Source: an uncultured Chlamydiae bacterium
GTDB taxonomy: Bacteria > Chlamydiota > Chlamydiia > Chlamydiales > Parachlamydiaceae
Assembly (NCBI GenBank): GCA_963754655.1
Contig: CAVWGN010000001.1
Span: forward strand, 1,408,001 to 1,472,000
Reading direction: 5' to 3'
Length of the DNA: 64,000 bases
In this document: piece by piece, positions 1-64,000 of the stretch
Layout of the letters: every line of letters starts with the position of its first letter
How positions within the stretch are numbered: the first letter of the stretch is position 1
Notes under the pieces: generated by a model
Told to the model about the DNA's origin: nothing
The model's database searches: none
Seen by the model: the letters and a program-made list of their open reading frames with translations, nothing else
Program-made: the position numbers and the translations under genes

Positions 1-176
1 GTTTAATAGAGATGTCCGAGCCTATCACTCATCTATTAGCCCAAAAGTGATCAAGCCAATTGTCAAAAAGGTGAGTGTGGTAAATTCAAGGAATGAGAGA
101 AAAAACCCTGCCTAATGTTAGAATTATCCTCTTTTCGGTCAACTTGACCGAAAAAAGTCTAACACAAAGCGTAAGC

Positions 177-1319
177 TTAGCCATTTTCCTGAATGGCAGC
201 CAGAATAATCTCTTGAATGGTTTCATCTGCACATTGAAGAGCCCACCAGCCGCCTTGCTTAAAAGCAGCCAAAACAATCTGTATGTCTTTTTTAAGATTT
301 TCATCTGCATACTGAAGAGCCATGCCATATTGTTTAACGGCAGCCAAGACAATCTCTCGATCTTTTTTAAGGGTTTCATCTGCATATTGAAGAGTATTGC
401 CATCTTCCTGAACGGCAGCCAAGACAATCTCTCGATTTTGCTTTAGGGCTTCATCTGCAAATTGAAGAGCATAGCTATCTGCCTGAACAGCAGCCAAGAC
501 AATTTCTTGATCTTTTTTAAGGCTTTGATCTGCATATTGAAGAGCCCAGCCACTTGGCTGAACGGCCGCCAAGACAATTTCTCGATCTTTTTTAAAGCTT
601 TCATCTATATCAAAAACAGAAGCTCCAAAACAGCGAGCAACTTGAATAAAAACTTTTTTATTATTAAGATTACGAAATTTTTTGAGAGTAGAGATGACAG
701 CTGTTTGTACCTCGTACCATCTTGGATCTTGAGCGCCAGAATAAAATTTTTCGATAAAGTCATTGTTGATAATAGTTAATTTTTCTTCATCACTGCCTGA
801 TATAAGCGAATTTAAAATAGACAATTGATTTTCAGCAATCATCTTGATGCGTTTATTGATGCTATTTTTGCAAATTTTAGGGTTCCATATATAGCGATAC
901 AAAAGAGAAAGAAATAAACTCTTGGATTGAAATAATGTTGAATCAATCATCAATAATTTTTCAAATGTTGTTGTTTCTCTGAGGGCTCGATCAATTAATT
1001 TAAGTTCCTTAGATGTAAAATTCTTCTTCTGATCTGTTGCAATACACTCTGAGGGAGGCATAATAGTGAATCGATCACTGTATTTAATTTGAAAAAGAGT
1101 TTGCAATAATGAGATACAAGGATTTGTCTTAAGAATCCTTTCCCATTTTTTACAGGTGAGTAAAATAGAAGAAATATCGCGTAAAGGTTGACTCTTTTGA
1201 TTGACAATTTGATCAAAAATAATTCCTAATATTTCATTAGGAATTAATATTTCTAAAAAACTTTGGAATTCCTCTGCAGTGTTTCGCATTGTTTGTGAAT
1301 AAAAGTTAGTAGTTTTCAT
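177..1319 (-). CDS. F-box-like / DUF4116-repeat protein, cluster A copy 1
   Basis: N-terminal LIPNEILGIIFDQI...SSILLTCKKW F-box-like motif; C-terminal 25-aa repeats KKDREIVLAAVQQxGxALxYADESL; AAAGGA ribosome-binding site upstream. Confidence 0.85.
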   Translation of the reverse strand: MKTTNFYSQTMRNTAEEFQSFLEILIPNEILGIIFDQIVNQKSQPLRDISSILLTCKKWERILKTNPCISLLQTLFQIKYSDRFTIMPPSECIATDQKKNFTSKELKLIDRALRETTTFEKLLMIDSTLFQSKSLFLSLLYRYIWNPKICKNSINKRIKMIAENQLSILNSLISGSDEEKLTIINNDFIEKFYSGAQDPRWYEVQTAVISTLKKFRNLNNKKVFIQVARCFGASVFDIDESFKKDREIVLAAVQPSGWALQYADQSLKKDQEIVLAAVQADSYALQFADEALKQNREIVLAAVQEDGNTLQYADETLKKDREIVLAAVKQYGMALQYADENLKKDIQIVLAAFKQGGWWALQCADETIQEIILAAIQENG

Positions 1320-1488
1320 AATTATCCTTTTAATTTAATAATTTATTTTAATATTTATTAAAAATTTTTTAGTAAATAATTATAATAACAAACAAATTAA
1401 TTTATAAGTAGAGTTATTATTTTTTTTGTTGCTACTAATTAGAAATCGCTGCTTTTGGGAATGAGCCTCTAAAACAAGAAGGTTCTAG

Positions 1489-1993
1489 CTAGTACTCAAC
1501 CACATTAGTTTTGTGTATTTAGACTCTTCAAAGCCCCGGGGCTAGGGTGTTCATTTTGTGCAAAAAATGAGCTTTATTTTTCACAATAATTGGCATAGTT
1601 GAATAGAAGGTCGCATGTTTATGCCGTCCTTTCAGGACTCGATGTCTTTTTGATAGAACCCAGGCCTCCGCTTCGCTGCGACCTGGGCTGTAACATGACG
1701 GCCCTTCAGGCCTTAACAAAAAGATGATTTAGGGACTATAGAAGAGAGACTTAAACATCTCTTGTTAAGGCCTGAAGGGCCGTCATGTTACAGCCCAGGT
1801 CGCAGCGAAGCGGAGGCCTGGGTTCTATCAAAAAGACATCGAGTCCTGAAAGGACGGCATAAACATGCGACCTTCTATTCAACTATGCCAATTATTGTGA
1901 AAAATAAAGCTCATTTTTTGCACAAAATGAACACCCTAGCCCCGGGGCTTTGAAGCAGTCTAAATACACAAAACTAATGTGGTTGAGTACTAG
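1489..1993. mobile_element. Palindromic MITE/REPIN-like element, family 1 copy 1
   Basis: Arms 1489-1719 and 1762-1993 are near-perfect inverted repeats; ends CTAG-TACTCAACC...GGTTGAGTA-CTAG; paralogous intergenic regions (~4003, ~11322) have a single CTAG and no element. Confidence 0.9.
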
Positions 1994-2176
1994 GTTAGGT
2001 TTAATAGAGATGTCCGAATCTATCACTCATCTATTAACCCAAAAAGTAATCAAGCCAACTGTCAAAAGTGAGCGTGGTAAATTCATAGAATGAGAGAAAG
2101 AACCTGCATGATATTAGAACTAGACTCCTTTCAGTTAATTTAACCGAAAAGGAGTCTAACAAAAAAAATCGTAAGC

Positions 2177-3832
2177 TTAGCCATTTTCCTGAATAGCAGC
2201 CAAGACAATGTCTCGAATGGTTTCGTGTACATAGGAAAGAACACGGTCAGTTTGCTTAACGGCCGTCAAAACAATTTGTAAATCTTTTTTAAAGCTTTCA
2301 TCTGCAGCTGCAAGAGCCCAACCACAGTCCTTAACGGCAGCCAAGACAATCTCTCGATCTTTTTTAAAGATTTCATCTGCAAAGTGAAGAGCTATGCCAC
2401 ATTGCTTAACGGCAGCCAAGACAATCTCTCGATCTTTTTGAAGGCTTTCATGTGCATATTGAAGAGCCCTGCCATCTTGCTGAATGGCAGCTAAGACAAT
2501 GTCACGATCTTTTGTAAAGCTTTCATCCGCATATTTAAGAGCTGTGCCGTAGCACTGAACGGCAGTCAAAACAATCTGTAGAGCTTTTTTAAGACTTTCA
2601 TCTGCCAATTTAAGAGCTAAGCCATTTTGCTGAACGGCCGCTAAGACAATCTCTCGATCTTTTTTAAGGCTTTCATCTGCATATTGAAGAGCATAGCCAT
2701 CTTGCTGAACGGCCGCCAAGACAATCTCTTGGTTTTTTTTAAGGCTTTCATCTGCATATTGAAGAGCATAGCCATTTTGCTGAACGGCCGCCAAGACAAT
2801 TTCTCGATCTTTTTTAAGGCTTTCATCTGCATATTGAAGAGCATAGCCATCTTGCTGAACGGCCGCCAAGACAATCTCTTGGTTTTTTTTAAGGCTTTCA
2901 TCTGCATATTGAAGAGCATAGCCATTTTGCTGAACGGCCGCCAAGACAATCTCTCGATCTTTTTTAAGGCTTTCATCTGCATATTGAAGAGCTTGGAGAC
3001 TAGCCAAGAACATTTCTTGATCTTTTTCAAAGCTTTCACCTGCATATGCAAGAAACCGGACCTTTTGCTGAACGGCAGCCAAGACAATCTCTCGATCTTT
3101 TTTAAAGCTTTCATCTATATCAAAAACAGAAGCTCCGAAACAGCGAGCAACTTGAATAAAAACTTTTTTATCATCGTTAAGATTGCGAAATTTTTTAAGA
3201 GTAGAGACAACAGATTTTTTTATGTCGTAATCTCTTAGATATTTACCGCCCAAATAAAATTTTTCGATAAAGTCATTTTTGATAACGGTTAATTTTTCTT
3301 CATCACTCCCTGATAGAAGAGAATTTAAAATAGACAATTGATTTTCAGCAATCATCTTGATGCGTTGATTGGCGCTGTTTTTGCAAACTTCAGGGTTCCA
3401 TAGATAGTGATGTAAAAGAGAAAGAAATAAACTCTCTGATTGAAATAATTCTGAATTTATCATCAACAATTTTTCAAATGTTTTTCTGCTTCTGATGACT
3501 TGATCAATCAAATTAAGCTCTTGAGATGTAAAATCACTCTTTTGACCATTTATGACGATACACTCCCGGGGAAGAGTAATGGTGAATCGATCACTGTGTG
3601 TCATTTTAAAAAAAGTCTGCAATAATGAGATGCAAGGATTTGTCTGAAGAACCCTTTCCCATTTTTTACAGGTGAGTAAAATAGAAGAAATATCGCGTAA
3701 AGGCTGGCTCTTTTGATTGACAACCTGATCAAAAATAATTTCTAATATCTCATTAGGCATTGTATTTAAGAAGAATTCGAATTCCTCTGAAGTACTTTGC
3801 TTTGTTTGTGAATGAAAGTTAGTAATTTGCAT
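2177..3832 (-). CDS. F-box-like / DUF4116-repeat protein, cluster A copy 2
   Basis: Same architecture, about 12 repeats, ends AIQENG. Confidence 0.85.
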   Translation of the reverse strand: MQITNFHSQTKQSTSEEFEFFLNTMPNEILEIIFDQVVNQKSQPLRDISSILLTCKKWERVLQTNPCISLLQTFFKMTHSDRFTITLPRECIVINGQKSDFTSQELNLIDQVIRSRKTFEKLLMINSELFQSESLFLSLLHHYLWNPEVCKNSANQRIKMIAENQLSILNSLLSGSDEEKLTVIKNDFIEKFYLGGKYLRDYDIKKSVVSTLKKFRNLNDDKKVFIQVARCFGASVFDIDESFKKDREIVLAAVQQKVRFLAYAGESFEKDQEMFLASLQALQYADESLKKDREIVLAAVQQNGYALQYADESLKKNQEIVLAAVQQDGYALQYADESLKKDREIVLAAVQQNGYALQYADESLKKNQEIVLAAVQQDGYALQYADESLKKDREIVLAAVQQNGLALKLADESLKKALQIVLTAVQCYGTALKYADESFTKDRDIVLAAIQQDGRALQYAHESLQKDREIVLAAVKQCGIALHFADEIFKKDREIVLAAVKDCGWALAAADESFKKDLQIVLTAVKQTDRVLSYVHETIRDIVLAAIQENG

Positions 3833-4185
3833 AATTATCCTTTAATTTAATATTTATTATTAATTTTTAGTAAATAGGTATATTAACAAATAAATTGATT
3901 TAGAAGAAGGTTTTTTTATTGCTGTTAATTAGAAATTGCCGCTTTGTCCTATTTAGAAATAGCCCCTTTTGGAAATGAATTTCTAGAACAGGAAGATTCT
4001 AACTAGGGAAGCTTTAATAGTAATGTTTGAATCTATCAATCATCTAGTAACTAAAAAGTGATCAAGCCAACTGTCAAAAAGTGAGTATGGTAAATTCAAG
4101 GAATGAGAGAAAGCCTCTGCAGGTTGTTATAACCAAACTCCTTTCGTTCAAGTGACCGAAAGGAGAATAACAAACAATCATAAGC

Positions 4186-5751
4186 TTAGCCATTTTCCTG
4201 AATGGCAGCCAAAACAATCTTTTGAATGGTTTTATCTGCATAGCGAAGAGCATCGGCCTTTTGCTTAACGGCAGCCAAAACAATCTATAGATCTTTTTTA
4301 AGGGTTTCATCTGCATATTCAAGATTCCCGCCATTCTTCTTAACGGCCGCTAAGACAATTTCTCGATCTTTTTTAAGGGTTTCATCTGCAAATTGAAGAT
4401 TAAAGCCTTTTTTCTGAACGGCCGCCAAGACAATCTCTTGAATGGTTTCATCTACATAGCGAAGAGCTCTACCATTTTACTGAACAGCAGCCAAGACAAT
4501 CTGTAGATCTTTTTTAAGGCTTTCATGTGCATATTGAAGAGCATGGCCATTTTTCTGAACGGCAGCTAAGACAATCTTTTGATCTTTTTGAAGGTTTACA
4601 TCTGCATATTTAAGAGATATGCCCTGTTGCTGAACGGCTGCCAAGACAATGTCACGATCTTTTTTAAGGGTTTCATCCGCGTAGAGAAGAGCAGTGCCAT
4701 TTTGCTGAACGGCCGCCAAGACAATCTCTCGATCTTTTTTAAGGCTTTCATCTGCATATTGAAGAGCATAGCCATTTTGCTGAACGGCCGCCAAGACAAT
4801 CTCTGGATCCTTTTTAAGGCTTTTATCTGCATATTGAAGAGCATAGCCATTGTGCTGAACGGCCGCCAAGACAACCTCTCGATCTTTTTTAATGCTTTCA
4901 TCTGCAAATTGAAGAGCTTGGAGGCTAGCCAAGACCATCTCTTTTTCAAAGCTTTGACTTGCACATGCAAGAAACCGGACCTTTTGCTGAACGGCAGCCA
5001 AGACAATCTCCCGATCTTTTTTAAAGTCTTCATCTATATCAAAAACAGAAGCTCCGAAACAGCGCGCAACTTGAATAAAAACTTTTTTATCATCGTTAAG
5101 ATTGCGAAATTTTTTAAGAGTAGAGATGACAGATGTTTTTACGTAGTACCCGCTTGGATATTTAGCGCTCAAATAAAATTTTTCGATAAAGTCATTTTTG
5201 ATAATGGTTAATTTTTCTTCATCGCTCCCTGATAGAAGAGAATTTAAAATAGACAATTGATTTTCAGCAATCATCTTGATGCGTTGATTGGCGCTGTTTT
5301 TGCAAACTTCAGGCTCCCATAGATAGTGATGTAAAAGAGAAAGAAATAAACTCTCTGATTGAAATAATTCTGAATTTATCATTAACAATTTTTCAAATGT
5401 TTTTCTTTCTCTGATGACTTGATCAATCAAATTAAGCTCTTGAGATGTAAAATCACTCTTTTGACCATTTGTGACGATACACTCCCGAGGAAGAGTAATA
5501 GTGAATCGATCACTGTGTGTCATTTTAAAAAAAGTCTGCAATAATGAGATGAAAGGATTTGTCTGAAGAACACTTTCCCATTTTTTACAGGTAAGTAAAA
5601 TAGAAGAAATATCGCTTAAAGACTAGCTCTTTTGATTGACAATCTGATCAAAAATAATTTTTAATATTTCATTAGGCATTGTATTTAAGAAGAATTCGAA
5701 TTCCTCTGAAGTGCTTTGCTTTGTTTGTGAATGAAAGTTAGTAATTTGCAT
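4186..5751 (-). pseudogene. F-box-like / DUF4116-repeat pseudogene, cluster A copy 3
   Basis: ATG at 5751 (MQITNFHSQT) in frame with the AIQENG stop at 4186; in-frame stops at 5623-5625, 4477-4479 and 4285-4287. Confidence 0.85.
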
Positions 5752-6076
5752 AATTATCCTTTAATTTAATAATTAATTTTAATAGCTATTATCAATTTTT
5801 TAATAAACGATTATTATAACAAGTAAAATAATTTAGAAGGAGATTTATTTTTTTTATTGCTTCTAATTAGAAATTGCTAATTTTCTCACATTTAGAAGTG
5901 GCCACTTTTGAAAATGAATTTTCAGAAAAAGGAAATTCTAACTAAGGGAGGTTTAATAGAGATGTCCGAGCCTATCACTCATCTATTAGCCCAAAAGTGA
6001 TCAAGCCAATTGTCAAAAAGGTGAGTGTGGTAAATTCAAGGAATGAGAGAAAAACCTGCCTAATGTTAGAATTATT

Positions 6077-6105
6077 CTCCTTTCGGTCAACTTGACCGAA
6101 AGGAG
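6077..6105. repeat. Conserved dyad downstream of cluster A genes
   Basis: CTCCTTTCGGTCAA-C-TTGACCGAAAGGAG, about 20 bp after the stop codon; variants at ~132, ~2121, ~4138, ~7972, ~9718, ~11457. Confidence 0.75.
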
Positions 6106-6124
6106 TCTAACACAAAGCGTAAGC

Positions 6125-7645
6125 TTAGCCATTTTCCTGAATGGCAGCCAAGACAATCTCTTGAATGGTTTCATGTGCATAAGGGAGAGTATCGACATTT
6201 TGCTTCACGGCGGCTAAGACAATTTGTAGATCTTTTTTAAAGCCTTCATCTGCAAATGCGAGAGCCAAGCCAAACTGCTTGACGGCAGCTAAGACAATTG
6301 CTCGATCTTTTTTAAGAGTTTCATCTACATATTGAAGAGCATAGCCATTTTGATGAACTGCAGCCAAGACAATCTCTCGATCTTTTTTAAGGCTTTCATC
6401 TGCATATTCAAGGGCCCAGCCATCTTGTTGAACGGCCGCCAAAACAATCTCTCGATCTTTTTTAAGGCTTTCATCCGCATATCGAAGAGCTATTCCAGTT
6501 TGCTTAATAGCAGCCAAAGCAATCTCTCGATCTTTTTTAAGGCTTTTATCTGCATATTGAAGAGCATAGCCATCTTGCTGAACGGCAGCCAAGACAATCT
6601 CTCGATCTTTTTTAAGGCTTTCATCTGCATATTCAAGGGCCCAGCCATCTTGTTGAACGGCAGCCAAGACAATCTCTCGATCTTTTTTAAGGGTTTCATC
6701 TGCATATTTAAGAGCCCAGCCATTTTGCTGAACCGCAACCAAGACAATCTCTCGATCTTTTTTAAGGGTTTCATCTGCATATTGAAGAGCCCAGCCATTT
6801 TGCTGAACCGCAATTAAGACAATCTCTCGATCTTTTTTAAGGGTTTCATCTACCAATTTAAGAGCTAAGCCTTCTTGCTTAACGGCAGCCAAAACAATTT
6901 CTCGATCTTTTTTTAAGCTTTCATGTATATCAAAAATGGAAGCTCCGAAACAGCGAGCAACTTGAATAAATTTTTTTTTATCGTTAAGGTTGAGGAATTT
7001 TTTAAGAGTAGAGATGATAGATGTGTGTATATCATGTAATCTTTGATGGTGCGCGCCCGAATAAAATTTTTCGATAAGGTCATTTTGAATAACGGTTAAT
7101 TTTTCTTCATCACTCCCTGATAGAAGAGAATTTAAAATAGACAATTGATTTTCAGCAATCATCTTGATGCGTTGATTGGCGCTGTTTTTGCAAACTTCAG
7201 GGTTCCATGAATGGCGATCCAAAAGAGAAAGAAATAAACTCTTTGGGTGAAATAATGCTGAATCCATCATCAACAATTTTTCAAATGCTGTTATTTCTCT
7301 ACAGGCTGGATCAATCAATTTAAGTTCCTTAGATGTAAAATCCTTCTTTTGGCTTTGGTTTGTCGCGATACACTCTTGAGGAGGCGTAATAGTAGTGAAT
7401 CGATCACTGTGTGTAATTTGAAAAAGAGTCTGCAATAATGAAATGCAAGGATTTGCTTTAAGAATCCCTTCCCACCTTTTACAGGTAAGTAAAATAGAAG
7501 AAATATCGACTAAAGGCTGTCTTTGTTGATTGACAATCTGATCAAAAATAATATCCAATATCTCATTAGGTATTATATTTGAAAATAATTGGAATTCCTC
7601 CGAAGTGCTTTGCCTTATGTGTGAATGAAAGTTAGTAATTTGCAT
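6125..7645 (-). CDS. F-box-like / DUF4116-repeat protein, cluster A copy 4
   Basis: Same architecture, IIPNEILDIIFDQI motif, ends AIQENG. Confidence 0.85.
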   Translation of the reverse strand: MQITNFHSHIRQSTSEEFQLFSNIIPNEILDIIFDQIVNQQRQPLVDISSILLTCKRWEGILKANPCISLLQTLFQITHSDRFTTITPPQECIATNQSQKKDFTSKELKLIDPACREITAFEKLLMMDSALFHPKSLFLSLLDRHSWNPEVCKNSANQRIKMIAENQLSILNSLLSGSDEEKLTVIQNDLIEKFYSGAHHQRLHDIHTSIISTLKKFLNLNDKKKFIQVARCFGASIFDIHESLKKDREIVLAAVKQEGLALKLVDETLKKDREIVLIAVQQNGWALQYADETLKKDREIVLVAVQQNGWALKYADETLKKDREIVLAAVQQDGWALEYADESLKKDREIVLAAVQQDGYALQYADKSLKKDREIALAAIKQTGIALRYADESLKKDREIVLAAVQQDGWALEYADESLKKDREIVLAAVHQNGYALQYVDETLKKDRAIVLAAVKQFGLALAFADEGFKKDLQIVLAAVKQNVDTLPYAHETIQEIVLAAIQENG

Positions 7646-8020
7646 AATTATCCTTTAATTTAATAATTTAATTTTAATAGCTATTATCAATTTTTTAATA
7701 AACGATTATTATAACAAGTAAAATAATTTAGAAGGAGATTTATTTTTTTTATTGCTGCTAATTAGAAATTGCTAATTTTCTCACATTTAGAAGTGGCCAC
7801 TTTTGAAAATGAATTTTCAGAAAAAGGAAATTCTAACTAAGGGAGGTTTAATAGAGATGTCCGAGCCTATCACTCATTTATTAACCCAAAAGTGATCAAG
7901 CCAAATGTCAAAAAGTGAGCATGGTAAATTCAAGGAATAAAAGAAAAACGCTGTATGATGTTAGAATTATCCTCCTTTCGGTCAACTTGAACAAAAGGAG
8001 TCTAAGAAAAAATCGTAAGC

Positions 8021-9391
8021 TTAGCCATTTTCCTGAATAGCAGCCAAGACAATCTCTTGAATGGTTTCATCTGCATAGCGAAGAGCGTCGCCTCGTTGCT
8101 GAACGGCAGCCAAGACAATCTCTCGATCTTTTTTAAAGCTTTCATCTACATACATAAGAGCCCAGCCATTTTGCTTAACGGCAGCTAAGACAATCTCTCG
8201 ATCTTTTTTAAAGCTTTCATCTGCAAATTGAAGAGCCCAGCCATTTTTCTTAACGGCAGCCAAGACAATCTCTCGATCTTTTTTAAAAGGTTTATCTGCA
8301 TGTTGAAGAACACTGCCATGTTGCTGAACAGCAGCCAAGACAATCTCTCGATCTTTTTGAAGGCTTTCATGTGCATATTGAAGAGCATAGCCTCTTTGCT
8401 GAACGGCAGCCAAGACAATCTCTCGATCTTTTTTAAGGGTTTCATCTGCATATTCAAGGGCCCAGCCATCTTGCTGAACGGCAGCCAAGACAATCTCTCG
8501 ATCTTTTTTAAGGGTTTCATCTGCATATTGAAGAGCATAGCCACTTTGCTGAACCGCAACCAAGACAATCTCTCGATCTTTTTTAAGGGTTTCATCTACC
8601 AATTTAAGAGCTAAGCCTTCTTGCTTAACGGCAGCCAAAACAATTTCTCGATCTTTTTTAAAGCTTTCATGTATTCCAAAAATGGAAGCTCCGAAACAGC
8701 GAGCAACTTGAATAAAAACTTTTTTATCGTTAAGGTTGAGGAATTTTTTAAGAGTAGAGATGATAGATGTGTGTATATCATATAATCTTTGATGGTGCGT
8801 GCCCGAATAAAATTTTTCGATAAGGTCATTTTGAATAACGGTTAATTTTTCTTCATCACTCCCTGATAGAAGAGAATTTAAAATAGACAATTGATTTTCA
8901 GCAATCATCTTGATGCGTTGATTGGCGCTGTTTTTGCAAACTTCAGGGTTCCATGAATGGCGATCCAAAAGAGAAAGAAATAAACTCTTTGGGTGAAATA
9001 ATGCTGAATCCATCATCAACAATTTTTCAAATGCTGTTATTTCTCTACAGGCTGGATCAATCAATTTAAGTTCCTTAGATGTAAAATCCTTCTTTTGGCT
9101 TTGGTTTGTCGCGATACACTCTTGAGGAGGCGTAATAGTAGTGAATCGATCACTGTGTGTAATTTGAAAAAGAGTCTGCAATAATGAAATGCAAGGATTT
9201 GCTTTAAGAATCCCTTCCCACCTTTTACAGGTAAGTAAAATAGAAGAAATATCGCCTAAAGGCTGTCTTTGTTGATTGACAATCTGATCAAAAATAATAT
9301 CCAATATCTCATTAGGTATTATATTTGAAAATAATTGGAATTCCTCCGAAGTGCTTTGCCTTGTGTGTGAATGAAAGTTAGTAATTTGCAT
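8021..9391 (-). CDS. F-box-like / DUF4116-repeat protein, cluster A copy 5
   Basis: N-terminal half nearly identical to copy 4; different repeat series. Confidence 0.85.
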   Translation of the reverse strand: MQITNFHSHTRQSTSEEFQLFSNIIPNEILDIIFDQIVNQQRQPLGDISSILLTCKRWEGILKANPCISLLQTLFQITHSDRFTTITPPQECIATNQSQKKDFTSKELKLIDPACREITAFEKLLMMDSALFHPKSLFLSLLDRHSWNPEVCKNSANQRIKMIAENQLSILNSLLSGSDEEKLTVIQNDLIEKFYSGTHHQRLYDIHTSIISTLKKFLNLNDKKVFIQVARCFGASIFGIHESFKKDREIVLAAVKQEGLALKLVDETLKKDREIVLVAVQQSGYALQYADETLKKDREIVLAAVQQDGWALEYADETLKKDREIVLAAVQQRGYALQYAHESLQKDREIVLAAVQQHGSVLQHADKPFKKDREIVLAAVKKNGWALQFADESFKKDREIVLAAVKQNGWALMYVDESFKKDREIVLAAVQQRGDALRYADETIQEIVLAAIQENG

Positions 9392-9765
9392 AATTATCCT
9401 TTAATTTAATAATTTAATTTTAATAGCTATTATCAATTTTTTAATAAACGATTATTATAACAAGTAAAATAATTTAGAAGGAGATTTATTTTTTTTATTG
9501 CTGCTAATTAGAAATTGCTAATTTTCTCACATTTAGAAGTGGCCACTTTTGAAAATGAATTTTCAGAAAAAGGAAATTCTAACTAAGGGAGGTTTAATAG
9601 AGATGTCCGAGCCTATCACTCATCTATTAGCCCAAAAGTGATCAAGCCAATTGTCAAAAAGGTGAGTGTGGTAAATTCAAGGAATGAGAGAAAAACCTGC
9701 CTAATGTTAGAATTATTCTCCTTTCGGTCAACTTGACCGAAAGGAGTCTAACACAAAGCGTAAGC

Positions 9766-11132
9766 TTAGCCATTTTCCTGAATGGCAGCCAAGACAATCT
9801 CTTGAATGGTTTCATGTGCATAAGGGAGAGTATCGACATTTTGCTTCACGGCGGCTAAGACAATTTGTAGATCTTTTTTAAAGCCTTCATCTGCAAATGC
9901 GAGAGCCAAGCCAAACTGCTTGACGGCAGCTAAGACAATCGCTCGATCTTTTTAAGAGTTTCATCTGCAAATTGAAGAGCATTGCCATGTTGCTGAACGG
10001 CAGCCAAGACAATCTCTCGATCTTTTTTAAGGCTTTCATCTGCAAATTGAAGAGCATAGCCATGTTGCTTAACGGCAGCCAAAACAATCTCTCGATCTTT
10101 TTTAAAGCCTTCATCTGCAAATGCGAGAGCCAAGCCAAACTGCTTAACGGCAGCTAAGACAATCGCTCGATCTTTTTTAAGAGTTTCATCTACATATCGA
10201 AGAGCATAGCCATTTTGATGAACTGCAGCCAAGACAATCTCTCGATCTTTTTTAAGGCTTTCATCTGCAAATTGAAGAGCATAGCCATGTTGCTTAACGG
10301 CAGCCAAAACAATTTCTCGATCTTTTTTAAGGCTTTCATCCGCATATCGAAGAGCTATTCCATTTTTCTGAACGGCAGCCAAGACAATCTCTCGATCTTT
10401 TTTAAAGCCTTCATCTATATCAAAAACAGAAGCTCCGAAATAGCGAGCAACTTGAATAAAAATTTTTTTATCATCGTTAAGATTGCGAAATTTTTTAAGA
10501 GTAGACAGGAGAGATGTTTTTCCCTCGTGCCATCTTTGAGCTTGACCGGCAAAATAAAATCTTTCAATAAACTCATTTTTGATAACGGTTAATTTTTCTT
10601 CATCACTCCCTGATATAAGAGAATTTAAAATAGACAATTGATTTTCAGCAATCATCCGGATGCGCTGATTGGCGCTGTTTTTGCAAATTTCGGGTTTCCA
10701 TATATAGCGATGCAAAAGAGAAAGAAATAAACTCTTTGAGTGAAATAATTCTGAATCAATCATCAATAATTTTTCAAATGTTCTTCTTTCTCCGATGGCT
10801 CGATCAATCAATTTAAGCTCTTGAGATGTAAAATCACTCTTTTGACCATTTGTGACGATACACTCTGGGGGAGGCGTAATAGTGAATCGATCACTGTGTG
10901 TCATTTTAAAAAAAGTCTGCAATAATGAGATGAAAGGATTTGTCTGAAGAACACTTTCCCATTTTTTACAGGTAAATAAAATAGAAGAAATATCGCTTAA
11001 AGACTGGCTCTTTTGATAGACAATCTGATCAAAAATAATTTTTAATATTTCATTAGGCATTGTATTTAAGAAGAATTCGAATTCCTCTGAAGTGCTTTGC
11101 CTTGTTTGTGAATGAAAGTTAGTAATTTGCAT
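9766..11132 (-). pseudogene. F-box-like / DUF4116-repeat gene with -1 frameshift, cluster A copy 6
   Basis: T5 at 9949-9953 where the other repeats have T6; the ORF ends early at 9930 and the normal AIQENG end lies at 9766 in another frame (a sequencing error is possible). Confidence 0.75.
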
Positions 11133-11505
11133 AATTGTCCTTTAATTTAATAATTTAATTTTAATAGCTATTATCAATTTTTTAATAAATACATATGATA
11201 ACAAATAAATTAATTTAGAAGGAGATTTATTTATTTTTGTTGCTGCTAATTAGAAATTGCTGTTTTTTCCATTTAAAAATGATCACTTTTGGAAATGAAT
11301 CCCTAGAATAGGAGGTTCTAACTAGGGGAGGTTTAATAGAGATATGAAGCCTATCACTCATTTATTAACCCAAAAAGCGATCAAGCCAAATGTCAAAAAG
11401 TGAGCATGGTAAATTCAAGGAATAAAAGAAAAACGCTGTATGATGTTAGAATTATCCTCCTTTCGGTCAACTTGAACAAAAGGAGTCTAAGAAAAAATCG
11501 TAAGC

Positions 11506-11859
11506 TTAGCCATTTTCCTGAATAGCAGCCAAGACAATCTCTTGAATGGTTTCATCTGCATAGCGAAGAGCGTCGCCTAGTTGCTGAACGGCTGCCAAGA
11601 CAATCTCTAGATCTTTTCTAAGGTTTTCATCTGCAAATTGAAGAGCATTGCCATGTTGCTGAACAGCAGCTAAGACAATCTCTCGATCTTTTTTAAAGCT
11701 TTCATCTGCATATTCAAGAAAATAGCCCTCTTTCTGAACGGCAGCCAAGACAAGCTCTCGATCTTTTTTAAGGCTTTCATCTGCAAATCGAAAAGCCAAG
11801 CCCTCTTTCTGAACAGCAGTCAAGACAACCTCTTTATCTTTTAAGGCTTTCATCTGCAA
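11506..11859 (-). pseudogene. 3' fragment of a DUF4116-repeat gene
   Basis: Only about 4.5 repeats plus the AIQENG end; fused directly to the truncated 3' dyad of the 11884 gene. Confidence 0.85.
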
Positions 11860-11883
11860 AAGGAGCCTAACAAAATCGTAAGT

Positions 11884-13257
11884 TTAGCCATTATCCTGAA
11901 TGGCAGCCCAGACAATGTCTTGAATGGTTGCATGTGCATAGAAAAAAGCATGGCTATTTTGCTTAACAGCAGCCAAAACAATCTGTAGATCTTTTTTAAG
12001 GGATTCATCTGCCTGGTTAAGAGTCAAGCCATTTTTCTGAACAGCAGCTAAGACAATGTCTCGATCTTTTTTAAGGCTTTCATCTGCATATTCAAGAGCC
12101 CAGCCATTTTCCTTAACGGCAGCCAAGACAATCTCTCGATCTTTTTTAAGGGGTTTATCTGCATGTTGAAGAACACTGCCATGTTGCTGAACAGCAGCTA
12201 AGACAATCTCTCGATCTTGTTTAAGGCTTTCATCTGCATATTCAAGAGCCCAGCCACTTTCCTTAACGGCAGCCAAGACAATCTCTCGATCTTTTTTAAA
12301 GATTCCATCTGCAAATTGAAGAGCATTGCAATGTTGCTGAACGGCAGCCAAGACAATCTCTCGATCTTGTTTAAGGCTTTCATCTGCATATTCAAGAGCA
12401 CTGCCATCATGTTGCTGAACGGCAGCCAAGACAATCTCTCGATCTTGTTTAAGGCTTTCATCTGCATATTCAAGAGCCCAGCCATGTTGCTTAACGGCAA
12501 CCAAAACAATTTCTCGATCTTTTTTAAGGCTTTCATGTATATCAAAAATGGAAGCTCCGAAACAGCGAGCAACTTGAATAAAAATTTTTTTATCGTTAAG
12601 GTTGAGGAATTTTTTAAGAGTAGAGATGATAGATGTGTGTATACCATATAATCTTTGATGGTGCGCGCCCAAGTAAAATTTTTCGATAAGGTCATTTTGA
12701 ATAACGGTTAATTTTTCTTCATCACTCCCTGATATAAGAGAATTTAAAATAGACAATTGATTTTCAGCAATCATCTTGATGCGTTGATTGGCGCTGTTTT
12801 TGCAAACTTCAGGGTTCCATGAATGGCGATCCAAAAGAGAAAGAAATAAACTCTTTGGGTGAAATAATGCTGAATCCATCATCAACAATTTTTCAAATGC
12901 TGTTATTTCTCTACAGGCTGGATCAATCAATTTAAGTTCCTTAGATGTAAAATCCTTCTTTTGGCTTTGGTTTGTCGCGATACACTCTTGAGGAGGCGTA
13001 ATAGTAGTGAATCGATCACTGTGTGTAATTTGAAAAAGAGTCTGCAATAATGAAATGCAAGGATTTGCTTTAAGAATCCCTTCCCACCTTTTACAGGTAA
13101 GTAAAATAGAAGAAATATCGCCTAAAGGCTGTCTTTGTTGATTGACAATCTGATCAAAAATAATATCCAATATCTCATTAGGTATTATATTTGAAAATAA
13201 TTGGAATTCCTCCGAAGTGCTTTGCCTTGTGTGTGAATGAAAGTTAGTAATTTGCAT
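11884..13257 (-). CDS. F-box-like / DUF4116-repeat protein, cluster A copy 7
   Basis: N-terminal half nearly identical to copies 4 and 5; ends AIQDNG. Confidence 0.85.
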   Translation of the reverse strand: MQITNFHSHTRQSTSEEFQLFSNIIPNEILDIIFDQIVNQQRQPLGDISSILLTCKRWEGILKANPCISLLQTLFQITHSDRFTTITPPQECIATNQSQKKDFTSKELKLIDPACREITAFEKLLMMDSALFHPKSLFLSLLDRHSWNPEVCKNSANQRIKMIAENQLSILNSLISGSDEEKLTVIQNDLIEKFYLGAHHQRLYGIHTSIISTLKKFLNLNDKKIFIQVARCFGASIFDIHESLKKDREIVLVAVKQHGWALEYADESLKQDREIVLAAVQQHDGSALEYADESLKQDREIVLAAVQQHCNALQFADGIFKKDREIVLAAVKESGWALEYADESLKQDREIVLAAVQQHGSVLQHADKPLKKDREIVLAAVKENGWALEYADESLKKDRDIVLAAVQKNGLTLNQADESLKKDLQIVLAAVKQNSHAFFYAHATIQDIVWAAIQDNG

Positions 13258-13530
13258 AATTATCCTTTAATTGAATTATTTTTTTAATTTTTGTTAGCAA
13301 CTTTTATTGATAAATATTATAAAACATAAGCTAATTTAGAAATGTATTTATTTAATTTAATTTCATCAACATTTTTTGTTTAAATAAAAAATATAAAAAA
13401 TAAATTAATGTAGGAAGAGATTTATATAATTTTAAAACAATGATCCTGTTAATTATTTAAGTCCTGGAATAGTAGAAAAATTTAAAGAAAAACGACATAC
13501 AAAGAGAGAGGGATTGACAGGGTGTTTTGC

Positions 13531-13729
13531 TGGGTTCTATCAACAAGACATCGAGTCCTGAAGAGGATGACAGAAAATTGATAATTTCTGACGTATATAA
13601 CTTATTTTAACTGGTCTTGAGTATATTGTGAGTGGTTTCAAAAAATTATTTAAGGTCTTAAATTATCAATTTTCTGTCAGCCTCGAAAGGACGGCATAAA
13701 CAAGTTACCTTCAATTGAATCATGCCAAT
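13531..13729. repeat. Single-arm remnant of palindrome family 1, interrupted by a MITE
   Basis: TGGGTTCTATCAACAAGACATCGAGTCCTGAA...GAAAGGACGGCATAAACA...ATGCCAAT aligns with 1819-1892. Confidence 0.8.
13563..13684. mobile_element. 122-bp MITE with 25-bp terminal inverted repeats
   Basis: GAGGATGACAGAAAATTGATAATTT ... AAATTATCAATTTTCTGTCAGCCTC (24/25 match), flanked by duplicated GAA; the empty site GTCCTGAAAGGAC is seen at ~1843 and ~48784. Confidence 0.85.
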
Positions 13730-13930
13730 CTTTTCCCTATATTTGTCCTCTTAAAAAGGAGAGACGGATTTTATAACTACAAATAAAATCTTTATTAATA
13801 ATTGAATTTACTGTTAAAATTCAATTGTTTATTTGATTTAATTATTTAATTAATATAAAATATAAAAAACTTAAAAATTTTAAGTTAATATAAATAACAG
13901 TAATAATTAATTTAATTAAAAGGTTTAATA

Positions 13931-15265
13931 ATGCAAACTACTGTCATTCATTCACAAACAATACCAAATAATTTCAACGAAGTCTTTTTAGATAATTTAA
14001 TTCCTACGGAGTTGTTAAAAATTATTTTTGATCAAGTTATCCATCAAAAGATCCAATCTTTACGTGATATTTCTTCTATTTTACTCACCTGTAAAAAATG
14101 GAAAATTATTTTTGAAGAGAATCCTTGTATCTCATTGATACAGGCTCTTTTTCAACTTAAAGAAAGTGATCAATCGACTATTACCCTAAAGGATTGTATA
14201 ATACCTGACCAAAAAAACCAATTTACATCTCAGGAATTGAAATTGATTGATGGAGTCTGTTTTGAAAAAAGATTTAAAAAATTGTTAATGCTCGATTTAA
14301 AAATATTTCAACCGAAAAGTTTATTTCTTCCGCTTTTGAATCGCTATTTATGGATTCCCGAAGTTTGCAAAAAGAGCGCCAACAAAAACATTCAGAATGT
14401 GGCTGAAGAGCAATTGTCTATTTTAAACTCTCTTGCATCAGGCGCTGAAGACCAAAGACTCAACTTGATCACAAAGGAAGTTATCGAAAAACTCTATCGA
14501 GGTGGTCGAGGTCGAGCATGGGGACAGGCGGAAAAATTCGTTATCTCCACTCTTAAACAATTTCCCAATCTTCATAATAAAGAATTGTTTATTCAAGTAA
14601 GCCGCTGTTTCGGAGCTTCTGTTTTTGATATAGACGAGGAGTTTAAAAAAGATCGAGAGATTGTCTTGGCTGTCATGCAACAAGATGGCCTAGCTCTTGA
14701 GTTTGCAGATGAAAGCCTTAAAAAAGATCGAGAGATTGTCTTAGCTGCCGTTCAGCAAACTGGCTATGCTCTTCAATTTGCAGATGAAACCCTTAAAAAA
14801 GATCGAGAGATTGTCTTAGCTGCCGTTCAGCAAGATGGCTATGCTCTTCAATATGCAGATAAAAGCCTTAAAAAAGATCGAGAGATTGCTTTGGCTGCCA
14901 TTAAGCAAAATAGCTATGCTCTTCAATTAGCAGATAAAAGCTTTAAAAAAGATGAAGAGATTGTCTTGGCTGCCGTTCAGAAAGAGGGCTTGGCTCTTCA
15001 ATTTGCAGATGAAAGCCTTAAAAAAGATCGAAAGATTGTCTTGGCTGCCGTTAAGCAACGCGGCTGGGCTCTTCAATATATAGATAAAAGCCTTAAAAAA
15101 GATCGAGAGATTGTCTTAGCTGCCGTTCAGCAAAGTGGCTATGCTCTTCAATATGCAGATGAAACCCTTAAAAAAGATCGAGAGATTGTCTTAGCTGCCG
15201 TTCAGCAAGATCGTTTTGCTCTTCAATTTGCAGATGAAAGCCTGAAACAGATTATCAACTTTTGA
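13931..15265 (+). CDS. F-box-like / DUF4116-repeat protein, divergently oriented copy
   Basis: LIPTELLKIIFDQV motif and about 8 repeats; degenerate out-of-frame repeat remnants continue to ~15345. Confidence 0.8.
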   Translation: MQTTVIHSQTIPNNFNEVFLDNLIPTELLKIIFDQVIHQKIQSLRDISSILLTCKKWKIIFEENPCISLIQALFQLKESDQSTITLKDCIIPDQKNQFTSQELKLIDGVCFEKRFKKLLMLDLKIFQPKSLFLPLLNRYLWIPEVCKKSANKNIQNVAEEQLSILNSLASGAEDQRLNLITKEVIEKLYRGGRGRAWGQAEKFVISTLKQFPNLHNKELFIQVSRCFGASVFDIDEEFKKDREIVLAVMQQDGLALEFADESLKKDREIVLAAVQQTGYALQFADETLKKDREIVLAAVQQDGYALQYADKSLKKDREIALAAIKQNSYALQLADKSFKKDEEIVLAAVQKEGLALQFADESLKKDRKIVLAAVKQRGWALQYIDKSLKKDREIVLAAVQQSGYALQYADETLKKDREIVLAAVQQDRFALQFADESLKQIINF

Positions 15266-15690
15266 CAGCTATTCAACAAGACCCGAAACTCGTAAATATG
15301 CGGATGAAAGCCTTAAAAGATGACTCCTTTGTCTTGACTGCATTAAACTCAATAGCAATCTAAGTATTGAGTTCCAATGCGTATACCATTATCCCGTCAC
15401 CATTGTAAGTCCAGGTGATTGGACTGCATGATATCAAGTCCGGATGGATTGTTATGTGTTGGGGTTCTGAAAAACCCCGAATATTTTTTTTAAATCGTTA
15501 TTAGTTTATCTCAAGAAAATCTATAAAAATGATACTGTTTTTGGACATGCCCTGAGCTGGGATGAGGAACCAAAAAAATATTTAATAACTAATTATTAGA
15601 ACGCTTTTCTTTCTATTTTAAAGAGAAAATATCTTAGGCTATTGTACTTTTATTTGGCGGTCTAATATTGTTAGCTGAGAGTCCCTGCAT

Positions 15691-15787
15691 CAGCCTGAAG
15701 GGCTGTAAGTGCAAAAGCCCAGGGCAACGCCCTGGGTATGAGTGAGTTGTGTTATGCAGCCTGAAGGGCTGCAAGTGTCAAATATTT
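15691..15787. repeat. REP-like three-hairpin repeat
   Basis: CAGCCTGAAGGGCTG...CCCAGGGCAACGCCCTGGG...CAGCCTGAAGGGCTG; homologous to 61447-61530 and to the outer arms of palindrome family 2. Confidence 0.8.
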
Positions 15788-15820
15788 CTAGTTGTTAAAT
15801 CCGGAACTTCAGCTCTTTTA

Positions 15821-16399
15821 TTAAGAATGAATGATATCCATTGCCCATTTAGCAGCGCAATTTCCAGCAGCTACTCCTCCTAACGCAGGAAGTACAGCAA
15901 CTGTCCAAGAGCCTGCAACAAAAAGAGTACCCAAAGCAATTGCATCAACTGCAGCTATGCCTCCCATCATTAAATCAATAGAACTCATATAGTTGTCATA
16001 TCGAGGATGTGATTTATAAGGGTTGACCTCATCTTTTAAATAGTCATCAGCTAATTTTTTTAAATAATGCGAAATTTCCACTCTCAAAATCAGCGTGATA
16101 ACTGCACTACCCAAAAAAAGTTCTGGGGCAAAATAAGCAGTTGCAATACAGCAACCCGCAAAGAAAATTTTGTCTTTATTGTTATAAACAAAAGTAGAAG
16201 CTTTATCAGCTGTTTCATGATACTTTTGGCTAACATAATGACCTGCTTGTTGGCAGTTTTGGCTTGTGACCTGATAAGCATGCTCAATAGAATCCTGCGT
16301 TCTTTGAACCTGTCTGGTCATTTTATGGTGGAGCGTTGTTCTAATATCTCCTGCCCTATCATAAGTTTGATGAAAAGTGCTTATTAAACTACTTAACAT
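15821..16399 (-). CDS. Hypothetical membrane protein (Inc-like hydrophobic profile)
   Basis: ATG at 16399 (MLSSLISTF); hydrophilic N-terminus followed by two long hydrophobic stretches. Confidence 0.65.
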   Translation of the reverse strand: MLSSLISTFHQTYDRAGDIRTTLHHKMTRQVQRTQDSIEHAYQVTSQNCQQAGHYVSQKYHETADKASTFVYNNKDKIFFAGCCIATAYFAPELFLGSAVITLILRVEISHYLKKLADDYLKDEVNPYKSHPRYDNYMSSIDLMMGGIAAVDAIALGTLFVAGSWTVAVLPALGGVAAGNCAAKWAMDIIHS

Positions 16400-16658
16400 T
16401 TTTATACCTTTATTATTTTGTTTATTAGTCGGTAATAAAATTATATAATAAAGATTATTAAATATCAATTGATATAAAATAAATTAAAGATTAAATTTAA
16501 TTTAAGGAATCTTATTGATTATACAAAAGAAATAGAAGAAACCGCTGTCATGAGACTCGTTGACATAAGTTTTTGCCTATTAGGATTAGGATGCTGAACG
16601 GTGTATACTCTTGATCTTTTTATTAAACCTTCGTTAAACTATCTTCAAAATAAGAAGG

Positions 16659-17618
16659 ATGAGGAATATGCAACGCACAAAACTGTTAATTATTGGGTCG
16701 GGACCGGCTGGATATACCGCAGCAATTTATGCAGCACGGGCGAATTTAGAGCCGGTATTATTTGAAGGATTTTATGCTGGACCTGCAGGTGGACAGCTTA
16801 TGACAACGACGGATGTTGAGAATTATCCCGGCTTTCCGGAGGGAATTTCGGGTCCTGAGCTTGTGGATCGATTTCGCGCGCAAGCAATTCGTTTTGGAAC
16901 GCAAGTGGTAAATGAAGATGTAGTAAGTGTAGATTTGAGCCGACGTCCTTTTATTGCAAAGGGACCCAAAGCCCATTTCGAGGCAGAGTCAGTGATTATT
17001 GCGACTGGGGCAACAGCTAAGCGATTAGATATTGTAGGAACGCGTGATGGAGAATTTTGGCAAAAAGGAGTAACTGCTTGTGCAGTTTGTGATGGCGCCG
17101 CCCCTATTTTTCGTAATCAGCCTCTTTTTGTTGTTGGCGGAGGAGATACAGCAATGGAAGAGTCGCTTTTCTTGACAAAATTTGGAAGCCGTGTCTATAT
17201 CGTGCATAGAAGAGATCAATTGCGAGCTTCAAAAATTATGCAAGAAAGAGTGTTTAAAAATCCTAAAATAGAAATTCTTTGGGATTCTGTTGTAGCGGCT
17301 GTAGAAGGCGATTCCATTGTGCGCAGCGTAAAGCTAGAAAATGTCAAAACAGAGCAGAAAACTACCCTGCCGGCTGGAGGTCTATTTTTTGCCATTGGCC
17401 ATTCACCCAATACTGACTTTTTACAAGGGCAAATCGAACTTCATCCTAATGGCTACATCAAAGTTTTTGAAGGAACACGGACGAATTTAGAGGGGGTGTT
17501 TGCAGCGGGTGATGTGCAAGATCACATCTATCGCCAAGCAATTACAGCAGCGGGATCAGGCTGCATGGCGGCTTTAGAGGCTGAAAGATGGTTAGCCGAA
17601 AAAGGAATTTGCTATTGA
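16659..17618 (+). CDS. trxB: Thioredoxin-disulfide reductase
   Basis: [34 protein letters not shown] active site, [18 protein letters not shown]. Confidence 0.97.
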
Positions 17619-18445
17619 TGTCTCGTTCAAATTGTTGTAAATTTTTCATTTTTCTTTTTCTATTGAATGTTTACCGAGTAGGGGCTACGGAATATCAGCC
17701 TTGGCTTGGAAATTTTTATGAATTTGAGCTTCGTTCGTCTGTAATGTATCAGGGATATACCCACCTTTCTTCAGGCTCGCATCTAAAAAAATATTCCTCT
17801 AATGATGTTTTTCTCAATCTTAGCCTCAGTGTTGCTCGCCCAGATCCAGATGGTAGCCTCGAATTTGAAATCACTGAAGCACGTACTAGAAGGCAAAAAG
17901 GAGAGATTGATCAACTAAAACTAACAGGACGCTATTTGTGGCAAGATGATGTTGCCGGTGATCCTATCAGTTTGATCACAGGCATTAGCTATATTCAAGC
18001 CTTTTCTTCTAGTCTTAAAGATGTGAGTTCTTTTCATCATGGATTATACAATGCTGAGTTTTTTCTTTCTTTAGGTCAAGAGAAGGCAGAAGGGATTTTA
18101 TGGGATTCGCGTTGGTGGAGCGTCTTCGCCATTGGAATGGCTGAACAAGGATCCCCCTGGTTTCGATTTCGTTTAGATTATGATAAACGTTGGGAAGAGA
18201 AGCATGAAACCAAGCTATTTTTGCATTCTTTATGGGGGTTAGGACGTCATCCTCTTCGTTTAAATCATTTCCATGGTTATGGCCCTATTCAACACCAATC
18301 CATTGATTTAGGATGGCGATATACTTATCTTTTAGAGTTTTATGGGAGTGTAAGCCTTGAATATTCTTATCGCGTTTATGCACGCAATTTTCCAGCTTAT
18401 ACTCATCGTGTTATCGCTCAACTTCTCTATACTTTTGGTCTTTGA
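17618..18445 (+). CDS. Exported hypothetical protein, possible outer-membrane beta-barrel
   Basis: ATG overlaps the trxB stop; signal-peptide-like N-terminus; aromatic-rich alternating strands; ends LLYTFGL. Confidence 0.65.
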   Translation: MSRSNCCKFFIFLFLLNVYRVGATEYQPWLGNFYEFELRSSVMYQGYTHLSSGSHLKKYSSNDVFLNLSLSVARPDPDGSLEFEITEARTRRQKGEIDQLKLTGRYLWQDDVAGDPISLITGISYIQAFSSSLKDVSSFHHGLYNAEFFLSLGQEKAEGILWDSRWWSVFAIGMAEQGSPWFRFRLDYDKRWEEKHETKLFLHSLWGLGRHPLRLNHFHGYGPIQHQSIDLGWRYTYLLEFYGSVSLEYSYRVYARNFPAYTHRVIAQLLYTFGL

Positions 18446-18662
18446 ATTAAATAATTTAGCGTTATTTATATTCTTACAAAGTTTACTAAACGTATCAATT
18501 GAATTAACAAATATAAAAAACTTAAGCCTATAAAATTTGGTTATTTAAGGAATGTCACGGATTCTTTGATCTCGCTTGCGTAAGGTAGGCTTTTAAACTA
18601 ATTAACGAAAATAAACTATTTGATGAACGGTAGAAAATTTGATTCGTCAACCGAACAACAAC

Positions 18663-20069
18663 TTACAAATGCCAGACCGAGTATAATGCCAGATCGAGTA
18701 TATAGTTTTTGGGAGTTTGTAGTAGTGAAGTTAAGGCAAGTTCAATTCGAAGAGCTAAACTCACATATTCACGAGCTCGGTCATTTTGCTTAAGGGCCAC
18801 CAAGACAATTTCTCGATCTTTTTTAAGGCTTTCATCTGCATATTCAAGAGCTGTGCCATCTTGGTTAACGGCAGCCAAGACAATTTCTCGATCTTTTTTA
18901 AGACTTTCATCTGCACATTGAAGAGCTTCCGCACTTTGCTTAATGGCAGCCAAGGCAATTTCTCGATTTTTTTTAAGGCTGGCATCTGCATATTCAAGAG
19001 CCCAGCCATCTTGCTTAACGGCAGCCAAGACAATTTCTCGATCTTTTTTAAGGCTTTTACCTGCATAGCCAAGAGCATCGCCATCTTGCTGAACGGCTGC
19101 CAAAACAATCTCTCGATCTTTTCTAAGGCTTGCATCTGCATAGAGAAGAGCCCAGCCAACTTGGTTAACAGCAGCCAAGACAATTTCTCGATCTTTTGTA
19201 AGGCTTTCATCTACAAATTGGAGAGCCTTGCCATTTTGCTGAACGGCAGCCAAGATAATCTCTCGATCATTTTTAAGACTTTTATCTGCATAGACAAGAG
19301 CATAACCATCTTGGTTAACGGCAGCTAAGACAATCTCTCGATCCTTTTTAAGGCTTTCATGTATATCAAAAACAGCATATCCAAAATAGCGCGCAACTTG
19401 AATAAAAATTTTTTTATCGTTAAAATTGGGAAACTTTTTAAGGGTGGAGATGACGGATGTTTTTGCCTGCCGCCAGGTTGCACTTCGACTCGCGCCTCTA
19501 TAAAGTTTGGCAATAGAATCATTCTCGATAACCGTTAATCTTTGTTCATCCGTGCCTAATATAAGAGAATTCAAAATAGACAACTGCTCTTCGGCCACAA
19601 GCTGGATATTTTTATTGGCGCTAATTTTGCAAACGTCAAGATCCCAGGAGTAGCGATCCAAAAGAGAAAGAAATAAACTCTTTGGGTAAAATAATTTTGA
19701 ATCAACCATTAATAATTTTTTAAAGTTTTTTTTAAAGCAGACTCGATCCATCAATTTAAGTTCTTGAGATGTAAAAGACTCATTATCAGCTGTGAGGCAT
19801 GCTTGCAGGTGGCTAATAGTGGTAGAGGGTTGATGGCTACCTTTAAGTTGAAAAAGAACCTGCACCAATGAAATGCAAGGATTCTTTTGAAGAACGCCTT
19901 TCCATTTTTTACAAGTGAATAAAATAGAAGAAATATGTTTTGAAGAGTAGTTCGGGTTGACAACTTGATCAAAAATAATTCCTAATACCTCATTAGGAAT
20001 TAGTGTATCTAACAAAGAGTCGTTTGAAGTTTTGTGCATTGTTTGCAAATGAGAATGTATATTTTGCAT
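18663..20069 (-). CDS. F-box-like / DUF4116-repeat protein, cluster B copy 1
   Basis: LIPNEVLGIIFDQV motif, repeats, cluster-B tail LALRIELALTSLLQTPKNYILDLALYSVWHL. Confidence 0.85.
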   Translation of the reverse strand: MQNIHSHLQTMHKTSNDSLLDTLIPNEVLGIIFDQVVNPNYSSKHISSILFTCKKWKGVLQKNPCISLVQVLFQLKGSHQPSTTISHLQACLTADNESFTSQELKLMDRVCFKKNFKKLLMVDSKLFYPKSLFLSLLDRYSWDLDVCKISANKNIQLVAEEQLSILNSLILGTDEQRLTVIENDSIAKLYRGASRSATWRQAKTSVISTLKKFPNFNDKKIFIQVARYFGYAVFDIHESLKKDREIVLAAVNQDGYALVYADKSLKNDREIILAAVQQNGKALQFVDESLTKDREIVLAAVNQVGWALLYADASLRKDREIVLAAVQQDGDALGYAGKSLKKDREIVLAAVKQDGWALEYADASLKKNREIALAAIKQSAEALQCADESLKKDREIVLAAVNQDGTALEYADESLKKDREIVLVALKQNDRAREYVSLALRIELALTSLLQTPKNYILDLALYSVWHL

Positions 20070-20174
20070 AATTATTCTGTAAATAAGCTATTGGTTTTAC
20101 TATTTAAATTTAATTTTATTAGATGTTATAATATAAAGTTTGTGATTATGATTCAATGTATTAATTCTACCTGA

Positions 20175-20208
20175 TTAGCGCAATTTAGAAATTTCTAAAT
20201 TGCGCTAA
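20175..20208. promoter_or_regulatory. Perfect 34-bp palindrome between cluster B genes (operator- or terminator-like)
   Basis: TTAGCGCAATTTAGAAATTTCTAAATTGCGCTAA; second copy at 24350-24383 with one mismatch; function inferred. Confidence 0.5.
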
Positions 20209-20285
20209 CGCATCAAATTTTAATCGAACAGCAACAAACTATTTAACAAAATATAGAAAATTTCATTGCTCAACCAAATAAAAAC

Positions 20286-21764
20286 TTACAAATGCCAGAC
20301 CGAATATAATGCCAGATCGGATATATAGTTTTTTGGAGTTTGTAGTAGTGAAGTTAAGGCAATTTCAATTCGAAGAGCTAAACTCACATATTCAAGAACT
20401 CGGTCATTTTGCTTAACGGCCGCCAAGACAATGTCTCGATCTTTTTTAAGGCTTTCATCTGCATACTTAAGAGTCAGGCCATCTTGCTTAACGGCAGCCA
20501 AGACAATGTCTCGATCTTTTTTAAGGCTTGCATCTGCATAGAAAAGAGCCCAGCCATCTTGCTTAACGGCCGCTAAGGCAATCTCTCGATCTTTTTTAAG
20601 GCTTTCATCTGCATATTCAAGAGCGCTGCCTCTTTGCTGAACGGCAGCCAAGACAATTTCTCGATCTTTTTTAAGGCTTGCATCTGCATATTTAATAACA
20701 TAGCCATTTTGCTGAATGGCAGCCAAGACAATTTCTTGATCTTTTTTAAGGCTTTCATTTGCATATTTAAGAGCCCAGCCATCTTGCTGAACAGCAGCCA
20801 AGACAATTTCTCGATTTTTTTTAAGGCTTACATCTGCATATTCAAGAGCTAAGCCCTCTTGCTTAACGGCAGCCAAGACAATTTCTCGATCTTTTTTAAG
20901 GCTTTTACCTGCATAGGCAAGAGCACCTCCTGTTTGCTGAACGGCTGCTAAAACAATCTCTCGATCTTTTCTAAGGCTTATATCTGCATAGAAAAGAGCC
21001 AAGCCAACTTGGTTAACGGCAGCTAAGATAATCTCTCGATCTTTTCTAAAACTTTTAATATCAAAAACAGCCTGTCCAAAACAGCGAACAACCTGAGTAA
21101 AAATTTTTTTATCGTTAAAATTGGGAAATTTTTTAAGTGTGGAGATAACAGATGTTTTTGCCAGCTCCCAGGTTGCACTTAAACTCGCGCCTCTATAAAG
21201 TTTTGCGATAGAATCATTTTCCATAACCGTTAATCTTTGTTCATCCGTGCCGAATATAAGAGAATCTAAAATAGACAACTGCTCTTTAGCCACAAGCTGA
21301 ATGTTTTTATTGGCGCTCTTTTTGCAAAATGCAGGATTCCATGGGTAGCGATCCAAAAGAGAAAGAAATAAACTCTTCGGGTGAAATAATTTTGAATCAA
21401 CCATTAATAATTGTTCAAATCTTTGGTCATCGCTTGCTAGATCGATCAGTTTAAGTTCCTGAGATGTAAAAGACTCATTCTCAGTTGTGAGGCATTCTTG
21501 CAGGTGGCTAATAGTGGTAGAGGATTGATGGCTACCTTTAAGTTGAAAAAGAACCTGCACCAATGAAATGCAACGATTCTTTTGGAGAACGCTTTTCCAT
21601 TTTTTACAGGTAAATAAAATAGAAGAAATATGTTTTGAAGAGTAGTCGGGGTTGACAACTCGATCAAAAATAATGCCTAATACCTCATTTGGAATTAGTG
21701 TATCTAACAAAGAGTCGTTTGAAGCTTTGTATATTGTTTGCAAAGGAGACTGTATATTTTGCAT
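20286..21764 (-). CDS. F-box-like / DUF4116-repeat protein, cluster B copy 2
   Basis: Same architecture, MQNIQSPL subtype. Confidence 0.85.
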   Translation of the reverse strand: MQNIQSPLQTIYKASNDSLLDTLIPNEVLGIIFDRVVNPDYSSKHISSILFTCKKWKSVLQKNRCISLVQVLFQLKGSHQSSTTISHLQECLTTENESFTSQELKLIDLASDDQRFEQLLMVDSKLFHPKSLFLSLLDRYPWNPAFCKKSANKNIQLVAKEQLSILDSLIFGTDEQRLTVMENDSIAKLYRGASLSATWELAKTSVISTLKKFPNFNDKKIFTQVVRCFGQAVFDIKSFRKDREIILAAVNQVGLALFYADISLRKDREIVLAAVQQTGGALAYAGKSLKKDREIVLAAVKQEGLALEYADVSLKKNREIVLAAVQQDGWALKYANESLKKDQEIVLAAIQQNGYVIKYADASLKKDREIVLAAVQQRGSALEYADESLKKDREIALAAVKQDGWALFYADASLKKDRDIVLAAVKQDGLTLKYADESLKKDRDIVLAAVKQNDRVLEYVSLALRIEIALTSLLQTPKNYISDLALYSVWHL

Positions 21765-21817
21765 AATTATCTTGTAAATAAACTATTGATTTTACTATTT
21801 AAATTTAATTTATAATT

Positions 21818-22353
21818 TAGAGTTTTTTACCAAAAATATTTGACACTTACAGCCCTTCAGGCTGCATAACACAACTTACTGATAACCAGGGCGTTGTTCC
21901 ATACGCATCAAGCTAAGAGATGAGCGTAGGCTACGCGACGCATTCAGTCGCCGCGCCGCTTCGCTCTGGGCTCTAGGTGAGGAGGTTGAGGACCCACCGT
22001 TCGGTCGCCCTCCGGGCTCGGTCACAGTGGGCTATTACCAGTCGTCCTACGGACTCTAGCGGCATTATCAGAACGCCTTAAATAGCATTCAATGGCTTTC
22101 TACATTGCCGCTAGAGTCCGTAGGACGACTGGTAATAGCCCACTGTGACCGAGCCCGGAGGGCGACACCGAACGGTGGGTCCTCAACCTCCTCGCCTAGA
22201 GCCCAGAGCGAAGCGGCGCGGCGACTGAAGGCGTCGCGTAGCCTACGCTCATCTCTTAGCTTGATGCGTATGGGACAACGCCCTGGTTATCAGTGAGTTG
22301 TGTCATGCAGCCTGAAGGGTTATAAGTGTCAAATATTTTTGGTAAAAAAACTG
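21818..22353. mobile_element. Palindromic composite element, family 2 copy A
   Basis: Arms 21818-22064 and 22106-22353 are inverted repeats around a 41-bp spacer; flanked by direct TTTATAATT (21809-21817, 22354-22362); GC-rich core in AT-rich DNA. Confidence 0.9.
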
Positions 22354-22552
22354 TTTATAATTTTATTAGATGCTATAATATAAATTTTATGGTTATAATT
22401 CAATGTATTAATTCTAATTATATTAGCACAATTTATAAATTTTTAAACTGCTCTAACCATCAAATTTTAATCGAACAGCAACACATTCTGGAAGAGACAG
22501 CTTTAATGGGAAAAGAATAGTTCCAGAGAAAAAAGTAAGCAAAGCTTATTTT

Positions 22553-22843
22553 TTATGCGTGAGTTTTCTCAACCCAAATGGCAAAAGCTGTGGCATATTG
22601 CTGACAATGACTAAGAGAAACATGAAGGGTGGTAAGATCGTCAAATAATTCTTGTATGAATGGCAAGAAAATAGCGATTGGTTTACCTGTTGGATGATTT
22701 CGAATCTCAATATCCAACTTTCCAGAGAAAAAGGTAAAAAAGATTATTTTTATGCATGAGTTTTCCTTCGATTCGCCTGTTTGTGTAATAGGTTTGAGGG
22801 CATTGGAAAGCATATGAATGTTAATAATTCTTACGCCTTCAAT
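22553..22843 (-). pseudogene. Rearranged remnants of the acpS 3' end and a PIN/TRAM gene segment
   Basis: LDIEIRNHPTGKP...ATAFAIWV matches acpS (31190); MLSNALKPITQ matches the PIN/TRAM gene (31570). Confidence 0.85.
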
Positions 22844-22912
22844 TAAAATATTTCTCTAATATAAACTATTTGACAAACAGTAGAAAATTTGATTGGTCAA
22901 CCGAACAAAAAC

Positions 22913-24244
22913 TTACAAATGCCCGACCGAGTATAATGCCAGATCGAATATATAGTTTCTTGAATTTTGTAGTAGTAAAGTTAAAGCAAGGTCAATTTGA
23001 AGCGCTAAACTCGCATATTGATATCGAAGAGTCAAGCCATATTGCTTAACGGCAGCCCAGACAATGTCTCGATCTTTTTTAAGGCTGTCATCTGCATATT
23101 CACGAGCTTTGCCATCTTGCTGAACGGCAGCCAAGACAATCTCTCGATCTTTTTTAAGGCTTTCATCTGCATATTGAAGAGCTTTGCCATTTTGCTGAAC
23201 GGCTGCTAAAACAATCTCTCGATCTTTTTTAAGGCTTTCATCTGCATATTGAAGAGCATTGCCATGTTCCTGAACAGCAGCCAAAACAATTTCTAGATCT
23301 TTTTTAAGACTTTCATCTGCATAGTGAAGAGCATAGCCTCTTTGCTGAACGGCAGCCAAGACAATCTCTCGATCTTTTTTAAGGCTTTCATCTGCATATT
23401 CAAGGGCCCAGCCATCTTGCTGAACGGCAGCCAAGACAATCTCTCGATCTTTTTTAAGGCTTTCATCTGCATTTCGAAGAGTCCTACCCCTTCGCTGAAC
23501 GCAAGCTAAGACAATCTCTCGATCTTTTTTAACGCGTTCATGTATATCAAAAACAGAATCTCCAAAACAGCGCGCAGCTTGAATAAAAATTTTTTTATCC
23601 TTAAAATTGGAAAAATTTTTAAGTGTGGAGATGACGAATCTTTCTGCTTTCCACCAGGTGGTACCTCGAATCGCGCCTATATAAACTTTTGTGATAGAAT
23701 TATTTGCGATAACCGTTAATCTTTGCTGCTTAGGACCTGATACAAGAGAATTTAAAATAGACAATTGCTCTTTAGCCACTTGATGAATCCTCTTATTGGC
23801 GCTCCATTGGCAAACTTCAGGATCCCATGAATAGTGATCCAAAAGACAAAGAAACAAACTCTTCGGGTGAAATAATTTTGAATCAGCCATTAATAATTTT
23901 TTAAAGGTTCGATCACAGCAGAATCGATCAATCAATTTAAATTCTTGAGAGGTAAAATGCTTCTTTTGGTAAGTTATCATACAATCCTGTAGCGTAATAG
24001 CAGATCGATTACTGTTTTTAAGCTGAAAAAGGGCCTGCACCAATAAAATACAAGGATTTTTTTGGAGAACACTTTTCCATTTTTTACAAGTGAGTAAAAT
24101 AGAAGAAAAATGCCTTGAAGAGCAGCTTAAGTTGATAACTTGATCAAAAACAACTCCTAATATCTCATTAGGAATTAATGTATCTAACAAAGAGTCGCTT
24201 GAAGTTTTTTGCATTGTTTGCAAATGAGAATGTATATTTTGCAT
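22913..24244 (-). CDS. F-box-like / DUF4116-repeat protein, cluster B copy 3
   Basis: Same architecture, MQNIHSHL subtype. Confidence 0.85.
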   Translation of the reverse strand: MQNIHSHLQTMQKTSSDSLLDTLIPNEILGVVFDQVINLSCSSRHFSSILLTCKKWKSVLQKNPCILLVQALFQLKNSNRSAITLQDCMITYQKKHFTSQEFKLIDRFCCDRTFKKLLMADSKLFHPKSLFLCLLDHYSWDPEVCQWSANKRIHQVAKEQLSILNSLVSGPKQQRLTVIANNSITKVYIGAIRGTTWWKAERFVISTLKNFSNFKDKKIFIQAARCFGDSVFDIHERVKKDREIVLACVQRRGRTLRNADESLKKDREIVLAAVQQDGWALEYADESLKKDREIVLAAVQQRGYALHYADESLKKDLEIVLAAVQEHGNALQYADESLKKDREIVLAAVQQNGKALQYADESLKKDREIVLAAVQQDGKAREYADDSLKKDRDIVWAAVKQYGLTLRYQYASLALQIDLALTLLLQNSRNYIFDLALYSVGHL

Positions 24245-24460
24245 AATTGTCCTGTAAATAAACTATTGACTTTACTATTTAAATTTAATTTAATTAGATG
24301 CTATAATATAAATTTTGTGATTATGATTCAATGTATTAATTCTACCTGATTAGCGCAATTTAGAAATTTCTAAATTGTGCTAACGCATCAAATTTTAATC
24401 GAACAGCAACAAACTATTTAACAAACTGTAGAAAAATTAATTGCTCAACCGAATAAAAAC

Positions 24461-26098
24461 TTACAAATGCCAGACCGAATATAATGCCAGATCGGATATA
24501 TAGTTTTTTGGAGTTTGTAGTAGTGAAGTTAAGGCAAGTTCAATTCGAAGAGCTAAACTCACATATTCAAGAGCTCGGTCATTTTGCTTAAGGGCCGCCA
24601 AGACAATTTCTCGATTTTTTTTAAGGCTTACATCTGCATATTCAAGAGCTAAGCCCTCTTGCTTAACGGCAGCCAAGACAATTTCTCGATCTTTTTTAAG
24701 ACTTTTATCTGCATATTGAAGAGCTCCCGCACTTTGCTTAATGGCAGCCAAGACGATCTCTCGATCTTTTTTAAGGCTTTTATGTGCATAGCGAAGAGCT
24801 TCCCAGCCCCAGCCAACTTGGTTAACGGCTGCCAAAACAATCTCTCGATCTTTTCTAAGGCTTGCATCTGCATATTCAAGAGCCAAGCCAACTTGGTTAA
24901 CGGCAGCCAAGACAATTTCTCGATCTTTTTTAAGGCTTTTACCTGCATATTGAAGACCATTGCCCTCTTGCTGAACGGCTGCCAAAACAATCTCTCGATC
25001 TTTTCTAAGGCTTGCATCTGCATAGAAAAGAGCATCGCCACTTTGCTTAACGGCAGCCAAGACAATTTCTCGATCTTTTTTAAGGCTTTCATCTGCATAG
25101 ACAAGAGCCGTACCATCTTGGTTAACGGCCGCCAAGACAATCTCTTGATCTTTTTTAAGGCTTTCATCTACAAATTGGAGAGCGTTGCCATTTTGCTTAA
25201 CGGCCGCCAAGACAATCTCTTGATCTTTTTTAAGGCTTCCATCTGCATATCGAAGAGCTTGGCCATTTTGCTTAACGGCAGCCAAGATAATATCTCGATC
25301 TTTTTTAAGGCTTTCATCTGCATTTCGAAGAGTCCTACCCCTTCGCTGAACGCAAGCTAAGACAATCTCTCGATCCTTTTTAAGGCTTTCATGTATATCA
25401 AAAACAGAGCGTCCAAAACAGCGCGCAACCTGAATAAAAATTTTTTTATCGTTAAAATTGGGAAACTTTTTAAGGGTGGAGATGACGGATGTTTTTGCCT
25501 GCCGCCAGGTTGCACTTCGACTCGCGCCTCTATAAAGTTTGGCAATAGAATCATTCTCGATAACCGTTAATCTTTGTTCATCCGTGCCGAATATGAGAGA
25601 ATTCAAAATAGACAACTGCTCTTCAGCCACAAGCTGGATATTTTTATTGGCGCTAATTGTGCAAAATTCAGGATTCCATGGGCAGCGATCCAAAAGAGAA
25701 AGAAATAAACTTTTCGGGTGAAATAATTTTGAATCCACCATTAACAATTGTTCAAATCTTTGGTTATCATTTGCTAGATCGATTAGTTTAAGTTCCTGAG
25801 ATGTAAAAGACTCATTCTCAGTTGTGAGGCATTCTTGCAGGTGGCTAATAGTAGAGGGGTGATGGCTACCGTTAAGTTGAAAAAGAGCCTGCACCAATGA
25901 AATACAAGGATTCTTTTGGAGAACGCTTTTCCATTTTTTACAGGTAAATAAAATAGAAGAAATATGTTTTGAAGAGTAGTCAGGGTTGACAACTCGATCA
26001 AAAATAATGCCTAATACCTCATTTGGAATTAGTGTATCTAACAAAGAGTCGTTTGAAGCTTTGTATATTGTTTGCAAAGGAGACTGTATATTTTGCAT
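24461..26098 (-). CDS. F-box-like / DUF4116-repeat protein, cluster B copy 4
   Basis: Same architecture, MQNIQSPL subtype, about 11 repeats. Confidence 0.85.
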   Translation of the reverse strand: MQNIQSPLQTIYKASNDSLLDTLIPNEVLGIIFDRVVNPDYSSKHISSILFTCKKWKSVLQKNPCISLVQALFQLNGSHHPSTISHLQECLTTENESFTSQELKLIDLANDNQRFEQLLMVDSKLFHPKSLFLSLLDRCPWNPEFCTISANKNIQLVAEEQLSILNSLIFGTDEQRLTVIENDSIAKLYRGASRSATWRQAKTSVISTLKKFPNFNDKKIFIQVARCFGRSVFDIHESLKKDREIVLACVQRRGRTLRNADESLKKDRDIILAAVKQNGQALRYADGSLKKDQEIVLAAVKQNGNALQFVDESLKKDQEIVLAAVNQDGTALVYADESLKKDREIVLAAVKQSGDALFYADASLRKDREIVLAAVQQEGNGLQYAGKSLKKDREIVLAAVNQVGLALEYADASLRKDREIVLAAVNQVGWGWEALRYAHKSLKKDREIVLAAIKQSAGALQYADKSLKKDREIVLAAVKQEGLALEYADVSLKKNREIVLAALKQNDRALEYVSLALRIELALTSLLQTPKNYISDLALYSVWHL

Positions 26099-26151
26099 AA
26101 TTATCCTGTGAATAAACTATTAATTTTACTATTTAAATTTAATTTATAATT

Positions 26152-26686
26152 CAGAGTTTTTTACCAAAAATATTTGACACTTACAGCCCTTCAGGCTGCA
26201 TAACACAACTTACTGATAACCAGGGCATTGCCCCATACGCATCAAGCTAAGAGATGAGCGTAGGCTACGCGACGCATTCAGTCGCCGCGCCGCTTCACTC
26301 TGGGCTCTATGTAAGGGGGTTGAGGACCCACCGTTCGGTCGCCCTCCGGCTCGGTCACGGTGGGCTATTACCAGTCGCCCTACAAACTCTAGCGGCAATG
26401 TAGAAAGCCATTGAATGCTATTTAAGGCGTTCTGATAATGCCGCTAGAGTCCGTAGGACGACTGGTAATAGCCCACCGTGACCGAGCCCGGAGGGCGACC
26501 GAACGGTGGGTCCTCAACCCCCTTACATAGAGCTCAGAGTGAAGCGGCGCGGCGACTGAATGCGTCGCGTAGCCTACGCTCATCTCTTAGCTTGCTGCGT
26601 ATGGGACAACGCCCTGGTTATCAGTAAGTTGTGTTATGCAGCCTGAAGGGCTGTAAGTGTCAAATATTTTTGGTAAAAAAAACCTG
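26152..26686. mobile_element. Palindromic composite element, family 2 copy B
   Basis: Ends CAG...CTG, flanked by direct TTTATAATT (26143-26151, 26687-26695); spacer 26398-26438 is the reverse complement of the copy A spacer. Confidence 0.9.
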
Positions 26687-26885
26687 TTTATAATTTTATT
26701 AGATATTATAATATAAGTTTTATGGTTATAATTCAATGTATTAATTCTAATTATATTAACACAATTTATAAATTTTTAAACTGCTCTAACCATCAAATTT
26801 TAATCGAACAGTAACACATTCTGGAAGAGATGGCTTTAATGGGAAAAGAATAGTTCCAGAGAAAAAAGTAAGCAAAACTTATTTT

Positions 26886-27268
26886 TTATGCCTGAGTTTT
26901 TCCGACCCAAATGGCAAAAGCTGTGGCATATTGCTGACAATGACTAAGCGAAACATGGAGGGTGGTGAGATCGCCAAATAATTCTTGTGCAAATGGCGAG
27001 AAAATAGCGATTGGTTTACCTGTGGGATGATTTCGAATCTTAATATCTAACCAAGTCAGTCCTTGGAAAAATCCTGTTCCCAAGGTTTTTACAATGGCTT
27101 CTTTAGCTGCAAAGCGGCCTGCTAAGTGAAGAGCAGGCTCTTTGCGTTTGAGACAATAGTCCTGCTCATAGGAGGTAAATACGCGATTGAGAAATCGTTG
27201 TGAATAATGTGTAAGAACTGCTTGAATGCGGGCAGTTTCCACAATGTCATTACCAATTCTCAAATCAT
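26886..27268 (-). pseudogene. acpS: Duplicate acpS, frameshifted just after the start codon
   Basis: Near-identical to 31190-31573 but 1 nt shorter (ATGATTTGAGAATT versus ATGATTTTGGGAATT). Confidence 0.85.
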
Positions 27269-27600
27269 AAAGCCAGAAAATTTTTATGTGTCTTAAGCTC
27301 TTGATTATTATTTGAAAAATCATCCTCTGTCAACAGACTTCCCTTTTCTGCTGCATTGCAGAAAATCATTCTACTCGAAGAAGTGTGTTTAACAGACAAG
27401 ACATAAGCTTTAATTGTTTCCCCAATAAATTCAGCTACTTCATTGACAACTACCATTGTTCCATCTTCCAGGTAACCCACACCTTGACGAGCCTCTTTAC
27501 CATAGCGTTGAATCTTGTTGTTAATCGATTCGTCTGCTTGTATAATAGGTTTGAGGGCATTGGAAAGCATATGAATGTTGATAATTCTTACACCTTCAAT
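27265..27600 (-). pseudogene. Duplicated 3' fragment of the PIN/TRAM gene
   Basis: Matches 31570-31906; similarity stops at CCTTCAAT. Confidence 0.85.
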
Positions 27601-27669
27601 CCAAATATTCTCTCATATAAACTATTTGACAAACTGTAGAAAGTTTGATCGGTCAAGCGAAAAAAAAAC

Positions 27670-29082
27670 TTACAAATGCCAGACCGAGTGTAATGCCAGA
27701 TCGAGTATATAGTTTTTTGAAGTTTGTAGTAGTAGAGTTAGGGCACGTTCAATTCGAAAATCTAAACTCGCATATTCAAGAGCCTTGCTATCTTGCTGAA
27801 TAGCAGCTAAGACAATCTCTCGATCGTTTGTAAGGCTTTCATCTGCATATTGAAGAGCTAAGCCCTTTTGCTTAACGGCTGCCAAGACAATGTCTCGATC
27901 CTTTTTAAGGCTTTTAGCTGCCCAGTAAAGCATATCGCCATCTTGCTTAATGGCAGCCAAGACAATTTCTCGATCTTTTTTAAAGCTTGCATCTGCATAG
28001 AGAAAAGCCAAGAAATTTTGCTTAACGGCAGCTAAGACAATCTCTCGATCTTTTTTAAGGCTTTTATCTGCATAATCAAGAGCCCAGCCCCTTTGCTGAA
28101 TGGCAGCCCAGACAATCTCTCGATCTTTTTGAAAGCTTTTATCTGCATATTTAAGAGATAAGCCCTCTTGCTGAACAGCAGCCCCGACAATTTCTCGATC
28201 TTTTTTAAGGCTTTCATCTGCATATTTAAAAGCCCCGCCATTTTGCTGAACAGCAGCCAAGACAATCTCTCGATCTTTTTTAAAGCTTTCATCTACCAAC
28301 TCAAGAGCCTCTCCATTTTGCTGAACAGCAGCCAAAACAATCTCTCGATCTTTTTTAAGGCTTTCATGTATATCAAAAACAGCATCTCCAAAACAGTGCG
28401 CAACTTGAATGAAAAATTTTTTATCGTTAAAATTGGGAAATTTTTTAAGGGTGGAGATGACAGATGTTTTTGCCTGCCGCCAGGTTGCACTTCGACTTCC
28501 GCCCCTATAAAGTTTTGTGATAGAATCATTTTCGATAACCGTTAATTTTTGTTCATCCGTGCCTAATATAAGAGAATTCAGAATAGACAACTGCTCTTCA
28601 GCCACAAGCTGGATGTTTTTATTGGCGCTCTTTTTGCAAACGTCAAAATCCCAGGAGTAATGATCCAAAAGAGAAAGAAATAAACTCTTTGGGTGAAATA
28701 ATCTTGAATCAACCATTAGTAATTTTTTAAAGTTTTCTTTAAAGTAGACTTGATCAATCAATTTAAATTCTTGAGATGTAAAAGACTTCTTTTGTCCATC
28801 AGTTGTGAGGCATTCTTGGAGGTGCTTAATAGTGTTAGGGCGTTGATGGCTACCTTTAAGTTGAAAAAGAGCCTGCACCAATGAAATGCAAGGGTTCTTT
28901 TGGAGAACGCTTTTCCATTTTTTACAAGTGAGTAAAATAGAAAAGGTGTCATTTAAAGATTGGCTTTGGTTGACAACTTGATCAAAAACAATTCCTAATA
29001 CCTCCTTAGGAATTAGTGTATCTAACAAAGAGTCGTTTGAAGTTTTGTGTATTGTTTGCAAATGAGAATGTATATTTTGCAT
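27670..29082 (-). CDS. F-box-like / DUF4116-repeat protein, cluster B copy 5
   Basis: Same architecture, MQNIHSHL subtype. Confidence 0.85.
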   Translation of the reverse strand: MQNIHSHLQTIHKTSNDSLLDTLIPKEVLGIVFDQVVNQSQSLNDTFSILLTCKKWKSVLQKNPCISLVQALFQLKGSHQRPNTIKHLQECLTTDGQKKSFTSQEFKLIDQVYFKENFKKLLMVDSRLFHPKSLFLSLLDHYSWDFDVCKKSANKNIQLVAEEQLSILNSLILGTDEQKLTVIENDSITKLYRGGSRSATWRQAKTSVISTLKKFPNFNDKKFFIQVAHCFGDAVFDIHESLKKDREIVLAAVQQNGEALELVDESFKKDREIVLAAVQQNGGAFKYADESLKKDREIVGAAVQQEGLSLKYADKSFQKDREIVWAAIQQRGWALDYADKSLKKDREIVLAAVKQNFLAFLYADASFKKDREIVLAAIKQDGDMLYWAAKSLKKDRDIVLAAVKQKGLALQYADESLTNDREIVLAAIQQDSKALEYASLDFRIERALTLLLQTSKNYILDLALHSVWHL

Positions 29083-29395
29083 AATTATCCTATAAATAAG
29101 CTATGATTTTAATATTTAAATTTAATTAATAATTCAATTTTTTTAATAAAAAAGGTGAGTATAATTTATTATTTCCTATAATATAAATCTTATGATTATA
29201 ATTCAATGTATTGTTTCTAATTATATTAAAAAATATAAAAATTTTTAAATTGCCCGAACCCATCAAATTTTAATCGAACAGCAACACATTCTGTAAGAGA
29301 CGGCTTTAATAGGAAAAGAATATTTCCAGAGAAAAGGGCTGCGAACTGTTGACAAATTTATAGACATATATGTTCGAATTTGATATTTCATTAGC

Positions 29396-29962
29396 ATGAA
29401 ACTAAGTAAATGGGCAAAAAAACAAGGCATAAGCTATAGGACTGCTTGGCGCTGGTTCAAAGCAGGACAACTCCCTGTTCCTGCCGAGCAAACAAAAACA
29501 GGAACAATTCTAATCAAAGAGGAAATGCTTGAGCCAAATGCTGTTGCTATCTATGCACGTGTGTCCTCAGCCGATCAAAAAAATGATCTTAACGGGCAAG
29601 TAAGCCGGCTAGTCACTTTTGCCAATCAAAAAGGCTATCTTGTGGCTCACACAGTAACAGAAATAGGCTCTGGCCTCAATGGCCATCGTCCTAAATTAAT
29701 AAAATTATTGAACAATCCAAAGATCTGGATTATTTTAGTCGAACATCGAGATCGATTGATGAGATTTGGTGCTGAATATGTGGAGTCAGCATTAGCTGCA
29801 CAAGGAAGAAAATTAATAGTTGCAGATGGTTCTGAGTTAAAGGATGATTTAGTTCAAGATATGATAGAAGTGTTAACTTCTTTTTGTGCTAGACTATACG
29901 GACGAAGATCGGCAAAGAACAAAGCTAAAAAAGCATTGGAAACCATGCAAAATGCTAATTAA
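29396..29962 (+). CDS. tnpA: IS607 transposase (MerR-like HTH plus serine recombinase)
   Basis: MKLSKWAKKQGISYRTAWRWFKAG; YARVSSADQ; EIGSGLN; DRLMRFG; LTSFCARLYGRR. Confidence 0.95.
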   Translation: MKLSKWAKKQGISYRTAWRWFKAGQLPVPAEQTKTGTILIKEEMLEPNAVAIYARVSSADQKNDLNGQVSRLVTFANQKGYLVAHTVTEIGSGLNGHRPKLIKLLNNPKIWIILVEHRDRLMRFGAEYVESALAAQGRKLIVADGSELKDDLVQDMIEVLTSFCARLYGRRSAKNKAKKALETMQNAN

Positions 29963-31168
29963 AAGAGCTTACCGATATGAATTAAAGCCGAATATCGCTC
30001 AGCGCATCCTCTTAGCCAAGCATGCAGGATCTGCTCGGTTTGCTTATAACTGGGGGCTTGCTGCAAGAATTGAAAAATATGAAAAAGATGGAATATCTAC
30101 TAACGCTATTGAACAGCACCGATTACTCAATAATTTGAAGGGGTCACAATTTTCTTGGATGTATGAGGTGTCAAAATGTGCGCCCCAAGAGGCTTTGAGA
30201 GATCTTGATCGAGCTTTTCAGAATTTTTTCCACCGCCAGAAGAGTGGTAAGAAAGGAGGATTCCCAAAATTTAAGAGAAAGGGGATCAACGATCATTTCC
30301 GATTAACGGGAACCATTAAAGTTAATAAGCAATCCATTCAATTACCTCGTTTGGGTATCATTCGACTTAAAGAGTGTGCAGAAGTACGAGGAAGAATTCT
30401 TTCCGCTACAGTTTCTCGTCAAGCAGATCGGTGGTATGTTAGTGTAACGGTAGAGTGTGAAATAGAAAATTCCCAGCCAGTTGAAGGACCAGCGATTGGC
30501 ATTGATGTCGGGCTAACCTCTTTTGTTACAACTTCAGAAGGTGAAAAAACTATTTCACCAAAGCCTTTAAATAAATCGCTTAAAAAGATAAGAGTATTAA
30601 ATAAAAAACAAAGTCGCAAACAAAAGGGTTCTAGTAATTATAAGAAATCATCTCTTTTGTTAGCCAGACAGCATCGAAAAATCGGCAATCAACGCACTGA
30701 TTTCCATCATAAATTATCAACAAGATTGGCGAAAACCAAGTCAATTATTGTTGTTGAAGATTTGGATGTACAAACTTTGCAGCAAAAGAATAGGTTGATA
30801 GGTTGAGTAGAGGGATTGCCGATGCAGGATGGAGCGGATTTATACGCATGCTTGCCTATAAGACAGAATGGTATGGCTCGAAGCTAATAAGAGCGCCAAG
30901 GTATTATTCTTCTTCAAAAATCTGTTCTCATTGTCAGCATAAAGCCATCCAAATGCCGCTGAACATCAGGGAATGGGTCTGTCAACGTTGCAGTACACAA
31001 CACGATAGAGACATTAATGCAGCCAAAAATTTATTAAAATTGAGTACCGTGAGTTCCACGGGAATTTACGCTTGTGGAGATTCCTCTTGTGGGATAGGCC
31101 AAAAGTCTATTAGCAATGTATCGATGAAGCAAGAAGTAATGAATGGTATATTTGTCCATAAGTTATAG
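29952..31168 (+). pseudogene. tnpB: TnpB RNA-guided endonuclease, frameshifted
   Basis: RAYRYEL...ARFAYN; RuvC motifs GIDVGL, VVEDL, HDRDINAAKN; CSHC/CQRC zinc finger; split by tandem TAGGTTGA duplication at 30791-30806. Confidence 0.9.
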
Positions 31169-31189
31169 AACGGTAAGTAAAGCTTATTT

Positions 31190-31573
31190 TTATGCCTGAG
31201 TTTTTCCGACCCAAATGGCAAAAGCTGTGGCATATTGCTGACAATGACTAAGCGAAACATGGAGGGTGGTGAGATCGCCAAATAGTTCTTGTGCGAATGG
31301 CGAGAAAATAGCGATTGGTTTACCTGTGGGATGATTTCGAATCTCAATATCTAACCAAGTCAGTCCTTGGGAAAATCCTGTTCCCAAGGCCTTTACAATG
31401 GCTTCTTTAGCTGCAAAGCGGCCTGCTAAGTGAAGAGCAGGCTCTTTGCGTTTGAGACAATAGTCCTGCTCATAGGAGGTAAATACGCGATTGAGAAATC
31501 GCTGTGAATAACGGGTAAGAACTGCTTGAATGCGGGCAGTTTCCACAATGTCATTACCAATTCCCAAAATCAT
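31190..31573 (-). CDS. acpS: Holo-[acyl-carrier-protein] synthase
   Basis: GIGNDIVE, LAGRFAAKEAIVKALGTG, VSLSH motifs. Confidence 0.95.
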   Translation of the reverse strand: MILGIGNDIVETARIQAVLTRYSQRFLNRVFTSYEQDYCLKRKEPALHLAGRFAAKEAIVKALGTGFSQGLTWLDIEIRNHPTGKPIAIFSPFAQELFGDLTTLHVSLSHCQQYATAFAIWVGKTQA

Positions 31574-32664
31574 AAAGCCAGAAAATTTTTATGTGTCTCA
31601 AGCTCTTGACTATTATTTGAAAAATCATCCTCTGTCAACAGACTTCCCTCTTCTGCTGCATTGCAGAAAATCATTCTACCCGAAGAAGTGTGCTTAACAG
31701 ACAAGACATAAGCTTTAATTGTTTCCCCAATAAATTCAGCTCCTCCATTGACAACTACCATTGTTCCATCTTCCAGGTAACCCACACCTTGACGAGCCTC
31801 TTTACCATAGCGTTGAATCTTGATGTTAATCGATTCGCCTGCTTGTGTAATAGGTTTGAGGGCATTGGAAAGCATATGAATGTTGATAATTCTTACACCT
31901 TCAATCGACGCTTGTTGAATGCGATTAATATCTGATGTAATGATATGCGTATCCATGAAGCGAGCTAAGCGAATGAGCTTCATCATCGGATCTTTAATTT
32001 CTGGAAAATCAGTATCTGCATAACGCAAGTCAAGTGAAGGCAAACCTTCAAGCTTTTTAATTAAATCTAAACAACGTCGAGCTTTAGTTTTCGTCATTTC
32101 ATCTCCCGTTTCAGCCTGGGCATAAAGTTCTTTGACGGCAAAGCGGGGAATAATCAGGTGATGATCAAGCAAACCAGAAGAAGCTAAATCAACAATGCGA
32201 GGATCCGAGAGAATAGATAAATCAACTAAAATATCTTTTTTCTTATGGCTCATCTGCTTGAATTCTATAAAGGGAATGCTCAAGCGAATTTCTTCAGCAG
32301 CTTGTACAGTCATAATCATTCCCACATAAGTGCAAATGAGGTAAACGAGAAATCGCAAGGGCATAAAATCGGCACTGCTGATTTCCCAGCTCATGATGCC
32401 GCTTAGGCTAAATAAAATGGTTTGTGCCATCAGATAGCCAAAAAATAGCCCTAAGATAGCAGTATTAAAGGAGCGTAAATTGAAGCGTTTAAAAATAAAT
32501 TCAACTCCGATTAGTCCTCCTGCTAGAATCCCTCCTCCTAAGAGTCCGACTGCAACATTAATCCACTGGAAACCGCCTTCAAAATAATGTGTAGTAAAAC
32601 TGACTGAAAAGAGTAAACATATCACGGAAAATAAAACTTGAATAAGAGAGAGTGAAATACTCAT
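31570..32664 (-). CDS. Membrane PIN/TRAM-domain protein (YacL-like)
   Basis: Four N-terminal transmembrane segments, ILVDLSILSDPRI PIN-like motif, GKEARQGVGYLEDGTMVVV TRAM signature. Confidence 0.9.
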   Translation of the reverse strand: MSISLSLIQVLFSVICLLFSVSFTTHYFEGGFQWINVAVGLLGGGILAGGLIGVEFIFKRFNLRSFNTAILGLFFGYLMAQTILFSLSGIMSWEISSADFMPLRFLVYLICTYVGMIMTVQAAEEIRLSIPFIEFKQMSHKKKDILVDLSILSDPRIVDLASSGLLDHHLIIPRFAVKELYAQAETGDEMTKTKARRCLDLIKKLEGLPSLDLRYADTDFPEIKDPMMKLIRLARFMDTHIITSDINRIQQASIEGVRIINIHMLSNALKPITQAGESINIKIQRYGKEARQGVGYLEDGTMVVVNGGAEFIGETIKAYVLSVKHTSSGRMIFCNAAEEGSLLTEDDFSNNSQELETHKNFLAL

Positions 32665-32949
32665 GATTTTGGTTCTTTACCTCATACAAAGTTAAATGCT
32701 TTGAAATTTTTGTTCAAAGAATCTTAATAAAATTTTAATAAAGCCACCCGTCTACGAGATCGAGCGTGGCTAAGCTTAACACAATCTTAATTTTTTGTAT
32801 ACAAATTAAAACTTGATTCTGCAAAGCAATACAAATGTTTTAAGCACGTGTAGAAAAGCTTGGAATTAACCTAATCTTTTTTTACACTTCAAAACTCAGG
32901 TTTTAAGAACCAAAAGTTTCTTTACAATTTACCATTAAGGATTTTCTCT

Positions 32950-33456
32950 ATGTTTAAAGTGAGTCATTCAACTCTTATTTTTTTGTCGGGATTTGCTTGG
33001 TTAGCTATTGGCTGTTTTCTTTTGCCGCTCGGGTTAAATTTTATTGTAGCATCGCTTCTCAAGGAAAATGCTGCTCAGCCTCATCCCATTCTTTACTTTC
33101 TAGCCCCTTATGCTGGAGGACTAGATGCAGCGGCTCTGGTTTTAATTGCATGCGCCCTTCTGATTGGATTTTTGAAAGGGAGAACAGTATTTTCTAAGAG
33201 CGTAAAAAGAAGCGTTAGCCGCATTTTAACTCTTCCCAACCCAGCCCCTTTGAGCAAAATTTACACTCCTAGCTATTATCTGTTACTCGGTTCCATGGTT
33301 TTGTTAGGAGTTCTTGTACGCTATACTCCTTTAGATGTTAGGGGTGCAGTCGATGTAATCGTTGGCTCTGCATTGATTAATGGAGCGATGCTTTATTTTC
33401 GTCAAGCTTGGATTGTACGCCGCGCAACTTATCGGTCGTCCTCCGAGCTGAGATGA
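32950..33456 (+). CDS. Hypothetical integral membrane protein
   Basis: 168 aa, about four hydrophobic segments, clean intergenic context. Confidence 0.75.
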   Translation: MFKVSHSTLIFLSGFAWLAIGCFLLPLGLNFIVASLLKENAAQPHPILYFLAPYAGGLDAAALVLIACALLIGFLKGRTVFSKSVKRSVSRILTLPNPAPLSKIYTPSYYLLLGSMVLLGVLVRYTPLDVRGAVDVIVGSALINGAMLYFRQAWIVRRATYRSSSELR

Positions 33457-33589
33457 GGAAAATGTGAGTTCGGCAGGGTTGAAACTGCTCAACACATTTA
33501 CCGAAAAACAGAGAACTAATACATGAAATCCATCTGGATTTGAAGCCCTGCAGTCCAATCACACGGGCTTACAATGTGGTGGATCATGC

Positions 33590-33738
33590 GACGCCTTCAG
33601 TCGCCGCGCCGCTTCGCTCTGGGCTCTGGGTGAGGAGTTGTGAACCCACCGTTCGGTCGCCCTCTGGGCTCTGTCACGGTGGGTTTACAACTCCTCACCC
33701 AGAGCCCAGAGCGAAGCGGCGCGGCGACTGAAGGCGTC
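33590..33738. repeat. Stand-alone GC-rich hairpin, related to the core module of palindrome family 2
   Basis: About 63-bp arms GACGCCTTCAGTCGCCGCGCCGCTTCGCTCTGGGCTCT... with a 23-nt loop; homologous to 21937-22031. Confidence 0.9.
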
Positions 33739-33827
33739 ACTTATCACTTAGCTTACCGCCTCTTGTTAGCTTAACGCATAAGAGGTTTAAATTCGCTTCT
33801 AAAGGCAAAAACTCATTATCCTTCCTT

Positions 33828-34808
33828 TTATAGGGCTTCAAGTGCAGTTTTAAAAGCAGGTCCTGTTGTTGGATCTTTGTTTATCGGTAAGAAGACAAAA
33901 CGTACTTCTTCAAATGCACTTGGATTTTTCTCTACAAATTCTTTTACTGTTTTTAAAGCTATAGGAGCTACTTGATCGAGAGGGGCTTGAAATATGCCTG
34001 TACTCAGGGAAGGAAAAGAGATCGAATGCAAGGCTTGCTTCGTGAAATTATCGCTGACATAGTTAGCATGCTTATTTGGATCTTGCGCTATTTCTAAACT
34101 GTTTTGAAAAGCTGCCGTAAGAAGCTCTTCGCCATTTTCTTTTTCTGCTTTAACGCGATAATCAGGCCCAACTGCATGAACAATGGCCTTGACTCTGGGT
34201 GCTAAATCGCCCGCAGTTGTCAGAACGGCCTCACCAATATCAATTTGCTTGCGCTTTTGAGCTGCTAAAATTGTTTTACATTCCTTAAACGGGTCTTTGC
34301 CAGCCGCTTTGCTAATGGCACCACAAAGTCCGGCGCCTGCCAAAAGACGTTCATTAGCGGCGTTGACAATGATATCCGTTGTTTCTTCTGTTAAATCGCC
34401 ATATAATAAAACAATTTTGGTTTTTCCAATCTGTTTTTCAGCAAGGATTTCATTGGGGCTGGCTTTTGTCAAGATTTTGCATGCATTTAGTTGAATTTTA
34501 AAAGCTAGTTTAATGATGAGGGCAATCGTCGGCAATATGCCACCTGACAAAATATAGCTGCTCACTTTCAATACCGTATCGAATAGAGGAACCTGATTGA
34601 CATTCCCTTTTTCAAAATAAATTTTGCGGGCATCAATGCGCTCTGCCTTGACCTCAAAAGTTTCCGAAGTCAAAGAGGCGTATTGATCCGCTAAGCTTCC
34701 AATATAATATCCCCATTTTGAGAGGGAAGTCGTTCCGGGGTTGTCCGTCAACGTAAAGATAACGGGTTCACAAAAAGAGAAGTATGCAATTCTTTCACTA
34801 TAATCCAT
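33828..34808 (-). CDS. Macrodomain (ADP-ribose binding/hydrolase) protein with N-terminal membrane segment
   Basis: DIIVNAANERLLAGAGLCGAISKAAG, IVHAVGP, SISFPSLSTGIF; hydrophobic LKVSSYILSGGILPTIALIIKLAF. Confidence 0.88.
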   Translation of the reverse strand: MDYSERIAYFSFCEPVIFTLTDNPGTTSLSKWGYYIGSLADQYASLTSETFEVKAERIDARKIYFEKGNVNQVPLFDTVLKVSSYILSGGILPTIALIIKLAFKIQLNACKILTKASPNEILAEKQIGKTKIVLLYGDLTEETTDIIVNAANERLLAGAGLCGAISKAAGKDPFKECKTILAAQKRKQIDIGEAVLTTAGDLAPRVKAIVHAVGPDYRVKAEKENGEELLTAAFQNSLEIAQDPNKHANYVSDNFTKQALHSISFPSLSTGIFQAPLDQVAPIALKTVKEFVEKNPSAFEEVRFVFLPINKDPTTGPAFKTALEAL

Positions 34809-34890
34809 AATATTATCTTTGGTAATGAGTTAAATTAACTTGTTTTATTTAAATAGATTAAATAGAATTTATAATTAAATGCAAGAATAA

Positions 34891-35310
34891 TTATTTGTGA
34901 TAATGGGAGCCTTTTTGAATTTCAATTGTTCGATAAATTTGTTCAATGAGAACCAGCCGTGTCATTTGGTGAGTAAAAGTAAGAGGAGATAAGCTCAGTA
35001 ATGGTCCCTGTTTAAGTTCTGGTGGAAGGCCCTCAGCTCCGCCTATCACTAAAGTCAGGCGAGATCCTCCCTTTTCCCATTGTTGGATCAAGAATTGAGC
35101 GAATTCTTCACTTGTCAGCAAACGTCCAGAAGGATCCAAACAAAGATAAGAACTTTCTTTTTGAGTCCATTCTAAGAGTTGAGGGTTATCTTTGGCCCAA
35201 ACGCACTCAACTTGCACAAAGGATTTTAAACGTTTAACGTATTCATTAAAAGCTTCGTCCAGCCATTTTTCTTTTGTCTTTCCAATGGAGAAAATTTTTA
35301 GTTTAATCAT
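34891..35310 (-). CDS. rlmH: 23S rRNA pseudouridine-1915 methyltransferase
   Basis: KIFSIGK...EYVKRL, IGGAEGL, LSLSPLTFTHQMTRLVLIEQIYR...GSHYHK. Confidence 0.95.
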   Translation of the reverse strand: MIKLKIFSIGKTKEKWLDEAFNEYVKRLKSFVQVECVWAKDNPQLLEWTQKESSYLCLDPSGRLLTSEEFAQFLIQQWEKGGSRLTLVIGGAEGLPPELKQGPLLSLSPLTFTHQMTRLVLIEQIYRTIEIQKGSHYHK

Positions 35311-35327
35311 AAAGGTTGAGTACTCCG

Positions 35328-35385
35328 CGTCCCCTCAGTTTGTGGCTATTGAGAACAATTTCAATAGCCACAAACTGAGGGGACG
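35328..35385. repeat. Perfect 25-bp-arm hairpin between smpB and rlmH
   Basis: CGTCCCCTCAGTTTGTGGCTATTGA-N8-TCAATAGCCACAAACTGAGGGGACG. Confidence 0.9.
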
Positions 35386-35390
35386 AATGA

Positions 35391-35846
35391 CTAACGGGTC
35401 TGTTTTAAGGCCTGTTGCATACGCCGCTTTTCGTCGCGTTCTTTAATATCTGAACGCTTATCAATGTTTTTCTTACCTTTGGCAGTAGCAATGCGCAGCT
35501 TAACTCTTCCTTGTTTGAGATACATGGCAAGGGGAATAATGGTGAGTCCTTTTTCATTAGCAGCAACCTTAAGGCGGTTAATTTCTCGTTTATGCATGAG
35601 AAGTTTGCGATCGCGCTTTTCTTCATGATTGTAAATATTTCCAAAACGATAAGGAGCAATGTTGCAGCCAATGAGCCAAATTTCTCCATTTAAGACTTTG
35701 ACATAGGCTTCTTGAAGTGTGGCACCATGATTGCGAATTGATTTGATTTCTGTTCCTTGCAGAACAATACCTACTTCAAATGTTTCGAGAATTTCATAAT
35801 CATGTGTCGCACGACGATTAGAAACAAGGTCTTGGGATTGACTCAT
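35391..35846 (-). CDS. smpB: SsrA-binding protein
   Basis: NRRATHDY, GIVLQGTEIKSIR, RDRKLLMHKREI, GKKNIDKR. Confidence 0.97.
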   Translation of the reverse strand: MSQSQDLVSNRRATHDYEILETFEVGIVLQGTEIKSIRNHGATLQEAYVKVLNGEIWLIGCNIAPYRFGNIYNHEEKRDRKLLMHKREINRLKVAANEKGLTIIPLAMYLKQGRVKLRIATAKGKKNIDKRSDIKERDEKRRMQQALKQTR

Positions 35847-35918
35847 ATGGATTTGACCACTAGATAATGCGTTGATAACATTGCTATTTTAACTTATTCA
35901 GGACTAAGGTGCAAGGGA

Positions 35919-37031
35919 CTATATTACTGATGGAGGATACGGTTGCAAACAAGATTGAGCCGCTAAAGGCAGTAGCAAGATCTTTTTGGGCCCAGCAAAT
36001 GAATTTAGGAGATCAGAATCAGTAGTGGTTAAAAAAACTTGGCCTAATGAACCTAGTTGATCGAGCAGTCGCTCGCGCCGTTTTCCATCTAAACTGATTC
36101 CTACATCATCGATCATCAAAAGGGGAATGTCGTCTGCTACTTGTTTTAAGCGTTGCCATTCGCCCATATGTAAAGCGGCAACGCAGCTACGTTGTTGACC
36201 TTCGCTAGCAAAAAAACGGGCATCTCGTCCCCCTATTCCAATCCAAATATCATCTTTATGAGGCCCTACAAGTGTATGACCAAACACCATTTCTCGAGTT
36301 CGATTTTTGTTGAATTGATGCAAATGGAATTGTTTGATTTCTGCTTCGTTTTGGCAGTCACTGGCTCCTGAGCAATATTCCAGCGTTAAATTTTCCTTTT
36401 CTCCCGTTAGATAACTGTAAAATGCCTGGCAATGAATTTGAAGCGCCTGTAGGCTGCGGCGGCGTTGCATTACAAGATAAGAAGAGGCTTGCGCCATTTC
36501 ATTCTCCCAGCTTTCAATGCTAAGCAGTTTTTTTTGCTTTAAAAGTTGGTTACGCTGGCGCATGGCTTTGGTATAGCGTGCAAAATAATGGACATAGAGA
36601 GGGTCGACTTGAGCCAGTTGAATATCGAGGAATTGACGGCGCAATAGAGGGGGACCTTTAACTAAATTGACATCATCGGGTGTCATGGTGACACCTTGAA
36701 TGAGGCCCAATAAATTGGAAACATTTGATAAAACGGTACTATTATAAATGATTTTCCGCTCTTTCCCTTCCATATAAATGCGTAATTTTTGATCAACATC
36801 GTGTTTGCAAAAAATGGCTTCTAAATAAAAGGAATTGCATCCGATATGAATCAAATCCTGATTCAAAATAGAGCGGAAGGATCGACCAAACATGAGGTAA
36901 TGAATGGCTTCTAATACACTCGTTTTCCCTTGCGCATTGGGTCCGCAGATGAGGTTAATGGAAGGATCAAACTCAAAATAGACTTCCCTATAATTGCGAA
37001 ATTGCTGCAAATAGAGAGAGCGCAGATGCAT
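35919..37031 (-). CDS. recF: DNA replication and repair protein RecF
   Basis: FRNY, GPNAQGKT, SFR, GPHKDD, SEGQQR, LLMIDD. Confidence 0.97.
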   Translation of the reverse strand: MHLRSLYLQQFRNYREVYFEFDPSINLICGPNAQGKTSVLEAIHYLMFGRSFRSILNQDLIHIGCNSFYLEAIFCKHDVDQKLRIYMEGKERKIIYNSTVLSNVSNLLGLIQGVTMTPDDVNLVKGPPLLRRQFLDIQLAQVDPLYVHYFARYTKAMRQRNQLLKQKKLLSIESWENEMAQASSYLVMQRRRSLQALQIHCQAFYSYLTGEKENLTLEYCSGASDCQNEAEIKQFHLHQFNKNRTREMVFGHTLVGPHKDDIWIGIGGRDARFFASEGQQRSCVAALHMGEWQRLKQVADDIPLLMIDDVGISLDGKRRERLLDQLGSLGQVFLTTTDSDLLNSFAGPKKILLLPLAAQSCLQPYPPSVI

Positions 37032-37058
37032 ATTTACCTGACACTCACGTTATGATAA

Positions 37059-38183
37059 TTAATCTTCTGACAGGCGCATGGGCATTAGAACAAATAAGGG
37101 AGAGGCTTGGCTAAGTTTTTCAGATTGTTCCCCATCTGTAATAATTCCAGGATTATAAGGATCTGTTAATCCCAGTGTCACAGTTTCTTGTTTGCAATGG
37201 CGCAGGATATCAAGGAAGAATCCTGGATTAAAAGCAATCTCAAGCTTAGAATCTTGATAATTCACTGGCATGCCCACATGACCCTCTCCAATATCCATCG
37301 TATTGGCTGTGAGCCTAAGTTCCCCATTCGTAAAGGTAAATCTTACAGAATGATTGTGGTCTGCTGTAAATAATGAAATTTGGCGAAGCAGCGAGGTCAG
37401 TTCTTCTCGGTGCAAAGAGATAATAATCTCAGAATTTTCTGGAATGACTCGATTAATGTCTGGATAATCGCCCGCTAAGAGCTTGGTGAGTAGAAGTGTC
37501 TGATTGGCTTGAATAGTGATTTTATCTGACATAAGAGAGATTTTTGCCTCTCCTTCATCACTCAAATTCTTAAGGATCTCTTCAACAGCTTTTAAAGGAA
37601 TAATAGATTGACTTGTAAAGGCAGGAGAAATAGGAATAGAAATGTGCGCACGAGCTAAACGTTTGCCATCTGTTCCAACAAATGTCACTTGGCTATTGGC
37701 AATATGCATCAATACGCCAGTCAAAACGTAGCGATTATCTTCTTTAGAGACAGCAAATGAGGTGCGATAAAGCACATCTTTAAGATCTTTCTGTTGAATT
37801 TGGAAAGTTTGAGCATCGGATGAATCAGGTAAAGCAGGATAGTCATGTTTACTCATTCCATTTAACTTAAAACGAGAAGTTCCGGCGACAAGTGTCGTCA
37901 TTTCGTGGGGATTAGAAGAGATTTCAACATTTGTGGTCGTCAATTCGCGCACTAGCTGTGCTAAACGTTTGGCAGGTAGCGTCGTCGCCCCTTCTTCCAA
38001 AATCTTGACTTCCGTATTGCAGCGAATCCCTACAGTCAAATCTGTTGCCGTCAAAATCAGTTCATCATTGCCAGCTTCGATCAAAAAGTTATTTAAAATA
38101 GGAATGGTCGCTTTTTGAGGAACAACGTTTTGAATTTTGCTAATTAAGTAGTTAAGTTCTTGGGTAGAAATTACAAACTTCAT
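37059..38183 (-). CDS. dnaN: DNA polymerase III beta clamp
   Basis: TIPILNN, LTATDL, RYVLTGV, GTDGKRLA, YPD, VLMPMR; ATG at 38183 preferred. Confidence 0.97.
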   Translation of the reverse strand: MKFVISTQELNYLISKIQNVVPQKATIPILNNFLIEAGNDELILTATDLTVGIRCNTEVKILEEGATTLPAKRLAQLVRELTTTNVEISSNPHEMTTLVAGTSRFKLNGMSKHDYPALPDSSDAQTFQIQQKDLKDVLYRTSFAVSKEDNRYVLTGVLMHIANSQVTFVGTDGKRLARAHISIPISPAFTSQSIIPLKAVEEILKNLSDEGEAKISLMSDKITIQANQTLLLTKLLAGDYPDINRVIPENSEIIISLHREELTSLLRQISLFTADHNHSVRFTFTNGELRLTANTMDIGEGHVGMPVNYQDSKLEIAFNPGFFLDILRHCKQETVTLGLTDPYNPGIITDGEQSEKLSQASPLFVLMPMRLSED

Positions 38184-38264
38184 AGTTATCCGTCCTAAAT
38201 CATCATGGTGCTTGAAGATACGAGATTTAGGCCCCAATGTCAAGGTAAAACCAAACCCTATGAA

Positions 38265-39632
38265 TTAATGAATGAAGTGGTTGCTAAAGGGAGTTAAGCA
38301 AAAGCAGGGACGGCCATGGAAAAGACCTGTCTCCACGACTCCTAGCTCGGCTAACCTCTCTAAAATGACAACTTGTATGAACTGTTTTTCTAGATCTGTA
38401 TAAGCAGGAACAACATATTTCCACTTTTTTCCTTTATTTTTTAAGGTCACCGGCTCTTGATCTCCAATAGGAACGATGACTCCCTGTAAAAAGTCTTGCA
38501 TTTCTATCCATTCATTGGGAGCAAGTCGTCTCAAGCTTTTTTCTACTAAATGTAAATTACGAATATTCCAAAGCGTAGAAAACTCTTCGACATTTGGAGG
38601 GGTGTTGAGAGGGTCCTGGGCCAATGCGGAGACTTGCTCTGGAATCGATTTTAATATCCAGTTTTGTCCTTTTTCAGTTGCTATGATTTGATGATTTGTA
38701 CTTTGTTTAACAAATTCTAGCTGAATCAATTTGCGGATAAGACTCTGAAGTTGATAAGGACTACAACTATGCAAATCCTTGACATCTTTTGGAAAGATTT
38801 TTTTGGATTGACAGGCACGTAAAAGAGTCACCAAATCTTTGATAAATTGAAATTCAGTTTTTTCAATTTTTTCAATTGGACCTTGAATCGGTCGAAATTG
38901 AGATTGAGTTTCAAATTGTAAATAGTCTAGCCATTCAGCAAAAGGAGTCACAACTTCTTGCCAATAATCGCCTATTCTTTGATAGCTTAAGCAGCAGACA
39001 AAGTGGTATTCAAGTAATAATAAATATTCTTCTAAACATTCATGGGTTAAGTCAAATTTAGCCATTAATGCTGCTGTTGTGACTTTAAATTGAGGAGATT
39101 GATAAACTTCTTGAATGATGGCTTTAAAAATCGGATGATCAAATTGCAACTCATTGAGGTATTGTTGATAGATCTTTGGAGTTAAAAAGTATTTCTCAAT
39201 AATGGATCCAAAAATATTGTCTGATGAACGAGGAATAGCATACCAAAGAGGAAGAATATGAATAGGCACTTGATTTAAAATGCTTTGTAAAAACTCAAGG
39301 TCAGGACGAAAATTTTCATCAAATTTCCCCATCTTCACTTCAAAGTATTTTCGCATTTCTTTATCTACTATTAGCACCATGTTCTGTCGTTTAAACAGTT
39401 TTGTGGCACTTAACTTATCTAAAATAGGCAACAGCAAATCGACTCTTGCCCCTAAATCTTCTGCAAATTGTTCTATTGATATCTTCAATGAATGATGGAT
39501 AATTTCTCGCATCACTTCAACTTCAAATACACTCAATTGAGCAATTAAAAGACGCGTTTCAATATCGCGGCGAAAAGAGTAATCAGCTAAGCTGATTTTC
39601 GCTTTGCGTAGCGGAGGAACAGATGATAGCAT
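38265..39632 (-). CDS. Hypothetical protein
   Basis: 455-aa ORF co-directional with dnaN; no motif recognised with confidence. Confidence 0.75.
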   Translation of the reverse strand: MLSSVPPLRKAKISLADYSFRRDIETRLLIAQLSVFEVEVMREIIHHSLKISIEQFAEDLGARVDLLLPILDKLSATKLFKRQNMVLIVDKEMRKYFEVKMGKFDENFRPDLEFLQSILNQVPIHILPLWYAIPRSSDNIFGSIIEKYFLTPKIYQQYLNELQFDHPIFKAIIQEVYQSPQFKVTTAALMAKFDLTHECLEEYLLLLEYHFVCCLSYQRIGDYWQEVVTPFAEWLDYLQFETQSQFRPIQGPIEKIEKTEFQFIKDLVTLLRACQSKKIFPKDVKDLHSCSPYQLQSLIRKLIQLEFVKQSTNHQIIATEKGQNWILKSIPEQVSALAQDPLNTPPNVEEFSTLWNIRNLHLVEKSLRRLAPNEWIEMQDFLQGVIVPIGDQEPVTLKNKGKKWKYVVPAYTDLEKQFIQVVILERLAELGVVETGLFHGRPCFCLTPFSNHFIH

Positions 39633-39947
39633 AGACTTCCAAATTTATATTCAATATTTTAGGAACCTTAGGATCTTAAAGCAGCCCTACAATTTTAAGA
39701 TATCCTCTTAGTCGACGTTCGTACGTTCAATGAAGCCATACTCACTTCAAGTCATTAATTCCTAATCAGTCCAATATGTAATAGCAATGAAATCGACATC
39801 TTCTTATTTTATTACTAAAAATGAATTTAATCAATTTTAAACAAATTTTATATAGTTAATAAAATTTTTTGTAGTAAATTAATTTGCTATTATTGTAGTA
39901 TAAAATTAACGAAGTTAGAGAAAGTTGATAAAAATTAGGACATTTGT

Positions 39948-40208
39948 ATGCCACGTCCACAGAAGGGTCATCCATCTAATTCCTCCAAAGCCAAGCAGAT
40001 AGCAGCAGACCAAGACATGCTAGAAGGCTTAGCTAGGGGCATAATAGAAGTGTTAGAAATAGATCATCAAAAAGAAATTGATCCGTTTGAAAATTATGCC
40101 CATCAGTTAAGAAATCGCATGCATGCGGATAATGAGGTCTTCTGCAATCGTTTTATTCAGGGCTATGAGATCTTGTTAGAGCAATTGCGTTCCAAAAAAT
40201 CCTCATAA
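39948..40208 (+). CDS. Small hypothetical protein
   Basis: AGGA site, ATG start, followed by a hairpin. Confidence 0.6.
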   Translation: MPRPQKGHPSNSSKAKQIAADQDMLEGLARGIIEVLEIDHQKEIDPFENYAHQLRNRMHADNEVFCNRFIQGYEILLEQLRSKKSS

Positions 40209-40225
40209 ATTTAAGACAGATGTCA

Positions 40226-40259
40226 AATTGCTAAGGCTTGAAAGTAAGTCTTAGCAATT
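40226..40259. terminator. Hairpin between convergent genes
   Basis: AATTGCTAAGGCTT-N6-AAGTCTTAGCAATT. Confidence 0.6.
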
Positions 40260-40270
40260 AAAACTTCGTC

Positions 40271-41263
40271 CTATCTTGTGGCGATCCAACAAGCTAAATG
40301 AGGGAATTGTTTTTGCAGATTTTCTAGCCATGCTTGAGCCTCTTCAATCGAATTGAAAAGCATAAGAACTTTAGCTAAAGCATCAGCGGTAACGCAATCT
40401 AAAGCTAATAAGCTTGCGCTGGCCACGGAGCCTGGTTTGACTTCAAGAGGGGCAAGAGTCAAAGGATTAAAAATATGGCAATAGATCTTTTCTTCGCCCT
40501 GATCTGTCGTGATTTTCCAATATTGATAATAATCGCCACTGGTTGCTAAGGCACGATTAATTAGGTCCACGTGTGCAAGGGCATCTATAGGATTCGGATT
40601 GGCTAAATGGGTAATATAAACCCGCCATGGACGCTGTGAGGGATGAAAACCGATTGTACGTATTTCTCCACCCCATTCGACATAAAGATGGTTTAATCCT
40701 ATGAGATGAAGCCTTTCAATCAGTAAATCAATGCAAAGTCCTTTGGCTACTCCTCCTAGATCGAGCTGAGTGCGTGGATCATCTTTATAGAAAATACCGT
40801 TCTCAAAATGAAGAGTCTGCCAACCTAGGCAGGGCTTTAATGTGTCAATTTCTTGAGAAGTTGGGCGTTGGCCCTGCTCCAATCTTTCTTTCCATAATTG
40901 CTGAAGAGGCTCGATGGTTGGATCAAACCGGCCTTCTGAGAGTTGAACAAGACGATCAAGGCGGTGCAAAAATTGATCAAGTTGTGGAGAAAGATTATGC
41001 GGAATATGTGCTGGAAGAGCGTTCAATCGGCTTAATTCAGAGTGAGGATTCCATTTGTTATAAATCGCATCAATTTCTTGAAAAGTTGCATCAATGACTT
41101 TTTGAATCTGTTGCTTTTTGCCAGGTGGCAGTGGATCGCCAACGCTAATGTGATAGTCAATTGTCATGACATTTTGGGCAAAATGGGTAGGTTGAATTTG
41201 CGGGGGAGAAGAATGACAGCTAGAGAGGAAGAAGCAAAGAAACAACCAAAATGTTTTAAGCAT
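40271..41263 (-). CDS. apbE: FAD:protein FMN transferase lipoprotein
   Basis: Lipobox LSSC, SELSRLN, FDPTI, DLGGVAKG, ALATSGDY, ADALA. Confidence 0.93.
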   Translation of the reverse strand: MLKTFWLFLCFFLSSCHSSPPQIQPTHFAQNVMTIDYHISVGDPLPPGKKQQIQKVIDATFQEIDAIYNKWNPHSELSRLNALPAHIPHNLSPQLDQFLHRLDRLVQLSEGRFDPTIEPLQQLWKERLEQGQRPTSQEIDTLKPCLGWQTLHFENGIFYKDDPRTQLDLGGVAKGLCIDLLIERLHLIGLNHLYVEWGGEIRTIGFHPSQRPWRVYITHLANPNPIDALAHVDLINRALATSGDYYQYWKITTDQGEEKIYCHIFNPLTLAPLEVKPGSVASASLLALDCVTADALAKVLMLFNSIEEAQAWLENLQKQFPHLACWIATR

Positions 41264-42131
41264 TCTTCATTCTTTTTTGGTAACTTAGTAATGTATTGTG
41301 TAGGAGCATGGCAATTGTCATGGGGCCAACCCCTCCTGGCACCGGTGTAATAAAAGAGCATTTGGGCTCCACATTAACGAAATCAACATCTCCAACAATC
41401 TGATAGCCACTTTTCTTGCTAGGATCGGCAATTTTGTTAATGCCGACATCAATGATAACGACGCCTTCTTTGACCATATCTGCCGTAATGAATTGAGGTT
41501 GTCCAATTGCCACAATAATGATATCAGCCAACAGGCAGAACTTTTTTAAGTCATTAGAATAGCGGTGAGCGACAGTCACCGTTGCATTTCCTCCTGGTGT
41601 GCCTTGCATGAGCAGAGCTGCCATCGGTTTGCCGACAATATTGCTGCGGCCAATGACGAGTGCATGCCGCCCCGAAATATCAATGGAGTAGCGTTCGATA
41701 AGAACCTTAATGCCAAGAGGTGTGCAAGGTAAAAAACCATCGGTTTCCCCAATGAGAATTTTCCCTACATTATAGGGATTAAAGCCATCAACATCCTTAT
41801 TTGGGCTAATAAAATGAGTGATACGCGTAGGGTTGATGTGGGCGGGTAAAGGAAGTTGAACGAGTATGCCATCAACGTTTGGATTTTGATTTAATTCACT
41901 GATTTTTGCCAGTAATTCTTCTTCGGAGAGGGTTGCCGGAAGCTCATACTTAATAGAATGAATCCCTACAGCTTCACAAGCTTGCGTTTTGCGATTGATG
42001 TAAATCTGAGAGGGGGGATGATTTCCTACAAGGATAACGGCAAGGCAAGGAGGACGAGTGGTCAACTGCTGGATGTTGACTTTGATTTCTTGTTGAATGT
42101 CTTCTGCAACTTTCTTTCCATTAATGATCAT
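41256..42131 (-). CDS. folD: Methylenetetrahydrofolate dehydrogenase/cyclohydrolase
   Basis: GILVQLPLP, KDVDGF, PCTP, GRSNIVGKP, TPVPGGVGPMT. Confidence 0.97.
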   Translation of the reverse strand: MIINGKKVAEDIQQEIKVNIQQLTTRPPCLAVILVGNHPPSQIYINRKTQACEAVGIHSIKYELPATLSEEELLAKISELNQNPNVDGILVQLPLPAHINPTRITHFISPNKDVDGFNPYNVGKILIGETDGFLPCTPLGIKVLIERYSIDISGRHALVIGRSNIVGKPMAALLMQGTPGGNATVTVAHRYSNDLKKFCLLADIIIVAIGQPQFITADMVKEGVVIIDVGINKIADPSKKSGYQIVGDVDFVNVEPKCSFITPVPGGVGPMTIAMLLHNTLLSYQKRMKNA

Positions 42132-42421
42132 GCCATTTCCTTTGAATAACACTAGAAGGCATATAAGAATAACCCAATAAAATTAAATAATCTAGAAGGA
42201 TGTTTAAATCAGCGATTCGAAATCTAGAAAATATGTAATGCAAGGCGCTTTCCCGTTAATGCAAGTATTTTTAATAAAAACCTTCTGCCGTTAATGCATC
42301 AGTTGCAAAAATTTCCTCTTACTCATTGCTTGTTTTCATGTTTTTCATGTATTATCTTAAATTTATGATTCGATTTTAAAATAAACTTTTCCTTAATTAA
42401 ATTTAACGAGATATATAAAAT

Positions 42422-42940
42422 ATGTTTAATGATATTACACAAAGAATGGAAGCCTACTATGATGAAATTCCCAGCAACACTTTTCCCACAATCGCCAAAG
42501 CTATCGTTTTTTCTTTTACGGTAACGTTATTTAGTCAGGGTCAGGTAGAAGGAGCAGGTCTTGATTTCTATGCACGTCCCTTAATTGCAGCAGGTATTGG
42601 AGCTGTAGCGACCCTCATTCATGCTTTGGTGACTCCTATTTTCAATGCAGCATTTGAAAATAATCATCAAGTCATTTTATATCAAGAATTGGTCAAGACA
42701 GGAATAGTTGTGGGTCTTACAAGGATTTTAGCGTGTTGTGTAACAGGTCAAAGAGTTGATATACTAGCCACTACAAAACTTAGTATGCTTTCGACTAATC
42801 TGATAAAAAGTTTATTTCATTTATTGCCGCAAATGTATAGTTATATTGATCCGGCAGTCACTTTCGAAGCGAGAGATATCTTAAATTCATGGGGATTAGA
42901 TACTCCCCATGGAGCAAATTCAACCTATCTTGTTTTTTAA
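42422..42940 (+). CDS. Hypothetical membrane protein
   Basis: 172 aa with three hydrophobic segments. Confidence 0.65.
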   Translation: MFNDITQRMEAYYDEIPSNTFPTIAKAIVFSFTVTLFSQGQVEGAGLDFYARPLIAAGIGAVATLIHALVTPIFNAAFENNHQVILYQELVKTGIVVGLTRILACCVTGQRVDILATTKLSMLSTNLIKSLFHLLPQMYSYIDPAVTFEARDILNSWGLDTPHGANSTYLVF

Positions 42941-43003
42941 CTTAAGCTTCAAAGTTAGTGAAAAAAACCCCCGATCGCGCTAGGCTAGGGAAAAGGAGCA
43001 ATT

Positions 43004-43471
43004 ATGCGCGTTTGGCCTTGGATGATGGGGATTGGGTTATATTCCGTAACACTGGGGGCTATTCCAACAGTTGTACCCGATCCGGTTCCTTGTGTTTTAT
43101 ATCTTGAAACACACTTTTTTGTGGAACCTATTGTCAGCCAAGCATTGGGTTTATATAATATCCGGCAGGAGCTATGGGTGCCCATCAATGCCTACCTTCA
43201 AAAGAAAAGCTTAGAGGTGCCAGAGCGCATGAAAAGACGAACAGCCTATAGAGTGCCCAATCCCATTGAGTATCCCATACAAGGGGAAGTCACAGCTAAA
43301 ATTTTGAAAGAAGTTTTATTTGAAGTCTTTATGGAGGCAATGCGCGAATATAATTCCAATGAACGGCCAACTGCCGATTTTGTGTTTGATTATATTTTCA
43401 CTCAACAATTACCCCATTTCATTAAATGTTTTGGCCCTAAAGTTCAAGAATTGAGGCCGAGCTTTGACTAA
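43004..43471 (+). CDS. Exported hypothetical protein
   Basis: AAGGAG site, signal-peptide-like N-terminus; similar to the next gene. Confidence 0.7.
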   Translation: MRVWPWMMGIGLYSVTLGAIPTVVPDPVPCVLYLETHFFVEPIVSQALGLYNIRQELWVPINAYLQKKSLEVPERMKRRTAYRVPNPIEYPIQGEVTAKILKEVLFEVFMEAMREYNSNERPTADFVFDYIFTQQLPHFIKCFGPKVQELRPSFD

Positions 43472-43495
43472 AATTTTAAAAGAAGAGGATTGATT

Positions 43496-43981
43496 ATGAA
43501 AGACATGATTTCTTGTTTGTGTTGTGCAACCGCTATTTCTACGCTTTGTTTTGCAACTTTGCAGGCAGAAACAACAGGGGTTGTCCTTTCTAATTCCATG
43601 AAATGTACAAAAGAAGAATTAATGACCTTTTTTCCCAAGCAAATTCTCCAATCAATTTTGATTCAAGCTCAATTGCCAAAAGATAAGGCCGATAAAATTG
43701 CCGAAGAATTGTCTCAAAAGGACAAAGAATTTACCAAAATTGTAGAAGAGAAGGCGGCAAAGGTTCAACCTAATCCTTTTCAAGATTTAAGCCAACGCGA
43801 TTTAGCCATTCGAATTTACCGTGAAACTCTTTATGAAGTGTTTGCTAAAGTTTTAAAGGCTAATGGCGTGACAAATGAAGATCAAATTCAAACCTTGCTC
43901 GATGAAATGCAAAATGAAAAGAGCAAGCGTTTTATTGAATGTATTCGCAAACAACCTCATCCTTCAGAGCCGTCATCTTAA
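43496..43981 (+). CDS. Exported hypothetical protein
   Basis: GAGGA site, signal peptide ending LQA; similar to the preceding gene. Confidence 0.7.
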   Translation: MKDMISCLCCATAISTLCFATLQAETTGVVLSNSMKCTKEELMTFFPKQILQSILIQAQLPKDKADKIAEELSQKDKEFTKIVEEKAAKVQPNPFQDLSQRDLAIRIYRETLYEVFAKVLKANGVTNEDQIQTLLDEMQNEKSKRFIECIRKQPHPSEPSS

Positions 43982-45246
43982 TCTTCGTTGTTTTTTTTCT
44001 TTCTTAATTGCTGAAAATATTCAAGCCTTTTTTTGAGCTCGCGCTCAAAACCTCTTTCCACTGGACGGTAAAATGATTGTCGTTTCAATGTTGAAGGAAA
44101 ATATTCTTGTCCTGAAAAAGCATCTGCCACGTCATGATCGTATTGATATCCTTTCCCATAGCCTAGCTTTTTCATCAACGAAGTCGGAGCATTAAGAATG
44201 GAGGCTGGCGGACTTAAGTGAGTGGTTTGGGAGGCGCTTTCACGCGCTTCATTGAATCCAGTATAGAGAGCATTGCTCTTAGGAGCCAATGCAAGGTAGA
44301 CGGCTACTTCGGCAAGAGCAAGTTCTCCTTCCGGAGATCCTAGCATTTCATAGGTATCTCTTGCTGCAATGGTAAGAGAAAGGGCCTGCGGATCTGCTAA
44401 TCCAATGTCTTCTATCGCCATTCGAATGAGTCGCCGAGCTAAAAAAAGGGGCTCCTCTCCACCTTCGAGCAAGCGGGCGAGCCAATAAAGGGCAGCATTG
44501 GGATCAGATCCTCTCACTGATTTATGTAAAGCAGAAATGAGATGATAATGCTGATCACCGCTTTTATCAAAAAGGGCAGGTTTTTTCTGCAAAATTTGCC
44601 TTAGTCCCTGCTCATCTACTATCTGTTCAGAGGTGTTTCTAAGGTTTTCAATTAAATTATAGAGATAGCGTCCATCGCCTTGAGCCCAAAGGATCATTAG
44701 CTGGCGTGCTTCTGGAGTTAACGGCAAAGCCCCGAAACGCTTTTCATAGTGCTGCAGTAACTGCTCGAGTGCAAAGGCATCTAGAGGATAAAGAGGTAAA
44801 ACACGCAAACGTGAAAGCAAGGCTGCATTGAGGTAAAAAGAGGGATTTTCTGCTGTCGCACCTATCAGGATAAGGGTTCCATTTTCAACATAGGGTAAAA
44901 AAGCATCTTGCTGAGCCTTATTAAAACGATGAATCTCATCGACGAAAAGCACCGTTCCTTTATGTAAAAGAGGATGCTCTTGAGCCTCTTTAATGATTCT
45001 TTTTAAATCTGTTACACCACTAAAGATTGCACTCATGGAAATGAAGCGCATGTCAAAAGCTTGTGCGTAAAGACGAGCGATAGAGGTTTTGCCACATCCC
45101 GGGGGGCCCCATAAGACAATAGAAAGGGGAGTGCCAGATCGAATCGTGCGCGTAATAAGCCCATTTTCTCCTAAAATATGATCTTGGCCCACAATGTCTT
45201 GAAGAGTGTGAGGACGGAGTTCTTCTGCAAGCGGAAGTTTTTTCAT
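43978..45246 (-). CDS. rarA: Replication-associated recombination protein A (MgsA/RarA)
   Basis: PLAEELRP, WGPPGCGKT, DEIHRFNKAQQD, ISALHKSVRGSD, EDIGLADP, APKSN. Confidence 0.96.
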   Translation of the reverse strand: MKKLPLAEELRPHTLQDIVGQDHILGENGLITRTIRSGTPLSIVLWGPPGCGKTSIARLYAQAFDMRFISMSAIFSGVTDLKRIIKEAQEHPLLHKGTVLFVDEIHRFNKAQQDAFLPYVENGTLILIGATAENPSFYLNAALLSRLRVLPLYPLDAFALEQLLQHYEKRFGALPLTPEARQLMILWAQGDGRYLYNLIENLRNTSEQIVDEQGLRQILQKKPALFDKSGDQHYHLISALHKSVRGSDPNAALYWLARLLEGGEEPLFLARRLIRMAIEDIGLADPQALSLTIAARDTYEMLGSPEGELALAEVAVYLALAPKSNALYTGFNEARESASQTTHLSPPASILNAPTSLMKKLGYGKGYQYDHDVADAFSGQEYFPSTLKRQSFYRPVERGFERELKKRLEYFQQLRKKKNNED

Positions 45247-45758
45247 ATCTTTCGACTCTTCGTCAAACGGAATAAACGGTAACGTCTTTTCATCAGCGTG
45301 AGCATCCAGGCGGGTAAGGAAAATGCCAAAATTGCATAGATGGCCATTTGCATAGGGAGCACAATCAGATCACTGATGAGCCATTCTCCGGAGAATGTAA
45401 AGGGTTTGCCGATGAGATAAAATATGCCGATCTGAATGAGCATAGATAAGCAAGTAAAAATAAATGACATGAGAGGCAAGGTGCTGAATCCATCTTCAAA
45501 AAAAAGAAATCTGTAACGATAGAGGCAAAAAATTGTTAAACAATAGTTAATAGCATAATTTCCTAAACGAGTCTCTGAAGAAAAAAGATCAATAACTCCT
45601 CCGCAGATCAAAGCCCACCACAAACAATGAGCAAGAGAGCAGCGGTAAAGGCATAAGATCAAAAAGGGAGTAAAATAGAGCAGATGCAAAAAAGGAAAGA
45701 AAAGGGGAAGTAGCATAGCTAGGCAATAAGTATAGATAAACAGATACAGAGTCATTAT
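45243..45758 (-). CDS. MreD-like membrane protein
   Basis: Highly hydrophobic; GGVIDLFSS..LG.YA resembles the MreD G..DL...G motif; stop overlaps the rarA start. Confidence 0.55.
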   Translation of the reverse strand: MMTLYLFIYTYCLAMLLPLFFPFLHLLYFTPFLILCLYRCSLAHCLWWALICGGVIDLFSSETRLGNYAINYCLTIFCLYRYRFLFFEDGFSTLPLMSFIFTCLSMLIQIGIFYLIGKPFTFSGEWLISDLIVLPMQMAIYAILAFSLPAWMLTLMKRRYRLFRLTKSRKI

Positions 45759-45816
45759 CCTACCAATTTGAAAGTGCTTTTCTTTTAATAGCAATCAAAT
45801 TCTTATTTCTCTTGTT

Positions 45817-47100
45817 TCAGCTTTTTGATGCATCGTCTTGTATCGGTACTTTGGGGGAATATTTTTCAACAATTCTTTGATAGGAATTGGCAAAACCCCA
45901 TTTCCTCATAGATTTAAGACTTTGAGTCAATTCATCTTTTTTAACATGACTGAAAAGAAACTCAATCAGATTTTCATCATATAATTGACAGAATTTCTCT
46001 TCTATTGAGAATCGAAACATCACATAATCTATCAAATCTGCCGAAAACTCGCCTAGTGTTTGAGGAGTGATTTTATCATAAATTTTTTCAATAACATATA
46101 GGGAATATCTACCAAGAGCTTGACGGATGTGATATTCTTCAAGTGTTAGGGAGCATTTCTTCAACAAATCTAGAATAAAGCCTTCAGAAAACGTAGAATA
46201 AGTTCCTTGGAGAGCTAACCTAACAATACTATCATCAACAGTAGGACAATTTTTCAAAAGCTTCGCAATAAATTTCTCAGAATGGCCATTTAGAATTGCG
46301 TGTTGAATATCACATTCCTCAACTTTTATTAACTGATCATACTTGTCGATATAGTTTTCTTCTAACAAGTGTTCGTAATCAGGTGGAAAATCATTAAAAA
46401 GAGAGGGTAGCCAAATAGAGTTTGGACCACAACTTTTTATTAAAGCCGGCACAAGATGTTTAAATTTTTCTGTTTTGATTGCGAAGGATATGACAGCGCC
46501 ACTGACCTTAAATTTATAATGATTTAATGTTTGTACTGTTTCTACAGAACACCAACTTTGCTCGATGATGGACTTGAACAGTCCAAATAATTTTGCTTCA
46601 GTAGCCCCTGCGCGAAGAAATGTCTGGACTTCTTGATCAGGCTCCAGAACGTATGAATCATTAAAACGCTCATCATTTGGGAGCTTAGAAAACCGACAAT
46701 GAATAAAAATTGGTTGGAGTTTAAAAACAAAACGGCTCCATGTTTCATTTAAAAGAGATAGGGTATTTTCCGCATTTTGGTTAGACGGATCTGTGGGTAA
46801 AGAAAGTCTACGATCAATATTTTGTTTTGTTTCATAAACTTGTTTTGTGCGGCAGTTGTTCAATAGAGTAGGGATTTTTTTGCAAAAGAAGTTGCAGTAG
46901 CCTTTGTAGTAGCTCATGAGCTGTGCACTGGGTGTTAAATTTGGATTTAGGATAATTCCCAATTTAGACAGCAGCTCTGATGAAACAAATTGATTAATTT
47001 TTTTACTTACCAGTAAGCATTCTCCTTGAGTTTTTTGATCTAAGTACTCACCTAATATCAGTGTGGATAATTCATTTGGCAAATTTGAAAGATAATCCAT
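45817..47100 (-). CDS. F-box-like domain protein
   Basis: LSNLPNELSTLILGEYLD...CLLVSKK N-terminal motif; degenerate helical repeats in the C-terminal half. Confidence 0.7.
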   Translation of the reverse strand: MDYLSNLPNELSTLILGEYLDQKTQGECLLVSKKINQFVSSELLSKLGIILNPNLTPSAQLMSYYKGYCNFFCKKIPTLLNNCRTKQVYETKQNIDRRLSLPTDPSNQNAENTLSLLNETWSRFVFKLQPIFIHCRFSKLPNDERFNDSYVLEPDQEVQTFLRAGATEAKLFGLFKSIIEQSWCSVETVQTLNHYKFKVSGAVISFAIKTEKFKHLVPALIKSCGPNSIWLPSLFNDFPPDYEHLLEENYIDKYDQLIKVEECDIQHAILNGHSEKFIAKLLKNCPTVDDSIVRLALQGTYSTFSEGFILDLLKKCSLTLEEYHIRQALGRYSLYVIEKIYDKITPQTLGEFSADLIDYVMFRFSIEEKFCQLYDENLIEFLFSHVKKDELTQSLKSMRKWGFANSYQRIVEKYSPKVPIQDDASKS

Positions 47101-47335
47101 AACCGACAAACCTCTATTTAATTATAAATAAATTTATATTACTCCTCTTTAAAATTGATTATTGCATGTTGTTAATTAATAAATCATGGAAAAAAACTAG
47201 GAAAAAAATATGTTAATGAAATACAAATGCAAAGTATTTTAAAAGTCCTAGTATCTGTCACATGAGTTTTGCCTATAGGATGCTAGCATTTTTAAGACAC
47301 TGAGGACATAAGAAACGCAAAGGGAAAATCATGAC

Positions 47336-48385
47336 ATGAAAAAGATTTCAGTTGGCATTCTGGGTGCAACAGGAATGGTAGGACAAAAATTTGTCGAGTT
47401 GCTCTCTTCTCATCCTTGGTTTGAGATTGTCGCTCTTGCTGCTTCCGACCGTTCTGCTGGTAAACGGTATGGCGAGGCCATGCAATGGTTAATGCCAACG
47501 ACATTATCACAAAAAATTGCCGATATGCCTGTCGTGACCTGTCAACCAACTCTACCTTGCGATCTTGTCTTTTCAGGATTGGATTCTAAGGTTGCGGGAG
47601 AAATTGAAGAAACTTTTGCTAGGGCTGGCTATAAGGTCGTTTCCAATTCTAGCAATCATCGCATGGATCCCACCGTACCGCTTTTAATTCCTGAGATCAA
47701 TAGTGATCATCTAAAACTTATTCAACATCAGCGCTTTGGCAAAGGCGCTATTATCACAAATCCCAACTGCTCTGTGATTGGAATGACCCTCTCATTAAAG
47801 CCTCTGCTTGATCAATGGGGTATTGAGGCTGTGCATGCCGTGACCTTGCAAGCGTTATCGGGTGCAGGATATCCTGGAGTTCCAAGCATGGAAATCCTCG
47901 ATAATGTGATTCCTTACATTGCAGGAGAAGAGGACAAAGTGGAAAGAGAGCCTTTAAAAATTATGGGAACATGTCAGGGAAAAGAAATTATTCCCTATCC
48001 CATGCGTTTGAGTGCGCAATGCAATCGTGTACCTGTAACAGATGGACATTTAGCTTGCCTATCAGTCAAGTTTAAGAAAAAAGCCAATGCAAATGAAATC
48101 CTTGTTGCGTGGAGAAGCTTTGAGGGAGAACCTCAATGGTTAAAACTCCCTATGGCCCCTAAGCGTCCCATCATTTACCTAGAAGATGAGAGGCATCCCC
48201 AACCAAAATTGCATCGCACTCTTGAGAGTGGAATGGCAGTCTCGATAGGGCGGCTTCGCGAGTGTCCTTTGTTCGATTGGAAATTTGTCATTCTTTCGCA
48301 TAATACCATGAGGGGAGCTGCAGGATGTGCCATTCTCAATGCAGAGCTTATGGTCAAAAAAGGATATCTTGGCATGGAACCATAA
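47336..48385 (+). CDS. asd: Aspartate-semialdehyde dehydrogenase
   Basis: GILGATGMVGQ, NPNCS, QALSGAG, SHNTMRGAAG. Confidence 0.96.
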   Translation: MKKISVGILGATGMVGQKFVELLSSHPWFEIVALAASDRSAGKRYGEAMQWLMPTTLSQKIADMPVVTCQPTLPCDLVFSGLDSKVAGEIEETFARAGYKVVSNSSNHRMDPTVPLLIPEINSDHLKLIQHQRFGKGAIITNPNCSVIGMTLSLKPLLDQWGIEAVHAVTLQALSGAGYPGVPSMEILDNVIPYIAGEEDKVEREPLKIMGTCQGKEIIPYPMRLSAQCNRVPVTDGHLACLSVKFKKKANANEILVAWRSFEGEPQWLKLPMAPKRPIIYLEDERHPQPKLHRTLESGMAVSIGRLRECPLFDWKFVILSHNTMRGAAGCAILNAELMVKKGYLGMEP

Positions 48386-48430
48386 GAGAAGGGCGTCAAA
48401 TCAATAGAACAGATGTTCTTTGGAGGGAAA

Positions 48431-49002
48431 CTAGTACTCAACCCCACTAGTTTTGTGTATTTAGACTCTTCAAAGCCCCGGGGCTAGGGTGTTCATTTTG
48501 TGCAAAAAATGAGCTTTATTTTTCACAATAATTGGCATAGTTAAATTGAAGGTCGCATGTTTATGCCGTCCTTTCAGGACTCGATGTCTTTTTGATAGAA
48601 CCCAGGCCTCCGCTTCGCTGCGACCTGGGCTGTAACATAACGGCCCTTCAGGCCTTAACAAAAAGATGATTTAGGGCTATAGAAGAGGGACTTAAACATC
48701 TCTTGTTAAGGCCTGAAGGGCCGTTATGTTACAGCCCAGGTCGCAGCGAAGCGGAGGCCTGGGTTCTATCAAAAAGACATCGAGTCCTGAAAGGACGGCA
48801 TAAACATGCGACCTTCAATTTAACTATGCCAATTATTGTGAAAAATAAAGCTCATTTTTTGCACAAAATGAACACCCTAGCCCCGGGGTGAATTGGCGTA
48901 ACTGGGTCCATATTGTGCTAATATTGACCCACTTACGCCACAATTCAACCCCGGGGCTTTGAAGCAGTCTAAATACACAAAACTAATGTGGTTGAGTACT
49001 AG
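48431..49002. mobile_element. Palindromic MITE/REPIN-like element, family 1 copy 2
   Basis: Same ends CTAG-TACTCAACC...GGTTGAGTA-CTAG and arms as 1489-1993, in unrelated flanks between convergent genes. Confidence 0.9.
48889..48948. mobile_element. 60-bp hairpin insertion nested in the right arm of family 1 copy 2
   Basis: TGAATTGGCGTAACTGGGTCCATATT-GTGCT-AATATTGACCCACTTACGCCACAATTCAA flanked by CCCCGGGG (48881-48888, 48949-48956); absent from the other three arms. Confidence 0.85.
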
Positions 49003-49003
49003 A

Positions 49004-49693
49004 TTAATAGGCTCCTTTCGAAAAGAGCATGGCAGGAATGGTTTTAGCAATGAGCTTCATATCTAATAGAAAAGAATGATTGTTGACATAATATTCATCC
49101 ATTTCAATGCGTCTCTCATATGAATGAACATCACTTCTTCCAGACACTTGCCAGATGCCTGTTAATCCAGGGCGAATAGAAAGAATTTTATAAGCTTTCA
49201 CATGGTAATACTTCGCAATCTCATCTTTAACGACAGGCCGTGGTCCGACAACACTAAGATCCCCCTTAAAAACATTCCAAAATTGAGGTAATTCATCCAA
49301 AGAGGTTTTTCGTAAAAATGCTCCAAAAGGGGTAATGCGAGGATCGCTTTTTAATTTATAAGTTTTTTCCCACTCTTCTCGCAAGTGCGGATGAGAAGTC
49401 AAAATAGCTTTAAGGCGTTGATCGGCATTTGAATACATAGAACGAAATTTGTAGCAGCGAAAGGTCTTGCCTCCTCTCCCTATGCGCTCATGCGAATAAA
49501 TCACTTTTCCTGGCGATGTCACAACAATCAATAAGGCAATTAAAAGATAGACAGGAGCTCCAATGATTAAACATACCAGACTAAAGAAAATATCAAACCC
49601 TCTTTTAATGGGAATATGCTTAATTTTGCAATCAAGTGGCAAATGTAAGGGAATCAGTGGTGCACAAGGAGATAAATTATTAATTTCTTCCAT
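49004..49693 (-). CDS. Bacterial sugar transferase (undecaprenyl-phosphate glycosylphosphotransferase)
   Basis: KRGFDI, KFRSM, DPRITPFGAFLRKTSLDELPQFWNV.KGDLSVVGPRP, RPGLTGIWQVSGR. Confidence 0.93.
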   Translation of the reverse strand: MEEINNLSPCAPLIPLHLPLDCKIKHIPIKRGFDIFFSLVCLIIGAPVYLLIALLIVVTSPGKVIYSHERIGRGGKTFRCYKFRSMYSNADQRLKAILTSHPHLREEWEKTYKLKSDPRITPFGAFLRKTSLDELPQFWNVFKGDLSVVGPRPVVKDEIAKYYHVKAYKILSIRPGLTGIWQVSGRSDVHSYERRIEMDEYYVNNHSFLLDMKLIAKTIPAMLFSKGAY

Positions 49694-49846
49694 ACCACAA
49701 ATTAAGTAAAGTTGATCACTAGCAAATTCTTATATCCTATTTAATAAAAAATTCCAATAGATATTTCGCACCTTTTAGCAACTATTCTGTAAATCTTTTC
49801 CTTTTTTTTCTTTAGAAGGAGAAATAATTGCCTAAAATCCTATTGA

Positions 49847-50737
49847 TCAATGTTTACGGCGTAAAATAAAATCAGCCAAGCCAACTAAAAGAGAGGTGTC
49901 ATAAGGTAAAGGAGCTAAAGATTTAACTGCTTGATTATAATAGTTTAAGGCGTAAGATTGGGCTTGCTCTATACCGAGTAGTGAGACATAAGTTGATTTT
50001 TCATTGCGAATATCTGAAGCAATGTTTCGGCCATGTTTAGCCTGACTCGAAGTGACATCTAAAATATCATCTACAACTTGGAAGGCAAGGCCAATGCATT
50101 CCCCAAATTGACGCAAACAATCCAATTGATTTGGGTTTGCATTGGCAATGATTCCGCCAAATTCAATCGCCGCTGTCATTAATGCAGCAGTTTTATTGCG
50201 GTGGAGAAGGCGTAAGGTATCCAAAGAGATTTTCTGTCCTTCATAAGCCAAGTCCATGACTTGTCCGCCAATCATTCCCTCACTTCCGCTTTGACGGGCA
50301 AGAATAGCAATCAATTGAGCTTTTTTGTCAGCATTTAAATGACGATCAGTGGCTAAAACTTCAAAAGCATAAGTCAAGAGAAAATCGCCTGTTAAAACCG
50401 CATGTCCTTCTGAATATTTTCGATGAAGTGTTAATTTTCCACGACGGTAGTCATCATTATCCATGCAGGGCAAATCGTCGTGAATCATAGAATAAGTATG
50501 AATCATTTCTAAAGTGCAAGCGGGGGTTAGGGCAAGATGAGGATCGCCTTTTAAGACGTGTGTTGTTGTCAGAGCTAAAATCGGCCGCAATCGCTTACCG
50601 CCGCCTAATAAAGCGTAGCGCGCCGCTTCAAAGAGCTGTTGAGAAGGGCCATGACGTATGGGAACTAAGCGATCTAGCTCTTGTTCAATGAGTTGTCCTT
50701 GAGTTTGTATATAGTGGGCAATATCTGTTACCATCAT
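49847..50737 (-). CDS. ispA: Geranyl/farnesyl diphosphate synthase
   Basis: GGKRLRP, SMIHDDLPCMDNDDYRRG, GQVMD, KTAA, FQVVDDILD. Confidence 0.92.
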   Translation of the reverse strand: MMVTDIAHYIQTQGQLIEQELDRLVPIRHGPSQQLFEAARYALLGGGKRLRPILALTTTHVLKGDPHLALTPACTLEMIHTYSMIHDDLPCMDNDDYRRGKLTLHRKYSEGHAVLTGDFLLTYAFEVLATDRHLNADKKAQLIAILARQSGSEGMIGGQVMDLAYEGQKISLDTLRLLHRNKTAALMTAAIEFGGIIANANPNQLDCLRQFGECIGLAFQVVDDILDVTSSQAKHGRNIASDIRNEKSTYVSLLGIEQAQSYALNYYNQAVKSLAPLPYDTSLLVGLADFILRRKH

Positions 50738-52146
50738 GTTTGACCTACTTTTATCTTAAAAGAGAGAGGGAGACAATCGAGTTGCTTTTTTAAATTGTTG
50801 ACATTATGAGCATAAGCAGGCTGTTGGCCAATGCTAATGTAATCAAATCCTTTACGAGCCATTTCTTCAGGTTGATATTGATTGCGACCGTCAAAGAACG
50901 CACGACCTATCATGCGATTCAATAAAGATTGAAAATCCAAAAATCGAAATTGTTTCCACTCTGTCATGAGAACTAAAGCGTCAGCTCCTTCGGCAGTTTC
51001 CAACTCATCTTGGCACCAGGTAATGCTTGCATGATGAAGACCTAAAGATTTGGCTTTTGGCATGGCAATTGGATCGAAAAGACGCAGAGTAACATGTTGA
51101 TTGAGAAGATCTTGAAGGAGAACAAGAGACGAGGCTTCACGCATATCATCTGTATCAGGTTTAAACGATAAGCCTAAAATTCCAATTGTTTTTCCTTTTA
51201 GTCCGCCGTGAGATGCAAAATAAGCAGCCAGTTTTAATCCCATCACTTTTTTTTGATTGCGATTGACTTCTTGCACGGCTCGAATGACTGAGAGCTCTAC
51301 TTTACATGCCTCTCCCTGAGCGATGAGAGCTTGAATGTCTTTAGGCAAGCAAGATCCTCCAAAACCTACGCCTGGATAGAGAAATTTATTACCAATTCGT
51401 TCATCCGCTCCCATGGCTTTGCGGACCCAATTGATATTCGCACCGAGCTTCTCACAAAGAGTAGCCATTTCATTCATAAATGAAATGCGAGTGGCAAGCA
51501 TTGCATTGGAAGCATACTTTGCGAGCTCTGCAGAATAAATATCCATGACAAGCAAGCGATCATGATTGAGCATAAAAGGGGAATAGATTTCTTTCATGAT
51601 GGTTGCGGAGCGAGGATTATTAACTCCAATAATGACGCGATCAGGTTTCATGAAGTCTTGGACTGCATTCCCTTCTTTGAGAAACTCAGGATTAGATACA
51701 ACATCGAAATCAATAGAGATCTGACGTTTATCTAGTTCTGTTTCGATGATTTGTGCGAGTTTGGAAGTTGTTCCCACGGGGACAGTAGATTTGGTCGCAA
51801 TGACGCAATAACGCTGGAGATGGCATCCTAATGTCTTAGCAACTAATTCGACTTGAAGGGTGTCGGCTTGTCCAAGCGTGGTTGTGGGAGTATCAACAGT
51901 GATAAAGCAGGCATCGGCTTGAGAGACGCTGGTTGCATAGTCAGTTGTAAAAGCCAATCGTTTAGATTTAATATTGCGCTTAACCATTTCTTCTAAGCCG
52001 GGCTCATAAATAGGAATCACGCCTTGATTGAGGGCGTCAATTTTGGCAGCATTAATATCCACACAAATGACGTGATGCCCCATTTCTGCAAAGCAGGTTC
52101 CGCTGACCAATCCAACATAACCCACTCCAATCATGAGAAGTTTCAT
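50734..52146 (-). CDS. ugd: UDP-glucose 6-dehydrogenase
   Basis: GVGYVGLV, IYEPGL, KSTVPVGT, NPEFLKEG, GFGGSCLPKD, FKPDTDDMRE. Confidence 0.93.
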   Translation of the reverse strand: MKLLMIGVGYVGLVSGTCFAEMGHHVICVDINAAKIDALNQGVIPIYEPGLEEMVKRNIKSKRLAFTTDYATSVSQADACFITVDTPTTTLGQADTLQVELVAKTLGCHLQRYCVIATKSTVPVGTTSKLAQIIETELDKRQISIDFDVVSNPEFLKEGNAVQDFMKPDRVIIGVNNPRSATIMKEIYSPFMLNHDRLLVMDIYSAELAKYASNAMLATRISFMNEMATLCEKLGANINWVRKAMGADERIGNKFLYPGVGFGGSCLPKDIQALIAQGEACKVELSVIRAVQEVNRNQKKVMGLKLAAYFASHGGLKGKTIGILGLSFKPDTDDMREASSLVLLQDLLNQHVTLRLFDPIAMPKAKSLGLHHASITWCQDELETAEGADALVLMTEWKQFRFLDFQSLLNRMIGRAFFDGRNQYQPEEMARKGFDYISIGQQPAYAHNVNNLKKQLDCLPLSFKIKVGQT

Positions 52147-52256
52147 AGCAACCTTTTATTTTGAAATCTTGAAGGAACAAAATTATACTTCATCTGAACT
52201 TTTGCTGCATGAAGAAAATACAATAGGAATGATTTGAACTTTTGCAAACAAAACAC

Positions 52257-54494
52257 CTATTCAAAATAATACATTTTTCTTGATTTATCTTCCTGCACAG
52301 GTCGTCGCAAGCCCACATTTAGATACATGGCCACTCGATCATCTTTTTCTTGGTGCTGGTAAGAAAAGCGAAGATGCCAAGCGGTTTGAATTGTTGTGAG
52401 GAGATCAAATTCAAATTCGATATAACTTGGCTCTTTTTTGCGATTCCAGCCTTGACGAGAGGTAAACTCACACGCCCAATTGGGATGGAAGCGATAAAAA
52501 AAATGCACAAGGAGGGTGTCTCTGCGATCAGACAAGGGGGAATGAAGCAAACGCTTTTCGCTGTGAAACATATCTAAAAAGAAATTTTCGTGATCCACTT
52601 TTCGCCACCAATAGGGTCCACGATGGCGGTATTCGGCTGCAATGGCAAAATCAGCATTTAATGTCCATTTTGTAAGAAAATTAAAGTAATCGACTTGATT
52701 GTGCTCTAGATTCCATCCTGTATCAAGGGTGTGTTTGATTGTAGGAAGTGAAAAAAAACATAATTGACCATAGACTCTAGGAATCGTTTGACGAATTTTG
52801 TGCATATCAAAGAAAGCAAACGCATAGAGATCAGCGGATAGCATACGGGCCACACAAGCATTGTTTTGCTTGGTATAAAAAGCGTTATGAATTCCAAAGG
52901 ATAAATAATTGAGGCGCGTCCACCCATCGGTGATGTCAAAGATATCATGTTGATGAGGAGAAGAAGTAGGAGAAGAATAATAGCGATAAAAGACATAGGG
53001 TTCAATGATATGCTTGAGAGAACCATAATAGCGATAGAGTTGGCTTCTCAAATCAATTCCTGTTTTTCCTAACACAACCCATTGCGATTCTCCTGTTGGA
53101 CTATCACCGTAAAAAATGGAGATCATTCCAATTTCAGGTGTTAAGGTACCAAAGCGTCCAAGCACCAGGGGGCGATACAGGGTAGGAAAATATTGAAAAC
53201 GCGATGAAGAATAATTGCGTACGTGTAAAAGAAACTTCGAGTATTCAAAATTCAAGTAAGAGGCACTGGCCCAGTTTTCAAAAATCATTCCTGTGCGCTG
53301 CAATTCAAAGGGTTTGAAATTGGCTTCTAAAGTAGGAAGTTCTTGCTTGACTGTTTGAAAGCTATTGATGCGAACGCGTGTATAAAAGTTTCCTATCCAA
53401 TTTTCCTCTTGCCTTCTGATTCGAAGTTGTGTGCGTTCGGCAGTATCAAAATCAAAATCGCGATCGTAATAGTAGCTGGGCATGTCCTTGTCGCTAATTT
53501 TATCATAAGTCAATAAAATGCTAGTCTTGTCTTCATCCATCAGCTTTCGAAAAGCCCCTTCAAAGCGAAAGCGCGCTTTTTCATGGGGATGTAAAATAGA
53601 AGAATCCTTTGCTAAGTAAAAAATGCTTTGAAACTCTGTTTTATTGTCTTGCGAGTGGTAACTTGTTTCAATCCCTCCTCCTGGCCCTCTAGTCAAGCGA
53701 TAATCAAAACGAATAAATGTTTTCCAGCGTTCCCAAGAGAAAATTTCATAGGTTAAACCAAAGCGCGGCCCTTGGTGGCCTCCCCAACGAAATCGATAAC
53801 GAATAGGATTATCAAAAATGGAATCCAAATTGACCCGCAACGCTGGAACCCACAACACATTATAATTGAAGATTTTGAGAGAAATATGTTGAGCTCTTAA
53901 ATCACGTTCTTTTTCTATCCGAACAACTTGTGCGTAAATGCCCCAATCAGGCTGATCTCTTTCCGATGTTGTCACGTAACCATTATAAATGAGATAACTG
54001 CCATCCGGCCTGAGTTCCAGCCTTTCTCCTCCAAAAAACCAAGGTTCAATGGCTGTTTTACCATATTCAATGATCCCTTCTTTAGCTTGAAAATCATAAA
54101 ATAACTTCTTCCCTACAAAAATATATTCGCCAAATTCAACAATTAAATCTCCTTCAGCTTCTATCGTCCAAATCGACTTTTGATCCACAACCTTTCGTGT
54201 ATAACATAAATGTAGCGCTTGAATACGAATGTCAGAAGCAGTAATGACTCCTCCTTTATCTGTTGATAAAATCCCATCAGTATAAAGCGGTTCGCGTAAA
54301 TCGACTGTAATTCCTTCTTGCATCCCTTTCTGCATCATTTTACCTATCTCCTGGCCTAGAGCAGGCCAGCAAATCAAGTGAAATAAAACAAGGGAGAAAA
54401 AGAAGAGAGTCGACTTTGCCTTTTTTATTAGATGAAATGACAAAGGACAGCAGGAAAAAAATTGAGACCAAACAGCTCGATTGATGTGCTTCAT
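52257..54494 (-). CDS. Exported outer-membrane protein, LptD-like
   Basis: Signal-peptide-like segment, N-terminal OstA-like strands (LFYDF..KEG, GYVTTS), aromatic-rich beta-strand C-terminal region with KHIIEP; start codon uncertain. Confidence 0.6.
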   Translation of the reverse strand: MKHINRAVWSQFFSCCPLSFHLIKKAKSTLFFFSLVLFHLICWPALGQEIGKMMQKGMQEGITVDLREPLYTDGILSTDKGGVITASDIRIQALHLCYTRKVVDQKSIWTIEAEGDLIVEFGEYIFVGKKLFYDFQAKEGIIEYGKTAIEPWFFGGERLELRPDGSYLIYNGYVTTSERDQPDWGIYAQVVRIEKERDLRAQHISLKIFNYNVLWVPALRVNLDSIFDNPIRYRFRWGGHQGPRFGLTYEIFSWERWKTFIRFDYRLTRGPGGGIETSYHSQDNKTEFQSIFYLAKDSSILHPHEKARFRFEGAFRKLMDEDKTSILLTYDKISDKDMPSYYYDRDFDFDTAERTQLRIRRQEENWIGNFYTRVRINSFQTVKQELPTLEANFKPFELQRTGMIFENWASASYLNFEYSKFLLHVRNYSSSRFQYFPTLYRPLVLGRFGTLTPEIGMISIFYGDSPTGESQWVVLGKTGIDLRSQLYRYYGSLKHIIEPYVFYRYYSSPTSSPHQHDIFDITDGWTRLNYLSFGIHNAFYTKQNNACVARMLSADLYAFAFFDMHKIRQTIPRVYGQLCFFSLPTIKHTLDTGWNLEHNQVDYFNFLTKWTLNADFAIAAEYRHRGPYWWRKVDHENFFLDMFHSEKRLLHSPLSDRRDTLLVHFFYRFHPNWACEFTSRQGWNRKKEPSYIEFEFDLLTTIQTAWHLRFSYQHQEKDDRVAMYLNVGLRRPVQEDKSRKMYYFE

Positions 54495-54581
54495 AGTGAA
54501 AAGAAATCCAGATAGGCAATCAGATAGAACGATTATAAAGTGAAAGTGATTTATGACAGAAGGATGAAAATAGAAAAGAAG

Positions 54582-54620
54582 TCATTTTACCCAAGAGAGA
54601 GAATTCTCTTGGGTAAATGA
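54582..54620. terminator. Hairpin downstream of the 54630-55817 gene
   Basis: TCATTTTACCCAAGAGA-N6-TCTCTTGGGTAAATGA, about 10 bp after the stop codon. Confidence 0.6.
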
Positions 54621-54629
54621 GGAGAGTGT

Positions 54630-55817
54630 TTACACAGCAGGAGGATTAATCTTAAAAATAGACTTTATAATATTATTTTGCTGAAAGGAGTTGATAAAAT
54701 CTTGAGGAGCAGTGAATTTAAAATCTATTTTAAAATTCTCCATTTCCTTTTCTAACTCTTCTCCATATTCAGCCGCCATTGATTGTGCCCATTTTGAAAC
54801 AGCTCCTCGTTCATTAGGAATATCTTTTGGTGTTTCTTTTGCCAGTTGCTCGAGACCCGCTTGTAATTCAGAATGTCGCTCAGTAAGAGTTTTCCAAGCT
54901 TGTTCTGCTGCTGCTCGTTGAAAAAGTTGAGCTCCAAACGCAGAGCAGAAAACTTTTCTTGATTTACCTTTTCCACCCGTCAAATGTGTTGCTTGAATAT
55001 GTTCATCAAAAATTCCTTTAAATAAACGCTTCTTTGCTTGCAAATCGAATGTATCGGATCTTCTAAATATTCCTTTTAAAGCTAATAAAAAGGAAAATTT
55101 GCTTAATTTATCCTTTTTACTAGAGGTATTATTCCCATCCTCTGTGTTAGGGTTTTCCTCTACTAAATACTTGGCTTTAGGAGCAACGCGAAGAGCAATT
55201 GTCGCTGCTTTCTCTGCTGTGGTTGCATAAGTAGGAGTTGGACGAAAAACTTGATAATTATATCCCATGCCTTTTTCCAAACGACAGGAATCATGGGTAA
55301 AAAGATCGACAGTACGCAGTCCTCCACTTCGGGAAGGCATCGCTTCTGAAATAATGACTCGCCCCTTTTCCTTATCCACTCCTACGACAATCGCAATATG
55401 GACTGCAGTATGGTCTGCTGTTTTATTAGATCGCCCAAAAAATTTGGCAATCCGCTGAAGTATCACAATAAAGGGATCGACCGCTTCAATTTTTTTAAAA
55501 CCCGTGAGATGAGTCACAATAATATCTCCGACTTTAAACTGCTCGCTTAGAGCTTTTTTCTCTTCTAAATTTGTCGGAAAAATTGTCGCTGTAAGAATAG
55601 ATTCATTTTCCTTCTCTACCTTAGACTGTTCTGTTTGAAGAACTTTTACGGGTTTTGAAATAGAATTAGATGCAGAAGTTGCAGCATCCGCTTGTATTAA
55701 TTGAGGTATATTTAAGTCATTTAAGTGTTCGATATTTTGTATAGGGGGTGTTTGAGTTTCAATTTGAAAAGGATTGGATGTCTGTAATAAATTAAATTCA
55801 TTTAAATTTTTTATCAT
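54630..55817 (-). CDS. Permuted papain-like (YiiX/YebB-like NlpC/P60) protein
   Basis: KVGDIIV, VHIAIVVG, IISEAM, VFRP, VFCSAF, TAPQDF in permuted His-before-Cys order. Confidence 0.7.
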   Translation of the reverse strand: MIKNLNEFNLLQTSNPFQIETQTPPIQNIEHLNDLNIPQLIQADAATSASNSISKPVKVLQTEQSKVEKENESILTATIFPTNLEEKKALSEQFKVGDIIVTHLTGFKKIEAVDPFIVILQRIAKFFGRSNKTADHTAVHIAIVVGVDKEKGRVIISEAMPSRSGGLRTVDLFTHDSCRLEKGMGYNYQVFRPTPTYATTAEKAATIALRVAPKAKYLVEENPNTEDGNNTSSKKDKLSKFSFLLALKGIFRRSDTFDLQAKKRLFKGIFDEHIQATHLTGGKGKSRKVFCSAFGAQLFQRAAAEQAWKTLTERHSELQAGLEQLAKETPKDIPNERGAVSKWAQSMAAEYGEELEKEMENFKIDFKFTAPQDFINSFQQNNIIKSIFKINPPAV

Positions 55818-56164
55818 TGTTTAACCTTGGTTGAATTATTTTATTTAATATATAATTATATCTTAATCTAATTATTAATTTATTAAAGAAATTGTTAATT
55901 TTTGTTTAAAAATTCGACTTTAAATAATTATTTATTATATATAATTAATTTTATAGTTTGTTTTCGTAATTTATTTAGATGAAATTAATTTGATTTAGTT
56001 TTATTAAAAAGACCCCGTTCCGTTAATTAATAAATTATATTCATAGAGAAAGGGTCATATAAATTATTGAATAATTTGTTTTAATATGTGAATTAAAATG
56101 AATTAAGGGAAAAATAGTTAGAAGGAGAGGATATAGAATGAAAAGCTCAAAAAGAATTGTTTTC

Positions 56165-57862
56165 TTATTGAGTGGCGCGGAGAAGCAAGCCTGCTAAGGC
56201 ATATTTATTTTTAGCGTGACCTGTTGCGATAGCTTCGATTAAAGTTTCCACTCCTTGTGTATCTTGTTGGGCTGCAAAAGTTTCAAAAGCTTCAATCAAT
56301 AATTTAGAAGTTTCTTCAGGGGTTAAAGTGTAAGTATTTTCGCCAAATTTCCATGGGCTGAAGGGTTGGAAGCGAATGAATTGTGTTTGATTTTGCGTTT
56401 TTACCCATTGACGTAATTGCTCGGCATAAGGACCCGGTTCTTGTAAGCGATAAAGTGCGAGATTGCAATAATGGCGGACGAGAGGGGCCCCAAATTGTTG
56501 CTGATGTTGCTTGAGACACTCTATTGCCTCTTTTGTCCCCAAATGCTCGAGTAATTCTGTCGTGCGAGGGACTAAGTCATTTTGTTGTTTTAAGAAAATT
56601 TGATGAGCTAAGGCAAGAAAATGCTTGGGAGAAAGTTCTCGTACCTTTTCTAAAAGTGATTCTTTCAATTCTAAATGCTCTTGATAAGCACTCAGATCAT
56701 CTTTTAATAATTGATTGGCAGAGGGGGTGACTTTCCACGCTTTAAATATTTGTCCTGGTGAATGAATAATAGTAAAAGCTAGATCTTTTTTGTCTCGAAT
56801 GACAACTTCGCTGATAAGATCAAGGGCGCGAGGGTGATGTTGTTCTAAAAGAGCCATAACTGCATTCAGACGAATCTGCATATTGGGCTTTTCAAGTAAG
56901 TATAAAAGAATTTCTGATCGATCTGGAATAGAGCCCAATGCTGAAATGGCAAAGAGATCTTCTTTTTGTGCTGCTTGTTCAATAGCTTGGATGGATTCTT
57001 CGTGCCCTAATTGATAAAGAGCGACATGGGCTGCTAGAGACACTGTGGGATATTGCGATAAAGTGAGTTTTTTGAGTTTAGGAATCGATGCTTCATCTTT
57101 TAATGTTCCGAAAGTTGCCGCACAAGCCTCTTGTAAGGCAAATTGAAGTTGGGATGATTGTTGATGAATCTGTGGAAGAAGATCATCTCGCTGGTATTTA
57201 GCAATGCTTAAAATGATCGCAAGGCGAACACTTTTAGATGATTGATTGAAAAGCTTGCGCAAAATACGGGTAGAATGAGAATCGCCCACCATAGCAAATA
57301 AAGGGGGAAAAATTGCCATATAAGCCTTAGGGGTCTTATACATTAAAGATTCAGCCTGATTAATCGCTTGAGGATGTTTTTTCTTGCAAAGTTGATGAAC
57401 GGCTTCATAACGCACTTCAATGGAAGGAGATCCAAGAGCGCGCATCAGGGCGTGATCGGCTCGATCATTTTGAAAGCGGGCCAAAGCTCCTAATGCAACC
57501 AATTGAATGGCTGGATAGGGACTTTTAAGGCTTTCCTCTAAAATATAATAAGCATCCTCATGGGCAGAAACAGCAGCTCCAAAAAGAGCCAGGAGTTGAC
57601 ATTCAGGGTCGTTTTGTCGAAATCCATCATCTAAAATTCTTAGCCCCATTTGATGTAAAAGTTCAAAATCATGTTGCTTGCTTGCTTGAACATCTTTCTG
57701 ATAAATTTTTAATGCTTGCTCATGATTGCCTTGCTGGACTAAAAATAAGAGATGCCCATGGTGATGAGAGACAGAAGGGGAGGAAGGATCTTCTCCATAT
57801 CCATTAAAAGGAAGAATAAGCGCGCCTAGATTTAAAAGGGTTATCCCCATCTTGCCATGCAT
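56165..57862 (-). CDS. HEAT-repeat protein
   Basis: Repeats such as SPYPAIQLVALGAL, SPSIEVRYEAVHQL, KPNMQIRLNAVMAL. Confidence 0.8.
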   Translation of the reverse strand: MHGKMGITLLNLGALILPFNGYGEDPSSPSVSHHHGHLLFLVQQGNHEQALKIYQKDVQASKQHDFELLHQMGLRILDDGFRQNDPECQLLALFGAAVSAHEDAYYILEESLKSPYPAIQLVALGALARFQNDRADHALMRALGSPSIEVRYEAVHQLCKKKHPQAINQAESLMYKTPKAYMAIFPPLFAMVGDSHSTRILRKLFNQSSKSVRLAIILSIAKYQRDDLLPQIHQQSSQLQFALQEACAATFGTLKDEASIPKLKKLTLSQYPTVSLAAHVALYQLGHEESIQAIEQAAQKEDLFAISALGSIPDRSEILLYLLEKPNMQIRLNAVMALLEQHHPRALDLISEVVIRDKKDLAFTIIHSPGQIFKAWKVTPSANQLLKDDLSAYQEHLELKESLLEKVRELSPKHFLALAHQIFLKQQNDLVPRTTELLEHLGTKEAIECLKQHQQQFGAPLVRHYCNLALYRLQEPGPYAEQLRQWVKTQNQTQFIRFQPFSPWKFGENTYTLTPEETSKLLIEAFETFAAQQDTQGVETLIEAIATGHAKNKYALAGLLLRATQ

Positions 57863-57864
57863 GT

Positions 57865-58452
57865 TTAGAACCTTTTAAAATGTTTCCAAAGGTCAATTCC
57901 TGCATGTAGTAAGACAGAGTAGAGAGCATTGATGGGTAATCCGACAACATTATAATAACATCCTTCAATGCGTTTGACAATCAACCCTCCTGGACCTTGA
58001 ATCATATAGCCGCCAGCCTTATCAGAAAAAGTGAGGCTCTGATGATAAGTTTTAATCTGCTCTTCTGTCAGAGAATTGAATAACACCCGCGTTTCATCCA
58101 CTTCTTGAAAGTTTTGGCCCTTTAACGAAAGGGTTAATCCAGTAAAAACGCTATGCCATTTTCCCGACAATTCTTTTAAGTATTGAAAAGCCTCCTCCTT
58201 ATTTCTTGGCTTTCCATAAATCTTGCCTTCTTTATAGACAATAGTGTCAGCTGTCAAAATTGCCTCTTGAGAAAACTCATAAGCCAGAGAATCGGCCTTG
58301 CCTTTTGATAAAATTTGGACATATTCTTGCGGATTGCCATGAAAAGGAATCGTATCCTCATCAAAATGAGGAGAGACTTGCTTGAAAGGGATATCAAAAA
58401 AACTTAAAACCTCTCGTCTTCTTGGAGATTGTGAACCTAAAATCAGTTGCAT
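57865..58452 (-). CDS. maf: Maf nucleoside triphosphate pyrophosphatase
   Basis: [33 protein letters not shown]. Confidence 0.95.
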
Positions 58453-58459
58453 AGAGATC

Positions 58460-58750
58460 CTAAATTAAAAAAAGTTGAGAAAAAAGATAAGCGGAATGCT
58501 TATCTAGGTTAATTTTTGGACAATAAACGTATAATTCTGTTTTGACTTCTTTCTCTTTTTCTTTCAATTCAGCATATGTCATGAAAGAAGGAATAAAAAG
58601 ACCGATATAATCTTTTTCTTGCTGTTGGACGACTATAAGAGTTGCCTTTCCTAAAAGTTTAGCTTCTTTCCAATTTCGACTTTGATTCAAATGTATTTTC
58701 ACTTCTTTAGTTTGAATATAACCTAGAAAAATCCGAATTTCAAATGACAT
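58460..58750 (-). CDS. Small hypothetical protein
   Basis: 96-aa ORF, operon-like spacing upstream of maf. Confidence 0.6.
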
Positions 58751-58841
58751 TTCAATCTCTTTATAAAATTTTTTATGACATATTTATTGAGTAAAAAAAT
58801 AAAAAATATGTTATCTTATAATTAACTAGGTGGAGCCTTTT

Positions 58842-59843
58842 ATGCTTACCGAGTTTATTTATCAATGGAATCCTTTTAATGTTTATGGGAATGAAGTTGA
58901 AGTTGATGACTTAATTTGCAATCCTTTACAGCCAAATGAAACACTTAGACAGGATCGATATGGCCATTTTAGGCGAATTCGTGTTCCTACTTCTCATTCT
59001 ACTCTTTGGGAAAGAGTTGTCTTTTGGTTTCAGATTCACATTAATGAAAAAGATCATTTGCAAGCAATTGATAAATTAATTTCTCTTTTTTACCAAAGGC
59101 TTCTTCAACATCCTCCTCAACAGACTGAGAAAATGCAAGAATTTAACTTGCAGGTCAATCAATTGCGTTCATTGAAAAATGATTATGGCTTTGTCTATCT
59201 TAAGAAAGAAGATCCTTCTTTTATCGATTTAAGATTAAAAGAGATAGAAAGACATGCTTATTCCATTTTTGCTTACTATCATAAACACCAGATTCTTGAA
59301 CAGGAAGAAATTAGAAAAAAGTCTTTTGATTTATTTCAAGCTCAAATCAAACAAAATTTTCAAGATTTAGAATTAGAATATGTAAGAGGTTTGCAAACTG
59401 CACGACTTTTAATTATGGTTCCTGTCACCATAGTCAATGTTCTTTTTGAAGAAAGAATGCAGAGCCTAGACAAGCGGCTGAAGATCATTGAAGCTCTTCA
59501 AGCCCAAATCAATGAATTAGAAAAAGAGCATGAAGGAAAATTTACCATTCCCTTTATTAATGATGATTTGAATCATATGAGAAGTAAATTGTGCTACGAA
59601 TTATCCAAAATTGGTATAGAGGCTCAATTGTTAATAGAAAATTTAATTTTAAATTATCGCCTCATTCCTTTTCAAGCAGGGGTCAAATGGTTATTAGATT
59701 CCCTTCAGATTGATCCCGAGAAATATGATAAAGAAAAATCATATGCATTTTTGTTTCAACAGGCTTTAGATAGCGAAATTCAGCGCCTTCGCTTTCTATT
59801 TCAAAAAAGAAAAAGAATAGGAGAAGAAAAAAACAGATCCTAA
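58842..59843 (+). CDS. Hypothetical helical/coiled-coil protein
   Basis: Long ORF; GGAG before ATG 58842 (alternative GTG at 58830). Confidence 0.7.
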   Translation: MLTEFIYQWNPFNVYGNEVEVDDLICNPLQPNETLRQDRYGHFRRIRVPTSHSTLWERVVFWFQIHINEKDHLQAIDKLISLFYQRLLQHPPQQTEKMQEFNLQVNQLRSLKNDYGFVYLKKEDPSFIDLRLKEIERHAYSIFAYYHKHQILEQEEIRKKSFDLFQAQIKQNFQDLELEYVRGLQTARLLIMVPVTIVNVLFEERMQSLDKRLKIIEALQAQINELEKEHEGKFTIPFINDDLNHMRSKLCYELSKIGIEAQLLIENLILNYRLIPFQAGVKWLLDSLQIDPEKYDKEKSYAFLFQQALDSEIQRLRFLFQKRKRIGEEKNRS

Positions 59844-59893
59844 TTGGCATTTATCTTGCATAAAGTAAAGGGATTTATAGAGAGGATTAAGCT

Positions 59894-61315
59894 ATGGTTA
59901 TTCAGCAGATTGCCTCCCAAAAATTTCATCTTTATGCTTGCTTGCCTTTTATCGAATTAGCACATGAAAGAATGATTCAATTCGGTCCTGTGACTTTTTG
60001 GCCAGCTTCCAAGTCCGAGGAGTTTTTAACAACCGATCTACATGCCTCTTTTCATCATTATTTACAGGTTGTTGGGCAAATTAAGGCGCCCAATGGGGAC
60101 AAAGAGCAACCATTAGTGAACACAATGACTTTAAATCCTAAGGGAATAACTTGCCTATCAATTGCAGAAAATATTCCAAGTGAAAAGCGTGAGTTTATTC
60201 TCATTGATTCTTTGTATTTACTTTACTTTGCCTGTATATTTCGCAATCTTTATTACGGACAAGAAATTTCTCCTTTTAATGCTTTTCGCAAGATGATTCC
60301 AGCCTCCGAAGAATTTATTAAAAATAAACAGAACTGGGAAAGCTTGCACATCTCTGAAACAGATAGAGAGGAAACAGTTTGCCTACATATTGTTGATCCC
60401 GATATTTGTCATGGACTAGGAAAAGCTTTAGAGTCTATTTATCTTCCTTCAACTCTTCAAGATCAAGAGTTCGTGCAAACTTATAAACGTATTGTACGGT
60501 CGATTCGCTATCTAGTTGACCGTTTTTTTCAACGTTTTATCAATCTTTTTGATAAAGGGCTGACTTTTCCTGAAGAAATATTTGAGCCCGAAGATGTGAT
60601 TTTTTTAGCCTCAAGTTTTGAGTCTTTATTTAATATCAATAATAGCCAAGAAACTCCAGCCGATTTTAAACATAAGCTGCGTCCTCTCCTTCATTTAAAA
60701 TACAGCCGCCCCGTTGAAATTTTCTGGAAATGGGTCGATGATTTTTACGAAGTGAAGCGCCGAATTATTCATGGCGAGACTTTTTTGGATCCTCTATTTC
60801 GTCTCAATCCTAATTTTGAAGTTTCCCATATTCTTTTGGGAATTAAACTTTTTGTTTATTCTGTCTATTATTATCTATTTAAATATCAACTTCTTGAGTC
60901 TACATACGTGGATCCGTATACCCCTCCCGACTTTAAGTGGATTCATCCTGAAGAAGTTTTGCTCTTTTTTTGGACAGAACCTTCAGTATTAGAGAAAATT
61001 AGCTTATTTATTAAGGAAGCTAGACAAGGACCTCTTAAAGAAGAGGCTTTAGCCGATATGAATTTATTGACAACTTTATTCGTCTCTCTTTATGACCGCT
61101 ATTATTTATCAGAGCAATTAACAGGAGAGGGTATTGTACGGTTTATTCCATCGCCTTTAGCTGATTTGAAAGCGCAGGGCGATCAAATTTTAGAACAGAT
61201 CAAACAAATGCAAATGGCTGATCCACACTGTCCCTTTCTGCAATTTATCCACCCTTATTTTATGAGTGTTCTAGAAGATCGCTTAAACGAAAAAAAGTGT
61301 CAGGTGAATGAATGA
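59894..61315 (+). CDS. Hypothetical protein with HEPN-like segment
   Basis: GAGGA site; FLASSFESLF...FYEVKRRIIHG resembles the ApeA-type HEPN pattern. Confidence 0.7.
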   Translation: MVIQQIASQKFHLYACLPFIELAHERMIQFGPVTFWPASKSEEFLTTDLHASFHHYLQVVGQIKAPNGDKEQPLVNTMTLNPKGITCLSIAENIPSEKREFILIDSLYLLYFACIFRNLYYGQEISPFNAFRKMIPASEEFIKNKQNWESLHISETDREETVCLHIVDPDICHGLGKALESIYLPSTLQDQEFVQTYKRIVRSIRYLVDRFFQRFINLFDKGLTFPEEIFEPEDVIFLASSFESLFNINNSQETPADFKHKLRPLLHLKYSRPVEIFWKWVDDFYEVKRRIIHGETFLDPLFRLNPNFEVSHILLGIKLFVYSVYYYLFKYQLLESTYVDPYTPPDFKWIHPEEVLLFFWTEPSVLEKISLFIKEARQGPLKEEALADMNLLTTLFVSLYDRYYLSEQLTGEGIVRFIPSPLADLKAQGDQILEQIKQMQMADPHCPFLQFIHPYFMSVLEDRLNEKKCQVNE

Positions 61316-61409
61316 GGAGCCACTGTTTGGTCGCATACGCATCAGGCTAAATAAAAGAGATTCTTTTAACGGATGGCTCAAAATCCAGGGTATTTTTATT
61401 AAAAAAATC

Positions 61410-61530
61410 TGACACTTACAGCCCTTCAAGCTGAGGCAGGAAATCTCAGCCTGAAGGGCTGTAAGTGCAAAAACCCAGGGCAACGCCCTGGGTATAATTG
61501 AGTTGTGTCATGTAGTCTGAAGGACTACAA
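61410..61530. repeat. REP-like hairpin cluster
   Basis: CACTTACAGCCCTTCAAGCTGAG...CTCAGCCTGAAGGGCTGTAAGTG...CCCAGGGCAACGCCCTGGG...TAGTCTGAAGGACTA; same family as 15691; orphan CATACGCATCAGGCTAA end at 61334. Confidence 0.8.
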
Positions 61531-61685
61531 GAGAATCATCTCATTCCAAACATGTTTTCATCAAACGAATTCCCCCATCTATTTTAACCAGTTAGAAAAT
61601 CCTTTCTTAACTTCAATAAGCTTACTCAATGGCAAAGACAAGGTAAAGAAATAAAAGGATGGAACCCAGGTTTTTCAACTCCGGT

Positions 61686-63944
61686 TTACATTCCCATGGC
61701 AATAAGTGAAGGGGCAAATGATATAAGATCAACATCCCATTGTTGATTATTTACCCATGCTGTTTCATCCATTGGTTGCAAATTCGTTTTGTCTTCTGCG
61801 ATAGAACCAAAGCCAATCTGAGCTGTTCGAAGATTGAAGTAGGCACAAAAGTAAATATTTTTATTCCCTATATTCCAATTGGTAAATGCAAATCGAATAG
61901 CAGATTGCTGGATGATCGTTTTTTCATTTTGAGGCAATACCTGCACAAGCAAGTCATCCAATAGAAGGGCTAGTTGGTTGGCTTGAGTGGAATTCAGATT
62001 GAGCAAAGAACAAATACCGGAGAGAAGATTTTGAGCGTAATTCTGAATAGTTAAAGATTGATTATTATTCAAACTGGTAATTAATTTATTAATGGCACTT
62101 AGATCAGTGAATATATCCAATAAGGCATTTAAACAAGCCTTAGCAAATGCTAGTTTAGTATTTGCATCAATCTGTTGAGTGGCAATCTTCATGCCAGGAA
62201 TGATAAGCATTTTCTGGATCCATTGAGTAGGACTCAACCCGCTTTTTTTATATGCCACAAGATCGGGGATAGTAGGGACAAAATTAAATGCATGCTGAGG
62301 ACTATTCATTGGGCAAAACTCTAGAGTCGTCTTTTTAGATAAATTTAAACACCAATTAATTAATGCTTGAGGATTGGCAACCGTAATGGTCTGGACATTA
62401 GATTCAAATGAGTGACCAGTATCGATGTCATTAACTTCATAGGGATTATCTCCATCGCAGCTTTGCATAGGTGTTCGGGGTAATGTCATGTAATGGGCGA
62501 CAGGATCTGGTTCTTGTTGGTTAAGAATGTCGTATGCCCAAAGAATCTCTCGAAGAAAAGTATCACTTTGTACAAATTGAATAAGTAGGTTAGCAATGTT
62601 TACAACGGAAGGAGATGTGCCAAGTAGGTCTTTAGTTAAGATAATGGCAGCTAAAACAAGTTCCCTAAAATCTTCAGGAGTAATTTTTAGGATTCCTATT
62701 AACGTTGGTTGATTAGGGATGCGCTGATAAAGTTGGAATCCTCTATTTGTAGAGCTGCCATCAGCAGAAACTTGAGGAAGAGGGATGTCTAGATTGTACA
62801 CAAGGCGATAGGAAGCGTTGAAAATTTCATTGAAAGCTTTTTGGAAATCACTACCAGCTGAACCCAAGGATTGCCAGATGCTTGCCATTACTGTTGCAAG
62901 ACAATCATTAATGTTGCTCCTTGTCGAATCTCGAGGTCTATCTTCTGCCATGCTTGCGAATGCACACTCAGTTCCTCGAAGGATAGGCTGATTGGTAAGA
63001 CTGCTAAAACCATAGAGTCCTTGTCTAATTAAATCGTCTTTATTGAGCTGAGAATGAGTGGAAGTGATGATGTCTGCCATAGCTTTAATCACTTGTGAAG
63101 CTGTGACTTGAAGGTGATCTGTTGAATGTCCTTGAAAAAGTAATTGGATAACTTGATTAGAAAGATGGGGGATTTGATCGCCTCCCATTAAGTGAGAAGC
63201 TGCAGCGAAGCCTGGAGCTTCAAATAGAAAAATATGCGCTCCTATGTAGCCAGACTTGTCAATTGTAAATGGTTGATTTTGATCCGTATCGGCAAGGATT
63301 GGCAAGAAGAAGAAATAATCATCGTGAGTATTGACCAAACGAGTAATAAATCCCTTTTGCACAATGTCTGCATAATCCCGAGCACTCTGAAGGAAATAGT
63401 TATTGTGATCACGAATTAAATCAGCTATAGCAAAGCAATTTCCCACTGGACCTTGGTTAACAGGAGCAAACAGGGCAGCTAAAACAGCGACTTTAGCATG
63501 ACGGTTAGTCACAACATCTTGTGGGCCTAAGCTGAATAAAGCTCGCAAAGCTAAATGAGCCACGCTTTTAGGATCTTGAGGTTTACTAATTTTGTCAAAA
63601 AATGTCTGCCAGGAATTGTCTAATACATCAAGTAATCGATCAATATTTCTTTCAGCTTCTTTAGGTTGTGAAGAGACAAAATAAGGCTTGACCATCTTGC
63701 ATAAATGAGCTTGAAATTGATCGTTAGCATCAAATAATAGATCTGCAAGGATAAGGGCCCGCCGCATTTCATAAGAAAGATCCGAATCTTGGATGCCTGC
63801 TTGAATTTGGAGATGATGGAATTGATTTAGTTCATTGATGGCATGTTGGATAGAATCTAACTCGGCCGCGTAGATTTTATTAGGCTGTGCAATGACAAAG
63901 CATATGATAAAAAAAGACATTAAAATTCGTTGTAATGCTTTCAT
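61686..63944 (-). CDS. Secreted protein, candidate papain-fold cysteine protease
   Basis: AGGAG site, signal peptide, NQGPVGNCF, QHAF and TNW motifs in Cys-His-Asn order. Confidence 0.7.
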   Translation of the reverse strand: MKALQRILMSFFIICFVIAQPNKIYAAELDSIQHAINELNQFHHLQIQAGIQDSDLSYEMRRALILADLLFDANDQFQAHLCKMVKPYFVSSQPKEAERNIDRLLDVLDNSWQTFFDKISKPQDPKSVAHLALRALFSLGPQDVVTNRHAKVAVLAALFAPVNQGPVGNCFAIADLIRDHNNYFLQSARDYADIVQKGFITRLVNTHDDYFFFLPILADTDQNQPFTIDKSGYIGAHIFLFEAPGFAAASHLMGGDQIPHLSNQVIQLLFQGHSTDHLQVTASQVIKAMADIITSTHSQLNKDDLIRQGLYGFSSLTNQPILRGTECAFASMAEDRPRDSTRSNINDCLATVMASIWQSLGSAGSDFQKAFNEIFNASYRLVYNLDIPLPQVSADGSSTNRGFQLYQRIPNQPTLIGILKITPEDFRELVLAAIILTKDLLGTSPSVVNIANLLIQFVQSDTFLREILWAYDILNQQEPDPVAHYMTLPRTPMQSCDGDNPYEVNDIDTGHSFESNVQTITVANPQALINWCLNLSKKTTLEFCPMNSPQHAFNFVPTIPDLVAYKKSGLSPTQWIQKMLIIPGMKIATQQIDANTKLAFAKACLNALLDIFTDLSAINKLITSLNNNQSLTIQNYAQNLLSGICSLLNLNSTQANQLALLLDDLLVQVLPQNEKTIIQQSAIRFAFTNWNIGNKNIYFCAYFNLRTAQIGFGSIAEDKTNLQPMDETAWVNNQQWDVDLISFAPSLIAMGM

Positions 63945-64000
63945 AAAAACTCCTTATCATTAATTCCTACTCTCAACCTGATAGATGTTTTTCTTCGGGG

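Follow-up and report, generated by a model that had tools for sequence, protein, structure and literature searches.

An array of F-box-like, DUF4116-repeat genes in a chlamydia-like genome as candidate receptors for host ubiquitin ligases

The first 29 kb of the 64,000-nucleotide stretch of DNA analysed here (the window) is crowded with copies of one gene family, most of which join an F-box-like N-terminus to a tandemly repeated DUF4116 unit. The question raised by this locus is what such proteins may do for a bacterium that carries so many of them.

The array and its genome-wide family

A Pfam scan of the 19 ORFs in positions 1-29082 found PF13475 (DUF4116) in all 14 paralogous loci of the interval 177-29082, with E-values from 7.9e-41 to 2.8e-148 and bit scores of 137.8-481.8 in 2-9 matched stretches per locus, every locus lying above the curated cut-off of 24.9 bits. 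The remaining five ORFs comprise trxB, an ACPS-type transferase, one ORF with a weak TRAM match and two without a family. Full N-terminal modules, searched for by tblastn with the first 255 residues as the query, number 13 in the window: 12 start on the minus strand (1319, 3832, 5751, 7645, 9391, 11132, 13257, 20069, 21764, 24244, 26098 and 29082) and a single one on the plus strand (13931), and none was found between position 29082 and the end of the window. The loci are listed below; repeat units were counted with a strict pattern of exactly 25 residues, and the counts (4-12 per protein) are lower bounds.

Locus 1, 177..1319, minus strand: intact, 380 aa, F-box-like motif, middle domain, at least 4 DUF4116 units, AIQENG tail (PF13475 E 2.3e-50; F-box-like 18.7 bits, below the cut-off)
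Locus 2, 2177..3832, minus strand: intact, 551 aa, 12 units, AIQENG tail (PF13475 E 4.5e-125; F-box-like 19.9 bits in the genome scan, as C1:1411644)
Locus 3, 4186..5751, minus strand: pseudogene of 521 codons with premature in-frame stops at codons 43, 425 and 489 and a natural stop behind an AIQENG tail (open part 4477-5541, PF13475 E 1.5e-90)
Locus 4, 6125..7645, minus strand: intact, 506 aa, 10 units, AIQENG tail; source of the N-terminal model (PF13475 E 2.8e-148)
Locus 5, 8021..9391, minus strand: intact, 456 aa, 8 units, AIQENG tail; source of the full-length model (PF13475 E 1.5e-142)
Locus 6, 9766..11132, minus strand: frameshifted, an A6 run in the coding sequence of an L-K-K-D junction having lost one A; ORF stop at 9930, downstream of which the remaining units and the AIQENG tail run on in another frame
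C-terminal fragment, 11506..11859, minus strand: 117 aa, repeats and AIQENG tail without the N-terminal module, in frame and 8 codons past the stop of locus 7 (PF13475 E 7.9e-41)
Locus 7, 11884..13257, minus strand: intact, 457 aa, 8 units, AIQDNG tail (PF13475 E 2.7e-100)
Locus 8, 13931..15265, plus strand: the sole plus-strand copy, 444 aa, 8 units, atypical end ..KQIINF (PF13475 E 6e-86)
Locus 9, 18663..20069, minus strand: intact, 468 aa, 8 units, ..DLALYSVWHL tail (PF13475 E 5.9e-137)
Locus 10, 20286..21764, minus strand: intact, 492 aa, 9 units, ..SVWHL tail (PF13475 E 1.2e-90)
Locus 11, 22913..24244, minus strand: intact, 443 aa, at least 6 units, ..SVGHL tail (PF13475 E 1.2e-72)
Locus 12, 24461..26098, minus strand: intact, 545 aa, 10 units, ..SVWHL tail (PF13475 E 3.4e-143; F-box 18.1 bits, below the cut-off)
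Locus 13, 27670..29082, minus strand: intact, 470 aa, 8 units, ..SVWHL tail (PF13475 E 4.4e-80)

All 14 loci which the sequence-only reading had reported in these 29 kb were recovered in place, together with its tandem 25-residue repeats, its frameshifted copy, its single fragment (C-terminal only) and its two subfamilies, distinguished by AIQENG-type and ...DLALYSVWHL-type tails. Its 11 intact copies, however, come down to 10, since locus 8 not only ends atypically but is accompanied by repeat remnants in other frames; this copy also sits on a long branch in the tree. The nonsense pseudogene was correctly recognised, but carries three premature stops rather than one. The loci are accordingly divided into 10 clearly intact copies, one with an odd tail, one with three premature stops, one with a -1 frameshift and one C-terminal fragment. 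Each copy possesses its own conserved RBS-like and promoter-like 5' region, and judging from these regions the genes look real.

The array extends upstream past the window edge and represents one of 26 clusters, which together hold 94 loci; genome-wide, about 94-100 loci occupy 4.5% of the 3.16-Mb chlamydia-like genome. In a quick tree, copies of the same chromosomal cluster grouped together (9 changes versus 40.4 for shuffled labels, with none of 200 shuffles as low). The copies arose via local tandem duplication with ongoing loss, i.e. by birth and death: 3-4 of the 14 loci in the window are broken, and 21 of 94 frames genome-wide end in an out-of-frame repeat reading. An IS607/TnpB element adjoins the array.

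The N-terminal module

The N-terminal module displays the motif IPNE[IV]L.IIFDQ...SILLTCKKW at residues ~24-60, followed by a conserved helical domain which reaches about residue 235 and corresponds to the ~180-aa domain noted earlier. The core pattern of an F-box near the N-terminus is L-P-x-E-[IL]-L-x-x-I-[FL] ... [VC]-x-K-x-W, and the family matches this generally known pattern in register with canonical F-boxes. F-box-like and F-box were the only N-terminal Pfam matches in all seven segments tested, although at 12.1-18.7 bits the window copies stay below the curated cut-offs (20.5 bits for F-box, PF00646; 24.3 bits for F-box-like, PF12937). Three or four paralogs of the same family elsewhere in the genome do exceed them, including C1:2028799 and C1:2035679 (F-box-like, 26.1 and 25.7 bits) and C1:124279 (F-box, 20.8 bits).

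Profile comparison by hhalign of the family segment (83 paralogs) with 13 non-family canonical F-boxes of the same genome yielded a probability of 90.5% (P 1.4e-6) over 31 columns in register, versus 0.9% for a control segment of equal length from the middle domain; in the family, an insertion of 5-6 residues that the canonical profile lacks separates helices 1 and 2 of the F-box. Across 29 divergent paralogs (50-73% identity), P26, E28, L30, F34, L52, C55 and W58 are invariant or nearly so, and P26, L30, F34, D35, S50, L52, T54, C55 and W58 are invariant or at least 90% conserved in the 29-paralog alignment. The top look-alikes in an atlas comparison, taken as a lead only, were F-box clusters (0.86 and 0.85).

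Structure prediction was less conclusive. AF2 placed helices at 27-38, 45-54, 58-62 and 66-75, but with pLDDT <50 over the F-box stretch in both models. A PDB search with the module profiles returned no chains at E up to 10, though the PDB includes F-box structures, and Foldseek found no fold match for the N-terminal model (best E 2.6). Given the low pLDDT and the Foldseek result, the F-box fold is unconfirmed. Thus, the F-box-like motif proposed at residues ~24-62 stands as a motif and finds support as a homolog of F-boxes at the level of sequence profiles, whereas the Pfam scores of the window copies and the models fall short of it; a divergent F-box is the most likely identity of the motif.

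The module itself appears nearly private to the source genome. No match was found in 40 relatives, which cover three other species of the genus and 21 further genera of its family. Matching cluster representatives numbered only 19 among 1.84 billion. A pattern scan of named genomes, the range of which perhaps excludes the window's own genome, matched 63 stretches and confirmed none. The only named relative outside the genome, the DUF4116 protein P0061 from Candidatus Protochlamydia phocaeensis, matches the module profile at E 5.7e-06; it has the same order of parts and an F-box-like score of 18.3 bits, below the cut-off; unlike the array, it is very divergent and is one cluster representative, not a large family. 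Its public annotation names DUF4116 only and leaves the F-box out.

DUF4116, by comparison, is widespread, being detected in 76 of the 300 phylum genomes sampled. Three of 24 complete DUF4116 proteins from relatives pass a curated F-box cut-off and one more lies just below it, which supports the view that other chlamydial families, too, combine DUF4116 with an F-box, in their case a canonical one. Other DUF4116 heads in relatives are PARP, nucleotidyltransferase (DUF294/SidM-like) and membrane-anchor-like. The pairing of F-box with DUF4116 was not found in the literature searched.

The DUF4116 solenoid and its variable positions

In the AF2 model of full-length locus 5, the DUF4116 part forms a regular alpha-solenoid of three short helices per unit, predicted with confidence (pLDDT 90-98). 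An alpha-solenoid was also predicted for DUF4116 by a published contact-based model (PMC8078820). With the full-length model as query, the strongest Foldseek match (designed, armadillo and HEAT repeats) reached E 8.4e-3, and the strongest match of a wide VIA-align search (armadillo/DARPin fusions) Z 6.8, with rmsd 8.1 over 194 aligned residues. The resemblances of the DUF4116 model are weak and confined to armadillo, ankyrin and designed repeats; since these matches fall short of the noise level given for helical repeats, we do not assign the model to any solved fold. A nucleic-acid-binding role like that of PUF, TALE or PPR repeats was weighed and discarded, as the consensus unit carries a net acidic charge (K2, K3 and R5 versus D4, E6, D15, D23 and E24).

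Among 473 units, positions 15, 17 and 20 have entropies of 2.7, 3.75 and 2.9 bits, while no other position exceeds 1.6 bits. The dN at the hypervariable codons is four times that of the scaffold, and dN/dS amounts to 1.10 (CI 0.87-1.36) at the variable positions and 0.54 in the scaffold, as estimated by a crude Nei-Gojobori calculation on 391 nearest-repeat pairs, a pairing which is not a true orthology alignment. With such an interval positive selection is not demonstrated: the variable positions fit neutrality as well as diversifying selection, and the scaffold value indicates weak constraint. The "diversified library" of the sequence-only reading is therefore borne out as regards three hypervariable positions per repeat, but not as regards selection for diversity. 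The L-K-K-D junction of most units is encoded by A6-A8 runs. Overall, the data support DUF4116 as a portable, surface-variable helical repeat.

Possible role and relation to known effector families

The source genome encodes type III secretion machinery, represented by one SctV gene (754.5 bits). Residues 2-25 of the family consist of 42.6% S/T/N/Q, the 97th percentile of 1418 background ORFs, and none of 83 copies has a hydrophobic, Sec-type signal-like run. Type III signals were functional in a surrogate assay for analogous chlamydial F-box families, according to PMC4209131, and export of the present proteins seems plausible. Skp1 (PF01466) was found in none of 300 genomes of the phylum, nor did the control genomes yield a match; the Skp1 partner must then come from the host.

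On balance we lean, with some reserve, towards the view that these three-part proteins are exported counterfeit substrate receptors of SCF ubiquitin ligases. Each would comprise an unstructured Ser/Thr/Asn/Gln-rich leader of ~25 residues and a divergent F-box (~24-75), a family-specific helical linker domain (~100-235) and an alpha-solenoid built from 4-12 or more DUF4116 units of 25 residues. Having been delivered into the protist host via the type III system, the protein would dock onto host Skp1-Cullin by its F-box, and variable residues 15, 17 and 20 of each unit would form a stripe by which the solenoid recruits host proteins; docking and recruitment together would make it a counterfeit receptor. 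Secretion, Skp1 binding, target recruitment and ubiquitination by the family proteins are steps that we infer. The earlier suggestion of SCF-hijacking effectors thus gains from the F-box homology, the recurring architecture, the surface-variable repeat and the type III machinery, but not from the F-box fold, which was not confidently recovered.

The N-terminus might, on the other hand, descend from an F-box and no longer recruit a working SCF, the proteins being plain binders, decoys, mimics of host DUF4116 proteins or Skp1 sponges that dampen host SCF activity, and not receptors that target substrates. The sub-cut-off scores and loop insertion of the window copies, as well as the failure to recover the fold, would suit such a loss, and so would the PARP, nucleotidyltransferase and membrane-anchor partners in relatives, as a repeat occurring with such different heads does not require an F-box. 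Nevertheless, the core residues persist across the 29 divergent paralogs, which argues for continued constraint on the motif, and the register with canonical F-boxes is retained; we regard this loss as unlikely. That the proteins are not exported at all and act inside or on the bacterium is very improbable, since an F-box has no known bacterial partner, Skp1 is missing from the 300 phylum genomes, related families are type III substrates in the surrogate assay (PMC4209131) and the missing Sec-type signals also count against it.

The copy number may in turn be mainly non-adaptive, having built up through tandem duplication and drift as the intracellular population is small, with most copies redundant or decaying rather than forming a functional library. 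Consistent with this are the dN/dS values of scaffold and variable sites, the broken loci and out-of-frame ends, the lack of the module in the sampled congeners and other genera, the neighbouring IS607/TnpB element and the genomic drift proposed for the published chlamydial F-box families (PMC4209131). Yet 10 of 14 window loci keep long open frames and conserved 5' regions, and uniform decay would not yield a strongly conserved scaffold with three defined variable positions; we give this reading a somewhat smaller chance than the loss of SCF recruitment. As it explains the number of copies and not the job of one copy, it is compatible with the receptor-mimic explanation.

The receptor-mimic explanation has close precedents in NEX1a and NEX2, the expanded F-box families of Neochlamydia (Domman et al. 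2014, PMC4209131). As described there, they likewise number tens to >100 copies per genome, lie in tandem clusters with lineage-specific birth and death, and are proposed type III effectors that hijack host ubiquitination. The design is the same but the gene family is different: NEX1 carries LRR and NEX2 TPR plus DUF294, whereas the repeat here is DUF4116, no LRR, TPR or DUF294 match at E <=0.01 was found in the 14 loci, and the N-terminal module lacks a counterpart in the 40 relatives. DUF4116 does not occur in the main text of PMC4209131 or in the one supplement file searched.

The tails of the present proteins, ..AIQENG (..QENG) or ..SVWHL (..VWHL), have no cysteine four residues from the end. 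Such a cysteine defines the CaaX motif of C-terminal lipidation, which is consequently absent. AnkB of Legionella pneumophila, encoded by a single gene, has ankyrin repeats and a farnesylation motif at its C-terminus and reaches the host by type IV secretion. According to PMC11323580, it is a eukaryotic-type F-box effector exploiting the host ubiquitin-proteasome system in an amoeba-adapted, intracellular bacterium, and it shares with the array an F-box head on a helical-repeat body; unlike AnkB, the present family has ~100 paralogs, DUF4116 repeats, no ankyrin Pfam match in the 14 loci and type III as the likely route. Like other Pfam DUF4116 proteins, all 14 loci match PF13475 at 7.9e-41 or better; unlike PF13475 at large, which has no assigned function, they bear the repeat behind an F-box, and three hypervariable positions have been mapped in each unit. 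Expanded F-box effector families of amoeba chlamydiae are already published (PMC4209131); what is new, within the F-box expansions known from Parachlamydiaceae, is the DUF4116 partner and the nearly genome-private module.

A bolder proposal, which we consider a long shot, is that DUF4116 is a compact, programmable recognition scaffold (25 residues, three helices) with a binding stripe, that the ~100 SCF receptor mimics each address another host target, and that slippage in the A6-A8 runs switches or truncates members. If true, this would give DUF4116 a function in protists, giant viruses, phages and bacteria alike.

To our knowledge, expanded F-box effector families are the largest gene families in Chlamydiae, and only LRR and TPR partners have been described. 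The array adds a third partner, DUF4116, at similar scale, and offers a second, independent example in which to study how effector repertoires evolve by birth and death. It also gives an uncharacterised repeat a testable setting: with the F-box, the mapped variable surface and the other host-directed heads in relatives, the question of what DUF4116 binds becomes directly approachable.

Composition of the array and its place in the genome

The window occupies C1:1408001-1472000 of a two-contig genome of 3.16 Mb. This genome is chlamydia-like; it encodes a CT351-family outer-membrane protein (52257-54494 of the window), four TLC nucleotide transporters and a single SctV-type export gate. HMM scanning of the 19 ORFs of at least 100 aa in the first 29 kb revealed PF13475 (DUF4116) in 14 of them, with E values from 7.9e-41 to 2.8e-148, and thereby bore out the 14 paralogous loci that had been recognised from the sequence alone. 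The remaining five ORFs comprise a thioredoxin reductase, a 4'-phosphopantetheinyl transferase, a weak TRAM match and two ORFs without a family. The array observation as such is confirmed. Its interrupting genes, its unusual copies and the adjoining mobile element are as follows.

4186-5751, nonsense copy, premature stops at codons 43, 425 and 489
9766-11132, frameshifted copy, one A missing from an A6 run
11506-11859, fragment, in frame, eight codons past the stop of the preceding gene
13931-15265 (+), copy with an atypical end
15821-16468 (-), ORF of 215 aa beside trxB, no Pfam/NCBIfam family
16659-17618, thioredoxin reductase (trxB), inside the array
17588-18445 (+), ORF of 285 aa beside trxB, no Pfam/NCBIfam family
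26886-27323, 4'-phosphopantetheinyl transferase, inside the array
29396-30806 (+), IS607-family transposase (200.7 bits) and TnpB RNA-guided endonuclease gene, adjoining the last array copy

The frameshifted copy, the fragment and the two tail classes described in the sequence-only reading were all recovered; its nonsense pseudogene is indeed broken, by three stops rather than one, and its count of 11 intact copies has to be lowered to 10 clearly intact ones, since the plus-strand copy ends atypically. The array proteins consist of three parts, namely the motif IPNE[IV]L.IIFDQ...SILLTCKKW at residues ~24-60, a conserved domain reaching residue ~235, and 4-12 units of exactly 25 residues each, a strict pattern making this unit count a lower bound. 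A tblastn search with two copies, residues 1-255 of each, found 13 full N-terminal modules in the array and none across the rest of the 64 kb. Every copy is preceded by a conserved RBS-like AAAGGAT and an AT-rich 5' region, both of which group by subfamily.

With HMMs built from the window copies, 103 stop-to-stop frames were matched genome-wide by the F-box segment, 103 by the middle domain and 96 by both. At a stricter score 94 loci in 26 clusters are retained, the biggest cluster (18 loci) being the array in the window, which begins upstream of it; the family frames add up to 143,136 nt (4.53% of the genome). When 83 N-terminal modules were placed in a quick maximum-likelihood tree, those of one chromosomal cluster tended to group together (9 label changes vs 40.4 when shuffled; 0 of 200 shuffles as low), and the window array falls into two clades that expanded separately, with the plus-strand copy apart on a long branch.

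Relation of the N-terminal module to F-boxes

The F-box-like motif of the earlier reading stood up in part. F-box-like and F-box were the only N-terminal Pfam matches in all seven segments tested; the window copies score 12.1-18.7 bits against these models, below the curated cut-offs, while same-family paralogs elsewhere on the chromosome exceed them (26.1 and 25.7 bits vs 24.3; 20.8 vs 20.5). When a profile of 83 paralogs (residues 15-82) was aligned by hhalign with 13 canonical F-boxes that the genome encodes outside this family, a probability of 90.5% was obtained (P 1.4e-6, 31 columns in register), compared with 0.9% for a control of equal length from the middle domain. Relative to the canonical F-box the family carries an insertion of 5-6 residues after the first helix. 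The nearest atlas clusters are F-box proteins (0.86 and 0.85), a likeness below the 0.9 mark and hence a lead only. No PDB chain matched the N-terminal module profiles at E up to 10; AlphaFold2 (AF2) placed short helices at 27-38, 45-54, 58-62 and 66-75 with pLDDT <50, and Foldseek gave no match with the N-terminal model. Taken at the profile level, the module is in all likelihood homologous to F-boxes.

Other F-box, helical-repeat and related proteins of this genome include the following.

45817-47109 (-), 430-aa protein unrelated to the array, F-box-like motif at the extreme N-terminus (24.4 bits in the genome scan, 20.7 bits by hmmscan of the called ORF), no other known domain; a candidate host-directed F-box protein
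C1:2072209-2083658, outside the window on the same contig, tandem row of seven genes (463-471 aa), F-box at 19.5-23.1 bits, at or near the Pfam cut-off; a second, unrelated F-box family
33828-34808 (-), 326-aa protein ending in a macro domain (best score 124.3 bits with ADP-ribose-binding / O-acetyl-ADP-ribose deacetylase models, under the models' own cut-offs), first 120 residues without family assignment
56165-57862 (-), 565-aa HEAT-repeat protein (HEAT_2, 74.9 bits), likewise helical-repeat

The DUF4116 repeat and its occurrence in relatives

AF2 modelling of one full-length protein (456 aa, alignment of 18 sequences) gave a mean pLDDT of 75.8, with the repeat region (~240-455) at 90-98, and three short helices per 25-residue unit, e.g. 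248-257, 259-264 and 267-271. Fold searches with the repeat model returned generic solenoid likenesses, nothing more. Entropy, computed from 473 in-frame units in 94 frames, reaches 2.72, 3.75 and 2.88 bits at unit positions 15, 17 and 20 and is at most 1.6 elsewhere. In the model, position 15 falls within a turn and the second helix carries positions 17 and 20, one turn apart, so the three would line one face of the solenoid. Among 391 nearest-repeat pairs (Nei-Gojobori) the hypervariable codons have dN 0.236 and omega 1.10 (bootstrap CI 0.87-1.36), and the scaffold codons dN 0.059 and omega 0.54 (CI 0.50-0.61). The variable positions are unconstrained; positive selection is not demonstrated, and the pairing of repeats is a crude one. 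Nucleic-acid binding by the repeat was also considered; the net acidic unit consensus argues against it.

The N-terminal module is almost confined to this genome. Searches of 3 further species of the genus, 21 further genera of the family and 16 further families of the order gave no match to it, the one hit in a relative's genome (G027) spanning the first repeat only; 44 of 45 matches in a 5.8-billion-cluster collection come from its own chromosome, and just 19 representatives among 1.84 billion match it. The three-part order is kept in the distant representatives P0053, P0054, P0060 and P0061, and P0052 is a divergent paralog from the array's own genome. The one named relative, Candidatus Protochlamydia phocaeensis, has its protein annotated as DUF4116 domain-containing and nothing else.

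DUF4116 itself occurs in 15 of 40 relatives. A scan of a phylum sample located it in 76 of 300 scored genomes, with the array's genome far ahead (1017 first-look candidates; next 374). Three of the 24 complete DUF4116 proteins of relatives score above the curated F-box or F-box-like cut-off and one slightly under. F-box and DUF4116 came together, or have stayed together, in several families of chlamydiae. Two more of the 24, very large proteins from a relative of the same family, carry DUF4116 at the C-terminus, one with a PARP catalytic domain (38.5 bits) and the other with a DUF294/SidM_N-type nucleotidyltransferase (31.6, 28.3 bits).

G009:C17, L042
G009:C168, L041

N-termini are hydrophobic, membrane-anchor-like or signal-like in 14 of the 18 DUF4116 proteins without F-box, PARP or nucleotidyltransferase domains. 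L034-L039 (G004), L051 (G014) and L046, L048 and L049 (G020) have a short conserved N-terminus with one or two hydrophobic segments, e.g. ..DYIP.VSTVTNLV..FQK....LLIPVLGNI.., so the repeats may be displayed at a membrane to which the protein is anchored. Given these different heads, DUF4116 is a portable module mounted on several host-directed domains.

Proposed role and comparison with known systems

On balance, the array proteins are most likely exported counterfeit SCF substrate receptors, with the leader as putative type III signal, an F-box that would engage host Skp1, the family-specific helical domain as presumed rigid linker and the DUF4116 solenoid as presumed target-recognition part. 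Skp1 was absent from 300 genomes of the phylum, so any Skp1 partner must be the host's. The adaptor library originally proposed is supported in part, F-box homology holding at the profile level. That the N-terminus is an F-box relic, the proteins functioning as binders, decoys or Skp1-sponges, seems doubtful; core motif residues are invariant or nearly so among 29 paralogs at 50-73% identity. A non-exported role is highly improbable. The leader contains 42.6% S/T/N/Q (97th percentile of 1418 background ORFs), is poor in basic residues and has a hydrophobic run in none of 83 copies; this composition, the presence of SctV, the lack of Skp1 in the 300 genomes and the surrogate type III secretion published for the analogous NEX/PEX families (PMC4209131) support export indirectly.

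Drift as the main cause of the copy number, many copies then being redundant or decaying, is quite unlikely and would be compatible with the receptor reading. Birth-and-death evolution has been described for chlamydial F-box/BTB families in the same paper (PMC4209131). Poly-A runs encode the repeat's L-K-K-D junction (of 473 in-frame units, 323 have A6, 12 have A7 and 20 have A8), and it is here that the frameshifted copy of the window lacks its A. Out-of-frame repeat reading ends 21 of 94 family frames genome-wide. Twelve of these 21 endings have a ..FSKMAGLFNLQI-like tail in common, probably through one old, inherited event. Changes in run length and losses of frame may reflect slippage, fixed mutation or assembly error, which look alike in sequence.

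Domman et al. 2014 (PMC4209131) report >370 F-box proteins in the phylum, including F-box + LRR (NEX1a) and F-box + TPR/DUF294 (NEX2) families, together with BTB families. Unlike NEX1 and NEX2, the array proteins contain neither LRR nor TPR and therefore fall outside both; they also lie outside the AnkB type. DUF4116 is absent from the main text and supplement file 2 of that paper (file 1 is not searchable), and in full-text searches four papers name DUF4116 and two PF13475, none of them dealing with chlamydiae. The array thus belongs to the same kind of system, in which DUF4116 is a new repeat partner and the N-terminal module is new and nearly genome-private.

Follow-up and report, generated by a model that had tools for sequence, protein, structure and literature searches.

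Two copies of a 0.5-kb mobile palindrome, found upstream of paralogous genes in a 64,000-nt stretch of DNA (the window) from an uncultured member of the Parachlamydiaceae, carry 41-nt loops in exactly inverted orientation, and five substitutions that separate the copies recur in both arms of each copy. The two copies probably trace back to a single insertion that was duplicated, after which the loop of one copy was inverted in place and changes were copied from arm to arm, most likely by template switching. The copies share a common descent, the inversion is exact, and the mirrored arm states are derived.

The elements and their repeat family

Element 1 (21818-22353) is 536 nt long and ends one base beyond the position implied by an earlier annotation made from the letters alone (the sequence-only reading). 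Element 2 (26152-26686) is 535 nt long. Their parts, none of which has a strand, are as follows (positions are those of the window).

21809..21817: left 9-bp target-site duplication of element 1, TTTATAATT (from the four-arm alignment and the flanking 9-mers)
21818..22064: left arm of element 1 (~82-nt outer shell module, remainder a GC-rich core)
22065..22105: 41-nt loop of element 1, orientation A
22106..22353: right arm of element 1
22354..22362: right 9-bp target-site duplication of element 1, TTTATAATT
26143..26151: left 9-bp target-site duplication of element 2, TTTATAATT
26152..26397: left arm of element 2
26398..26438: 41-nt loop of element 2, the exact reverse complement of 22065-22105
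26439..26686: right arm of element 2
26687..26695: right 9-bp target-site duplication of element 2, TTTATAATT

Folded as single-stranded DNA, the element forms one hairpin (-326.6 kcal/mol; z = -48 relative to 100 shuffles). The outer ~82-nt shell module of the element 1 left arm is also found solo at other sites in the genome. A Pfam scan of the internal 63-aa ORF gave no match. Rfam, applied to 21000-27500, returned no match to Acido-Lenti-1 and only sub-threshold miRNA-hairpin matches (best 49 bits versus a gathering score of 86), which are generic hairpin matches.

The repeat family comprises 314 BLAST segments genome-wide, with 58 shell arms 60 nt or longer and, in 3.16 Mb, about five full-length composites. 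With terminal inverted repeats, target-site duplications, many copies and no coding capacity, it is MITE-like. AT-rich 9-bp direct repeats were seen at four sites: the one shared by elements 1 and 2, C1:696220, C1:2120975, and C1:2493925. The shell ends are shared by a 2.2-kb unit at C1:2493925-2496138, which also has a 9- to 10-bp direct repeat and a gene for a DDE_Tnp_1/DUF772 transposase that may act on these ends or may simply be nested there. Within the family, the arms of the same copy are mutual nearest relatives in 11 of 13 paired copies.

Outside this genome, 7 of 40 relatives gave short, weak matches to the 535-nt element (32 to 168 nt; best E value, 1.3e-8). A degenerate 34-nt loop pattern had no exact match in genome contigs and none in metagenome contigs, in a search from which the own genome was perhaps left out. 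Among the literature matches listed for palindromic or inverted repeats in Parachlamydiaceae, none names the Parachlamydiaceae, which is not proof that such repeats are undescribed.

Long palindromes were called about 340 times in this genome. A search of the genome for SbcD gave no match, the one for SbcC gave weak P-loop matches only, and RecA is present. This host setting permits long palindromes and events of the kind considered here.

One insertion, later duplicated

The comparison of the two loci involves the following neighboring features.

20286..21764, minus strand: DUF4116-repeat gene of 492 aa, starting MQNIQSPL, downstream of element 1 (PF13475, E value 1.2e-90)
24461..26098, minus strand: DUF4116-repeat gene of 545 aa, starting MQNIQSPL, downstream of element 2 (PF13475, E value 3.4e-143)
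20387..22718, no strand: copy A of the duplicated tract, colinear with 24712-27051 and ending in a truncated acpS copy (ORF 22553-22813)
24712..27051, no strand: copy B of the duplicated tract, extending into the intact acpS (26886-27323, PF01648)
24286..24292, no strand: empty insertion site in the older paralogous spacer upstream of the gene at 22913-24244

The sequence-only reading had placed both copies at the same position upstream of the MQNIQSPL genes, with the same flanks. Both indeed lie 53 nt from the ATG, and all four flanking 9-mers are TTTATAATT. Its proposal of a single insertion followed by duplication is borne out by the colinear tract that includes acpS, the identical TTTATAATT flanks, shared derived characters and matching divergence. 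The colinear duplication spans ~2.35 kb, including the otherwise single-copy acpS sequence. The arms differ between copies by 4.9 and 5.3%, matching the divergence of the flanks (3.3 to 6.3%). At one shell position, all four arms have G, which occurs in 0 of the 54 other arms of the repeat; two further shell positions common to the copies have C (3 of 54 other arms) and A (4 of 54). A 1-nt insertion common to both loops was missing from all 13 other aligned loops of the family.

Two more insertion sites are empty, upstream of the genes at 18663-20069 and 27670-29082. Three other insertions with the same shell ends are bordered by the AT-rich repeats GATAAAAYT, ATTTTTAAR, and CACATTYACT. Since the target duplications differ among insertions, there is no fixed target that would explain two insertions at one site. 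Descent of both copies from one insertion that was then duplicated is thus well supported. The adjacent genes, with a synonymous divergence (dS) of 0.149, are further apart than the arms and spacer (~0.05). A simple history of one duplication and clock-like decay is therefore incomplete, and sequence may later have been copied from one locus to the other.

Loop inversion and mirrored arm changes

The inverted spacer described in the sequence-only reading held at every position: 22065-22105 and 26398-26438 are exact reverse complements (41/41). The inverted segment is bounded by inverted repeats, lies at a homologous locus and is accompanied by mirrored changes in the stem. An alignment of the four arms recovered the same five substitutions that had been listed as present in both arms of each copy, namely, TTCG/TTCA, three within TAGGTGAGGAGG/TATGTAAGGGGG, and CACAG/CACGG. 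The alignment has 224 invariant columns, 5 columns in which both copy 1 arms differ from both copy 2 arms, no column with a crossed pattern, and 1 side-specific column, at the outer tip. It further contains 15 private changes of single arms (left arm of copy 1, 2; right arm of copy 1, 6; left arm of copy 2, 5; right arm of copy 2, 2) and 5 indel columns. Inversion and mirrored sites alike were read from one assembly.

Chance was assessed by 200,000 simulations of random hits on a star tree with uniform mutation. At least three mirrored coincidences arose in 0.009% of the runs, and five arose in none. Parallel mutation is somewhat likelier than the uniform simulation assumes, because G/A differences account for four of the five mirrored changes, two of them at CpG. 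The five sites are confined to 66 of the ~245 positions of an arm, some of them in a segment that is hypervariable among family members. Local hot spots of mutation, or short tracts converted from other places, may have added to the pattern.

Compared to the family consensus, derived mirrored states are present in each copy. When 36 arms were aligned, TTCA and GGAGG were found in no other arm and TATG in one other. A third-party donor of the mirrored states was looked for among these 36 arms and none was found; the states are mostly unique to each copy, which leaves no third copy in this genome as their source.

At the outer tips, left and right differ in the same way in both copies (one side-specific column and a common indel state, none crossed), which argues against inversion of the whole element. 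Asymmetry in homopolymer length at the tips is too weak a marker to tell which copy flipped. Given the common descent of the two copies, the center was therefore inverted in place and the arm changes were copied across. Common descent, exact inversion and mirrored derived states together support the earlier claim that the center flipped and the arms were corrected where they stood.

Gene conversion in inverted register could yield a similar picture: a reverse-aligned tract from the sister copy, or from another copy, would install the flipped loop and the mirrored states. The loops are identical (0/41 differences) despite 3 to 6% divergence of the flanks, and the divergence of arms and spacer falls below the dS of the neighboring genes, hinting at later exchange. 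Moreover, at two shell positions the right arm of copy 1 matches the family consensus while the three remaining arms have derived bases in common, and double-loop mosaics at C1:1815912-1816401 and at C1:1323965 with 1324135 point to recombination among family members. We nevertheless consider this account unlikely. The copy-specific mirrored states and the 41-nt loop variant occur in no other copy in the genome, and hence there is no third-party donor today. A tract from the sister copy must be shorter than ~110 nt, because one of the mirrored differences is 35 nt away from the loop, and such a tract would remove mirrored differences between the copies, not make them.

Loop orientation across the genome

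With a strict filter for unique flanks, only the present pair qualified as a duplicated palindrome locus, and looser filters gave 120 comparable repeat pairs genome-wide. Loop orientation follows flank orientation in 116 of these 120 pairs, which are non-independent, 106 of them coming from another loop family with ~98-nt arms, and whose flanks are largely repeats themselves. The other three discordant pairs involve palindrome calls that overlap each other (C1:1598307 and C1:2994912-2995623) and are not trusted. From this agreement, flips look rare, and we infer that they are historical events rather than ongoing switching.

Promoter-like sites and neighboring genes

Three promoter-like sites were located in or beside the elements.

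22064..22092, minus strand: promoter-like TTGAAT-17-GATAAT in the loop of element 1 (9/12 matches), aimed toward the gene at 20286-21764
26411..26439, plus strand: the same promoter-like site in the loop of element 2, aimed away from the gene at 24461-26098 and antisense to acpS
22375..22403, minus strand: promoter-like TTGAAT-17-TATTAT, just upstream of the insertion point

These sites raise the idea of a putative invertible promoter, in which loop flipping would re-aim a sigma-70/66-like signal toward or away from the DUF4116 gene without an invertase. The loop motif shares its strand with the gene in copy 1 but not in copy 2. Among the family loops, TTGAAT is invariant (15/15) and GATAAT is exact in 12/15, with variable bases between them. 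The promoter-like site just upstream of the insertion point is kept in both filled and empty paralogs (TTGAAT-17-TATTAT recurs at 26708-26736 and, at the empty paralog, at 24303-24331), so the 535-nt hairpin would fall in the native 5' leader. TTGAAT-17-TATTAT is thus a candidate native promoter that the palindrome would split from its gene. Both DUF4116 genes are intact, with a dN/dS of 0.30 over 234 codons.

We regard such a promoter as quite unlikely. A 9/12 match is weak, and 6 to 7 such sites per kb occur here, compared to 2.6 to 2.7 in shuffled sequences. The remainder of the loop is conserved equally, so the conservation of the hexamers is non-specific. The constant orientation of 116 of the 120 pairs speaks against frequent flipping, and by eye the motif was not noticed in the loops of two larger palindrome families. 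No invertase gene adjoins either element among the ORFs of 19000-30000, nine of which were scanned against Pfam. The sole recombinase-type gene among the ORFs examined is an IS607-type pair (Resolvase plus OrfB_IS605, 29396-30806), which lies ~2.7 kb from element 2 and ~7 kb from element 1.

Site-specific invertible promoters include fimS, hin and the Bacteroides-type invertons, and inversion of the Campylobacter fetus sap promoter is RecA dependent. Like them, the present elements hold a directional promoter-like sequence between inverted repeats upstream of a variable gene family of the surface or effector type. Unlike them, they have no adjoining invertase, and in place of short (~10- to 30-bp) inverted repeats there are arms of ~245 nt around an invertible segment of 41 nt with a 9/12 motif. 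In its fullest form, the loop of the mobile palindrome would be a putative promoter whose flipping, by replication or RecA, sets the DUF4116 genes heritably ON (copy 1) or OFF (copy 2), cut off by the hairpin from their native promoter in an SbcCD-less, palindrome-tolerant genome; this version appears just as doubtful.

Possible assembly artefact or independent insertion

An artefact of assembly or polishing would mean that loop orientation was set arbitrarily at one locus or that cross-mapped reads mirrored variants of single arms. Although palindromes are difficult for assemblers and polishers, we find this very improbable. The assembly consists of two contigs despite hundreds of repeats, from which it appears that long reads spanning the 0.5-kb elements were used. 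Collapse of the arms is contradicted by the 15 single-arm differences and the five indel columns that were retained. Cross-mapping would also make the copies harder to tell apart, but each has mirrored states of its own. In a soil-metagenome run kept as contigs (0.08 of sampled words), pieces with 85 to 99% likeness to fragments of 21400-26900 were found; among the matches listed, no piece joins unique flank to unique flank over an element.

It is barely credible that two paralogous spacers each received the palindrome independently, at the same 9-bp target and in opposite orientations, with the differences inherited from the source copies: the element is mobile, with 9-bp target duplications at several unrelated sites, and arms mirror each other in every family copy, so that source copies would arrive symmetric already, but the target 9-mers vary without site specificity, two of the composites would be required at the same nucleotide when about five full-length ones exist in 3.16 Mb, the tip asymmetry is the same in both copies and not crossed as opposite orientations predict, arm divergence equals flank divergence, and the unique common characters would need one private source twice.

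Discussion

According to our model of in-place inversion and arm-to-arm copying, a composite, non-coding MITE-like palindrome (~80-nt shells, GC-rich core arms and a 41-nt loop) would have inserted once in the spacer that separates acpS from a DUF4116-repeat gene and generated the 9-bp target duplication. The locus would then have been duplicated in tandem, or copied onto the neighboring paralog, to leave two descendants. In one of them, the loop, possibly together with some of the inner arm, would have been swapped for its reverse complement. In both, new point mutations of one arm would have been transferred to the other (two sites in copy 1 and three in copy 2), and the 15 later changes would have stayed private to single arms. 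A replicating strand that switches template between the arms could account for these steps, since asymmetric switch points would flip the loop and equalize the inner arms at once. RecA-dependent exchange or gene conversion between the arms would be an alternative route. Template switching seems the most likely molecular route, although in sequence alone it would look the same as recombination.

Template-switch mutation at quasi-palindromes was reportedly described by Ripley in 1982. A four-point model of the process is given in the excerpted text of PMC5453318, and the combination of compensatory change and loop inversion is treated as its signature in that of PMC8794818. The rRNA survey in the same excerpt found this combination in only 6 cases, with loops typically of 4 nt. 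Like template-switch events, the inversion described here is bounded exactly by inverted repeats, changes in one arm are complemented in the opposite one, and no recombinase is needed. Unlike the rRNA cases, it involves a 41-nt loop and ~245-nt arms in a mobile DNA palindrome instead of an RNA gene, and a segmental duplication inside one genome dates the events.

Minute inversions in hairpin loops of chloroplast non-coding DNA, said to have been described by Kelchner and Wendel in 1996, are similar in that a short spacer between inverted repeats flips in place without a recombinase. Chloroplast stems, however, measure a few to tens of bases and the flips are frequent enough to mislead phylogenies, whereas flips here look rare. 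Arm-to-arm gene conversion was reportedly found in palindromes of the human Y chromosome by Rozen et al. in 2003. The process is also named in the excerpted text of PMC7023750. As in the Y palindromes, arms within one palindrome are closer to each other than to the homologous arms of a diverged copy. The Y palindromes, by contrast, are eukaryotic, gene-carrying, kilobases to megabases in size and built with long spacers, and the present repeat is bacterial, non-coding and 0.5 kb.

No footprint of template switching is considered clearer than a loop inversion accompanied by mirrored changes in the stem; in the largest survey, as excerpted (PMC8794818), this combination is very rare and restricted to tiny loops. 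The same footprint is seen here at more than 10 times that loop scale, in a bacterial mobile palindrome. The locus brings its own internal control, as the duplicated flanks fix the orientation and supply a yardstick for divergence. The DUF4116 genes beside the elements belong to an expanded family of host-interaction genes, according to the excerpted text of PMC4209131. Were the promoter reading true, the palindrome would be a transposable phase-variation module needing no invertase. If there is no switch, the pair would be a tidy textbook case of known palindrome self-copying, with no new mechanism. The two loci could be used to measure the flip rate, its RecA dependence and any effect on expression of the DUF4116 genes. 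For the hundreds of palindromes in this genome, the finding indicates that arm symmetry is renewed in place as well, and not just inherited at transposition.

Two palindromes in a duplicated DUF4116 locus

In this region of the genome (G000; 3.16 Mb in two contigs, with the window at C1:1408001-1472000), genes on the minus strand that encode DUF4116-repeat proteins (PF13475, E 1e-72 to 3e-143) form a tandem array. They represent a ubiquitination-related type of family described in PMC4209131 as massively expanded in Parachlamydiaceae. Two of these genes start with MQNIQSPL, and at both loci a palindrome (arm, loop, arm) lies 53 nt from the start codon, with TTTATAATT on both of its sides. Both palindromes fall inside a colinear duplication, 20387-22718 (copy A) and 24712-27051 (copy B), which begins within the gene body, crosses the spacer and extends into acpS. 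The features were as follows.

21818-22353: element 1, GC-rich 0.5-kb palindrome, upstream of the gene at 20286-21764 (minus strand)
22553-22813: truncated acpS duplicate in copy A, 86-aa ORF with no Pfam match, remnant of the tandem duplication
26152-26686: element 2, GC-rich 0.5-kb palindrome, upstream of the gene at 24461-26098 (minus strand)
26886-27323: intact acpS in copy B, 145 aa, PF01648

The coordinates given for the palindromes in the sequence-only reading were correct except for the end of element 1, which lies one base later, at 22353. About 470 bp of copy B are absent from copy A. The two DUF4116 genes are intact (dS 0.149, dN/dS 0.30 over 234 N-terminal codons). The spacer and palindrome arms next to them have diverged less (about 0.05, roughly a third of this dS). 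This could reflect copying of spacer and element from one locus to the other once the genes had diverged, or constraint on that region. An IS607-type pair, serine-recombinase TnpA (PF00239) followed by OrfB_IS605/TnpB, lies at 29396-30806, about 2.7 kb from element 2, and showed no sign of action on the palindromes.

One insertion preceded the duplication

Each element is a composite, with a shell module of about 80 nt on each side of a GC-rich core. The shell module was found at many other sites, alone or enclosing other cargo, and the core was also found by itself. At other sites, shell-bounded units are flanked by 9-bp AT-rich direct repeats of differing sequence (GATAAAAYT, ATTTTTAAR, CACATTYACT). 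Since these repeats differ between sites, the element transposes without a fixed target, and two independent hits at one nucleotide are very unlikely. The insertion point was empty in all three older paralogous spacers checked. Moreover, the two elements have private characters in common: a G at one shell position in all four arms and in 0 of 54 other arms, a C at one additional position and an A at another (also present in 3/54 and 4/54 other arms, respectively), and a 1-nt loop insertion seen in none of 13 other aligned loops. Arm divergence between the copies (4.9 and 5.3%) equals that of the flanks (3.3-6.3%). We conclude from these comparisons, as had been proposed, that both copies descend from a single insertion that was later duplicated. 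At two shell sites three of the four arms share derived bases, and only copy 1's right arm agrees with the consensus; either copy 2 was homogenised there too, or another shell served to patch copy 1.

A 2.2-kb unit at C1:2493925-2496138 (L012 201-2414) has the same shell-module ends and a 9-10-bp direct repeat, CACATTYACT. It encodes a 375-aa DDE_Tnp_1/DUF772 transposase and may be either the shell modules' autonomous partner or an IS nested inside one of them.

The loop was probably inverted and the arms corrected in place

The two 41-nt loops, 22065-22105 and 26398-26438, are exact reverse complements of each other. When folded as single-stranded DNA, element 1 forms a single hairpin (-326.6 kcal/mol, z = -48). 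With the right arms reverse-complemented, alignment of the four arms gave 224 invariant columns, 5 columns with indels and 15 private changes of single arms. Five columns were mirrored, both arms of one copy differing from both arms of the other; none was crossed, and the single side-specific column lay at the outer tip. When the same number of changes was placed at random, five mirrored coincidences occurred in 0 of 200,000 trials and at least three in 0.009%. All five mirrored sites fall within 66 nt, part of which belongs to a stretch that is hypervariable in the family (palindrome family 2, to which both elements belong). The left/right asymmetry of the outer tips is alike in both copies, so the whole element was not turned round.

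Against a family consensus built on 36 arms, two mirrored states are derived in copy 1 (GGAGG, CACAG) and three in copy 2 (TTCA, TATG, GTAAGG). TTCA and GGAGG are absent from all the other arms of this set and TATG is found in one of them; no other family loop has the 41-nt form. An existing third copy was therefore not the source of these states. The mirrored states appear to have begun in one arm and then been copied to the opposite one. An assembly artefact could conceivably lie behind the loop orientation or the arm states; however, the survival of 15 single-arm differences speaks against collapsed arms. The observation is confirmed, and the proposed history is supported: a single insertion and its duplication, with inversion of the centre in place and correction of the arms.

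In 11 of 13 paired family copies the two arms are mutual nearest relatives; in those copies, symmetry inherited when the element transposed looks the same as symmetry renewed in place, and the duplicated pair is the genome's only clean natural experiment for such renewal. Two mosaic copies of family 2 (C1:1815912-1816401 and C1:1323965-1324175) have two opposite-orientation loops 100-170 nt apart and resemble what recombination or template switching, inside one palindrome or between two, would produce. At C1:1389993-1391675, two family-2 arms about 1.4 kb apart have six derived states in common and one differing position, the pattern expected had a later insertion into the centre separated the halves of one palindrome. 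An ORF of 62-63 aa runs from the loop out through one arm of each element (22105-22296, plus strand; 26210-26398, minus strand); neither had a Pfam match, and both are most likely by-products of the GC-rich arm.

Possible mechanism

A replication template switch could leave its template in one arm, copy back over the loop and return early; this would invert the loop and make the inner arms identical in the same step. A switch onto the opposite arm without crossing the loop would bring mismatch correction only. Such a model is put forward in PMC8794818; its authors regard compensatory change plus loop inversion as the strongest support for it and describe just 6 such cases; loops there are typically 4 nt, in contrast to 41 nt here. 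Arm-to-arm exchange by homologous recombination is the alternative route, and RecA is present in the genome.

A promoter switch is improbable

The element had also been suggested to act as a recombinase-free invertible switch for the DUF4116 genes, which we consider improbable. Its loop does contain TTGAAT-17-GATAAT (9/12), which in copy 1 lies on the same strand as the gene and in copy 2 on the other; among family loops TTGAAT is invariant (15/15) and GATAAT exact in 12/15, and both downstream genes are intact with a dN/dS of 0.30. Immediately upstream of the insertion point there is a conserved promoter-like site, which suggests that the palindrome has come to lie inside the native leader. 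However, in DNA this AT-rich a 9/12 motif is weak (6-7 comparable sites per kb here versus 2.6-2.7 in shuffles), and the rest of the loop is as conserved as the hexamers. The loop also follows its flanks in 116 of 120 same-family palindrome pairs with orientable homologous flanks, a non-independent set (106 from one other family, the flanks themselves being repeats), which indicates that flipping is not frequent. In soil metagenome run X1, contigs on 21400-26900 were 85-99% alike to DUF4116 repeats and palindrome fragments, so a related organism with related repeats exists in soil; none bridged either element.

Long palindromes and SbcCD

A seed scan made about 340 long-palindrome calls in the genome, overlapping calls included (arms of 147 nt at the median, spacers most often 40-49 nt); 163 of the calls were well isolated. 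The loops form a few conserved families, the largest two of about 90 and 30 copies, in both orientations on the chromosome. Palindromes also lie in the window at 1489-1992, 33590-33738 and 48476-48888; besides elements 1 and 2, the two other large palindromes of the window have arms of 194 and 186 nt, 100% complementary.

In E. coli, loss of the SbcCD hairpin nuclease lets long palindromes survive. We found no match to SbcD (TIGR00619) in the genome, whereas the control search was positive in 13 of 14 reference genomes. For SbcC (TIGR00618) the only matches were weak ones to the N-terminal P-loop. Absence of this nuclease fits, and would explain, the tolerance of hundreds of long palindromes. 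The inversion and arm correction in the duplicated pair are a large, clean new example of an already known kind of event.
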